From: Lingula anatina | Lineage: Eukaryota > Animalia > Brachiopoda | Assembly: GCA_051362555.1 (NCBI GenBank) | Contig: CM120641.1 | Span: forward strand, 34,912,401 to 34,976,400 | Length of the DNA: 64,000 nucleotides | Direction of reading: 5' to 3' | Part shown: piece after piece, positions 1-64,000 of the stretch | Position numbering within the stretch: the first letter of the stretch is position 1 | How the letters are laid out: each line of letters starts with the position of its first letter | Program-made: the position numbers and the translations under genes | Notes under the pieces: generated by a model | What the model was told of the DNA's origin: nothing | Database searches by the model: none | What the model saw: only the letters and a program-made list of their open reading frames with translations

Positions 1-543
1 TTATCATTAAGACCGCAAGAATGAAAAACCGATCAATACCTTTTTTGCTAAAATTGATCGAAAGATCTATGAGGCTAGACGTTTGGGATTTGAACTGGAA
101 TTCCTTATGGTATTAAGATGATCTACGTGCGAAAATCCATTCTATTATCTGCGGCACACAAGTCAAACACTAATTGCAAAAGGTTATGGTGTTTTTCGTA
201 ACAATTCCTTATTATTTACCACACCCGTGAAACAGGTTAATACAATTGACTTTTGTGGGGCGAGTTCTCGCCATTCATTTCATTCATTAGAAATGGTTTG
301 TTAGTCACGTCGAACAGGCGAATGGTCTCGCAGTAGCTAAACAATCTTTCAGAATGTAATTGTATTGATGAAATTCAGATAAGTAGGTCACTAATTAATT
401 AAATTGTATATAAATCGAATTACCCTCCTATAGCGGCATCCAAAACAAAGGTAAAATGAACTAAATGTCAAACTCTCTGTCTCCATTATTGAGTCCAGTA
501 GGCCTATAAATTTTTCCCAATAATTGACAAATCAATTTGACTG

Positions 544-1307
544 AGGTCAGTGTCTTAAAAAGATTTTCAAGGCCAAGGATAAATTATTTTGATAATACTT
601 TCAAGTAACGATTTTAGCCTATATAGAAAGGCATTGATTAGACACTCTGAAAATGTTTACTTACTCTACGCTTTGAAATTGATTTGCAAATTTGTCTACT
701 TGCAATTTTATTATGTCTATCTAGTTATTGTTTCGTATTCTTTCACAACATTTTTTCTGCAGTTTAAAGGCACAGGCAATTTAAACAAAAATAATTAACT
801 TTAAATGATTTTTTTAGGGGAGGGATTTCAACACATTTTCTCAAAACCACTTGGGTATACCATATCCAAAACAATTCCCACAATTGTGGAGTTCTAAGTT
901 CAAAGATTCTCAGGTTTAATTTTACCTTAAGGTCAGTGTCTTAAAAAGATTGTCAAGGCCAAGGATAAATTATTTTGATAAGACTTTCAAGTAACGATTT
1001 TAGCCTATATAGAAAGGCATTCATTAGACACTCTGAAAATGTTTACTTACTCTACGCTTTGAAATTGATTTGCCAATTTGTCTACTTGAAATTTTATTAT
1101 GTTTATCTCGTTATTATTTCGTATTCTTTCACAACATTTTTTCTGCAGTTTAAAGGCACAGGCAATTTAAACAAAAATAATTAACTTTAAATGATTTTTT
1201 AGGGGAGGGATTTCAACACATTTTCTCAAAACCACTTGGGTATACCATATCCAAAACAGTTCCCACAATTTTGGAGTTCTAAGTTCAAAGATTCTCAGGT
1301 TTAATTT
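544..1307. repeat. Direct tandem duplication, period 386 bp (2 copies)
   Basis: AGGTCAGTGTCTTAAAAAGATT starts at 544 and at 930. The copies are near-identical and generate the twin 69-aa ORFs at 589 and 975. Confidence 0.93.
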
Positions 1308-2378
1308 CACTGGTGACGGTAAAAACGTTAAGTTTGGCCATCGAAAACGGGTTTACAAATCATTTATTATGAGCATTTTTCTAGAAGAGTATACCGTGTT
1401 GATAGGGGAAAATTGCTGAATTTTTTAGGAATTTTTTTTCTATACGGAGAGTGCTAAGTAACATGCTGCACAGAGTTATATAAAGCTAGCTTTCATGAAC
1501 AAACCATCGAGAAGCGAAGTGGTCATTAATATTCTACCGAACCAGTGCGTATATACATGTACAAGAGGCCCTCTTTGGAATTAGAGCAGAGGGCGAGAGA
1601 CGCCTTACAACCACTCAGAGCAAAGTCTGCCCCTGCCGCGGCGCATCGTGTGTTCCAGCCACTTCATCTTCAACGCAACCTACAAGACTTTTATCGGCAC
1701 CTCCAATGCAGCAAATAGGGAAAAGGACGACAAAATATTTACTACTGAAATACCCTCTGTTATTGAGAAAGTTGTAATAATAAAAACAGCAAAAATCACT
1801 TTTAAAATATATATTACATACAGCTTGTTCTTTATTTCTTCTTTTTATATATTGGTGATAAACGCTCAGTCCCCAATTAACTTGTTTTCGGGTGTGTTTA
1901 TGGCTCGGTTCTTCGTTGAGTAGTTTTTGTGTGCATTAGCGGGTTATAACACACCACGTCTGAGTCTTTTGTTTTACAATGGTCCAAATTATAGCACAAA
2001 AATGATCGAAGGATCAATAATTGACAACCAAGGCCCACTACTTTGGAACAATAGCTACAAGGCTATGAAAAAACATCTCGACAAAGTGATATTTGATGTG
2101 TATATAAATCGATGATACTTCTTAAACACGTGCGGCATTTTCCCACAAAGTAGGCCCGCTCTCATGAATCCATGTATCGACCCCAAATTTATTTTAAGAA
2201 TCGGTATCCGAAAGGGGTTAGCCTACCCTTAGCATTTTGTAAACACTTTGACATATTGAGGGGGCTGTGAAAATACAATAAATAATTCAAGTTGTTTTTA
2301 TTATTATCCCTAATGTATTTTATGAATATATCCGTCGACGACATTTAGAGGGTTGCATGATCTGCGGAGGAGCAGAAA

Positions 2379-2478
2379 ATGGACGGAAAGACCAAAGGCA
2401 ACACGGAAGTTTGCAACGTGCTGTTGTTTGTGATTTGTGTAATCGCGACTAATGCCCTTCAAGTGTCTGGCGCAGAAA
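2379..2478 (+). CDS. Exon 1 of the mosaic gene: signal peptide
   Basis: MDGKTKGNTEVCNVLLFVICVIATNALQVSGAE has a basic N-region, a hydrophobic core and a V-S-G/A cleavage-like end. It is followed by a phase-1 GTAAGT donor that matches the phase of exon 2. Confidence 0.72.
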
Positions 2479-5400
2479 GTAAGTGTAATGGCTTTCAATC
2501 AAAATTCAAATTTGAGCTCAAAAATTCAGCCGCTCATCTAATAGCAGGTTGAATTCCTGTTTCACGCGGCGCGCGACTACTTGAAGAACATACATGTGCA
2601 TTTGCTTTCTCTCAGTCCTTCAAAGTTTGACCTTTGGCTGTATTTGATAGTAGGCCTAAGTATCAACTGCATACATCAACGAACTCTAAATATCGCAGCC
2701 TTTTCTTTTGTTACATGTACATATTTGTAAGAGGGGACCAAAATTGTTCTCCAGGTGGTCGCAGCACGGTGTAACAGGTGCTTCACCCAAACCCATAATT
2801 TAATTTCTGGTGACTTTGTATCAGCCTTAAGGATTGAGATTTTACTAAGGAAGGTCTGTTTTATACATAGGGCATAATACATGTAGCCATATTAAAGTGG
2901 GCTCACATGCAACGGATTTTGTCACACCCAGATCAATTCCCTTATAAGGCGTTTTTTTACCTTTAATTGAAATTATCTGACTGCTAATTATTTGAAAATT
3001 CTATATAAATATAATATTTTAGGTGAAAAAAAAAGATATGTCTAAGGGACCTCAGTATTGGGAAATGGTTTTTTAATAATACTTCTACATCTCTACATCT
3101 TCATGATATTATTTATTGATTCAATCAGTGGATCTTAGGGTCTTTCTCTGGAGGCATTAATGGCAAAATTCGCACATTAGAATTAAGAATGTGTAAGTAG
3201 CTTTACATAATATTTCACACCTTATAAGTTCAAATTTTACTGTTCTTGTTTCAAGCCTCGTGTTCTATTAGAGATACATTATAAGGAGTCCATGTGTGTG
3301 TCCACCTTGATTTGAAGTACATGTAATTACATACCAATCAGATTGTTCCAATTTACCTTTTTAAAATAGATAATGTTATACATAGAAATCTCAGAAATAC
3401 TGAAAAAAAGGGAAAAGGTTGAATTGAAGCTCTTAACAGACCTTTATTGTACCATGTATATTTTATATAGTTTTGTAAATTATACTCTATTCGTGTTACA
3501 ACATGGATTCGTGTCGTTCTTTTCCGTTAAGACAGAACATGTGAATCTCCGTAGCAGTTTTAAGGATCGCATTATCTAAAAATGAGAATTGGTTTATAAT
3601 CTGGTCATTCCTTTCGCCGTTCCTTCGATCGTTCACCCACGCATCTGTGACAAATTTGTGCGGACGAATTTCCAAAATGCTAAGCTCCAGTTTCTCTTCG
3701 TATCTCTTCTGTACTTCTGGGGATAGTTCCTCTTCATACTGTTACGCTGTTGTGAAGTAAATACATGTAGTTGTTTAAAGATAGCAAAAAAATTTGGTGA
3801 GCAATTTTTGTCATCCGTCCATTACAAACTAAGGGAGAAACATTGTTCTTGACAACGTTCCGCCCCCTTTTTGGCGTCAGCTGTGAAAACGTTTTACTCA
3901 CTTTGAAAATTCAATCATCACTGGTTTTATTCTTTATCTCCTACAAGTATAACGTTGTGAAAAATATGATAATCTTTTGTATAGAGCATTAAATTTTTTG
4001 AGTGAATTTACACAGTTTGCTTGTCACTGAATATTAAAAAAAGGGGGATACACCCGATGATAATAAAATAAGCATTTAATAAACTATTTTCCTTTCGTGG
4101 TCCAAATATTGTATCAGAAATGTCAAACTATCATGGGATCACACTATTTTTTCAGTTAGTAACAGAAAAAGCTGTTTCCTATTGTACCAAATACTTGGCC
4201 AAGCTGAAGCTTTCTGACAAATTAGTCATTGATTTTGTTTTATTTGCATTCATGCTCAGCTGCCTTTTCTTTCCAGCTGTGTATACTTTTTCAACAAGCT
4301 CTCCAGTCTTTTCTTTTTTATTCTCCAGGAGTACAGTATCATCAGCAAAACGCATATTTAATATTTGCTTCCTTCAAATATTATACCTAGTTCTTCGATG
4401 TCTGCCTCTCTCATAATTTCTTTCTGTATACACATTAAATAGACGATGAGAAAGAATGCATCCTTGTCTGACACCTTTATCTAGACGGAAACTGTCACTG
4501 TGTGCATTGTTCCATCTGATGACTGCAGATTGGCCAGTATAAAGTTTTTTCAGGAAAACTATATACTGTGTTTCGGGAATCCCATTTCTCACAGTATGTT
4601 AAACAGCGGAGAATGACCGACATTATCGAAAGCCTTCGAGTAATCAATGAAAACCATGTGGAGTTGCCCACCCTCTTCTAAAAATATATGATGTTATTTA
4701 TTGGCCCTACCGAGTCACTTTCATTTAACGTAAATGTTTTCATGGGATACTATGAATTGGATAAAGTCAAACGTGTGTCAATGCAACTGCTATATTTTCC
4801 ATCAAGAAACTGATTTTGGACATCAATAAATGTTGCAACATATCATAGAACGAGAATTTTATCAAGCTTCATGTATAAAACAAGTGCTTTTATATCATCG
4901 TGATAACTTTATCAACACATGCACCAGTTTGGCAGTACTAATTATTTTGTTGATATTTCAGAGAAGATTAGTATAATTTGATTTATATAGGTTGACAGTA
5001 ATTTGGCAGAACATGTAGGTTTTTTGAGAGGGCCTCTGGTCACTACTTGATTGTTGTCCGATAGGCCAAAGATCACAGCTTTTAGTTTATTCCATCAAGG
5101 GTGAATAAAGTTTTTTATTCGTCGAGTCTCAAAAATTTTCTTATGGGTCATTCAACAATAAGTGAACATTTGGTCACGTCAGTGAGGCACACATTTCGTG
5201 TAATATTAGCATAAGTGATTTTTCCATATTGGTGGGCACTATAGCATAAAACAGCGACAAACACGGGTGAAGTCAAAATTGAGCAATTATTACACAAAAT
5301 CCGTATGTTACTGACGGAAATCAAATGTTCAATATCCTGTGGAATGACTCATCTAATATTTTAAGGACGAGAAACTTCTAACGTTTCACGTATCCAGCTA

Positions 5401-8073
5401 TTACTGCAAAGCTTATTCCTAATGAATCTAGCGGTCTGCATAGATCGTTCCAACTCCACGTGGCTCTCGCTGAATGCAATCAGATAAACAAATTAACTTC
5501 CTGGTGTTAACGTCCTGGTCTTGAGTAGAACGAGTACGTTGGAAACAAGAGGAGGCGTGTTGACCTGTTAAACTGATTGCATTCAGCGAAAGTCCCCACG
5601 GAGTTTGATCGATCTACATAGACCGATAGATTCATTGGGAATAAGCCCTTACTCACCACGCTTACATTTTTTGTAAACATTTTCCAACAGCTTTTACTTG
5701 CGACTTTGAGACAGACATCTGCAATCTGTCAGACGCCACTGATGATGATGGCGATTACTGGGTGCGTTGGAAAGGATACACGCCAACATCGAGAACTGGA
5801 CCTAGTGTGGACCATACGCTTGGGACCGCGCAAGGATACTACTACTATTTTGAAAGCGACAGTGCGGTAAGAGGAGTGTGCATGTGTCCAACTGCAACAT
5901 TCTCACGCATTTCACCGATATTTGATTAAAACATAGGGTTGCAATGAATATTCTGTTCAGCTTTATCAATCCTGCCTTCATTCAGTAATTGTTGTAACTG
6001 AAATTTAATTTGATATAAAAGTAGTTAGGCTTTTATGCAAAACTGACCCTACTCTATTGAATAATCTCTAACAATTGGACGTTTTGTAACAAATTGGATT
6101 TAAATATATCATTTCTGCTTTGATCCATATGCATGGTATCTGTTTTAAAGATACTGCTATGACTAATCACCATTTAATACATGTAATTGCTTCTGTAAAT
6201 GCTGATGTCTCTTTTAACAAAATAAAACATTTTATAATTACGTGTTTCAGGGTAGCGACCACACGTCAGCTTTTGAAACTCCACTGTTGACCGTTGCTCA
6301 CTCGTGTTCTATGGTCAAGGTACAATTTTGGTACCACACACGTACAGCGTATTACGATGATATAAAAAACATGGGTGCCTATGTCAACATGGATGGGTCA
6401 AAAAGGAATATATTATATTTGTGGCAAATATCGAGAAACGAATGGATTATGTTTGAAGCGATTTTCAATGCCACTGCCGATTTCAAGGTAATGTCCCGGG
6501 TTGTACTTGTATCTGTGAATGTGCGTTGTGTTGATATTAATAGTGGACCAAAGGGAGGGTATAGCGGACACCTGGCCCCGTATCTCGAAAGCTACGCTTA
6601 TGGCGAGCGGGCACAAGCATGGCGATTCCTCACTATCCCATATCTCGAAAGCCTCGCAAAACGCGATACAAACTAGTCGCAATGCACTTTGTGTATGCAT
6701 AATTCTTCATTTTAATTTGTCTTTCATGTAATTTAACATGGCGGCAAGTTTGTGTTGCTAGTCATAATAGCATATAACAAAACATGTAACAAAAACATGG
6801 AAGCTTATAATAGATTGAATCACTCGGTACCTCTGATAAAAAAATGCGGTAAATATTCACGTGAAGAATGCTAAAGTCATGTTTTATGATGCATAAAAAT
6901 TTCAAAATTAAACATTTCATACATCATTTTATATTTTTTGATGAATATAATTCATCTGTGTAGTCTATTGATAATAATCATAAATTTTAAAGTGTCATTT
7001 TCTACACAAAATGAAAAAGCAGAAACAAAACATTCGGTCGCACCGTGACCTTCCTCAATGTCTATTATTGTGAGACTGAACACTACTCACCAATGTGACA
7101 GTAATTGTGTCAGTCCAAGCTTCGCTTATTTAATTTTTTTTTTGACATTTTATTGGTGTCAAACACTTCAAATGTTAGTATTTGTAATTATGATATTCCT
7201 ATAAATAAAAACAACCTCTTGATTAGCGTCATGGTGAAAAAAAAACATTTTGTGTAACTGTGTTATGACGTCTTCACTTTATGCGGCAATCGAATTTTAT
7301 ATTTTATAAGTAGAGTTTGAGGTTATAATTGCGCTGCGTTTGCTAAGGCTTCTAGATAGAAGGTGGGTGCAATCGTACTCGTAAATAGCGCGGAATCGCA
7401 ATGCTCGCGCCCGCTCGCAACATAACGAAGCTTTCGAGATACGGGGCCCTGCTCTGCTCCTGTCTTAGTGGCCAGTCACAAATCAGTTGCGATGCGTCGG
7501 GGATGGGTAAAACCCGGGAAATTTGAACAAAATCTTGAGACAGATCTCACGATTTTGCACCCGTCGGAGGCGCTCTCCGGACGCCTGCGGGTTGTCGCAG
7601 ATTTTTTAGACATCGCCACACCCGTCGCGGTCCCCAACTTTGAACTTAAAATTTTAAGATTGCTCGCAAGATTTTTCACCCATTTTGGGCATCCCAATCA
7701 CAATCTCCGATGACCTACGATGCCCTCCGATTAATCGGAGGCGTCCTCCGAATAATCTGAGACTAGTCGCAAGATTCTGTGTGGGATTGGAAAATCAGGT
7801 TGACATATACCCAGGGGGAAAAAAATTACAAGAAAAGACGCTCGCAGATATCGTCTCCGATCGCCTCCGATGCAATCGGAGGCTAATCCCACGATTTTTC
7901 GACAAAACTGGGTCAAAATCCTTGAAAAAATCTCAGACAATGTGACTGCTCCACTTTTATTAGGATTATTGCTAGGATTGTTCAAGGATTCTTTATTTTC
8001 TACGACGACCCCCGGCCAAAACTAATCCCCGACAGATCGCCGACATTGTGACTGGGCCATTACTTACTAAGGA

Positions 8074-8104
<31 letters not shown>

Positions 8105-11100
8105 CAAGAAAAATTCTTTAATAGTATAACGAACAAAACAAGACAAAACAGATAATTTTGTAATCTTGTTACTATACTTTCAATAGTGAAAATTGTCCTC
8201 GACTTTTGTTTGATATTTGCCAAAACGCTTTAAAATCCTTGTGAAATTTATATCTGGGAAAAGCATCGAAAATATATATGTTTATAATTAATTTATAATT
8301 AAAGGGCTAACAACTGTCCATATTGCAGAATAAATACATTGTAAACAACTCACAGAAATATAATAAATTCTATTTTACCACCAAAACTGCGGTAAATGCA
8401 ATAATTCTGGAAATTGTGCTTACCATCACATCATTGCCCTGAGTGTCAGTGCACTATAAAGGTAGTTTGCTTACTATATACATGTGGTAGCTTTACAGTA
8501 TTGCTGATGTGTGTTATATATGAAAATCGAGCTGGCAATACTGAAATCTAGTACCTAAGGTACATATCATGTGACCTTAAGAGAATATTAAGAAACCAAA
8601 CTCTTTAGAAAAAAACAAACAAACAAACAAACAGGGACTAACTTTGAATATCGGAAAGGGTCAATTTACCATTGGTAAGCATGGGGTACTTGTCCTTTAC
8701 CCCAGGAAAATCCATTTTTGACAGAATGAACAGTGGCTATCCCTTCAATTAGGTGATATTTTAAAATGCTACACTTTGAATGTCTTTATCGGCGTTTGTA
8801 TTTCTCGTTGCAATGTATAAGCATTCAAAAAATTTAATACCTTTCTATTTTGAGGTGAGATAGTAATCGATGTGAGGTGTAACTTCATTTCTGAACAAGA
8901 TTCTATCACGAAAATTAATTGGCAGAGTCGACCACGTGTGTATGCCCTACAATCCCGTGCCATCATTTTGTTATAAAAGATTTTGTTATGGAGTTATGAG
9001 CCCCTAATTACAGATTTTGATCAAACAAAAGCATTATTTTGCTTCATTAACGATAAAATCTAAACTAGGACTTTTAAGAAAAATCGCTGGCAGGTTTTGA
9101 AGTACTAAGTGGCGTCATTAGATCGTCATTAGAGTCGAAACGGTGATCGTGGGTGCTCGGGTAAAGGAGAAATTTGAGAAACCAATTTTTTTCAGTTTTT
9201 GCCCCAAAATGGCAATTATGACGTCACCCGTAAGATGACATATGTGTAAATGTACCTGTGTACGTCTAGGTATACCAAAACTCTGGCATGAACCCCAGCT
9301 CTAAACAATGAAACTATTCTCAATAGAAAGCAACTGCATTGTCAGAAGTAATGGACGCGTAAGAGTTTGGATAACATAGTAAGAAGTATCTTCCCAATTT
9401 AATGCCTCTGGTTGACAAGACGTATCTCCCACATCAGTCATAGTATGGGGTTTGGTGGCTACTATGGTGTAAGCGAGCTGGTAGTGGTCAGCTGGAACCT
9501 TAACGCAGAGTAAGATACCAAGTACTTGAAAGAGACTTAAGAGTTCTGTCAAAATATCTTTGGGGACCGTGTACACCCATTTATGTTTCAGCATGATAAT
9601 GATACTCCGGGTACACAAATATACAGGCAATGCAGCAGTAGGCTGGGAACCAGATTCAGACCTCTCAATGTCCAGCACAATCCCTACATCAGAACTTCAT
9701 TGAGTATGTGTGAGATATCCTCGGAAATAGATAATTGAGGGGTAGCCCTGCAAACAAAAATAATCCCATATCTTTGCATATGGGAACGCTACCTAGCATT
9801 TTGATTCCATGCACAGGCACGTCAGGTGCGTCATTTTTTTGTGAAAGAAATCCTTTTAGTAGTTGAGTAAAAGCATTCGTTTATGAGATGATTGTCTGTG
9901 TCAGTGTACGTATTGCATTAAGGGGTGTATATTGACATTTAGAAACTGAACAGTACAGTTGTTTTTGAGGAGACTGAGTACAGTGCAACCAAATGAATGT
10001 ACTTGTATTTGCCGTAAGGCCAATGTATGCTCAAAAAGGCACCATTCTTTATTTAAAATTGCCCAGTCGTGCACATTTTTAGATTCGTTTTTGTGCAGTG
10101 ATTCAAAAAATAGTTTTCCAATCACACTATATAACGTTTCAGGACTTTTAGGGTATGAGTTTTCCATGGAATGTTTCAGGTTTGTTGTTCTAAAGCCTTC
10201 ATCAGTACAAGTAATAATCATTTTATTGGTCACTGGGGGCCAAATGAGTAACACACACTGAATCTTAATCTAAAAAAACCAACCAACAAACAAACAAACA
10301 AACAAACAAACAAATTGATTTTGTACTAATGAACCATCCGGTAGTTTGCTGCTGCACAACGCACAAGTAATCTCACTTTTATTGGCAGTGCAATAATGAG
10401 TAGGAATGTCATTGCATACTTACAGAAAAAGAAAAAAAAAACTGCCTTTGGGATGTGTTTTAAGAGAATGTATCTTTCTGTTATTATAACTCAAACTATC
10501 TGTAATTTTTAGGTTGGGTGGTGGCTAGAGTTTGACAGTTCCAGTTTTCCATACGGAGATGGAGCTTTTGATGATATTGTAATTACTCAAGAAGAATGTC
10601 CTGCCGGTGAGTAAACATTTATCATGGATAAAAAACTAGTAATATCAACTAGAAAAGTATTAAGGATATTGTCACCCTTCCCTCAAAATTCCTTATTTAC
10701 TACCTTATATACATTCTTTTGTGTAATAAATAAATCTTCATTGTTAAGTGACAATAGATTAATGAACATAAACACATAAATCATCTTATACGGATGACGT
10801 CATATTTGCGATTTTTGGGTAAAAACTGACAATCGATTTCTCAAATTTCTCTTTTACCTGAGCTCTACGATCCTACGATCGCCGTTTAAACGCCGATTTA
10901 ATGACACTGACACTATTTAGTACTTCAAAAACCTGCAAGCGATTTTTCTTAAAAGTCTTAGTTCAGATTTTATCGTTGATAAAGCAAAATAATGCCTTTG
11001 TTTAATAAAAATCTGTAATTATAACTCCATAATAAAAACATTTAAACCAAAATGACGGCACGGGATTGTACATGTACAATGTAGTCTTTACTCTCCTGGA

Positions 11101-14100
11101 CAACACTGCCAATTTTCGTGATGAATTCTTGTTCAGGGATAAAGTTACGCCCCTTACCGATTGCTATCTCACCTCAAAATAGAAAGGTGTTAAATTGACG
11201 ATTAAGGCTTCGAGTTGCCATGCTATTACATTGCAAAGAAAAATATAAACGCCGATATTTTATATTTTCGAGGGTTTTTCATTGTTTTAAATCAGCAAAA
11301 GGATAAATGTATTATTGAATAGATGCAGGAAAAACTCATTTTCGGTATTTGGACGATAATAAAAGGTTACAATTACCTCGAGAGAAAGAAGACCTCCACC
11401 AAGGCAGCTCATTTCTCATTTTCAATTAATTAAATAGTTAATCAATAGGTTAGTGGCTAAATTTAATTGATTCCAAGTTAGCCCATTTATGGCCTATCCT
11501 GAACATTTTATTAATTCTGTCCATAGCCATGAATTTTTTTGCGTTTGGGTGTCAACTAGAGAACCAATAAAGGGGAAAAACAGAAACTCCTTCGGGAAAT
11601 GTTAACTTTCAACATTACAGCTGAAATGTCCGTCATATTTGCGCGAAGATACAATGATTTATACATGGCTTCCTAGCATCCTCAATCATTTTTACAGCAA
11701 TACCGCAAGCCATTACATTTAGCCGCAGCATTGTATATAAAACTAAGTAACCTGACGCACAGATACCAGCTACATGTACACTATAACAGGGATAGATCTC
11801 TCTAAGGCCTTAAAGGAAATAGCCTTTGTGATCTCCAGCCTTGGGTTTGTGACTGCATACGCGGACTTGTTGGTGCGAACGTAAATCGGTCAGCTTACCA
11901 GTATGAAAAAATGTTGGTAGATTTCGTCACGGTAATGTGACAAACAGTTCGACAGGTGCAATCAATCCGACAAAAAACTTTTAAAATCATTTTATCTGGG
12001 CTCAAACATTTAAACCAAACTTAAAAATCATGCAACAGAACTTTTTCTTGTTCCAATTGTTCGACCATATCGTCAGCAAGACTCGGTATATTTTCAAGCC
12101 AGTGAAATAGCTTCTGCATGCCTCCACTCTTTGTCAGTTGTTGTGCTTTAGATGGCTATCGTCAATGAGAAAGAAACAATTGAACCCGATACTTTATCTG
12201 GAAGCAAGACGTACCTGTCATTTCTTTTGTGCCCGCTGACAATAATACTGCTTATTGACATACAGTTTAGTTTCAGTTCTGTAAATATTATGGCTCTTAT
12301 GTTTAAAACAACACAAACACTGATTGGTGTCTTTATCAGTACTGAATTTATTTCTTATCAAAAAATTGTTTACTTCTCTATAGTGGACAATATTTTTTTA
12401 AAACAAAGTTCATATCTTCTTGCCTTCTGGAGATCTTCTGGAGGCAAAATAATAAATATTGCTACTTTTTATGAATAAATAGTTTATTTGCAAGGTCAAT
12501 GTCGTTTTAAATTGCACATGTACTGAAATAAATTATTAATAAATTATAAAATGTTTTTCAGCTGTCACAAGTTTGTCCTGCAATTTTGATAGTGGCAGCT
12601 GTGGTTTCATTACTGATGTTGACACAAATAGTGTCAACCACATGTGGAACTTGTTCAAGGGCAGCACACCGAGTGGTTACACAGGTCCTTCCAGTGACCA
12701 CACTTCAGGCAGTGGATACTATTATTATGCAGAAACTTCACATCCAGTGAGTCTTTCAAAAGATTTTTTAGTTATGACTCTGATTGAAATTGGGGTTTAT
12801 GTGATTTTATTCTCTGTGCATACCAAATGAAACAGCTACATGTAACTGTCCCAAAATGTAGGTTAAACCTGGGACTCAGTAATAGTGATTATACATTTTT
12901 ATGTACAGACACAGATGTGTCTGTACATATTGCCATCACCTGCGTCTGTCGTCGCCGATGCCGATGCCGATGCCGATGCCGATGCCGATGCCGTCGCCGG
13001 CGCCGTGCACTTTCCTTGTAAACACGATAAGTGGAGGGCAGTTTTACTTTTTGGCTTAATATTTACAGAGCTGATGAATATTCATAAAACGCAGGTCAAG
13101 TTCGAAAATCAGCATGATCGGGCCATTTTAAGGGAAGTTATGCTGTTTTTTCACTTTTTTCAGCATATATGCAACCCTGTAAACACATTTTAAGGAAAAC
13201 CGTTAGGCCTGTTGTCATGAAACTCACAGGAGTAATCAGTCTTATAAAAACACAGGTCAAGTTCGAAAATCAGCATGATCGGGTCACTGTTTTAGTAGTT
13301 ATGCTGTTTTTTTTTCATTTTTCAGCATATATGCAACACTGTAAACACAATTTAAGAAAAACAGATAGGCCAATTGTCATTAAACTCACAGGAGTGGTCA
13401 ATCTTATTAAAATGCAGGTTGAGTTCGAAAATCAGCATAAGCGGGGCATTATTTTAGAAGTTATGCTGTTTTTTCACATTTCCTCCGATTCAACTCTTAG
13501 GCATGTTAACAATCTCATTATTGAACTAATAAGATACGTAAAAGTGTTTGTTTGACATTTCCTGCATCTTTACAACATTGTTAGTTGATTATGTAAAAAT
13601 GATGGTAAACTTGTTATCGTGTATTGTGTAATAAAGTGTCAAAAATGGAAATAAACTCATATCATTGCAGTTTGTCAGATTTAATCATTCACTATGTTCA
13701 GAATCTCAGAATGGAGGAAATTAGACATTTAACACTATTCTATTGATATTTTCCCCATCTCATCAATTTTCTTAGTTGATCATATAAAAATTGCAGTAAA
13801 CTGTTTATTTTGTTTTATGTAAAAAAAGTTTTAAAAATGGAAATAAACCCATGTCAGAACAGTGCTGTCTTGTTTCACATTTCCTCAGATTCAATTCTTA
13901 GGCATGTTAACAGTCTCATTATTTATCTAATAAGACATGTTAAAGTGTTTGGTTGACATTTCCTGTATCTTTACAACATTATTAGTTGATTATGTAAAAC
14001 TGATGGTAAACTTGTTATCATGTATTGTGTAATAAAGTTTCAAAAATGGAAATAAACTCATATCATTGCAGTTTGTCAGATGCAATCATTCACTATGTTT

Positions 14101-15353
14101 AGAATCTCAGAATGGAGGAAATTGGACATTTAACACTGTTGTATTTATATTTTTCCCATCTCATCAATTTTCTTAGTTGATCATATAAAGATGGCAGTAA
14201 CCTGTTAATTTTGTTTTATGTTAAAAATATTGTTAAAAATGGAAAAAAAAAACATTTCAGAACAGTGCTGTCTTGTTTACATTTTGGCATTTTCAAGTTG
14301 TGACTGAAGTTCCATGGGCCTGAAGACCTTTGCTAGTCACATTTTCTGAATATCCATGATACTAATATTTTATTATTAAAATTGATGGTCATTATGCTGT
14401 TGAACATTATGTAATATTGCATCAAAATTTGAAAAAACCTATTTTGGGCACTGCTCCCATGATGACCATTTAAGAAAAACCATGTCACTTACTGTTCTCA
14501 AACAGTACAGTAAATATGTACAGATGTGTCTGTACATATTGCCATCACCTGTATCTGCCGTCGTCGCCGTCACTGTCGCCGGCGCTGGCGCCGTGCACTT
14601 TCATTGTAAACATGATAAGTGGAAGGCAGTTTTACTTTTTGGCTGTATATTTACAGAACTGATGAATATTCATAAAACGCAGGTCAAGTTCGAAAATCAG
14701 CATGATCGGGCCATTTTAAGGGAAGTTATGCTGTTTTTTTTTAACTTTTCAGCATATATGCAACACTGAAAACACATTTCAAGGAAAACTGATAGGCCTG
14801 TTGTCATGAAACTCACAGGAGTAATCGATCTTATTATAACGCAGGTCAGGTTCGAAAATCGGCATGATCGGGCCACTGTTTTATTATTATTTTATTAGTT
14901 ATGCTTTTTTCTTCACTTTTCAGCATATATGCAACACAGTAAATGCAATATAAGAAAAACAGATACGCCAATTGTCATGAAACTCACAGGAGTGGTCATT
15001 CCTGCTAAAACGCAGGTTGAGTTCAAAAATCAGCTTAATCGGGCCATTATTTTAAAGAAATGCCGTTTTTTCACATTTCCTCAGATTCATTTCTTAGGCA
15101 TGTTAACAGTTTCATTATTTAATTAATAAGATACGTAAAAGTGTTTGTTTGGCATTTCCTGCATCTTTACAACATTATTAGTTGATTATGTAAAAATGAT
15201 GGTAAACTTGTTATCGTGTATTGTGTAATAAAGTTTCAAAAATGGAAATGAACTCATATCATTGCAGTTTGTCAGATTCAATCTAGTTATTTCCTGTTTT
15301 TTGTCTGTACATTTGACAGCTTTGCTGCCTTGTTCTTGTTGTCCATCAAATTG

Positions 15354-15392
<39 letters not shown>

Positions 15393-18300
15393 ATTATATT
15401 TCAAATATATATATTTCAAAATGTTTTTAGCAATCTGGGGACATTGACAGACTTCTGACGCCAGTTATCTCCAATGGTCAAAGCAGCTGCTCATTTGTGC
15501 TGAACTTTTGGTACCATGCATATGGTTACTATCTGGGCAGACTTGATGTCAAATATCTTATTGTTGGAGACAGCACAGTCCAGGGGCCATTGTGGAGCCA
15601 TGTCAACTCCCCCTCATCCAATAGCTGGAAGGAGATGACAGTTCAATTTTCAAGCAACCAACCCTTCCAGGTATGCTTTTGTGGTTGATAATTATAAGGA
15701 ATTGGGATTTTATTGCACCATGACATAATCATGCTGTTGTAAATTAGTATGTACTCCAAGGCTGCATTCAAAATATAAGTTATTGTACAGGCAGGAAATA
15801 AAAATTTGCAGCAATATTGCAGCCAAATTAGCAAAATTACAGCAAATTTGCTGCAAATTAAAAGGTTGCGGCAACCAGTTTGCAGGAGTTTGCAAGAAAA
15901 CTTTGTATTGCTGCTAATTTGCAACAAATTTGTTATAACAACATGAGTTTGCAGCAGGTTTGCAAGAAAGTATTCAAGTCCTTACAAATTTGCAACAAAT
16001 TTGCTGCAAATTTGCAGCAAATTAGCAGCAAATTTGCAAGAATTTCTTGAGTAAATTGAATTTGCAAGAATTTTTGCAAATTTGTAGCAAATTTGCAGTG
16101 AATTTGCAAGAGAGTTTGCAGCAGGCCTGATATTTTGCTGTGACTACTGGCAGTATTTGATTTTACCTCCAAAGCACAGTGTCTGGGCTGCTACCTGTTG
16201 GATACAAGTCACCGTCATGTTACTGCATCACCTTATAGGGGCCATTCAGAACAATTTAGTTCCTACTAGCTAGTGCACACTCATTCCAAGAGGACTCTTG
16301 CTGAATGCAATCAAACTACCAGTAGCTAGTGTTCACGAACTCACTATGAATAGACCCATAGATTACTGATCTAGTGTTTTTGAAAGATATTTTGGGTTTA
16401 CAAGATAATATTATTGAAATGTTTGTTTTAATACAGAACCCGTAAAATTGAATAATTAGAAAATAAAATCACACTGCAATTAATTGATACACAAATCCAG
16501 AAACGTATTTGTTTCAGTTTGTGTTTGAAGTGACCCGTGGCAGTAATTACAAAGGAAATTATGCCATTGATGATGTGACTGTAACAGAGGACTGTCCTTT
16601 AAATTTACGTAAGTTGTTGATCAAGTTCAGTATGTTAGACTAGTTTTGAAAAGAAATAAACAGAGGGAGACTAATTCTCAATTGCAGACACTTGCTGTCA
16701 GGCTTAAATACAGGTCAGTTTGGAAAGTGGCCCCAACTATGAGTTTTCTTCAGTTGTTATGTTTTGTGTGTTTGTGATTTTTAGCCTTTGCACAATACAT
16801 CCTATTGCACCATTGATATGGGATGTTTGAAAAGTGGAAACTGCTGTAATGTGCTTTAAACATGCTTAACTGTTGTTATCAATTTTGGGTAAATTAAAAA
16901 TTGGGTTTATTTTTTCATGTTATTGATTTTAACATATTGTTTTTTAAAAAACATTTTTTCACAAATATTGGAATATCTAATTTTTTTAAACCCTTGCAAC
17001 TGTTAAGTTTGATATTTATTACACTTTCAGATGTACATATATCCTGAGCTTTCTCTTTAATTGCACTGTTTAATATTGATTTAACACTATATAATTATAT
17101 TGGCTGTCACATTTACAATTTCCAATATAACTTTACATATGGATATTTTTGTTAAAAAACACTAGGGTACATGTACACGTAGTAAATTATGTGAAAATGA
17201 TTTTAACTCTAAAGGTCTATCAAATATTTACAAAGATGTAAACAAATTGCTCTTCAGCCTGGAACTGTTCCTTTGATGCTGATAAATGTGGCATGATTGA
17301 CCAAACAGATGACAATGTAGACTGGATCAGAAAAACAGGAAGCACCACATCATCATATACAGGTGCCAGTGCAGACCACACCAGTGGGTCAGGACACTAC
17401 ATGTACATTGAGGCATCAGATTATTCTATGGTAAGGGTTAAAGGCACAGAATAAAAATGATATCTCATGGGATGAACCAGATATATTTTCTGACAGTATT
17501 CCAAATATTCTTTGTTGATGCATCCTAAAGTTTTGACAGTCTTCTGACAGATAAAATGCCTGTCAGTGTAAACTGGAAGACCCAGAAGACATCTTCTGTC
17601 CACCCCTGTACCTGTTTGATTTGTAGTCTTCACATACGGTTACAGTAGAACCATTGCACCTCAACATACTCAAGTGCTGCGGTAAATTAATTAACTCAGA
17701 ACACAGAAATTGAAGATATTATCATAACTTATTGGGAGGGGGTTGATCTAGTATCTCACATGAAAAATATATACAATATCAACTATTTGGATGTATTGTG
17801 ACCCTGTGATGAAATCCAACAGCAGAATTGGTGGCTGTTAAAGTGACTTCTCTGGCACTTGTCATCAAGTCAGTTTTAACTAATAATTAAAATTATTATC
17901 AATAAAATTAGATTTAGTAATTTAATAATAAAATTTATTTTGATATTAATTGCCTCCTTACAACATAACACATCTCGTGTGTTTGGCAGACAGATAAGTG
18001 AAGACAGATGATGTACGTAATGGTTGTTTAGTACCTACCTACACGATGGATCCGCAGAGTTCAAATGAAATAATTGCTTCATCTGCTCAAAAATCACAGA
18101 GGTTGAGCAAAAATTTATGTGTGAAATTGACGTTAACTTATCACTCAGCTGACCAGCCTCTGGTGGAATGATTTTATGAAAAAATATGTAAGTTATTAAC
18201 CTAGGTTACTTTAAATTCCAGAGCGATTCTGATAAAGCTCGTTTGGCCACACCGTACCTGAATAACCCTAGTGGTTGCTCCGGAAGAGTGAGTTTTTGGT

Positions 18301-20649
18301 ATCATGCCTATGGAAGTGGTCTAGGTCATCTGAAGGTGTTTTACATGAAGGCAGGTGACAGCACACTGTATGGGCCAGTATGGACACACCCAGGAGTTAC
18401 TGAGTCTCACAACCAATGGAAAACTGGGTCTGTTGAAATTCCTACTACTTCAGCTTATAAGGTAGGCATTTTTTTCTATGGAAAAATTGCTGTCAGGAAA
18501 TGTAGAAGAGGCATTTTTTTCTATGGAAAAACTGCTGTCCGGAAATGTAGAAGTTATTATTCCTTTTTTTTTTTTAGAAAGAATGTTCTTTAAAAAAATT
18601 AATTAAAGTTCAATAACTTGAACAGTTTTGAAGATATTGCTATGAAATTTGGGCTATTTTAGAAAAATTATATTTTTAAGAAATGCTGGATATTTCATGT
18701 CTCTTAGCCTTTCTTGGTTTTGGCACACCAAAAAAATAAAATCTCAAATTCAACATTGCCATGCCAGCCTACATGTATTTTAATTCTGACAGGTGTCAGT
18801 GCCTGGCAGTTTTGACTCCTGCCAATGTTTTTTTGATTTGATGATAATATCAAAAGTATTTCTTTTAGACACATGAAATTTTCGTGGTTGAACAATAATG
18901 TTGTATCAAAAATCAGTCCAAAATTCCAATACAGAATCTTATGAACTCACAATTGGAGCTATTTCACATTGAATTTAGTAACATCTTTTTTTTTATCCAC
19001 CAGCAATACATTATACACCACCGTCAAAAGCATACATATATGATGTATGTAACATTCACACCACAGTGTATACTGCAGAGACACTGTGCTGACTTGTTAT
19101 GTACATGTCTATTACATGTACATGAACTGTTATTGTAATTGTGTTGTCTGTCACATTACAACAGCGTTCCATTTGCTGAATAGACTGGAAGTTAATTATA
19201 TTACGTCTGTTGATAAGTGACTAATACGTCAAAGATTAATTATAAGAGTGCATTCAGAACAGATGATTCATGGACTAACTGATCCCTGACTAAATATGGT
19301 CAACCCCAATAAAAAGAAAGCTGTTAATTCCCAGATGGTCTCCCTGCCTTCACATGTTCCATTAAATAGGTTAAAACTCGGCTCTGAGTTTTAATTGGCT
19401 CCTATAGTGATGGCACGTGTGGAGGCGGGGAGACCACCAGGGATTTAGAAATATTGCTTTCTTAGTGGGGATGGCTATATTTGGTCCACAGATCTGTAAG
19501 TCCAAAGATCAACTTGTTCAAATGTGGTGTAAGATAGTCTTGGAGGCTCGGAGCACTTCAGAATTGTTTAGAATATATTGTGTGAGGCTACTACTGGGTA
19601 TCTGTTGAGCAGCAGGAGCATTGCCTATCTATCAGATATAGATACATAATATATAACCAAAATGAAATGGAAAATTATTGACAGGTAACTGTCATTAATG
19701 GAATCAGTTTTTAGTATGTTTTAGAATGATTATCTTAAATGTTAATTTTCTAAGCTGATATATATTTTTACAATAGGTAGTGTTTGAAGCATCTAGGGGC
19801 ACAAGTTCAAAAAGTGATTACTGTTTGGACGATATTTCAATAACAGCAGGTCGCTGTGGTGGATGGTGTAAGTATTTTTATTCAATAACACCTAGCAAGT
19901 CTCTTTGAAGGAGCTCCCTCGTTTCTTTCTTTTTTTTTTTTGTATTGTTGAGGGGGGGGGGGGGTGTGGCTTACAGAATGTAAAATGTTGCAGGAGTACT
20001 CCCAGAGTATAGCCAGAGTACTCCGGCCACATAAAAATGTTGCCAGAAAGCATCCCCACAGGGTAGCCGCTAGCGGCTTATCTAGATCTGTGGCTATATG
20101 CAGTGTATGTTGCCGGAGAAAAGCCGCAGGGGCCGGAAGCTAGCCTCTAGCGGCTGCACTCCGGCAACATGCCCTGTATGTTGCCACAGGAGAACCGCTA
20201 GCGGCATATTTGTGCCTATATACAGTGCATGTTGCCGGAGTTTAGCTTCTGAATTATGTATAATGACAGCATTGATGTTTATTTATGATTTGTTAGTTAT
20301 TTTTATAGCAGCATACTTTATTGTTTATTTTGGAAATATAATCAGACTCTCCAGAAGACAACAACCATAAAGTTGTTCTGTTTGAAATAAATCATATTGA
20401 TATTTTTCCATTCACGAATTCTAAGAAATTATTTTTATTTACATGGTATTAAGAAAAACATTTGGAACTGAGCCTGTAGTACATACATATAAGAAATCAT
20501 TTATATGTAAGTTATATATATATTATTATGTTGATGCATTTTTTCTTATAAATATATGTACAGTGTCTATATGTGGGTCCATCAGCATGCAGTTTAAAAG
20601 TTAAAAAAAAAAGGTGGTCAAAACCATTACATCAATTTTTTTTTACCCA

Positions 20650-20680
<31 letters not shown>

Positions 20681-23600
20681 GCATTTAATTTTTTTTTGTT
20701 ACATAAAAATGTGTATAGTTTTGTATATTTCATGCTTGCTGTGACAGTATAAATGCATGTACTATTTTTTGTATTCCATTTGCAAGGTCACATGTACTAT
20801 TTTGTATGAATATATGTACTTCCTGTGAAAAGTAGTTCCATTACAATCAAAGATGGTCGTCTGCTAGTTTTATTTGCACAATTTACAAGTTCAGGAAAAT
20901 AAGGTATCATCCAAAGTGTTTGTGCATTTTTAAATTAAAATTTATTTTTTTCGTGTTAACAACAAACTGGTGATGAAATATCTTTGAATCTAGAAGTGGT
21001 AAGACTTTGAGAAGCTTGACAAAGTACATTTGGAATTTAGGTATCTTTTCATGAACAGCTACAGTATGATGAATATGAAGAATTGGGACTGTTCTGTTGA
21101 GAGACTTGAGTTATTCTTTACTGACAAATGGACTATAAGAAAAATTGCCATCAGCATGGAAATAACTATAACTAACAATATATATACAATCTGAATCAAA
21201 TATACACAGCTATAGCATGTTGCTACCATGCACTTAAATGATAACAGGAAAGTAACTATACTTAAAACACTTTCACAGACTTCTGAGAACAAGATTAATT
21301 CAATTAAAAAAAAAAAAAACTTAAATATTTCAATTTCTAAGTTAATTCATTTTGCAGACTTTTTACAGTTATTAGGATTGGTAACAAATTAATGGTTTCA
21401 GTACTTAATGAAGGTCTAGCAGTGTACTCCCGGAGTATTCCCGCAATGAGTGTTGCTGGAGTAGTCCCGGAGTAAACCATTTTATCATGCAAATGAGTGT
21501 TGCCAGAGTATCCCCACAACATGTTGCGGGAATATATACTCCGGGATTACCCCAGTGGTTTGCTGGAGTACTCTGCCAACACTAATTTGCATGATAAAAT
21601 GGCAATATGTTGCGGGAGTATACTCCAGCAATCATTGCAGGAAGTCTATTTTGTCGGTAAGGGCACATATGTGCGCATGCGCGGCCGGCTGGGGTGGAAG
21701 ATGCAGATGGATTAATTGTTATATTGAGTTCATTACATACAATCTCAGATATAAAAAAATATTTTATTACTGTAAATTAAATTATGAAAATTCTAACAGA
21801 TGTTATTTGTTCTGAATAGTGGAGGATTTTTACAGGGTTTAACTGCGATTTTGAACAAGATGAGTGTGGCTTGGTGCAGTCTACTGCAGATGATGGAGAC
21901 TGGACGAGACACACAGGATCTACATTTACGTCCGGCACTGGGCCATCAGGTGACCACACCACAGGCTCTGGATACTACATGTACATGGAAGCAAGTTCTA
22001 TGGTGAGTGTACATGTATGGTGGCCTAATAGACTACTATATTAGCATGTATAAGTGTAATTTGTACTTGTACTTGTGCGTGCATGCCATCGTCTTAATGC
22101 ACCCCCCCACCTTCCTTGCCATGCATGCACGCACATACCCAGTACAAGTCGAATTACAAATCAAGCACACTTGTTTATGTAGAAACAATACCTTGATGGA
22201 ATCTACCGGTAGATAGACAAATATAATAAGCCTTAGTAATATAATACCTAGTTTTTGTTTAATTCCTAGTTTTTGTGGAGATCATGTACTAGTAGATATT
22301 AGGTCTGTTTATTTTTTGTTCATATTTTTTATGGTCAGAATTGAGATCTTTTTTTTTTTTTTTTGCTGTTTGGTGTCCATTTATTTTATAAGCTTTGCTG
22401 TTTAGTGTTTTATATGAAGGTAGAATTGAAAAGTTATGTTAAACCTTTTCTTATATGTACTTTCAGGCCAACAATGAGTATGTCATCCTAGAGACCCCAC
22501 TGTTTCCAGTACTCAATGCACAGTGTACCACTGTCACTGTGAATCTTTGGTACCATGCATTTGGAAATCAGTGGAGGTCATTCATGGTGTCCTATGTGGA
22601 TTCCATTGGAAGTTACAGTCTGTTTCATATCAAAGAATGGGAGAAAGATTTTTGGCGTTTTGTTTCATCCACTTTTAAGCCCAGTGTGAATTTTAAGGTA
22701 TTTTTTTTATTTGTTTTCAATTGTGCTTGCAATAATAACATCAGAAATGCCTGGATCACTCAGATATACCAATCATTTTAAAACCAGGCGAAATTACAAA
22801 AATTTTGTCTCAAGCATATTGTTTATTAGCATGATTTTGAGGCAGTTATTAAACAAATTAGGCTGTCAAATATAAACCATAAACTGTGTGGAAGTCAGGA
22901 ACACACTTCAGGAATTACTATTATGGCGACACAGAGCAGAATGAAGTAACTATAATCCTCTCTCACACTTAAAAATTAGGCTGTCAAATTTAAATCATAA
23001 ACTGAGTGGAAGTTTTTGGTTTATTTTTCAACTGATTTAAGTAGCAAACAAAATTTAGGAATATTTAACAAAATTATTAATACGTTAATTTACAATACTG
23101 CTGTATGCAAAAATGAAAATTGGTTGTATGGTAACTATACAGTAAATATAGAAAATCATTATATAGTTAATCATATAGGATACTTGTGATATGGCACAAG
23201 TATGATGAAAAGTTCTATAACACAAGTTGTAGAAAACTTTTCATTAATTATTCACAAGCTAAGCTGATTAACCTTTAGGGTATCAATATTTCTTGGGGAT
23301 GTTTTTTCTACAGATGCAGTTTTATGCTGAAAGAAGGAATGGTGAAGCAGCAGACATTGCAATTGATGACATCTCTATATCACAAGCTGATTGTGCATTA
23401 AACACTGGTAAGCGTTTTTTTTTTTTTTCACCTGATTGTATGTTGCCATATCCTGTCTAATTTGCTTCAATTTTGGGAACGGGATTAATTTCATGAATGG
23501 TCAGTATGCCATATGGATCGATGCTCATGTAAAAAAAAAACAAATAGTTTAATCCATATTTATTGTAGGAAGTTAGAGGTATGATAGATAGAGGTACTTC

Positions 23601-26600
23601 CCAATAGATGGTGTGAATTTACTGCAAACACAACAAGAATAGTGTTGATTTTAGTACAGTTTTTCATTGAGTGTCTTGTCTTTGAAGCCAATAAATCTAT
23701 CACAGTCAATGAATAGCTTTTGTTGTAAAATTATTAAATTAATTTTTCAGCTCATGAGTTGTCACAAGCATCTCCATACCAGTGTACATTTGATGATGGC
23801 ACTTGTCAGTTTGTACAAGATGGACACTCTGATGATAACTTTGACTGGTATCTCAACACCAAGGACACACAAAAATCAAATACAGGCCCCAGTCAGGATC
23901 ACACTTCAGGAATTGGATATTACTATTATGTCAACACAAGGCTGAATGATGTAATTATAATTCTTTTTCTCTCTCTTAAAAATTATATTTTCATCAACTA
24001 AAATTTGGTTTGCTTGTTTATCAGTGGGTAATGTATCTCAAATAACAAAATTAAACCGAGTCTGCTTATATTTTTACAATATGGTAATGATTTGATCTTT
24101 TTAATGGGAAAAATGATCAGTTGTTTAAATTCATTTTTGGAAGGATTAAAAATATATTTCTGTATACTGTAGTATTTGTGGTGCTTTTACAGTATAGAAT
24201 GGAACTATAATATCCTGCTTTTCAGTGTTGTTATTACCTTTAATTTTAGAATAAACGATAAAAAAAAAATACATGATTTTCCCCATTGAAAAGATTAAGT
24301 CATTACCCTTCCCTATTGCCTTTTTTTGTAAGGTGGATGTCTGTGCTGTTGGCTTGTTCTCTATTTACATGTATACATTCAGTGATTTTAGTTCTTTGTA
24401 GTTTTTAAAGCCACCTGTGCTTTATTTAAAACTTCATTTTAGCCTCAAAACAGGTCAGCTCACTTTCATATCATCAGCCTGTATCCATTGTATCCAATTT
24501 TTTTTTTGCAGGTCAGTGGTCACACGGCACGTCTGCTGTCTCCCAATTTTCACTCAAGCTGTGGTGGTGCCACACTGGGTTTCTGGTATAATGCTGATGG
24601 AAATGCTCTTGCTGGCCTGAATGTAAAGCTGAAGAAAGTTGGAAGCAGTGAGAATCTGTTGTGGCACCATGATGGAACTGATGAAAATGATGTCTGGCGT
24701 GAAGTTACACTGGAAATAGACTCTGATACAAATTTTGTTGTAAGAATATTATTATGCATAATTGACATTGCTTGAGCTTATAATTGTATAAGTGTTTTAA
24801 GTTAGTGTTTTATATTAAGTTCTTAAATGCCTTTTTTTATTTTATGTCATATGAGGCGTAAGCCTGTACTCACTTTACTCTGTTCATTTACTTAGATTGT
24901 GTTTGAAACTGAATCCAGAGGACAAGAAGGAGAATATGCAATAGATGATGTTACTTTAACAGTCCCATCTGATTGTGGGGGTGAGTGAAGTTCAAAATGT
25001 GATTTTTTTTGTCATCTAGGCAATCACTTAAACAATTTTCAAGCATGACCACCTAGTATATATTGCAGGAGTATTGAACAATCTTTTTGTAAACAAGAAT
25101 TATATGTCAAATTAAAAATGTTGAATTTTTACATTGTCTGACTAAAGATGCAAGATTGTACAGATCAGATCTACAAGAGTCAACCAAATGTAGTGTATGT
25201 TTATTAAGTTCATTTGAAATAAAAAAAAAAATAGAAAAGTAATACAAAGATGAGCTGATATAATTTTACATTTGTTTTCATTTCACAGTGTTTACCTACA
25301 ATTTTACCTGTAACTTTGACACAAATGACTGTGGCGTCACCCAGCGAACAGATGATAATGGTGACTGGCAGCGTAATAGTGGTGCTACCAGCACATCAGG
25401 CACTGGTCCTAGCAGTGACCATTCAGGTTCTGGAAGCTACTTCTATATAGACGGCACTTACTTTGTAAGTAGTACGGTAATGACTCAGTCTTGCTAATGG
25501 GCAAAAATTATCAAACTTTCAGATAATAAATTACTTAAAGGCAAAAATCATAGTTCCTTGTAGTATTTGTTGTGCTTTTTCTGCACAGAATATAACAATA
25601 GAGTAGCATGCTTTTTTTAATTTTGTTGCTGCCACTCAGTAGAAATGTTTAAATTATAAGAAATTATGAGAAAAAACTACAGTATCTGTAAAATTCATAA
25701 TTTCCCCCCTTGAAAAGATCGAGTAAATGTGGCAGTGTTAGGCACAAAGAAAAAAGGAATAAATTGATGTACCTTTCTCTTATCTTCAATGTCAAGACTT
25801 AATTTTTTTATTTGAGGATCATACCTCAATATACTTTATCATTCTCTTCCAATCTGATTTTTGACAGGTAACATTAATGGAAATATCCTGTAATGGGGTT
25901 TACTGTGTTAAATGGAAGTATATGTACTTATATGTACATGTCACACAGTAAGTAGTCACCTTAACTACTACACTTTACATCTTATTTATTTAGGGTGACC
26001 GAGAGTATGCTGCATTTGAAACGCCTCGCATAGATTTGGCCTATAATTGTAGTCTTGTGACACTGCGTTATTGGTACCATGGATATGGCAGTGATCTCCT
26101 CTCTTTGACATCAAAGTTAGTGGATGCTGGGGGTGAACACTGGATTCACTTCATAAAAATGCTCTCATACAATGAGTGGTTTCTTGTAGAATCTTCTTTC
26201 AAACCATTCAGTAAATTCAAAGTAAGTACAAAACAATGATATTCTACTCAATTCATAACCTTTTGAAAGATCAAAAGTGGTATGTTTACATTGTTCAGAG
26301 ATTCTTTTCATTCTTTAAAAATTGTCAAGTAAAATAACAGAATTACCAAATGTCATAAATTTGGTAGTTCTACATTTCTTATGTTCAATTTTTTTTTTTT
26401 TTTTTGAAATGGGATTTAATGATGACTTGGTAGGCCTTTTTAGTTAAGTCTATTGTTTTGTCCAGGTGCGATTTACAGCAACAAGAGATGATGGATGGGA
26501 GAGTGATTACGCAGTGGATGACATTTCTATTACTCAAACCGACTGCAATGAAAATGGTAATGATTTATGTATATCATCTCTATCTCCAGTGATACAAGAT

Positions 26601-29600
26601 TTGATAAAAGAGATCAGTTACAAATGCTATATCTAGTTTGATTGGCTACTTAAAACAGCATATTTATGCAAACCCCAAATGAAAAATTACAGTTTTTATT
26701 ACCTAACTAAGGCAATCAGAATAGTAATCTGAATGAGTAATCTCTTCAGGAATGGAAGGCTGTCCTGCTTTAAAAAGACTTATCTTAACATCATGTACAG
26801 ATCACCGTTTTTCACATTTGAACAAACATTTCATGATGATTTCATGATAATAACAGAAAACTATGATTGGTTTTTCATTAAGCTTGTATTGTAGAAAAAA
26901 GGTTTATGTATGAACAGATATGTTTGTCATCTAGATGAGATTACATGTGTTCATATATTTTAATTGTCACCAGGACAGTGCACTTATGGGCTGAGCTTCA
27001 GGACTTGTTTGCACCTTGGGATTTCTAGTTAATAGTCTTAAATATTTGAATAAATAAGTCTAATTATGAGCCATAAGTGTTGGAATAAACAATCACAATC
27101 ACAATCACATACTTTTAAGAGCTTTTAAATTTGTTGCTTTATTTTAATGCTGTATGAAGTGTTAAGAATTTTTGTTTTTATTTATATTGTAAGGTGTTTA
27201 ATCAATACATATGTAGATGAAATAATAGTCTTAATTATGATGGAAGCAACTATTTAATTAGCAATTCCTCAAGTTTTGGCTGATTGATGGTTTGTTTTAG
27301 CATTGACACAGTTCAGCTGTACATTTGAAGATGGGGTGTGTGGCTTTGAGCAGGATTGGGATGACGATACAAACTTCTTCCTATCTACAAGACAGACTTT
27401 GAGCTCTAGCACCGGACCTAGTGGAGATTTTACGGATATGTCAGATACAACTGGTTATTTCATCTATTTGGAGGGGACTGACCCTTCACCTCAGGTAAGT
27501 CAAATTTCAAACTTCGTCTACATGTAAGATTCCCCTTGGTAATGGCATTTCCAACACTTTGGTGCCTTTTATATTCCTACCACTTAGTTTAAAAGTTGGT
27601 AATGATGAATGCAATTGTTTATTTTAAATTTGTTCTCTTTTAAAATCAGACATGAAAAGTTTAGAACATTTTATAGAGAGGAACAAATATACTGGAAGAA
27701 AAAAGACCTCAGTCTGTGCTTGGACACATAACATAATTATGTCCAAGGTCTGTGTAATGACTGGCAATGATATCCAAGGGTTCTTCCATTAAAAAGTGAA
27801 TATTTAATTTGAGTCTTGTCATTAATGTAAACATTTTGTGTAATATTTGTATAACAGTTTTATATAACTTATATTGTTGATTTCATTCTGTTATTGGAGG
27901 GTGCTACAGTATAAATAAAGGAAAGAAAGGGACGAGTCAAAATTATGTAAATATTGCACATAATGTGTGTCACAGATATGACTCATTTTTAAAATGTTGG
28001 CCCCCAACTGAATTGGTTCAGCATTAAATGGTCTTTGGGTCTTCCTTTGCTACTTATTTTGTAGGAATAAAGATATGGCTTGAATTTAACATAATACCTT
28101 TAAAGATAATTAGTAACATTTCAGTTTATTTCATTGGTCTTTGTTTTTAGCCCAATGGAGCTATAGCACGAGTACGAACACCTTGGATTGACCTTAGCTC
28201 AACTGGTGCCTGTGCAGCTGCTTTGAATTTCTGGTACCATGCTTTTGGTGCTGCACTTGGTGATCTACGGGTTTATTATCACCTGGATGATGGCAGCAAT
28301 GACAAACTGCTTTGGTCACAAGGAGGCAGTTCAGAAGACAAATGGAAATCCAAGTTATTACTGTTACCTCTTAAAAATACCAAGTTTCAGGTAAAGATGC
28401 TAAAAATTAAAATTATGTATCTTTATTCAAAGTACATGATGCAGTATATATTTATAGTGATATAGATTTAAAGGGACTATAGATACAGTGCATTATGTTT
28501 TCTGTAGTTTGGGAATGTTAGTCAGACTAAATCAAATCCTCAAAGTCACATATGAAGAATGATACATGCACTGTCACCATAGAATTTAAATTATGCCATA
28601 TTCTTCAAATTTCAGATTGTTTTTGAAGCTCAGAGGGGAAATGATCATGAGTCTGATTATGCCATAGATGATGTGAATATTTTAACCCAGATGAACTGTA
28701 AGTATATATAAAAAATAAAGAATTCCAAAGATATTTGACATAAAAATTTTTGAAAAAAATGATTGAAACTTTGGGTATTGAAATTACTAAATAATTCCAG
28801 CCAATATGTATTAATAATTCCCCCTCCTGCCCTCAAAATGTTTTGTACTAAGTAATACTTAAAAAGCTGATTTGAAGATTTTGAAAGTTGACTTTGGTTC
28901 AGAAAGTACAATGTTACTAGTGTCTTAAAATATTAGAAATGAAAGAAAAGAATATTATAAGAAGTGAAGGATTTGAAAATTTGAAGTAATTACTGTCAGT
29001 GGAGGCATAAAGTTACTTCATATAACTCTCTAGTGAAACAAAATGGTGCCAAAAAAATAGCAAACATCTTTTCTGCTATGTTTTGGTCTTCTTTTTAAGA
29101 GATTTCATAAATGTTGCATTCTTTTCTGTCTTTTAATATTGATAATATCTCTTGCAGATTGCATTGGGTATATATTTTAATTAAGAGAAGCTCAATGATT
29201 GTCATATACTTGCATCATGATATAGAGAAAAAAGCAAAAATATTTTTTAAAACTATACCAAAGATATAACAAATGTGAATAATCTGGTAACATATTAATT
29301 TAAATCAAATTGAATATTTATTATAATACAAATTGCAACATTTTTGAGGCAAAAATAGATACCTTGTGGTGATGATGATGTACAGTACTTAGGATTCAGT
29401 TTAAAGTACAATATGCACTGTTATAGACTTTTAATTTCAGGTGAAAACCTTGCTTTTGGAAAAGAGGCATATGCTGGTAGTACAAATGCAGTTTCACCTT
29501 ATCAAGCTTTAGATGGAAACCAAGATCCGATTTATTCACATAAATCCTGCTGGGAATCTAATGCTATGACAGATCCTTGGTTTGTAGTAGATCTTCAGAG

Positions 29601-29869
29601 ATACACCTTTATAACCACTGTAACTATTACAGGGAGAGGGGACTGCTGCAGTAAGTTGAACTATGCACATACCAATTTGCTTAAAAGGAAAGCAAAGCAT
29701 GATTTTGAATTTGTTGCAAGGATCCCTTTTTTTTAGTACATGTAAAACATTAAAGGTTTTGAGAATTCAAATTGTGATCTTAGACTATTAAAAATATTGA
29801 AAAATATTTGGACCTGCTGGTAGGGTTACAAATATTACAACTGATTTAACACTCCATCACCCTAAAAAA

Positions 29870-29900
<31 letters not shown>

Positions 29901-32900
29901 GTCATAAACTCATATATAGTATCTCACCTGACATAAAATGTGTTCCAGATGACCGTCTTCATGACTTCGTAATATCTGTGAGTGATGAGTTTGACATCGA
30001 CAGAGGACATAACTCTAGTACTTGGACCTGGTGTTCTAACTTTACTGGAACATGGCCTGGAGGGGGAGCCACTGACACTTTTAACTGTGCCAGTCCACTA
30101 GCAGGCAGATATGTCTCCATTCAGATAGAAGGAAACAATGAAATTATGAATCTGTGTGAAATACAAGTGAAAGGAGATGATAATAGTGGTAAAGAATTCA
30201 GTCTGTTTAGATATTAGGCCACACTTTTTTATTTTTATGGATGACATCCTGTGCGCGCACCAATTTTCGTCCGTTCTCCGAAAAGAAAAATCACCCCCAA
30301 CAAAGTCGGTTGTCGCAAACGTCGTTATTGAATTTGCTGGAAAATGAGCTTTCTGCATATGTGTGTTATCACCACATGGATATATGGCCCCTTTGCTGTC
30401 AAATTCATCTCTGGGATTACTTTCAAATTACAGGACAATTAAAGTTAGAATGGGGCCCTTTTTTTTCGGATTGGTATGCCATTGATATTGGGCATGGAGA
30501 TATCACCTTTTTACAATTATACTAGCAGCTGCCAGCGATTATCGCCCGGAAAATTTCAGTGACGTTCTGTCCAAAGCAGCACATACCAGTTTTTTTTTGT
30601 AGCAAAAATAGGGTCGACAAGAGCGGCGAGGTGTTTGGTGGACTGAAGGTTGGACAGGCCACCCAACCGTTTGGCTGCTTCGTGAAGTAGACAAAATGGC
30701 ATCGACTGAAATCACCTTAGATAGATTTGGTAATATGCAGCATATCTGTTCATGACTTTTTTTACCTTTCTACAAAGTATTCACAGTGCTTTAATATTTT
30801 GAGAGCATGGATAAAGACATATTAATGTTAGTTTAATACGTGTTTCTGTGGTAAATTTGTGCATTTCTTTACTTAAGCAGTATTTTTTTTGGCCTTTTTT
30901 TTTTTTTTTTGGCCCTCTCGCACCAATTTCGGGTCCCCAGAGGATGTCATCCATAAAAATAAAAAAGTGTGGCCTTAGTATGGAATAATACTAGCACGTA
31001 AACTAAAGGTTTTGATTTACAAAAGTTTTTCCATTAGAAATATTATAATAATCGATGCTTGTCAGTAATTCACATTTTCACCGTACTACAAGGTAGGATG
31101 GGAAATTGTTTTTTTTTTATTTTGAATGCATTTGATTGCTTTATTTTATTGTTGTCTAACATATCTGCCCCACCATCTGCAGGTCTACCATACGAAACAA
31201 GCTGTGACTTTGAGAACTCCACCATTTGCAACTTTAATCAGCTCACATCAGATCAGTTTGACTGGACTTTGAAGAGCGGATCCACTCCTACTGCAAGCAC
31301 TGGACCTTCTGCTGACCCTATAACAAAAGAAGGAATAGGACATTACTTGTATATTGAAGTAGATGGTCAAGTATGTAAAGTGCACCAAATTTATTATGCA
31401 TTAATTAATTAATTAATATGAGATAAAAAAAATTCTTAGAAAATCTAGATGTTGGCTGCATTTCTAGTCTGGAACTGGCATCTGTTTGGTACATGTAATA
31501 CAAGTTAGGAGAAAATTCTACAATATAGCTGATTTATTAAAAATACATAATATGTACTAATCCAACTTTTAGTCAAATGGTGCCATAGCTGCTTTGGAAA
31601 CTCCAGATCTTGAGGTTCATCAGTGTGGATTAGTGACTTTGAGATTCTGGGCACACATCTATGGTGGTGATGTCAATGCACTGACTGTAATATTACTTGA
31701 AAAAGAATCTGGACAATCGACTTTTAACAGAAATATGAAACTTTTCCATCTAAATGAGGTCCGGAATGCATGGAAGGAACATACATGGATCCTACAACCA
31801 TCTGGAATTACTCATTTTAAAGTATGTTCGTCTGCCTGCCTGTCTTATATTTCCATCTGTATGTCTCTCTGTCTGGAAACTTGTTTGTCTGGCTAATGCT
31901 TGTCAAATATATATATGTTCCAGAATCCATTTGATCTACCGTCCATATCCATTTAATTTCTTTTGTAAACTTTCACAACCTTAATAGTGCTTTTGCAAAT
32001 AGAGTGATCCTATTTATGAAACAAAACAAAATAGTTAAGAAACTCACTGAAATTAGATGTTTTTCTTATTTGCTTATATAGATATTCTAAACCTTCATAT
32101 TATTAAAAACAAGCAAAATATTTTTCATCTCTTTGAATGTGTATATATTTCTTTCAAGGCTTGATACATGTATATAGAACAGTTTTTATGTCCCCTCCTA
32201 ATTGGATACCAAAGTTCTTGTAAATTAATTGTATTACAAAAGGTAAATGTAAAACTAAACATCCACATTCTTTTTGTAGATTCAGTTTAATGGTATTGCT
32301 GGATCTGGAACTGGTGGAGATATAGCTATTGATGGTATTAGAGTGATTCAGGTGCCTGGCAACTGTATAGAAGGTATGCTAAAGTAGAGCATATTGTAAC
32401 TTTTTTCTGTGTTTGTGTGTGTACTGAGTAAAGTTGTTAGAGCCTTTAATTTGTTTATTTAAATGTGTTCCTTAATATTTTGGCTTAAATTTTTCTATGA
32501 CCTATTTTTGTGCAGATTTTAAATTATCTTGATCCTCAAAGTGGACGGGGGTTTAAAAACCTGCATTTTTGCCTTAATTGCCACAAAACATGAAGCTGGA
32601 CATGAATATGTATATGGGGGCAGTGGCAATAGTCTGAAGGTTTAATAGTCCGAAGGTTCATTGGTCCGAATGTTCATTATAGATCCTTCGGACCAACAAA
32701 ACCTTGATTAAAAAACTGATGAAAATGCTACAATTTTTCGGACCAGTGAGCCTTTGGACTATCGAGACGCCCCCTGTATATGTATCTTATAGGTATATGC
32801 TTCATTTATTGACAAAGATTATGGTTATGTGTTATATTTCAGTAATATTTTAAAGATGATTGTCTGGCAGTTATCAAAAGCCCAAACCATGAATAATAAT

Positions 32901-34171
32901 AACTCAAATAGTCTGAGGTTGAAAACAAATGAAGGCAAACCACTCTTGTCTTAATTGGGAGGTCCAGATCACCTTTCGCATAATCATTGATGACTGCCTC
33001 AGTCATTAGTTTATATGATCAGTTATTTTAACTGCATATTTGATGGTCTTCCATTATAGTTGTGTCCACCCCAGCATCCTTTCAATTTGACAGTGATAAC
33101 TGTGGTTTCACACAGGATAAAGATGAAGAGTTGGAGTGGACTCTTTATAAGAGAGAGGCTCCAGGGAGGAGTAGCACTGGGCCACAGGCAGACCGCACGG
33201 GGAATGATGGATTTTACTACCTGCTGGAGCCCAGATATCAGGTACATGTGCTACCTCTCTGGTAATGTATTTGACGGGGATCTGGGGGGGGGGCAGGCAT
33301 AAGGGGGAGGGCAGCATAATTAACATCTTTGAAAACCGTACCACCAATGTGATGCATTCCTTCTCAAGTGATCACACAAGCTCTTAAATGATTTTATGTA
33401 TTTTGAGACTGTTTCAAATCATACATAAATAAAATAATTAAGTTAAAATTCTGTACTGGTTGGAATAAATATGTAACAGTTAACAATTTAATTTTGCAGA
33501 CTGCTTCTTCACAAGCCATAGCAAGGATAAGATCCCCATGGATAAACATTTCCCAGGAACACTGCCAGGCCACTGTAAGCTTTGAGTACCATGCATTTGG
33601 ATCTCATTTGGTGACTTTCAATGTGAAATACCAGATAAATGGCAGCAGCCAGGTATATACAGCATGGAGTCATGACGGCAGTAGTCAAGATCAGTGGAGA
33701 CATGTGGATGTCCTCCTAAACACTACGGAGAGGTTCCAAGTAAGAGAGCATTTGGTTTAAACCAGCTTGATATGGTGAATTTTGATAATTCACAATGTTG
33801 AAATTTTGTTATGGTGATGAAATATATATCACATCTATCAAATATCCTCCTTGGATTGCATGATTGGCATCAGAACATAGTGTAGATTTTTGTCACTAAT
33901 ATCTGTCATAATTTCAGGTCATATTTGAAGGAATAAAAGCATCAGGTGCCACGGTGGATGACAGCTCTATTGCTATTGATGACATAACAATAACAAATGC
34001 AGCCTGTGGTATGTCGGTTGTGAACAATTCATCTCGGGGGGAAAATAATAGGAGAATATATTTTATCTAGTTTCGGAGCCAGTTTCTTTACAACCCTGAA
34101 AATATTTCTGTTGATTTTTACTCCTGGCACTTTTAATTACTTCTTCAACATTGGTAACAGCTAGAATTTTA

Positions 34172-34245
<74 letters not shown>

Positions 34246-35658
34246 TTAAACTGAGAATGTTTAGTATCTTTGAAAAGACCGGCCTGTATATTCTTTTAAA
34301 ACAAGTGGCAATCAATGCTTTTTTTCAGGCTGCACACCTCCACCCAATGGTACCATGGCCTCTTACAGCCCAGTGAAAACCCACTATAGGAACTCAGAGG
34401 AGGTTCAGTACACTTGTGATGCTGGTTATTCACAGAGTGCAGGGAATATAAGCTTTACCTGTGGAGTGACTGGACAGTGGACAGGAGGGGCACCATTGGA
34501 GTGTGACCGTAAGTGAAATATCTGATTCTTATGGTTGAAACTGAAATTTTGTTTAGGAATAATTATCCCCATTAAGTAAACAAACATTTCCTAACAAGTT
34601 CCAAGTATTTCATGTAGATAAATGTTTAAGATAATTAGATATTATGATTTACAATATTTTGTAACCTCCATAAGGGCCATTATTATTTGGAATATTTTGA
34701 TGATATACTCTAGGATGTAATGACCCTGGTGAAGGGGTGAATGCCACAAAAACAGTGGGGGGATATCAGATAGGAGGCGATGTCACATATGGTTGTTTCC
34801 AAGGCTACGATGTTGTCAATGGATCTCTAAGACTCACATGCCAGGCAAACTTTACTTGGGATGGATATCCACCAACATGTGCATGTATGTCAATCATTTT
34901 AGAGACTTAAATTTAAGTGTCACCCTTTTTTCTTTATCAGAACCTCAGAATTAAGAGAAACTATTCAAATATTAAGATGTATGAAATGGCAAAAACTGTT
35001 TTGATGATATGGTAAAAAAGAGCACTGTAGTGAACAAAATTCTCTTCTTGGTACATAGTTGTCCATAGTATTACAGAGATATTTCTGTATATGCTTTGTC
35101 TAGTAAGATTTATTGTAGTGAAATATGTTTTTTTTCCTCTCCAGACCTGGCAGATAAAACACAGTGCACCAGTCCTTGGGGTTATGGGTACTGGGGCAAC
35201 TGCTTTATCATCAATTCAACAGAAGTATCTCCATCTGAAGCCAGAAGGAAATGTTTGGAAGTTGGTGGCTACATAGCTGTGCCTACAGACACTGGCATAA
35301 AGAGTCATCTTCAGAATGTCCTCTCCACATTACCACAGTACTCATCAATTTCAAAATGGCTGGTTGGCTTACACGATCCATATTCTTTAAATGTTTATCG
35401 CAGTGTTGATGGCTCCTTCGTAGATGTTACAGGTATCATGGATTCCAATGAACCATCTGATGTTTGGAGCCAATTCATGGTTATGTCACAGGGTAGTGGA
35501 TATTTACTGCAGGATTTTAATGACACGGCTTCCTCTTTTATCTGTCAAAAGAATTATGGTAAGTTCTTATGGAAAAAAATAAGCAATCAATCTATAATAT
35601 TTAGTTACACTTGATCAGTTAGAAAAAAATACAAATTTAAACTAATAAAAGCTATTTG

Positions 35659-35725
<67 letters not shown>

Positions 35726-37115
35726 AAAACTATGTATAAAAATTACAAAATATTAATCCTTTTGTTAAGATTTTACTTTGTTACTTGCTTCTTGTCAGAA
35801 TGAGACTTCCGTAAATATAGGTTTCAGATAATTAATCCATTGCTCTTTATTTTCAAGGATACCTTGGATGCTACCAGAAACCAACAACCTCTAAAGCAGA
35901 AGTAACCAGTGATAAACACATGTCAGCATTACAGTGTATAGAGTACTGTCGGGGACTTGATTACCCTATAGTTGCTGTGTCCCTCACTCACTGCTATTGT
36001 AGAACAAGCTATAATGATTTAGCAAAAGCAGATGAAATGATGTGTGAGCAGACGTGCACTGGGAATTCCCTGGAAAACTGTGGCGGTGCCAATCATGCCC
36101 TTTTGTTTATAGGCCGTAAGTATTGATGGCAGATACAATGTACATGTACCTTTAGTTTGAGAAGGATAAGAAGGAATTATATTTTCCTTTGTTTTTGTGG
36201 TAAAACAAAAAGAAATGTGTCTAAATTTCACTGAATTTCATTGAACTGGGCAAACTTATTTTTAATCATTTATCATACTTAGGTGTTTTTTAAAGGAACA
36301 GGTAAACAACCAATTTTAATTAGTTGTTAAAACATTCATAAGATTATTCATTGATTTTGCCAAGATAGCAGTGTTATTGCATTGGTGTTATATTTTTTCA
36401 TTTCCCCAGCAATGTATCACTTGCGAGCATTAACTTGTGAATCTCTAAAAAGTCAAGGTGTGGTTCTTCCTGGTAAATACTGGATACGCCCTGATGGGAA
36501 AGAGGTTTCTTTGAGGGTGGAATGCTTCATGGGTATGTGTGGAACATAAAAAAAAAACATGCTTGAAATATATTCTGAAACTTTGTGATTGCTGTCAATG
36601 AATATAAAGTTTATACAACTTGTTAAATACTATTATAATGTTTAGATTGGAGTATCTGTCATTTTAGAAATTATGTATTGGCCTACATTTATCATCAGTA
36701 TAATCTATAAAACCCTTTTCCCATACACACCTTTAGGCTAGTCGTAGGTAGATCAATCAAACTCTGTGGGGACTCAAGTTGAGTGCAATCAGCTTAACTG
36801 AACGACATGCCTCCTGGCATTTAGAAAAATACAGAAACGCTGGTGATTATAGAACGTTGGAAAGGAGAGGAGGCATGTCACTCAGTTAAGCTGATTGCAC
36901 TATTTAAACAATCCGACAGAAATGTATTGGTCTATGCAGACCAATAGTGTGTATGTGATGGGGTCTAAGACAGACCTTGATTTTCCTGATTTACCTTTAT
37001 CTTAATTAGAACCCTGCAGTGAGTCTCTGTTGTCATCCAGTCAAGTAGAAGTGTCATCAGAAGCAGCAGCAGCCAACTTTCAAAAACAAAACATTAAGTA
37101 AGATTTGTTTACATA

Positions 37116-37153
<38 letters not shown>

Positions 37154-38525
37154 TTATAGTATATGTAGTAAATGAAAACATACATCTTCAGACTTAGCAG
37201 TGTGATTCCCACCCCCTTTCTTGCTGGGTAAAACTTATTGCAAATCTATAGATTAATTTTTTTCATGTAGATCTTAATCAATTTTCTTCAAATTGTATGA
37301 ATTTTTTTATGGAACATATGTAGAAAACAGGTTTTTATAAATGGTTTCTGATATACTTTTCCAGTCTTTATGATGAAGGTGCATGGGCTCCAAATACTTC
37401 TGATAGTGCCCCCTGGGTCAAGCTCACCTTTAATACCAGGCGTATTGTAACTGGGATTATCACACAAGGTAGGGTAACAGTAATGTTTTTCATAACAGGT
37501 AATAACTATAAAGATGATTAACTTTTGTGCTGTTGGGGAGACAATTTGGAAGGGTAGTTTGTGCTTTAATTTGAGAAAGTGAGGATGAGAGAGAGAGAGA
37601 GAGAGAGAGAGCAGGACGTAAGGATGGGAGGACGGGATAGTGGGGAGGAGATGAGATGCATAGAAAGCTAAAAACATAAATTTTCTCTGCTCTTAGGAGG
37701 GTATACCACACAGTCTACTTCAACAAACTGGATAACACGGTACAGAGTTTCTTACAATGATGAAAAGGGGTGGCACAACTATTCTTCCAATGGAACTCTG
37801 GAGGTATGGAGAGACATGTAACAATGACATTTGTACTTTTATAACATCTATTCTGAGACTCATAAAAAATGTTTATATTACCATATAAGTCTGAGTTGTT
37901 TTTGAAATCTACCATAATTGGCTTGTTAAGTGTTTGTGTTATCAAGAAATTACAGTGCATATAAGACCCCATTTCCAGAGATAAGTTCGATCTACTTTAG
38001 ATCGACCTAACTCCCTAGGGGTTCACGCTAAATAGCTGTCAGCCGAGCGGACACGAAAGTTAATTACCCCCTTACAGCTTGTAGTAAGCAGGACGGACAT
38101 TTAAGCCGGATTATCTGACAGTAATCTAGTGAGACTCCCCGCGGGGACAGGTCGATCTAAAAGCTCTGGGAATACAGCCTAAGTGTATATCTTAAAAATT
38201 TAACAGTGTCTGGGTATCTTACTGTTGAACATTAAGAACAACTGTTTTGCATATTCCTCACCTTAAGTGTAATATTTCAGCTGTCAGGGAACACTGATTG
38301 GAATGGCCTGGTTACACAGTATATGCAACCACCATTCATAGCAGATGCCATAAGTATACATCTTCTGGCCTGGAATGGGAGACCTGAATTGCGCTTAGAA
38401 GTACTTGGATGCTCCATTCAATCATTGGATGGTAGGTTGTTAATTTGTGCTTTTCACATACTAATATTTTGTTATACAAAAGGTCTAGTATTGTAAGTGC
38501 CATATTTAATTCATATTTTTGCTTA

Positions 38526-38591
<66 letters not shown>

Positions 38592-41500
38592 CTAAGCTTG
38601 TAAATTAACTGTTGAGACTCTTTATTGATAATTGTAAGTAATGGGTATCTATATCAACAAAAAACAGAACTCAATTTTTGCCAAACATAATGTAATCAGA
38701 TATAATCACAGGCTCTGCATATTATCATCTTATTTATTTTGACTGTAGTTTATTATAAATATATGCTTTATTCATACATACTGCACCAGACTGATCGAGC
38801 TTGTGAAAATGTACATAGATAAAGTATTATAATAATAATAATAAAATACATAGATAAATTACATATATAGAAATGTACCATTGTTACAACCACATGATTT
38901 ATAATTATAATCACATCCTTCTGATAGGAGATATAAATCATAATTTTACTATTTTGATTTAGATAACGATAATTATGTTGGATGCTACATAGAGTCTAGT
39001 GGTGCTTTGTCAGAAATGCCTGTTTCTGCTGGTACTGTCACAACAGCAGATGAATGCATCAATAACTGCAGGAACCTAGATATGATCTATGCTGGAATCA
39101 GTGTTGGTGAGTTTCTTTGGTGTCCATGGTTGAGAATTTCATTATGACATTTCAGTTTATCAAAGGTTTTTGAAACATTAAAAAGATGATTTAAATCATA
39201 AAAAATATGTTGGAATTCATAAGCAGAAGATTTTTCTTTACAGATAATGTTCAAAATAATTTCTATTTGACAATGTGACATTTTCTAGGGAATTGTTCCT
39301 GTAGCAACAGCCTTGGCAGAATTGGTAAACTCAAGAAATCCAGCTACTGTCAGCAAAGATGTAGTGGTAACACCAATCAGTATTGTGGTGATGAGGGAAT
39401 GCTATCAGTGTACAGAGTATGGGGTAGGTATTCTAAATCAGAAAACGGCAGGTACTCGGTTGAAAATAGGGGAAAGGCCTTTTGGACACTAGTGAATTTG
39501 AATATATAATAAAGTGGAATGTGTCATTTTAATGGGTGTTGTGTAAAAAGTTTCAAAGAAGACAAGTTTTGATGCAGTTTAAATTTTACCCCTTATTTTA
39601 CAATATTTAGACTTTAAGGAATATATTTTCCAACTTTCAGGCAGGGTTTTTTTTCACATGAAATATGTGACATTGATGGACAAAAAGGTGTATTCAAGAT
39701 AATTAAAATTCTCTGACATTTTTGCCAGTCATTTTATTTAGCTTTGTTTTTTTAATGATGTTTTTTCTAATTTTTAAGCAATTGAACAGAAACTGTTTTT
39801 ATCTCCTATCCTTCCCATCCTATACAACTTATACAAGTAATGATTATGTGTCCTTCAGCTGGATTGTCAGTCAAACTCTGTTGACAGAATTATGTATGGC
39901 CATCTCCTTCAGTTTTCAGTCAACTTCCAAGGAAGTTCTACACACAGGATAACCCCAAAATGTGTTTGTACATACATGTATCTGTTTATTTATACTTTAG
40001 ACTCTTACAAAGTACAATGATCATCCATGTGGCTTTAAAAACCTATATTGCAGATTCTCAATGCCCTCCCATTCCACAAGTATCTCACGCCAGATCAAAC
40101 AGCACTTCCAGAACCCATGGTTCTGTGGTTGGGTATCAGTGTGATACTGGATATATGTTTCCATCTGATGCAGAGAACATAACAGCAATACAATGTGCAC
40201 AGGCACAGTGGACACAGACACCCCCAGATTGCCAGGGTAAGTCCTTTTTTTTTTAAGAGAAACGACCAGTACAGGGGTGGGCTGAGCTGCTTGAGACATT
40301 CTGATTTGCTAATAATTTAAAGTAAAAGTTTAATTTGTGTTAACTTTGTATTTCATGATAACAACCATTTTGACTGTTTAAGATACACTACATATGAGAG
40401 GAAAAAAAACTTTTTTGGAGTGGACCATTTTCCTTATGATGGTTATTACAACTTTGATATTTTCAAAACAATTGGATGAATTTCTCCTTTGAAGATAGCA
40501 AGTAAATTCCATTAAAATAAACCGGAGGGATATTACAATGAATGTCTTATTCAATTTTAGTTGTGAATTGCACAACCTCGCCACCATCAGTTGCAAACAG
40601 CACCAGTGTGCAAGGAGGCATCAGATATGGGAGTCGTGTGAACTACACTTGTTATAATGGATATCAGCTTCCAAATGGAGCCATATTCACACAGAGCACC
40701 TGTCAGGCTGATGGGACATGGACCAATATTTTGGTACACTGTGAGCGTAAGTATACATTTGTTATACCAAGGGCACAAGGGCTATACATATGTCTTACTA
40801 ATTACCTGGGGTGGACAGTCGTACACTCCTTTTTCTGGACTCCAACAAACCTAAAGGCATCCTGCTGAGCTAGAATTTCACATTTTGTAAAAAAAATGGT
40901 GAAATAGCTCAGTGTCTTTCTGCCGGAATATGTAACCTGACTGTTTGATACATAAACAAATTAATTTGACGAATAGCTTCTTTAAAGAGGTTTAGTGGGG
41001 TCAGTGGTGCATCAGACAAGTATGTCTCAGGATGATTAATTCATATATGGTGTAACTGCAATTTATAGCAATTTTAATAAATTAATTTGTTTTGGTAAAT
41101 GCTAGCAAAACCAAAAGTGTTTGCTCTCCTCACTTTTTACCATATCAGGGATAACAAATTTCTTGACAAAATTGATGGGAATAGGCTGGCAAGATGAATA
41201 ATAAATAAATATTACGAAATTACCCTTTCACAGCCAAGCATTGTGGCAGCAGGCCCTCAGTGACGAATGCGTTAGTTGTGCTTGATGAAGGCACAGTTGT
41301 CACATCCAGAATCAGCTACCACTGCAATCCTGGCTACCAGATAGAAGGTTCTGATGGCTTGGTACAGGAGGTCACTTGTTCTCTGGAGGCCCAGTGGAAC
41401 ACCACTGCACTGGAAAATTGCACAGGTTTTCTTAAAACTTTACTGTCCTGAATGATGCTTTTTGATCACCAAACTTAATGTAAAAGAACAGAGATATTCT

Positions 41501-43868
41501 TTACAGTGAATTTATAATGTGCCATACTGTTGTGGTTCATATGCAATAATATGTAATCAATATTGTAATGAGAAATGGGTAATCAATTTACCAATCATTA
41601 TTTTTAAATAATATTTTTAAGAATGGAAAACATAAAATTGCATCTTTCAATCAGAGGCCCCTACCTTTGTTGGCTGTGTATTAAGTAATGGTGGACTCCA
41701 TGGAACAGGAGCCACACAGAGTTTGGCTGGTATACAGCAGGCAGAAAATAACTATGCACAAAGATGTATCTCAGAATGCAAACAAAATGGCTATGCATTA
41801 GCTGGTATGTATGGAAATTTGCAATTCAAATTGACTTCAACTAATACCTAATTGGCTTATAACATCATATCACCATATGTAACAGACATCATGTTTCAGG
41901 CATATTGAGAATATGTGCCCACTGCAAATTCCCTATACCATGTGTCTTAAAAGAACTTTGCCAATTTGTAGAGTATTTATTAAAATTTAATAATGAATAA
42001 ATAAAAGAACAACAAAATTTAAAGATTTGATTTACAATACCCATTTATATTGTTTGATGATGATGATCATATAGTAGTGAAAAGGGTTATAGTGCCAAAT
42101 GAATAAATATAATTTTAAAAAAATTAAATAGAGAAAAATCCACACAAAGAATCTCTGTACTTAAAGGATTAAGTGAGGGAAGTACCTGTCAGTGTGGACA
42201 GACATACAGCACCGGTAAAATTGTGGATACAGCAACCTGCAACTTACCATGCTCTGGTGGTGACACAACACAGTGGTGTGGGGGAACTGGCAAGACAGCA
42301 GTGTACAGAACAGGTACGGTAATTACTAATTACTCAATCTTCTCAATGGGGGAAAATTGTGAATTTTATAGATAATTTTTTTTAGTCATATTTTCGTATA
42401 AAATAAAAACATTCCTACTGAGTCATTACAACAGATTTAAAAGCGTGTTTCTTAATATTCTATTCTATGCAGTAAAAGCACCACAAATGATGTATAGAAA
42501 TGTTATTTTGTGATTATGGAATTAGATATCTGAAAGTTTGATAATTTTTGCCCATTGAAAAGTCTAATTATCACAACCTTTGTTCATTGTATCTCTCAAA
42601 TACCAACACTACATGTGCATACATGTAAGCCAATTCATGGTAGACGTAAGAGAAAAATACCTGCAAGTTACCTTGGGTTTTTTCTAATTATTCTGCTTCA
42701 TTAACCTGATCTGCACTTTTACCACACAAGACCTTGCAAAATGCAGCTTAAAACACCTCAGGAATTGGCCAGGAAAATACATTTTAACTAATTAAAATAT
42801 CTCAAGAAAGTGCCAGTACTTTCATTAATGATAGATTATAGAACTTGACCAAAGTTTTGCCAAACCTTATAACCTCCCTGTTAATTAAAAACAAAAACAA
42901 AAAAACAAAAGCATTGTTTGGTAGTTAAGAAGTTAGACAAAGATGGTTTAGTCATGGGATAATACAAGCAATATTAAAATATATAATAATATATCACCTT
43001 GTGCTTCAGACACTTTTTGCCCAATGTTGCCAGTAGGATCAACAGCAACTGTAAACACCACCCAGCGACTGGCAGGAACTGTGGTTGAATTCATTTGCAA
43101 TAGTGGCCATTTTCTAGCTGGCGGTGCAATTTCCGGTCAGACTTATAATTGCCTTCCATCTGGGCACTGGACTCCAACAGTCCAGTCTTGTATAGGTACG
43201 TATGCCCAGGGTATGCCTACTTAGCAGTATTTTCTGCTTATCAAACCACTACAAGTTTTCTTTTCTATTAAAATACAATAATTACTTCACTAGAATTAAT
43301 CTTTCTATTAAAGTGATAATAACTCTTCGTTTCGGCCAAAAAATTAATTTTCCTGAAGTAAACAACAATTTTCCCACACTTACCAATGGTTAATGAATCC
43401 ATTTTTACATTCAAAGTTAGTCCCTGGTTTTTTTCTAAAAAGTTTGTTTTTTTGTTAAAATCTCTTAAGAGATTTTAACAGAGTATAGCCATCAATGGAG
43501 GTCACGTGGTCTAAAGACAAGCTCAGATATCAGAATAATAGCTATAACAGCCGTTTTTGTGGGAAAACAGAATATATTATATTTTTATGAGTCACTCACA
43601 ATGTTTTTATTGTGAAATACAGATTTCATACGAAGAGTTATTATCCCTTTAATTTGACCAACATTTCATTTAGTCAAGACGACATTTTTGTAAAAACAAA
43701 ATTATTTCAATTACATAATGTTTATTTTAATAGATATTTATATACAGACACTGCATGTGTCTGTATTTATTCTGATCACTGTTTTTGTCTGTGCTGATTG
43801 CATCTGACTCATCTGTTTTTTACCCTTTGACTGACAAACCATATCGTTTTTTAACAGATATTTACTGA
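2379..43868 (+). CDS. Giant secreted MAM / F-type lectin / Sushi / C-type lectin / WSC / F5-8C mosaic protein (48 exons, about 2688 aa)
   Basis: Hand-spliced GT-AG exons: 2379-2478, 5691-5866, 6251-6487, 10513-10606, 12562-12746, 15431-15670, 16518-16608, 17258-17430, 18222-18461, 19777-19867, 21836-22002, 22467-22697, 23314-23407, 23751-23950, 24512-24739, 24896-24980, 25289-25464, 25994-26221, 26466-26556, 27301-27494, 28151-28390, 28616-28697, 29441-29650, 29949-30188, 31183-31370, 31573-31821, 32280-32373, 33060-33241, 33500-33739, 33918-34008, 34329-34508, 34714-34884, 35145-35558, 35858-36115, 36410-36532, 37010-37097, 37365-37468, 37697-37803, 38281-38431, 38963-39106, 39289-39423, 40054-40236, 40561-40746, 41234-41425, 41655-41804, 42167-42313, 43010-43195, 43858-43868. 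The sum is 8067 nt, in frame across every junction. First and last exons are the least certain. Confidence 0.88.
4180..4675 (-). mobile_element. Degenerate non-LTR (LINE, RTE-like) reverse transcriptase fragment
   Basis: Minus-strand motifs in order, with frameshifts: VFIDYSKAFDNV, GVRQGCILS..LFNVY, RFADDTVLL, MNANKTKSM. Confidence 0.88.
5410..5647. mobile_element. Fold-back MITE (long imperfect TIRs)
   Basis: GCTTATTCCTAATGAATCTAGCGGTCT...AGACCGATAGATTCATTGGGAATAAGC, with an inner arm GCTGAATGCAATCAG / CTGATTGCATTCAGC. Confidence 0.8.
5691..10606 (+). CDS. MAM domain 1 (3 exons)
   Basis: TCDFETDIC...[32 protein letters not shown] / FETPLL...QFWYH / GDGAFDDIVITQEEC: canonical MAM motifs (CdFe, TGPxxDHT, GyYxY, FWYH, DDI). 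Confidence 0.9.
6574..7448. mobile_element. Non-autonomous DNA transposon (PIF/Harbinger-like MITE)
   Basis: TIRs GGCCCCGTATCTCGAAAGCT / AGCTTTCGAGATACGGGGCC extend imperfectly for about 60 bp. AT-rich non-coding interior, CTG-like flanks. Confidence 0.8.
7468..8059. mobile_element. GC-rich non-autonomous DNA transposon (Harbinger/ISL2EU-like)
   Basis: Ends TGGCCAGTCACAA / TTGTGACTGGGCCA. Internal short repeats (TCGCAAGATT, CTCCGAT, ATCGGAGG). Confidence 0.7.
8785..9238 (+). repeat. Interspersed repeat, left arm of a long inverted pair
   Basis: About 450 bp that is reverse-complementary to 10781-11258, e.g. CCTTTCTATTTTGAGGTGAGATAG / CTATCTCACCTCAAAATAGAAAGG and GACTTTTAAGAAAAATCGCT / AGCGATTTTTCTTAAAAGTC. 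Confidence 0.88.
9300..9960 (+). mobile_element. Decayed Tc1-like transposase relic
   Basis: Plus-strand remnants SVIVWG..GYYGV, FMFQHDNDTP and CPAQSLHQNFIEYV (cf. WPxQSPDLNPIE), broken by stops and frameshifts. Confidence 0.72.
10781..11258 (-). repeat. Interspersed repeat, right arm of the long inverted pair
   Basis: Reverse-complement copy of 8785-9238 with indels. Confidence 0.88.
12562..16608 (+). CDS. MAM domain 2 (3 exons)
   Basis: SCNFDSGSCG...TGPSSDHTSGSGYYYYAE / RLLTP...FWYHAYG / FVFEVTRG...YAIDDVTVTEDC. Confidence 0.92.
12895..14285. mobile_element. HINE/Helentron-like non-autonomous element with microsatellite and internal tandem repeats (copy 1)
   Basis: Head ACAGATGTGTCTGTACATATTGCCATCACC, a (GCCGAT)n tract, three ~162-bp units containing CAGGTCAAGTTCGAAAATCAGCATGATCGGG, then a duplicated ~390-bp block. 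Family assignment is from architecture only. Confidence 0.7.
14515..15285. mobile_element. HINE/Helentron-like element (copy 2)
   Basis: Same head, GCC-rich microsatellite and three internal units as 12895-13680. Confidence 0.7.
15800..16140. repeat. Low-complexity TTTGCAGCAAA-type repeat array
   Basis: Dense degenerate repeats of (AA)TTTGC(A/T)GCAAA. Confidence 0.75.
16238..16357. mobile_element. Short fold-back MITE remnant
   Basis: GGGGCCATTCA...TGAATAGACCC. Shares GCTGAATGCAATCA with the 5410 element. Confidence 0.5.
17258..19867 (+). CDS. MAM domain 3 (3 exons)
   Basis: WNCSFDADKCG...TGASADHTSGSGHYMYIE / ARLATP...FWYHAYG / VVFEASRG...YCLDDISITAGRC. Confidence 0.92.
19245..19488. mobile_element. 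MITE, truncated copy of the 56218-56510 family
   Basis: Shares AGAG(T/C)GCATTCAGAAC, ATGGACTAACT and GTGGAGGCGGGGAGACCA with 56218-56510. Confidence 0.72.
19970..21663. mobile_element. Possible degenerate DNA transposon with GC-rich subterminal repeat arrays at both ends
   Basis: Arrays of GGAGTACTCC / TGTTGCCGGAG at about 19985-20245 and 21420-21640 bracket an AT-rich interior. The right end is TTGTCGGTAAGGG. TIR and TSD not resolved. Confidence 0.45.
21836..23407 (+). CDS. MAM domain 4 (3 exons)
   Basis: FNCDFEQDECG...TGPSGDHTTGSGYYMYME / LETPLF...LWYHAFG / DIAIDDISISQADC. Confidence 0.92.
23751..24980 (+). CDS. MAM domain 5 (3 exons)
   Basis: QCTFDDGTCQ...TGPSQDHTSGIGYYYYV / ARLLSP...FWYNADG / IVFE...YAIDDVTL. 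Confidence 0.92.
25289..26556 (+). CDS. MAM domain 6 (3 exons)
   Basis: TCNFDTNDCG...TGPSSDHSGSGSYFYID / FETPRI...YWYHGYG / YAVDDISITQTDC. Confidence 0.92.
27301..28697 (+). CDS. MAM domain 7 (3 exons)
   Basis: SCTFEDGVCG...TGPSGDFT...GYFIYLE / ARVRTP...FWYHAFG / IVFEAQRG...YAIDDVNI. Confidence 0.92.
29441..30188 (+). CDS. F-type lectin (fucolectin/FTP) domain (2 exons)
   Basis: ENLAFGKEA...ALDGN...SCWES...DPWFVVDL...VTITGRGDCC|NDRLHDF...C...GRYVSIQ...MNLCEIQV is the typical fucolectin-tachylectin-4 pentraxin-1 pattern. Confidence 0.9.
30217..30974. mobile_element. Young non-autonomous PIF/Harbinger-type element, TTA target-site duplication
   Basis: Near-perfect ~33-bp TIRs GGCCACACTTTTTT(T)ATTTTTATGGATGACATCCT / AGGATGTCATCCATAAAAATAAAAAAGTGTGGCC, flanked by TTA on both sides. 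Confidence 0.9.
31183..32373 (+). CDS. MAM domain 8 (3 exons)
   Basis: SCDFENSTICNF...FDWTLKSGSTPTASTGPSADP...GHYLYIE / LETPDL...FWAHIYG / GDIAIDGIRV. Confidence 0.92.
32617..32774. mobile_element. Small MULE-like MITE with subterminal repeats
   Basis: GGGG...CCCC ends, inverted TAGTCCGAAGG / TTCGGACCA repeats, and direct flanking TGTATATG (8-9 bp TSD). Confidence 0.72.
33060..34008 (+). CDS. MAM domain 9 (3 exons)
   Basis: SFQFDSDNCG...TGPQADRTG..GFYYLLE / ARIRSP...FEYHAFG / VIFEG...IAIDDITITNAAC. Confidence 0.9.
34175..34242. repeat. (TA)n microsatellite
   Basis: Pure AT dinucleotide run. Confidence 0.95.
34329..34884 (+). CDS. Two Sushi/CCP domains (one exon each)
   Basis: CTPPPNG...VQYTCDAGY...TCGVTGQW...LEC and CNDPG...VTYGCFQGY...TCQANFTWDGYPPTC: 4-Cys CCP pattern with conserved Trp. 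Confidence 0.9.
35145..35558 (+). CDS. C-type lectin-like domain (single exon)
   Basis: QCTSPW..YWGNCF...EARRKCLEVGGYIA...WLVGLHD...NEPS...SFICQK. Confidence 0.85.
35664..35720. repeat. (CA)n microsatellite
   Basis: Pure AC run. Confidence 0.95.
35858..36115 (+). CDS. WSC domain 1
   Basis: YLGCY...MSALQCIEYC...HCYC...CEQTCTGNSLENCGG: 8-Cys WSC pattern. Confidence 0.88.
36410..36532 (+). CDS. Fibrinogen-C/COLFI N-terminal subdomain-like mini-module
   Basis: LTCESLKSQGVVLPGKYWIRPDGKEVSLRVECFM matches C-x-l-x-G-x-Y-x-I-x-PDG...V-x-C-x-M. Phase 1-1 exon. Confidence 0.75.
36711..36966. mobile_element. Fold-back MITE related to the 5410 element
   Basis: Inner arms GTGCAATCAGCTTAACTGA / TCAGTTAAGCTGATTGCAC and CATACACAC / GTGTGTATG. 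Shares GAGGAGGC(A/G)TGT with 5410-5647. Confidence 0.75.
37010..38431 (+). CDS. F5/8 type C (discoidin) domain (4 exons)
   Basis: C...GAWAP...PWVKLTF..RRIVTGIITQGG...WITRYRVSY..KGW...LSGNTD...PPFIADAISI...WNGRPELRLEVLGC. Confidence 0.9.
37118..37152. repeat. (CA)n microsatellite
   Basis: Pure CA run. Confidence 0.9.
37965..38179. mobile_element. Fold-back MITE (same family as 46466-46665)
   Basis: TAGATCGACCT / AGGTCGATCTA arms and TAA flanks. The interior is near-identical to 46466-46665. Confidence 0.82.
38529..38588. repeat. (TA)n microsatellite
   Basis: Pure TA run. Confidence 0.95.
38963..39423 (+). CDS. WSC domain 2 (2 exons)
   Basis: YVGCYIE...DECINNCR...YAGISVG|NCSCSN...CQQRCSGNTNQYCG...SVYR. 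Confidence 0.88.
40054..41425 (+). CDS. Three Sushi/CCP domains (one exon each)
   Basis: CPPIP..GSVVGYQCDTGY..C..AQW..TPPDC; CTTSPP..GSRVNYTCYNGY..TCQADGTW..C; CGSRP..ISYHCNPGY..TCSLEAQW..NC. Confidence 0.9.
41655..42313 (+). CDS. WSC domain 3 (2 exons)
   Basis: FVGCV...QRCISECKQNGYALAG|LSEGSTCQCG...CNLPCSGG..QWCGG..AVYR. Confidence 0.86.
43010..43868 (+). CDS. Final Sushi domain plus 11-nt terminal coding exon (..DIY*)
   Basis: FCPMLP..GTVVEFICNSGH..CLPSGHW..VQSC, then a phase-1 donor. An acceptor ttttttaacag|ATATTTACTGA gives D-I-Y-stop at 43868. The terminal exon choice is inferred. Confidence 0.7.
43312..43648. mobile_element. Kolobok-like MITE, TTAA TSD
   Basis: TTAA|AGTGATAATAACTCTTCG...CGAAGAGTTATTATCCCT|TTAA. 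Homologous to 53356-53680. Confidence 0.82.
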
Positions 43869-46201
43869 ATGACTTTGTTTGGTAAAAAGGCAGGTTCCTT
43901 TGTAGCATTATTTTATAAAAATAGATTTTTCCTTTTTACATGTATTTTGGCAACCTTTGCCCCTTTAGTACAAAATGAATTATTATTATTTTTTTTTTTG
44001 TAAAGAGGTAGGTTTCTTTTGAATATCTATGTGATAGGGTTATATTTTACAAAATTTACTGTTACTGGAATATACTTGTTTATGTTAAAATGGAGTGATA
44101 GAAATTGCATCTTTTCTGTTGAGTGTCTGTATATTTGCCAGCCTTGCTGTCTAGTTAATTTTCTTTACTTAAATAAGAAACCCAATGATCCTATTTTCAA
44201 ACCACATATTTTTAATCACTAGAACACCAAATTTAACATCATAAGCAGAGTTAAAAGGGAAATTATAGACCTATTATAATTTTTTTCCATTGATCATATC
44301 TATTGAGATTTGTAAATGTCACAGTCAAAACAAACTAAGACTAAGACAGTCAGATACCCAGAACTAAAAGGTAAGCCATCTGTTAAGTGCTATTTAGTTT
44401 TGAGTGTCTTTATGTCAAGGTGTGTATTACATGCTTCAAAGAGGCAATTCAGAGACATGCAGTAGGAAAGGTGAGTGCTTTAGTGTGATCCTTTCTTCAG
44501 TTTGTCTTGAATGGTGGATTTATGAATTGTCATAGGGTGAGGGTGTAGGTAAAATGAATGTGAGAAAAAGATCGGAATTCCAGACTCAATGAGCGTGTGA
44601 TGTGGGTGACTTTGAAGACCATTGCAATTGGTAATGATGTATGACGGTTGTAAAATGGTTGATTTGTCTCTGAAGTGTATCATGCGAAGTTAGTACGCAT
44701 ATAGATATTGGCATTGTTATTGAATGAAAGTTTGGTGCTGTTAAATATGGCATGGTGTTACTGCATGTTTGAATGGAAATTGTTCTTGCTTGAAAAATGT
44801 GATGGAGTGAGGATGGGCAGTGTGCCTTTTAGGAAAAGCATATGCTGATATGAAATGCAATGGTGTGTAAGACATAAGTTGCATGTCTTTCTTCTTTAAT
44901 AAAAAAAAAAATGAGCTCTGGTTATAAAATATCTGCAGACATAGCAATCAACTTATGTGCAGATTAGTACCAAAGGATTTTCAAAATTATCAAAATAATG
45001 TGATAATATAGGGAGGATTAACGGTTTTAAGTCAATAATTGCATATCAACCATGTTGGGAAAGTGGAAACTTTTCATTTTTATCTCTAGGGCAACTATCA
45101 ATATTTTTTAGTGATTGGATAGGTGTTGAAAAAACTACGGAACAGTATCTCAAATTTTTTGAAGGTGGGTTCTGATTTAATCGGCAAAATTATGAATTAT
45201 TAGCCTTTTCCTCAATGATTTCCCAGTCTCCTGGGGGAAGAACTTTGTAGCAAAAGGTCTATTCAAATTTTTTCAATACCAATTTGTTTGTAACATGTTC
45301 CCTTGCAATTACATCGATGGTTTACTAATCACAATTGATACTGATGGTGATTCCTTCCCAAACAAAGAAAGTGCCTCAAAGGCCAATAAGCTCCTTAGTG
45401 AAATTATTAAGCTAGGTGAGACTAGCTACTCAGCCTGTTCAAACTTCATATCTCTCTTATTTGTTCAAGGTACAACTAACCAGGCAATAAGCATGACATT
45501 CGCAAAAGCAAAATGCATTTTCATCCAAATATGTCTCTTAACAATGACTTTCTACACTGCTTTCTTTTTCTGTTAAATATGATACCCTTAATGTAAAATA
45601 AAGTCACACACACCTGTGTAAATAGGATTGATATTTTGGATTTATTCTTTTGTATAAAAGCTACAAACAGATATTAAATGTAGCATAAAGGGAAACTGGA
45701 CTGAAATATCAGACAGCTTGATCCAAATCTGGCATTATGCTTTCAATAGAAAAAGTGTACCTAAGCTGAGGAAAATGCAAGATCTGACTTTGATTTCCAG
45801 GTGCTATGTACCACAAAATGACACTTTGAAAATATCTGGAATTTATTTCTTATATTGTACATCATAAACAAAATTGATTGACCAATTAAACTATTTTATT
45901 CAATTGAAGATCTTTATATTTATTGACCTGATTGTAGTAATTCTGCCATCTTTCCAACGTATGTATACATTGAAACCAATTCATTTTCAGACCTCAACAA
46001 AGATTTTTATATGATGAACCTTTATCTTCCAAGTTTCAGTTCAAATTGTGTGAAAAAAAATCCCGTGGAACTCTGTTTTAACATGTTCATATTTCAATGT
46101 TTCTATTACTCAGCTTTTGGGATATTTTCCCTCATATGTTCTTGTGAATATGTATCCAAGTAAAAATTGTGTGCTGGTGGAAGTAATGGTTGACACCCTT
46201 A

Positions 46202-49200
46202 TCAAGATGGATGACATCCCCGAAGAACATTGAACAATTTTAACAAACTTCCAATGGACAGTCCAGTTTGCTTATATTCTGAATAGAACTGTGGAAATTC
46301 CTGGAGCGCTGGAAATATAAGTAACCATGATGAAAACATCTCTTCATGAAACTTAACATTGCCAATGGATAAATCAAAAACGCATTTGTTTTCAACTAGA
46401 ATACAACTGCAGTCATTAATCTGTATAAGCAAATTACATTGTGCTAAAATAAGACAATTATCTAACACCCCATTTCCATAGATTAGATCGACCTAACTCC
46501 CTGGGGGTTCACGCTAAATAGCTGTCAGCCGGGCTGACACGAAAGTTAATTAACCCCTTACAGCTTGTAGTAGGCGGGACGGACATTTAAGTCAGATTAT
46601 CTGAAAGTAATCTAGTGAGACTCCCCGTGGGGATAGATCGATCTAAAATCTATGGGAATAGAGCCTTAATGTGCTTAAATGTTACCCTATCATTAAAAGT
46701 ACTCTGTATTGTGTTGTATTTTATTTCTCCATTACTGAATAGAAAATATAACTATGAATTTGATTTGTTCAAATACTGTATTTTGGATATAAAAGCATTA
46801 AAATGCAATTATATATCAAAAACTACAACTGCATGTTAAATGTGTTTTATTTATTTGTGATGCATTAAATTTTCAATAAGAAAGATCAATAACATGACAT
46901 AAAGAAAGTATAAGAATCTATAGCACTTGCCTTTTAAAGGCATAAAAGAGCTTGTTATACTCTAAAAATATTAATTTTCTAGGCAATTTTACCATTTTCC
47001 GGGCACAATGTATGCCTTCTTAAAATTAAAAATCTATTGCAAACAAACACACAAAGGAAAATAAGGCTAAAACTCATATATATATATATATAGACAGACC
47101 GCCTTTAACACTTTGAACCTATAAGTGACAAAATAATACAGCAACTAAAATTTTTTTGGTCTTGACAACAATTTCCAAACTTAAAGTAATCTGCAGGGTC
47201 ACAGTTTTTGAAAGAAATATTGAAATGAGAAAAATTATCCAATATGAATGGTTTTTGGAACTAACTGTATCTTAGTCCCTTGAATCCTTCTAATTAGTTT
47301 GAAACAATAAGTTCAGTAGTTTTAATAAAAATGGTTTAAATGATAACAATGCACAGAACTGGGTTTTTGTCAATTTTGATGCAATGTAGCATAAAGCTTA
47401 ACAGCACCATCACCACCAATTTTGATGTACAACTGTTAATGTGAACATTTAGAAATTTTAACTAACATGCGCACAAGTCACACGCAGAAAATTTAAAATT
47501 AACAAAAAAATTTAAAATTTACAAAAAAAAAATTAAAAAAGAAAAAAAAATCAGACTGGTTTGCACAGCTGAGCTGAATGTTAGTCCTAAAGATCATTCT
47601 TGTAAGTATTTTTCTTTTATTGTTTTAAGGAGGTAAGAGCATAGCAGTGACAAATGTAGGTAAAGGTGGTTAAATGTCCAAATACTGTGTCTGTCCATAA
47701 AAACACATGCACAGAGGGATAGGAAAGCAACCTAGGGAAATACCTTTCAAATCTTGGTTTTGGAAATATCCTGGCAGAGGGAGATCATGCCAAACCAAAA
47801 ATGTGCCCAGGAAAGTGGCATCCACAAATTCATCACACTGATGGCTGCTGAAGTACTTGGCCACTGAAGAAGGATGACCTGCAACATCATTATATTAAAT
47901 ATATTTCAATACATAAGCTACTGAAATTAAATAGGAAGACTACACAAAAACAACTGTAGTATATATTAGTTAAAGAGGCATACAAACTGAGAAAAAGTGC
48001 CCTATTATTGTTGAGATGATTTCCGAATGGTGTCTGAAACAATTTTGAAATATTTACCAACTTGTTTACATTGAAGATGTGGTATTTTTGCATCTAATAT
48101 ATTGCGTAAAGTACTTTACGTGCTCCTGAATCCATAGAACATGGGCAATTAAATTAAGTTAAAAATAAGCATCAATTAGGTAATTTTATTGGTCTGGACA
48201 GATGATGAACACCTCATGAAAAGTCAAGAGTTTAACCAAAACCATCATGTTAACAAGGTGTCAAGGACACAGAAGCCATTTCAGATAGCATTTACAATGG
48301 AGAGGCAGGAGCTAAAAAAATTGAATGTAAGTACCTTTCAACCATTCCTCAAATATCACATTTATTTTACTCTCGGCAGCCAGTAAGAATTCTGTTGCCA
48401 GCAACCTCCTCTCAGACCCAAATCTTCTGTAAAGAGCCAGAGCCAGCTTCACCTGCCAGCATTTCATGGAATCCAACCCCTGTGAAAGACTACCAATAAT
48501 CTGAAATATCAACAAAACATTACCTTCAAAAATACAATCATTAATAAAATTATATTTTAAATCAACATGTATAATTAAAAAGTGTAGTAGCATCAAATGT
48601 TGAATGTTTGTTTGTATTTTTGGACAGTTCAATGTAACTGGACTTGAGGTGTGACAAAAACTCTTCTCTGATTGCATTTACTTATTACTATAGTCCGTTT
48701 CTATAATTAGAAAGCCTTTGTAAAACGTATTTCTACCCTTTTGCTCACTTGAAGCCAGACAACAAAGATTTTGGAAGATTTACCATTCTAAGAATTTAGG
48801 CTTCCCAGAACGGTTAATCCCCAGGCTCTGATTTGGTTAGATATCAGATATTTCTTGTGAATCATGCTGAGGGACCATTACCTATTATATTTTTCATAAA
48901 CTAGCTGTTATCTTCTTTTCTGACAAACAGATAGAAGACAAATTAATTCTTGATAAATGGCAAAAACGCTTCATTAGTTTTCTGGAAAGCAACTAGCTGT
49001 CCTGGAAATTTCAGCTCAGTGTTTTAAGAGATTTCAATTTTGGTCCAGATTTTAGAAACACACACACACACGGTTGGATCCATTAAAGTTTAGGAAAAAA
49101 ATCCTATGCATAGACAGAAGACTTGATAAGATAAACAGGGGATTTACACTACTGGGCATAAGTTTTAAAACTGATCTAAAGCACATCCAGTCTTAACTTT

Positions 49201-50897
49201 TATTATGAACTATGCAAAATTAGAAATCAGTATTCATTTTATTGATGAACTTCTAGACACTGATAGACACTGGTAATTTTAAACCATTGACAGAACTTCT
49301 GAACGATGCTGATGATATTTAAACTTCCCTGCTGTGGTATACCCATACTATTCAGACTGGAAAAACCAAAATATGCATAAAACGATTCATTCATAGGATT
49401 CTTTACATGCACAGTTGAAGGCTTACTTACAAATGATGTGTTATCTTTGTCTTGCGAATATGTTAGGTGCATATTCACAGCAACATAACCAAAAGCCCTT
49501 CCAAATGAAACCATTCATTGTAACATTTATTCTGGGCATTCCTTTCGAGGGCAGGTATAGGCATGGATAAAGAGTTTTTCTGCCACTGGGATAAGGGGTT
49601 TTCTCCAAACTTGATTTCAATTACTTGGCGACTTGAAGCCCAAAGCATACAGTCAAACTTTCCCTTCAAATGTCCTGAAGCAACAAGGTTAGCCTTGCTT
49701 CCCTTTTTTTGCTTCAAGCTTACCTACTTCTGCACTGTAATTCTAGTTATCAGATTTGGGTACATAGAGACACATTTCTGGCATAGGAGCATTTTTTTTT
49801 TATTTAGAAGTTACATTATATTGAACCAACAACATACTATGCTTACTTTAACACTTATTACTGTGCATTCATAAACCTTATTGTCAGGTAGAGTTAGATA
49901 TGACAAAAAAAAAAATCCATTTTAAATTCCAATTTTTTATCTGGATGTGAGTTTATTAATTAAAACTGAAAATTTTGAGACTTCTTAAATCTGCTTCACC
50001 ATTCAACTTGATGTCAGTTATTATCTTTCTTTCAATTCTGTTTAATCCACACACATATATATATATATGCAATGCCTATCTATCTATTTCATTTTTTTTA
50101 TTAGAAAAGCAACACCTGCTTCCAGAATATCAATTAACTTACACAAGAGACTAATTAGACTTCTGGTGTAAATCTGCGTGCACAAGAGCTTTCATGACAA
50201 CATGCCAAGGTGTCAAATACTTGTGTCATGTGTTATAAAAGCACTTCAATGTACTGATGGCACTTACCTGGTGCAACTCTATGTACATGCTCAGCATCTC
50301 TGGTTTCTCCTGAGTCACACATTCATGGAGTAGTGAAGAAAGCATTGACGTCTGAGGATATTCCTGTGAAAAGAAAAGAAAGTCAACATCAGGCAGGTAT
50401 AAACATTATTCTAATGTGACCCCAAATTCATGGAATGTTTTCAAAAGAAAAAAATTACAGCAGTACATATTTTCCAGAGATGAGAACTTTGGGTTATTTG
50501 AAAAATGTATGTTTTCCAGAAGTTCTCTCAGTACTTAAAATATTGACTTTTTACTAAATTTGTAGATTTATCTCTTACATTACGCATCACTTTAATGATA
50601 AGTACATATGCATTAATGGCTTACAACAATCAATACAGATTGTGCTTAACACTAATAAAGCACTTCCATTGTCTTGTTTTTATGGATCACGAAAATGAGG
50701 GAAAAAAGAATGATTGAATGAATGAAAGACGCCTATTACAAATGCTTTAGTGATGGTAAGATGCTTGTGGCACACAATCTCCTAACAGTTGAAAAGCCCT
50801 TTTTCTCCAAGAACCTAAAGTTCAGGGGCATGTTTTAAATGCATTGTGCAAAAAGTTCACAAACTCTATCAGCAGCAACAGAACAAGCATAAATATA

Positions 50898-50945
<48 letters not shown>

Positions 50946-53900
50946 ACCCCTACTCTGAGTTTACCCAAAGGGTTTGTCTGATCTTCAAGAGAATCAAATT
51001 CATTTGAATCAAATAAATATGCCTCCTGAAGATATGAGATAACACAAAATAGAGATAAAAACATCTGAAGAGAAAGAGAATACTTGTTGGTGCAGACTGG
51101 TGCTGTTCCCTGTTCATGACATTACACAGGTCTGCTATAATTCTCGATGACTCTATTTTGGGACATTAGTACTTATGTTATCAAGCTTAGTGTTTTATTC
51201 CTAACTGTTAATACAACTGCTCATATCAAAACATGACTTGTTCTGGATTCTGGATTCCATGCAATCTCTTCATTTTTTTTTCCACCAAGTTTTTCATTTT
51301 TTGTTAACTAACCCAGGTTTCTTAAAAACTGGACAGAAAAGTATTAAATGGATAAGTACAAGAACAATTTAACAGCCAGAAATTTGGAGACTGCAGTTTG
51401 AATTTTATTTGTTTTTTGGCTGATGGAGTGTATAATTTAGATTATTTTTTGACATGCGGTTATTATCAGAGTTCTGTAAGGAACTGGTTGTAGTAATTTG
51501 AATCCGTCCAATGGTATGTACAAAGATGAACTCTTGCTTGCTATGTATCCACACCTGTTACCACTGATGTCATAACACTGGACTAATAATTGCGCATTAT
51601 TCACAGTTGTTAATGTTTCAGTTTTCACATTATCAATGCCCAACATTATTAACACCTTACTTTACCACTAACGTCACGACATAACTTTGTGATTTATGTG
51701 ACAATCCTTGGACCAATAATGTTGAGACATTTCTTAATGTTATAAGGCAACCATTTTATTGATCACCTCATGAATCGAGTGCAATCAATTGAAAGCTCAC
51801 GGAAGTTCAAGATTTTTACACAAGCAATCAACAGAAGGCTCATCTTATTTTTTTATCCTGTTTGTGAAATGTAATGGTTTATGTGGAAAATGAAACTAAA
51901 ACTTATACATTAATAGAATTATAAAATTCATTGAGATTAGTAAGTCAATTAGAATTAAAATTAAAATATTTAAGCCATAAAATATTTGCCAGACAGGGTA
52001 TATTCTTTCAAATAAGAGAAAATACTCAATGAGCCTGCTTTCACCGCAAAGTGACCACTAAAATTCTTGTCATATTAGAGTTAGGAAATGTTGTCACATT
52101 AACCATAACAAAAATGACGTTACATTATCTGTGTATCATAACATTACCAGTGAAGTTGACAATGTGACAACATTTATTGCAGTTGTTGCTTTGTTACATT
52201 AACAGTTGTAACAAACCTTCCAACAATATTACAGGATGAAAAAATAAAAAAAGAGCCCGTAAAACTTTTTAAAAATCCTACAAATTTGCTGGACATAAAC
52301 TTCAGATTGTGCATGATCATTCCCCAGTTTCTGTTATTTTGGTCACTTTGAATAAAAATTGTTCTTTTTAAAAATATGCTCCTAATAGCCTCCACTACAT
52401 TGGCGGCAGACTTGCAAATGTGGCAAAAAATTGTCAATTTCTCTAACACATTCCTCCTTCGGAATTTCCCAAAATTTTTGCTCTGATTGCTGCCCTTCAG
52501 TTCACTAATTGTTTGAAGTTTGCTCTGGTACACGTTATCCTTGAAATACCCCCACAGATAAAAATCTGGGTGGTTCAAGTCAGGTGAATGCAGTGCCCAC
52601 TCAAGGTCACACTTCCTTCTGATCAGTCAGTGACAGAATTTAAATGTGGACATTTCTAATCAAAACTTTGCCATCATTTGTGTTTTCTAGATTTTTTGGA
52701 AATTTTTTTAAAGCATATCAATACAACCACGAACCCTGGGTAACCTGGTCAACATGAGACATGACTTGGAAATACTTAGTTATTTTTCTTCTTATTTCAA
52801 AGCTCGCTCCCCACTGATATGCTGCAGTTTTCCTGTAACAGTGTAAGCCAACTAGTTCACCTGCCTATGAGCAATCAATACCAAAGATTATGACAATCTG
52901 ATCACAATTATATCCAGGTATATCACATCAATGAGAATACTACTGAAACTAGCTTTTGGGAAGTCAGGCATTGTATGACAAAAAAACTTGATGGGAGCTA
53001 TAAGGTTAAATTAATTAACGGAAGCATGTAAATATATCAATTGAATAATTTGACCAATTTCTAGAAACCATGGAAAGCTGGACCTGCCAAGAGCTTTGCC
53101 ATACTTGAACAGAAGGAAAATTGGAGAAGAGGCATCATATGGCAGTGAGTGGAAAATCCATCAAGCATCAAGTAAGGGGTCTCTATTTTAAACTATTACA
53201 AGTATAAGGGACACTGATGACAATTCCCAAACAATAAGACCCACTTCTTAGGATCAATTCCTTGTGAAAGATTTTAGGTCAAGATCATAACATTGGATTG
53301 TTGCTAGACTAATTACAAAGTAGATTTTATCATTTGTTTCAAATATATTCCTTAAAGAGATAACAACTGTTCATTTTGGCCAAAAAATTAATTTTCCTGG
53401 GGTAAAGGACAATTAACCCGTGCTAACCAATGGTTAATGAATCTATTTTGACATTCAAAGTTAGTCCCTGTTTTTTTTTCTAAAAAGTTTGGTTTTCTGT
53501 AATATTCTCTTAAGAGATTATTACAGAGTGTAGATATCTTTAGAGGTCACTTCATGTGATGGCATGCACAAACTGTTTTTGGTGGTAAAATGGAATTTAT
53601 TATATTTCTATAAGCCGTTTACAATGCACTTATTGTGAAATATGGATAAGTTGATTAACTTATGAACAGTTGTTATCCCTTTAAGATCCCACACCCAATA
53701 TGGAAGAAACATTGTCTATTTAAAACTAATAAATTACAACTTCAGCAAAATTCAGACCAAGCCATCATATACTAGAAACTGATGCTAGTTTCCACCACCT
53801 ATCAAAAATCACACAATCAACATTGTCAAATGCTATGTATAGAAAATGCAATTGCACAACTTGAGATGCAAAATTTCAAAAGATACAGAACCAAATTAAA

Positions 53901-55069
53901 TGAAGGAAAAAAGATAAGTTTGCCAGAATCAATCAACTAATTATTTTTAAAGCTAAATCCACACCCACATGTGTCTTGAGAAGAGTGCAGTTAGTGAAAC
54001 AATTAACCAACAGTGTGTATAATAGTACACAGCATTCCAGACCTTTAGTGTATTTTCAGTTTCTTGTCTCAAAGTTTAGCACATCTATCTAGTCAAATCT
54101 GGTTTTATCACAGAATCTATAATCATATGTATAATAATATTCTCCACATCATTGTTGAATTAGATCCACTAATATATCTTTTTTTATATGTCACACAATA
54201 TTGTGGACTCAGGTACAAAAATACACTTTCTAATCAGATCCAGTTACAGTACATTTGACAATGGCAAATAGAGCTAGTATGTTCGCACAAGACACTGTGG
54301 TTTCAACTTCAAATATCTCTCATGTAAAAGGTGACTGTGAGATTAAACTTTTTAAAATGACAGAATTGGTGAATAAGTTTGAAAATCATCATAACTAAGG
54401 TCTTTGCAAATAAAATTTTGTGAAGATCTTTATTTACCTGATCACTATGCTCTTTGCAAAATGATTCTGTAAATGAGAGAATCCTTGCATCTGAAGTAAA
54501 CGACTTGATAACTTCAGGCTGTAAGAAAAACAGTATTTCAGTGGAAAAATTCAAGCTTAAGCTCAGTAACATTTTATATAAAATACCCATTTTAATTATT
54601 TAAACAGATTAAATTAATTAATTTTCAGTTAAATTGGAAAAATTGTGTACAGTAATGGGTGAGAGAAAATGCCCACTCCTGCATATGTACCACCAGCGAG
54701 GTACAACAAAGGGATAAAAACACAAGAAGATAACTACAGTTTTTTTTGATAAAAAAAATTTTCCTTTTTGACACATGAAGGCTGGGATGCCTGTGAAAAT
54801 AAACCTTTAGTCCACTTACTCAGGCAAAATGATTTAACACCAGCTTTTAGATGCATGAAGTCTGAGGCATGGAATCCAAAACCACCATCAGATGGAGAAA
54901 AAAAAAGGTTTGGGGGGAGAGGGGGACATTTATTATTTTTTTCAACAGCCTGAAAGTTCCATAATGATATGACTCATTATTTCTAAACTTAATTTTAAAA
55001 AACCTCTGCATTATTAGCATCACTTTCTTGCTCAATGACAGTAAACACCAATGAATTTCAAACAATGAA

Positions 55070-55132
<63 letters not shown>

Positions 55133-58100
55133 CCTCAGTCACTAACAAAACTGCAATGTTTCAAAAAATATTTACCTGCACTCGCTGATGGCCACCCTTA
55201 TCACTCACAAATGATTTAGCTAACAAGCTGTGGTAACCCTGAAATATACAAGACCCATTGTCATACATTACGATACTGCCTTATTTAGATGTGTAGTTGG
55301 CTAGGATAGTTATATTCATGCACTACTTATTATTTAAATCAATACATAAAATGCAATGCTCCTTCAAGGAATATTCAATTAACACACTGCTCACATATAT
55401 CGTGACTTTGTGCCTAATTTGTTGTCTTTGTCTGTACCTTTGGGTCTTCCATATATGTCAGGTGGCCTGCCCTCTGCTTGACATACAGAGTACCGCTGGT
55501 ACTTAATATGTGTCTAAAATGTAAAACAAATCAATAATATCAGAACAAAGTTATTGCACAAGTAACCTAAACCTTTAGTTAACTATATGCTGTTGTGAAA
55601 TATTTACAGATTTACCACAAATCTAAGAAGTTTTCCATATACATGTCTATGCACATGATATGAAATTTGGTTTCGTGTATAAAAAAGGTATTATCAGATG
55701 AATAAACGTAAACATTTTGAATACCCAGGTTGACCACACTCACTGTAGTTTATTCCAATTTTGGTCTGCGCAAAAAGAGACTGGCCAATACCGCTCTCCA
55801 GTAACAACAACCTAAAAATATTTAAAAATAAATACTTAGTTTGCTTGGTTCATTTTTTTTTTAAGCATATGCAGAGTTACAGTAGTTTTTAAAAAATCTT
55901 TACATCTTCTGTGAATAATTAAATAAATAAATAAAGAGTGCTACTTCCTAACTTGTGCTCTGAAAAGTTTGCATGCATCATTATGCTATACACACTGTAC
56001 ATATCTTCTCAGTGCAGTATCACTTCACCTATTTGCTCTTGCAATCCTCCAGCTCACTACCAATTTTGTAAAATATTTTCTTAAGCAACAGATTGCAATT
56101 CAAAATGAATTGATGCTGTTAAAAGTGAAACCACCATTTGAGTCTATGCAAGAGAGTGGATTATATAGGAATGGCAGACATTTGCTCCACCATCACCATT
56201 AATTCCTTTTTCTTTTTAGAGCACATTCAAAACAAATGATCCATGGACTAACTTGATCCGCCAACTATACATGGCTGACCCCACTTAAAAAGTGCTGCTG
56301 CTAATTCCCTGATGGTTTCCCTGCCTCCACACGCACCGTCATTGCAGGGGCCTAGCAATTAAACCTCAGAGCTGAGATTTTATCCATTTCATGGTACATG
56401 TGGAGGCGGGGAGACCATCAGGGAATTAGCAGCTTGCTTTTTAAGTGGGGTCGTGCATATTTAGTCAGCAGAACAGTTAGTCTGGCGATCATCAGTTCTG
56501 AATGCGCTCTTTGTCATTTCTGTTTATTTTAATTATATGCATTGGCAAACATCAGTGTCTTCATATGTCAATGTTTTCTACAACATCTTCAAGCATTATT
56601 AACCTGACAGTGATCAAATGATATTTATGACATATCTGAATGAATTACAGTGGGCAGCCTTTGCATAAAGGCCACTTCAAACAACAAAATGTGCAATATC
56701 AGATTTATCATTTAAATAAGTATGTAAGGTCAACATTGCATATACAAGTCTTCTAATTTGATAGCAGGTTCAAATAAGCAAGCTTTATTGTCATTGTGTA
56801 ATCATAACAATTATTGGACTCTTGTCAAATTAAAAAAAAGTTCACTTCCTTCTTGTTGTAGAATGCATTGTGGTCAAAGGAGTCAGCGACAGACTCCACA
56901 CAGTTGTCCATAAACATCACAACTGCTAATGAATCCTAATTCCTCACAGTTTCAGCATTCATTTCAGTAAAGCTCCTGAAGAGCAATAACCTACGTCAAC
57001 CATGGTAGAAAAGAAAACCAAAGCCATACATGTCCATGTATCATCAGACAAAGGCCTGGTTTGGTGCCAGAAACTAATTAGCTTGCATGCGAGACCAGTG
57101 CAAGCTCCACTTTTGTAACAACATTCACCAGTATAGTATAACAAAATGGAAAATTCCTCAGCATTTTACAAGAACAGTACAGACGGTTCAGAGTTTGGGC
57201 CAATTCCTCTCTCTGTTTCAGTGATTGTGTTCATTGTGCTTATCCTGTGCATTGTTATTGGAGGCATAGGAAATTTTTCCACAATGGTGACAATCGTAAG
57301 ACTGCCTGATCATCCTAAATCATCCTACTATCTGATTGCAAGTATATCAGCAACACACAGTTTACTCTGTTTCTTCGTCATGCCAGTGCACATGGCATCC
57401 TTGCTTGTTGAGGACCACGAGCTTGGGAGGGGACTATGCGACTATTCAGCATATGCGGCAGCAATCCTTACAACAACGGCAAACTTGCTCTTGTGTGCCA
57501 CGGCATTACAACGGTACATTGGTACCATGCACCCGAGCTGTTTTGGGAAGGTCAAGTCATCCAAGTATACAAGGGGTATGATTGCACTATCGTGGCTTTT
57601 ACCCTTGTTGTTATTTCTTGTTATCAAGTTTGCAGTGTTGGATGAAGCACCTGAATACACACCTATGGACCTGAATTGTAAAATAGCAACGAGCAGTCTG
57701 CTCAACTTCCTCTTGCCTGTTTTGTATGCTCCGTCTACTCTTATCATGCTGTGCTCATATTTGATGCTGTTCTACAAAATTAAGAAGATGAGATCTACAG
57801 TGGCACCTGTTCAGGATAACTTGGAGGTCAGCACCCCTACACCTATGAACGATTACATTGTAAAGTATCAACTCAGACTGACAAAGACGATTTTCCTGAT
57901 CCTCACCGAACACTGCCTGACCGCTATATGTCCCGGATTCATGTGGCTAGCAGCGGCCAACTCTGAAAGTGACCCAAGAGTGCTATCCATCTTGGCTATT
58001 CTCTTAATGAGAATGGGTCCAGTTTTTGATGTTATCATTATTTTGGTCGGAAACAAGTTTTTAAGGTTTCGAATAAAGAATCTGTATGCTCACATCTTTG

Positions 58101-58999
58101 GATATGACAGTGGTGATCCTAATTCTATAAATTGGGCGGTGTGATTATATTGAAAAAAAAAAAAAAAAAAAAACCCCTCATCTTTGGTCTCCAGTAAGGT
58201 ACCTCACACTAAGTGCAATATCTTTATTATTGAAATTGCTTACTAATGTAAACTAAATGCAGATTTTTTTCTGCTTTGATATAAGAGTACCATTGTTTTA
58301 AGTCCAAAAATTATTTAATGTGCAATTAGTTACATTTTATTACTGCATTAGTACATTCAACTGGGTTTTAATGTGCCTATGCCAAGCAGTGACAAATGAG
58401 ACTTGTCACAGTCAATTCTTTGTTTTTGTTCCGTTTTGTAATGACTTTTATTCCCTCATCCAAGACGATAGATGATACAGAAAAGTTCACAGTTCTAGGT
58501 CACTGTAAATAAGATATATAGGAAAGAAGTGTTATTGTAATCATCTTTTTGCTGAGAAAAGCATATTGTGTTTTCATAGGCAAGCAATGGCCATTAAATT
58601 ATTTTTATCACATACTATGGATCATTGTCATGTACATGTATAAGTAAAATAATGGGGCCACTCTGTCTTACCATTGTTAGTCTTTTTTTCCCACATTGTA
58701 TCATACTGACTTTGTAAGGCACAAAAATCCAGTAATAATGAACTTTCAACTTAGTTCACATCTATAGACTAAAGCACATTTTATGTATGTTTTTTGGCCA
58801 GATCTAATGGAATTTTATTTGGTTATATGATCATTTTTATGAGCAAATAAAAATGTATTTTAAAGAATTCTAATTTCCATTGTGGCTGTGTATTGTTCTC
58901 TTAACATCAATGCTGAATTCTTTTCAGTGATGGTTTTACAATTAAAACAACACACGGGTGGGCTTAAAAGCTCTTCTAAATAATATAACCAATTCAATT

Positions 59000-59053
<54 letters not shown>

Positions 59054-62000
59054 AGATTGATTAAGCATCATGAATGTAGAGGACAAGCACAAATACTTTC
59101 ATGTAATCAAAATAAGAGTTCATAAATAAGATTTGGTAACCATAATAATAATAAAATCCTTAATCTTATGAAACTTAATTAAAAGATTTAAAAAGTAGTA
59201 TTGCCAATAAATCCAAATTAGTGAGAATGTGTAGGAATAAAGAAAAAGCCAAGTCCCAGCATATTACTATAACGTTGGAAAAGTCATGCTAACTGCATGT
59301 CATGCTGTGTTACTGCTGACAAAGTTCAAGGTTGATACTTGAAACAAGATCTCCGGATATCAGGCATGAACAGCTTACTACTCAAGTGCTGCGATGGGGT
59401 TTTCCTTATCTATTAATTTCCTGTACACACACTGCTCTTCCAATTAAAGATAATGAGGTCAGAAGGCTAAATGCACAGGCTTACCTGCTGCAATTGGTTT
59501 AATTCCGGTAATAAACAAGGAGCCATGACCTGATACTCTTTGGGGGGACAGGATGAAGATGGCTGAAAATAGATCAAACATACAAAGATTTTTTTAAAAA
59601 TGCATTTCTTGAGAGAGAGAGAAAAAAAATGAACTGACAAACAAACACTCACCTCAGATATTATACACAATACAAGTTACTAGGCTCACATTAATTCTCT
59701 TATGAACATTAAATATTACAATGATTTGATCTAGTAATCAAAAACATTATACAGGGAGAAGATTGAGGGCAATTCTGAAGAAGCTTATATGAAATGAATT
59801 TGTAATTGATACCAACCTTGACAGTAATTTGTAGAGGAACATAGCTAGGGCAGCCTGTGTCAACATCTCGAGGTATAAGAATTCTCGAGTCTGCAGCCAG
59901 CACATACAAATGCCTAAAAGCTTGAAGGTGATACCTGGAATTCATATTAAGAATCCAACCCATTAAAAAGCCACTCTCTGTCAAGTGAAGAGCCAATGAA
60001 ATGAGTATGACCAACACTGCTGAGCTCATCAAATAATTTTCTGCAATTATTTAGATCATTGTTCTTTAAAAACTAATTTCAATTCATTATTTCAAACCTT
60101 TTAAAAACTGTAATTTCGGGTTTTCCCAGACATACAATAAACAAAACAAAGTTATAAACTGTTAAGCAGATGTTAAGTTCAGGCAAAAAAATAAAATAAT
60201 ATAAATAAATAAAAAATAATAAAACCTTCAATAGCTTTGTCTAGTTCAATTGATAAAATCTAATTTTTAGTGGGACAGTTGCATATCCCATGAACAGTTT
60301 CCCTTGACTCACCTGTTATCATTGCTGTGATTGGGAAACTTTGGGAAGAAAGCACACAGCATAGCAGCCACAGCTTCTGGCTTGGTGCTCAGAGTGTATC
60401 TACAATGTAAAATGTACAAATAATTGATAAACTTTGATCCACGCTAACAGAAAACAACTGTCATCACCAAGTGGAAAAGCAAACACATAACTGAGCTTCT
60501 CATTAATCTGGGTGCGCTTCGCTATGCCGAAGGTTCGCTATGCCGAAGGTTCGCTGTGCCGAGGGTTCGCTATGCCGAAGGTTCGTTATGCCGAGGGTTC
60601 GCTGAGCCGAAGGTTCGCTATACCGAGGGTTCGCTATGCCGATTGTTTTTAAAAAGATGTTAATTTTACACACGCCCAATAACTACAACAAGTTCGCCAA
60701 AAATAATTAGAGAATGTTTTCTTGTCAGTAATTTCCTAAATGTGGGTGACGCCCATAGTGCCAAAAATAATTAATAAATTAACTTACAGAACTGGTTATT
60801 TAAAGCGATTTAAGATGTTTATGTCCATAAGGATAAACCTTCAATGCGCAGTTTTAACAAATTCAAATGGTACGGATGGAAGAAGAGAACTTTTAAAACT
60901 CGTTTATTTTCAAAAAAGGCCACTGCTCGCCCCGTTACATAACAAGTACAATGGGTGATGGGTAGCCGACTTTTTCGGCGCAGCGAACCCTCGGCGCAGC
61001 GACCCTTTCGGCACAGCGAACCATCGGCATAGCGAACCTTTGATTTTGGGGCTCCGGAAAAACTTAGCCGATTTTAGACCAATTTTCCGGTTTTGTCGGC
61101 ACAGTGAACCCTCGGCACAGCGAACCTTCGGCACAGCGCGCTGTCCCCATTAATCTAATAACTGTAAAGCATCACTTTCCGTCTTATCTATTCTCAATTT
61201 TTGGATACCTCAATACAAAATATCTGAATGGCACTTGAATTGGCAAATGATATATCTCCCCACCCTTCTATAATAAAAATATATGAAAGCACAAGCAAAA
61301 AGTTTTCTTATCTCACCTTCCTCCACCTAGAAACAGCAGCCCCACGGCCATGCTGACTGCCATGTGTGAGCCATAGAGGACATAGTTGTAGCTTGGCCCC
61401 ACTCTGGTCCTCAACAGGCGGCAGATTCTTAACACCTCCAAATGACCAGTCCCAGCCATCACCTTACCAATAAATGTACACGACAGTATTAGACATTTAC
61501 TGTTGTTTTCAATTCATTTGGAATTTGTACTGGATTCTGCTAAAAAAAAGTCACAATGGTCATTATCTCACTGCTTATTCTATTATTATCATTATTATAT
61601 TTCTAAAAAAATATTTAAATCATTTCTTAGGCTTTTGTTCTAATAAAGACCGACATAAAACAGCATGCACAGTTGACCTTTGTTTTATTGCCTCAGTATG
61701 TGAAGCAGGCTGCAGAGAGAAAACTGACTAGATTATCAACACAGACTGTTAAACTTACCATGGCCAAAGACAGTACCACCACTATGAGGCAGCTTTCTAG
61801 GCTGCTCTTCCCAGCTTGTTCAATGGAGGAGGCAGTGTTCAAATACTGGATGAACACCTTTGCATAGTCCAGCTAGATTTCAGAAAAAAATATTTGTTAA
61901 TATTCCTATATCATATTTCAAAGTATATTAAAATCATATTTGAAAGAATAGATAAATTTCATGTAAAAACGGTGACTAGCATGTAAATTAAGAAAACAAA

Positions 62001-63664
62001 CATATAACTAGTTAACAGAAAACACTGAATTTGTTCACAGCTTTGAAACAGTCTGTTGAGTAAAGTTTGGAAAACATAACCTTACCAAACATTCAAATGC
62101 TTCTTGATTAGCTGATCCAGCAAACTTCAGTGCTATTGCCATGCATCCTCCAGCTACGATGTTGCAGTAGGCTTGACTGCAAAGAAACCATGAAATTAAC
62201 TGGATTATCACAAAAATCCTTTTTTTTTCAAATATTTCATTCAACTGGTATTTACAAAAATAGGTAAAGTAGATAATAGATCTAAAAACTAAAACATAGT
62301 CTTTTTATTCTGATAAAACAAGAAAACAAAATATAATTTCTACGTTCCCAAATGGGATAAAGTTGGAATTGTAATTAAATCTCGTACTGGAGCTTTGTTT
62401 CATCCATATCTCAAGGCCTTCTCTAGGTGAACTGAAATTCCGCTGTCACCGGTGTCATGTGGTTAAAAACTACGCGGGATGTCCCCCCAGTATCCAGTCC
62501 CACAATCAGAGTGGTTGGTATTTCAGGGACCATTTCCATACCCGATCGTATTAGCAGGATCGATCTATCTCCCAGGGGTTTCTCACTAAATTGCATTTAG
62601 TTTAAGGGTGCAGAAAAGTCAATTACCCCCCTAGCAGCTTCAGTGGGCATGACAGACATTTAAGCTGCTTAAACTGAATGCAATTTAGTGAGAATCCTCT
62701 CGGAGTTAGATCGATCCTGCTAGTACAATAGGTTTATGGGAACCCAGTCTCAGACTGCCATGCTTGTCAAGGGTGGGCATTCAATCCTCTCACGAATGGC
62801 CCTTTCACTCCTCATTTGAACCAGTCCTCCTCCTTGTCGAGGATCAAAGAGTCTCTTGTTTTAAACATCAGTGGCAGAGACATTCATTTTTAACTTCAGC
62901 TCGAGCATGAGATTTAATATTACAGCATTCCATCTTTATCTAAGTTTAAACCAATGGACAAATAAAATTTTCCAATTTGATTCCCATCTGGATAAACAAT
63001 CATAGCTTGTTTTTTAAATGACTAAATGTTAGAATATGACAAAATAGTAATGGATAATATGAAAAATTTATCTATCATTTGTAGTAAATACCTCATAGTT
63101 TCAAAGTCAGTATCACAGGTTGGATCATTTTGGTATTTATCCCGGTTGAACGCATACATTTTTATTACCTGTAAAAACATTAGATTCACCATGTAAACTT
63201 ACATTACATATTGTCAATCTTATTTCATTTTCATTCTTAAGATTAGAAAACCAATACCACAGACAAAACCAAATTACGTGACAACAGCAAATTGAAAACA
63301 TATCAAGTTGAGTGGAACAGGCATCTTTATACCACACCTTTCACCCAATAGAGGTCCAGTTTCACCAACACTGATAACACATTGGTTTTTCTGGCATGTT
63401 TAATTTTAGCTCATCAGCAGAAACAGGCTTACATTTTCTCTCTCACACAGACACACAAAGAAAAAAAAGACATTCACTAAATGCTGTGGTCAACCAAGAA
63501 ATGGATGTCTTGGTTGGAAATACTTATCCATAATGGATTTTTTTTTAACATTATAACCACAATGTATTTTTGGAACATTGTTGCTATACCTGTGGAATAT
63601 TTTGTTCAATCCATAATTTGGAAGGCAATACTGAATCCCACAAAACAAGTCCCTGACTGATAAC
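46202..63664 (-). CDS. ANAPC1: Anaphase-promoting complex subunit 1 (APC1), 3' part; 5' end lies beyond the window
   Basis: 16 minus-strand GT-AG exons in consistent phase: 63590-63664, 63092-63168, 62086-62176, 61759-61872, 61317-61462, 60313-60399, 59817-59934, 59485-59562, 55744-55811, 55438-55513, 55176-55238, 54438-54518, 50268-50363, 48335-48500, 47744-47878, 46202-46308. Diagnostic peptides: LVLWDSVLP, IVAGGCMAIALKFAGS, LSLAMVMAGTG, YGSHMAVSMAVGLLFLGGGRYTL, FPKFPNHSNDNRYHLQAFRHLYVLA, MAPCLLPEL, GERYWP, LYVKQRAGHLTYMEDP, ECVTQEKPEML. Confidence 0.95.
46466..46665. mobile_element. Fold-back MITE in the last ANAPC1 intron
   Basis: CCATAGATTAGATCGA...TCGATCTAAAATCTATGG. Same interior as 37965-38179. 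Confidence 0.82.
50902..50941. repeat. (TA)n microsatellite
   Basis: Pure TA run. Confidence 0.92.
52230..52625 (-). mobile_element. 3' relic of a Tc1/mariner (DDxD-type) transposon
   Basis: Minus-strand WALHSPDLNHPDFYLWGYFKDNVY...TISELK (cf. WPPxSPDLxPxDFxLWG). The element ends in ...TTTTTCATCCTG-TA, consistent with a TIR end plus a TA target. Confidence 0.85.
53356..53680. mobile_element. Kolobok-like MITE, TTAA TSD (second copy)
   Basis: TTAA|AGAGATAACAACTGTTCAT...ATGAACAGTTGTTATCCCT|TTAA. Confidence 0.82.
55075..55129. repeat. Poly(A) homopolymer of about 55 nt
   Basis: Uninterrupted A run in an ANAPC1 intron (poly-U in the pre-mRNA). Confidence 0.95.
56218..56510. mobile_element. Fold-back MITE upstream of the nested GPCR
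   Basis: AGAGCACATTCAAAAC / GTTCTGAATGCGCTCT ends. Inner arms ACCCCACTTAAAAAG / CTTTTTAAGTGGGGT and GCTGCTAATTCCCTGATGGT / ACCATCAGGGAATTAGCAGC. Confidence 0.85.
57146..58144 (+). CDS. Rhodopsin-family (class A) orphan GPCR with intronless CDS, nested antisense in an ANAPC1 intron
   Basis: 332-aa ORF with 7 hydrophobic segments, N-terminal sequons (NSS, NST), TM1 GIGN, TM3 Cys (LCDY) plus ECL2 Cys, ALQRY (DRY-like) followed by HP, TM4 Trp (LSW), TM5 Pro, and a helix-8-like NKFLR. Start context AAAATGG. Confidence 0.92.
   Translation: MENSSAFYKNSTDGSEFGPIPLSVSVIVFIVLILCIVIGGIGNFSTMVTIVRLPDHPKSSYYLIASISATHSLLCFFVMPVHMASLLVEDHELGRGLCDYSAYAAAILTTTANLLLCATALQRYIGTMHPSCFGKVKSSKYTRGMIALSWLLPLLLFLVIKFAVLDEAPEYTPMDLNCKIATSSLLNFLLPVLYAPSTLIMLCSYLMLFYKIKKMRSTVAPVQDNLEVSTPTPMNDYIVKYQLRLTKTIFLILTEHCLTAICPGFMWLAAANSESDPRVLSILAILLMRMGPVFDVIIILVGNKFLRFRIKNLYAHIFGYDSGDPNSINWAV
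59002..59050. repeat. (GT)n microsatellite
   Basis: Pure GT run. Confidence 0.95.
60510..61147. mobile_element. MULE (Mutator)-like non-autonomous element with 9-bp TSD
   Basis: CATTAATCT is duplicated at 60501-60509 and 61148-61156. The left end has about 8 tandem 16-bp units (GCTATGCCGAAGGTTC) and the right end has the inverted units. Confidence 0.88.
62525..62749. mobile_element. Fold-back MITE
   Basis: TAGCAGGATCGATCTA / TAGATCGATCCTGCTA and TTCTCACTAAATTGCATT / AATGCAATTTAGTGAGAA arms. Core resembles the 37965/46466 family. Confidence 0.82.
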
Positions 63665-64000
63665 CTATAAAAAATGAAAAAAAGTCACTGAAATAAAATA
63701 TAACATATATTTCTGTTTTGTTATGAATATCATCATTTACAGACCTGACTGACGAGGCAGTGGTGCTAAAGAACCTGGCTTTAAAGGATTTGGCGCAATT
63801 AGAAAGATTCACCAGGTGTTTGTGTTCAGCAGTTTGGATTTTATGTTCTTCAAAGAGTTGATGAAGGATATTTTTTATGGGATGCTGCAGTAACTAAACA
63901 TTTACGTCACTACCAAAGCATTCTTAAAATCAAGAAAAATAATGAATCAAAATTCTGAATATTGTAATCCATGCAGGTTTTTTAGCATCAAGATTTCACA

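What the first reader, a model, noticed from the sequence alone, without database searches (positions are those of the whole stretch)
2379..43868. Giant secreted multi-lectin mosaic: 9 MAM + four glycan-binding folds + 6 Sushi in one ~2700-aa chain
Seen: one uninterrupted spliced frame gives SP-MAMx7-FTL-MAMx2-CCPx2-CTLD-WSC-FBG/COLFI-N-F5/8C-WSC-CCPx3-WSC-CCP, with no transmembrane segment and no LDLa repeats. Established: F-type lectin, C-type lectin, WSC and discoidin domains are unrelated or distantly related glycan/surface-binding modules, MAM mediates adhesion or oligomerisation, and CCP is a complement/spacer module. I do not recognise this architecture as MALRD1/DIET1, MAMDC4, zonadhesin, SVEP1/polydom or furrowed. 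Inference: a lineage-specific polyvalent pattern-recognition, mucus/particle-capture, gamete-recognition or matrix protein.
Basis: partly seen in the sequence, partly recalled or inferred. Interest (0 to 1): 0.8.

Follow-up and report, generated by a model that had tools for sequence, protein, structure and literature searches.

The report
Giant secreted lamp-shell adhesion mosaic protein
A lamp-shell (Lingula) gene, 10 of whose splice joins show in RNA, encodes a predicted secreted 2,700-residue protein that joins nine acidic adhesion-type (MAM) modules to a block of six modules shared with snails and clams; two of its sugar-binding folds have lost key sugar-contact residues, so it likely works as a sticky cross-linker outside cells rather than a many-sugar lectin.

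Summary
A 48-exon model (2379-43868, +) gives 2,688 aa with no internal stop and only GT-AG introns. The order is SP-MAM7-FTL-MAM2-CCP2-CTL-WSC-mini-F5/8-WSC-CCP3-WSC-CCP. RNA shows 10 of 41 introns examined, including FTL-to-MAM8 and MAM9-to-CCP1. Two Lingula anatina RefSeq models, auto-named MALRD1-like, match it: one identical, one a colinear 93.5% copy, likely a paralogue.

The reading needs two corrections. (1) It is a weak multi-lectin: the F-type site has Glu for the fucose-binding His, the C-type domain lacks EPN/WND and its inner disulfide, and F5/8 is of the factor VIII/neuropilin type. (2) Only the MAM/FTL front looks Lingula-specific. The block CTL-WSC-mini-F5/8-(WSC)-CCP recurs in mussel, freshwater clam, snail and another Lingula protein.

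Best guess (0.5): a secreted, acidic, self-associating matrix or mucus cross-linker. No paper on this architecture was found in 10 searches. The first exon, last exon and full-length transcript are unconfirmed. Verdict: new variant of a known kind, interest 0.4.

The parts
2379..2478 (+). Exon 1: start codon and predicted signal peptide (aa 1-33), phase-1 donor
   Evidence: hydropathy peak 2.19 at aa 11-29 and strong donor; no RNA laid here, absent from both RefSeq models
5691..10606 (+). MAM1 (exons 2-4), type A
   Evidence: Pfam MAM on exon 2; P0045 covers aa 133 onward; tree
12562..19867 (+). MAM2 and MAM3 (exons 5-10), type B; MAM3 has an extra, unpaired Cys528 (about 19822)
   Evidence: RNA joint 18461>19777
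21836..28697 (+). MAM4-MAM7 (exons 11-22), types A-B-A-B, each net charge -12 to -17
   Evidence: RNA joint near 24980>25289, 2 reads
29441..30188 (+). F-type lectin fold (exons 23-24); Glu1253 (29554-29556) sits at the place of His52 of eel agglutinin
   Evidence: ungapped match to 1k12, E 8e-12; RNA joint 30188>31183
31183..34008 (+). MAM8 (type A) and MAM9 (type B) (exons 25-30); MAM9 lacks its first Cys, leaving Cys1556 (about 33101) unpaired
   Evidence: RNA joints 31821>32280, 32373>33060, 33739>33918
34329..34884 (+). CCP1-CCP2 (exons 31-32)
   Evidence: Pfam Sushi; RNA joint 34008>34329, 12 reads in run X9
35145..35558 (+). C-type lectin-like domain (exon 33), canonical Ca/sugar site degenerate; start of the conserved block
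   Evidence: joint near 35558>35858, 4 reads
35858..36115 (+). WSC1 (exon 34), 8 Cys
   Evidence: Pfam E 4e-14
36410..36532 (+). 41-aa two-Cys mini-module resembling the N-terminal subdomain of fibrinogen-like domains (exon 35)
   Evidence: best PDB match MFAP4 N-terminus, E 1.7, a lead only; kept in mollusc homologues; helix plus two strands in a homologue model
37010..38431 (+). F5/8 type C domain (exons 36-39), factor VIII/neuropilin/CASPR type
   Evidence: joint near 38431>38963, 5 reads
38963..39423 (+). WSC2 (exons 40-41)
40054..41425 (+). CCP3-CCP5 (exons 42-44); weak donor at 41425
   Evidence: P0045 splices here, P0001 reads through
41655..42313 (+). WSC3 (exons 45-46)
   Evidence: RNA joint 41804>42167 in X9 and X2, 3 reads each
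43010..43195 (+). CCP6 (exon 47)
   Evidence: present in P0045
43858..43868 (+). Predicted last coding exon: three residues and stop
   Evidence: acceptor score 3.41, above the median 3.29 of the gene's own acceptors; join not seen in RNA

Best explanation
This is a real, spliced Lingula gene for a predicted secreted 2,688-residue chain that likely acts as an adhesive cross-linker in extracellular matrix or surface mucus: an acidic array of nine MAM modules likely binds cations and other copies of itself, and a rear block shared with molluscs likely grips surfaces or partner proteins. Shown: exon structure, domain order, 10 RNA joins, purifying selection in read variants, the acidic MAM array (pI 4.6), two unpaired Cys kept in both copies, broken canonical sugar sites in FTL and CTL, and the shared rear block. 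Inferred: secretion; MAM self-association and disulfide linking through Cys528/Cys1556; the FTL and CTL folds serving as spacers or protein-binding surfaces; WSC (three intact copies) and F5/8 as the likely ligand-binding parts. The origin is inferred as phase-1 exon shuffling: an A-B MAM pair was amplified (A-B-B-A-B-A-B, FTL, A-B) and grafted in front of an old CCP-CTL-WSC-mini-F5/8-WSC-CCP block.
For: Gene model and phases. RNA joins across the two doubtful seams, FTL-MAM8 and MAM9-CCP1. 19 of 26 variant codons in reads are synonymous, against 22% expected (p 4e-8, rough omega 0.1). Every MAM has net charge -5 to -17. The two copies differ in MAM3-6 by 20 changes to Asp/Glu against 2 away (p 1e-4), and by 6 against 3 from FTL onward, which suggests that MAM charge matters. 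MAM tree splits A and B types at 96/99. MAM is described as adhesive, cation-binding and dimer-forming in meprin (PMC9848320, passages). MAM-array proteins occur in coral skeletal matrix (PMC4890752, passages). Block conserved at 21-32% identity in P0006 (Lingula), P0020 (Sinanodonta), P0021 and P0013 (Batillaria), P0044 (Mytilus) and unnamed P0024.
Against: No tissue, ligand or localisation data. Depth is low (3-14 reads at variant sites in the best run, X9; near zero over these exons in X1, X4 and X8), which does not look like a bulk mucus protein in these 7 samples (tissues unknown). The protein has no mucin-like Ser/Thr/Pro tract and no collagen. MAM self-association was not modelled or tested. 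Loss of the first MAM Cys is not rare (54 of 751 similar motifs in other fetched proteins). Non-canonical FTL/CTL sites may still bind sugar: PMC5712786 section 8 allows either changed specificity or loss, and Ca-independent C-type lectins exist (SPL-1 is among the fold hits).
Confidence: 0.5

Rival explanations
1. A soluble pattern-recognition or opsonin-like immune protein: the WSC domains and altered lectin folds bind microbial glycans, the CCP modules link to complement-like proteins, and the MAM array gives avidity.
For: Three intact 8-Cys WSC domains. CTL+WSC+sushi architectures in mussels are proposed as immune proteins (PMC10140915, discussion passage and section 2.4). Low, sample-restricted expression. 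A diverged near-identical copy. WSC binding of beta-glucan in fungi is recalled, from no call.
Against: The canonical FTL and CTL sugar sites are broken. The lectin folds are no more divergent between copies (4-6%) than the rest; the fastest changes are in MAM4, MAM6 and CCP6. Read variants show purifying, not diversifying, selection.
Confidence: 0.25
2. A shell or mantle matrix protein whose acidic MAM array binds calcium at the apatite-forming front.
For: pI 4.6 and acidic MAMs. MAM proteins occur in coral skeleton and in the Magellania shell list. F5/8, CTL and sushi domains occur in brachiopod shell proteins (PMC13425148, passages).
Against: XP_013395916, XP_013395918 and XP_013412166/7 are not among the 54 Lingula shell proteins of PMC13425148 sheet S1; no WSC entry in that supplement. 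Absence from a proteome list is weak evidence.
Confidence: 0.1
3. A gamete-coat or sperm-egg recognition protein of a broadcast spawner.
For: F-type lectins act in fertilisation (PMC12221842, abstract highlights). MAM in zonadhesin is recalled. Expression is restricted to some samples.
Against: The fucose triad is broken. There is no sign of rapid adaptive change in the reads. Tissue labels are not available.
Confidence: 0.08
4. The true last exon is another one and adds a membrane or GPI anchor, making this a cell-surface receptor; or the gene yields shorter separate transcripts.
For: The last join is not seen in RNA. One weaker acceptor (43734, score 3.09) would give a 24-aa hydrophobic tail. 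31 of 41 examined introns lack a displayed joint. The donor at 41425 is weak.
Against: Both RefSeq read-through ends are short and not membrane-like. Mollusc homologues P0044 and P0020 end without an evident membrane segment, P0044 in a PAN domain. The gene is boxed in by a convergent APC1-like gene, with no reads at 44608-45541. The seams between blocks are seen spliced.
Confidence: 0.07

Closest known systems
[quoted passage not shown]
   Same: Same gene (identical over 2,138 aa) and a 93.5% colinear copy.
   Different: Both lack the signal peptide and the N-terminus. The first has a doubled F5/8-WSC-CCP2 block and stops at CCP5. The name is wrong: there is no LDLa. No paper citing either accession appeared (0 occurrences in the 20 rows listed; the search was swamped by a numeric term).
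Uncharacterised CTL-WSC-F5/8-CCP proteins of molluscs and Lingula (KAL3837239.1, KAK7487478.1, KAK7487476.1, VDH93591.1, XP_013412167.1)
   Same: Same ordered block CTL-WSC-mini-F5/8-(WSC)-CCP, 21-32% identity, with the mini-module kept.
   Different: No MAM and no FTL. Molluscs repeat a (mini)-CTL-WSC unit in front; the other Lingula protein carries CTL, SUEL and LamG instead.
MALRD1/DIET1, endotubin (MAMDC4) and coral MAM-LDLr skeletal proteins
   Same: Long tandem MAM arrays outside the cell, 25-32% identity.
   Different: They interleave LDLa repeats and are transmembrane (PMC4890752, passages); neither feature is found here.
Drosophila furrowed / CG9095
   Same: FTL + CTL + CCP in one chain, with degenerate sugar sites in CG9095 (PMC5712786, passages). 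Top, low-scoring atlas hit for the homologous block of P0006 (0.79).
   Different: Membrane-anchored, with no MAM, WSC or F5/8; the domain order differs.
Eel agglutinin AAA (1k12) and MsaFBP32 (3cqo)
   Same: F-type fold, cation-site motif, adjacent Cys pair, Arg-x-Asp.
   Different: His of the basic triad replaced by Glu; the domain is acidic (net -12).

Membership tests
MALRD1/DIET1 and MAM-LDLr proteins | Tandem MAM array | tested here: met
   9 MAM
MALRD1/DIET1 and MAM-LDLr proteins | LDLa repeats between MAMs | tested here: not met
   no PF00057 in P0045 at E 0.01; MAMs abut directly
MALRD1/DIET1 and MAM-LDLr proteins | C-terminal transmembrane segment | tested here: not met
   no hydrophobic window above 1.2 after aa 29; last exon not confirmed by RNA
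Fucose-binding F-type lectins | F-type fold with h2DGx cation motif and adjacent Cys pair | tested here: met
   E 8e-12 to 1k12, motif and Cys pair present; motif definition read in PMC5712786 section 8
Fucose-binding F-type lectins | His...Arg-x-Asp-x4-Arg/Lys basic triad | tested here: not met
   His to Glu1253 in both copies; last Arg to His in P0045
Ca-dependent C-type lectins | C-type lectin fold | tested here: met
   model pLDDT 62 (long loop under 50); top Foldseek hit DC-SIGN, E 5e-5
Ca-dependent C-type lectins | EPN/QPD plus WND and inner disulfide (definition recalled; read off the DC-SIGN alignment) | tested here: not met
   EPS at the EPN place, no WND, both inner Cys lost
Furrowed/CG9095 | FTL-CTL-CCP array with transmembrane segment | tested here: not met
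   domains present in another order, separated by MAM; no TM
SVEP1/polydom, zonadhesin, polycystin/REJ (defining domains recalled) | vWA/pentraxin/EGF; vWD and mucin tract; PKD/REJ/GPS and TM | tested here: not met
   Pfam finds only MAM, Sushi, WSC, F5/8 and FTL in P0045
Lophotrochozoan CTL-WSC-mini-F5/8-WSC-CCP proteins (undescribed; defined here) | Ordered block with two-Cys mini-module between WSC and F5/8 | tested here: met
Self-associating MAM proteins (meprin type) | MAM-mediated dimer or oligomer | not tested
   no complex prediction obtained; unpaired Cys528 and Cys1556 noted

The most novel reading that the evidence does not exclude
The CTL-WSC-mini-F5/8-WSC-CCP block is an undescribed recognition head inherited from the brachiopod-mollusc ancestor, onto which lineages graft different front ends. 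Lingula grafted a polyanionic MAM array that polymerises through spare cysteines and gels with cations: a mucin-free glue or mucus scaffold whose charge is tuned between duplicate genes.
Probability: 0.2. Interest if true: 0.65.

Novelty: new variant of a known kind. Interest (0 to 1): 0.4.

Why it matters
Exon-shuffled extracellular mosaics are common in invertebrates, so the long domain list alone is not surprising. Two points add value. First, half of the chain is an old, fixed six-module block shared by brachiopods, bivalves and gastropods, and no description of it turned up in the searches run here. A block kept in order since these phyla split probably has a conserved ligand, which can be tested in mussel or oyster. 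Second, the protein is mis-named MALRD1-like in RefSeq and its lectin folds are degenerate, which cautions against counting such domains as immune lectins in repertoire surveys. If the MAM array polymerises, it would be a new design of marine mucus or glue protein.

Tried and rejected
- No whole genome was held, so the position of the second copy could not be checked.
- No indexed RNA holder was listed; raw-read runs were laid instead.
- A word-index search with the CTL exon against longer proteins found nothing.
- The search with the MAM7-MAM9 region gave 95 hits; apart from the two Lingula models none combines MAM with FTL, F5/8 or CCP in the listed Pfam column. A Nematostella protein has one weak WSC before 26 MAMs, and two amphioxus proteins have CTL+MAM. 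Only proteins of 1,412-4,496 aa and the 7,982 best candidates were scored.
- Atlas: best hit for the homologous block scored 0.79, a lead only; the mini-module could not be searched.
- A MAM8-9 homodimer prediction gave no verdict, so self-association stays open.
- The model of homologue P0024 had pTM 0.39; only single domains are readable.
- High read depth at 37997-38186, 43308-43652 and 46483-46672 was rejected as expression: these are interspersed repeats.
- Extra exons in intron 35 (36740-36950) were rejected: no open phase-compatible frame that resembles a domain, and both RefSeq models skip it.
- The doubled block in P0001 is not in the window and is taken as a probable allele or assembly duplication (9 differences from the window); not proven.
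- Paper searches; none of the listings describes this architecture. Gerdol 2018 (Lingula immunity) and Bishnoi 2015 (F-type lectin architectures) are not held and could mention it. Figure 7 of PMC10140915 could not be seen and may show the mussel member.
- Earlier scan notes near or like this sequence: none.

Full report
1. Is it there? Yes. Six-frame reading showed MAM, Sushi, WSC and lectin-like pieces on the + strand. Scoring acceptors and donors around 47 exon cores gave one phase-consistent path. With the 11-nt last exon at 43858-43868 it has 48 exons, 8,067 nt and 2,688 aa, one terminal stop, and GT..AG at all introns. Each of the nine MAMs has three exons in phases 1-0-0-1, and every domain border is phase 1. 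Chance would not give this. The chain has 100 Cys, 30 N-glycosylation sequons, pI 4.6 and one hydrophobic stretch, at aa 11-29 (that call used a last exon one register off, corrected).

2. One transcript? Seven RNA runs of the same species label were laid on 16050-47400. Of the 41 introns in that range, 7 appear at the exact model sites and 3 more with a few letters between. They include the two seams where a false fusion was most likely: FTL to MAM8 (5 reads) and MAM9 to CCP1 (12 reads). The other 31 were not displayed; depth is only 3-14 reads in the best run (X9), and hid 24 joints and 11 further rows. No displayed joint links model exons in another order. X1, X4 and X8 show next to nothing over these exons. 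The reads differ from the window at several sites per exon, so they come from other individuals or from the second copy. Of the displayed variants I kept the 28 exonic positions (26 codons) and dropped the intronic and repeat ones; 19 of 26 are synonymous against 22% expected (p 4e-8), so the reading frame is under purifying selection. Short reads cannot prove a full-length message, and exons 1-6 were not covered.

3. Identity. The CTL exon matches P0001 at 100%. P0001 is XP_013395916.1 of Lingula anatina. It is identical to model aa 387-2338 and 2339-2524, but it starts in MAM3, repeats the F5/8-WSC-CCP2 block and reads through the weak donor at 41425. P0045 (XP_013395918.1, contig of the same length) is colinear with aa 133-2685 with no indel and 166 differences, and so backs the splicing of exons 3-47. 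The F5/8-CCP4 block exists in three versions (window, P0001 repeat, P0045). That points to at least two loci if that assembly came from one animal; the genome paper's methods passage does not say so (PMC4595640, passages). Both models carry the automatic name MALRD1-like, yet Pfam finds no LDLa.

4. Are the lectin folds lectins? FTL aligns without gaps to eel agglutinin. Arg-x-Asp, the Cys pair and the cation motif are kept, but His52 is Glu; P0045 has also lost the second Arg. The review PMC5712786 (section 8 read) says such changes mean altered specificity or loss of binding. The CTL has the fold (the long loop is modelled poorly) but EPS for EPN, no WND and neither inner Cys. The F5/8 domain is closest to factor VIII C domains, CASPR2 and neuropilin. 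Only the three WSC domains look intact (8 Cys each). That WSC binds glucans in fungi and proteins in animals is recalled, from no call. So 'four glycan-binding folds' is true of folds, not shown of function.

5. Two halves with different histories. The rear block is old. CTL-WSC-mini-F5/8 followed by WSC and/or CCP occurs in Lingula XP_013412167.1, Sinanodonta KAL3837239.1, Batillaria KAK7487478.1, Mytilus VDH93591.1 and unnamed P0024; the partial Batillaria KAK7487476.1 ends within F5/8. Identity is 21-32%. Lottia and Solemya proteins repeat the CTL-WSC-mini unit. The mini-module keeps two Cys and a Gly...Tyr core and recurs after several WSCs (profile built from eight of these proteins). It resembles the N-terminal piece of MFAP4 only at E 1.7. 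The front half looks recent: among 95 hits to MAM7-MAM9, only the two Lingula models join MAM to FTL, F5/8 or CCP. The nine MAMs fall into two clades (1, 4, 6, 8 against 2, 3, 5, 7, 9; support 96/99), as expected from repeated copying of an A-B pair. Domain shuffling is reported as a mark of the Lingula genome (PMC4595640, passages).

6. How it likely works. Shown: all MAMs are acidic; two Cys are unpaired in the mature chain (528, 1556) and kept in both copies; the two copies differ in MAM3-6 mostly by gain of acid in P0045 (20 against 2). From the literature: MAM is adhesive, binds a cation and helps meprin dimerise (PMC9848320, passages), and MAM arrays occur in coral skeletal matrix (PMC4890752, passages). 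Inferred: after secretion the MAM arm associates with itself or with cationic partners, perhaps locked by disulfides, while WSC and F5/8 on CCP spacers grip polysaccharide, lipid or protein surfaces. That makes a cross-linker of matrix or mucus (0.5). Against it: low expression in the samples seen, no mucin tract, and no binding test. Rivals: soluble immune recognition (0.25), shell matrix (0.10; not among the 54 listed Lingula shell proteins, PMC13425148 sheet S1), gamete recognition (0.08), and a membrane-anchored or split gene (0.07; one weaker acceptor would give a hydrophobic tail).

7. Known or new? It fails the tests for MALRD1/DIET1, furrowed, SVEP1, zonadhesin, polycystin/REJ and canonical F- and C-type lectins, while it works like other shuffled extracellular adhesion mosaics. 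Ten paper searches listed no description of the architecture or the block. PMC10140915 (section 2.4 and passages; supplement searched) mentions uncharacterised bivalve CTL proteins with WSC and sushi domains, and its Figure 7 was not visible. Two relevant papers were not held. PMC6003135 and PMC3748352 were seen as passages only and add nothing specific. Verdict: real gene, new architecture of a known kind, already in RefSeq under a wrong name; the shared rear block is the more interesting part. Interest 0.4.

Noticed in passing
window ~46000-63500, minus strand: Convergent gene resembling anaphase-promoting complex subunit 1 (Pfam APC1_C E 0.002 at 48315-48677, below cut-off; other exons recognised from recall). 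It bounds the mosaic gene's 3' end.
   Followed up: partly
P0045 against window aa 375-1042: Directional charge shift between the two copies: 20 changes to Asp/Glu against 2 away in MAM3-6, none elsewhere. Unexplained; may reflect selection on charge.
   Followed up: partly
P0001 aa ~2030-2380: The RefSeq model carries a second F5/8-WSC-CCP2 block with 9 differences from the window; probable allele or assembly duplication, or a real copy-number variant.
   Followed up: partly
P0010, P0013, P0020, P0021, P0022, P0035, P0044: Mollusc-type proteins built of repeated WSC-mini-CTL units; the ~40-aa two-Cys mini-module has no Pfam family. P0035 was not looked up by name.
   Followed up: partly
window 43308-43652, 37997-38186, 46483-46672: Short interspersed repeats with very high RNA depth and strand-switching joints, like MITEs; further copies at 53352-53684, 8576-8749 and 62558-62716.
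   Followed up: no
window 12911-15283: Degenerate tandem repeat (162-, 171- and 401-base periods) inside intron 5.
   Followed up: no
window 534-1310: A ~390-base direct duplication at 96% identity upstream of the gene; a TATA-like box near 1477 may mark the promoter.
   Followed up: no
window 52177-52626, minus strand: 150-aa frame that looks like a Tc1/mariner transposase remnant (recalled motif; no Pfam hit).
   Followed up: no
window 34801-36900: In run X2, which looks stranded, a little depth has the first mate on +, suggesting antisense reads, and 15 reads cover intron position 36886; cause unknown.
   Followed up: no
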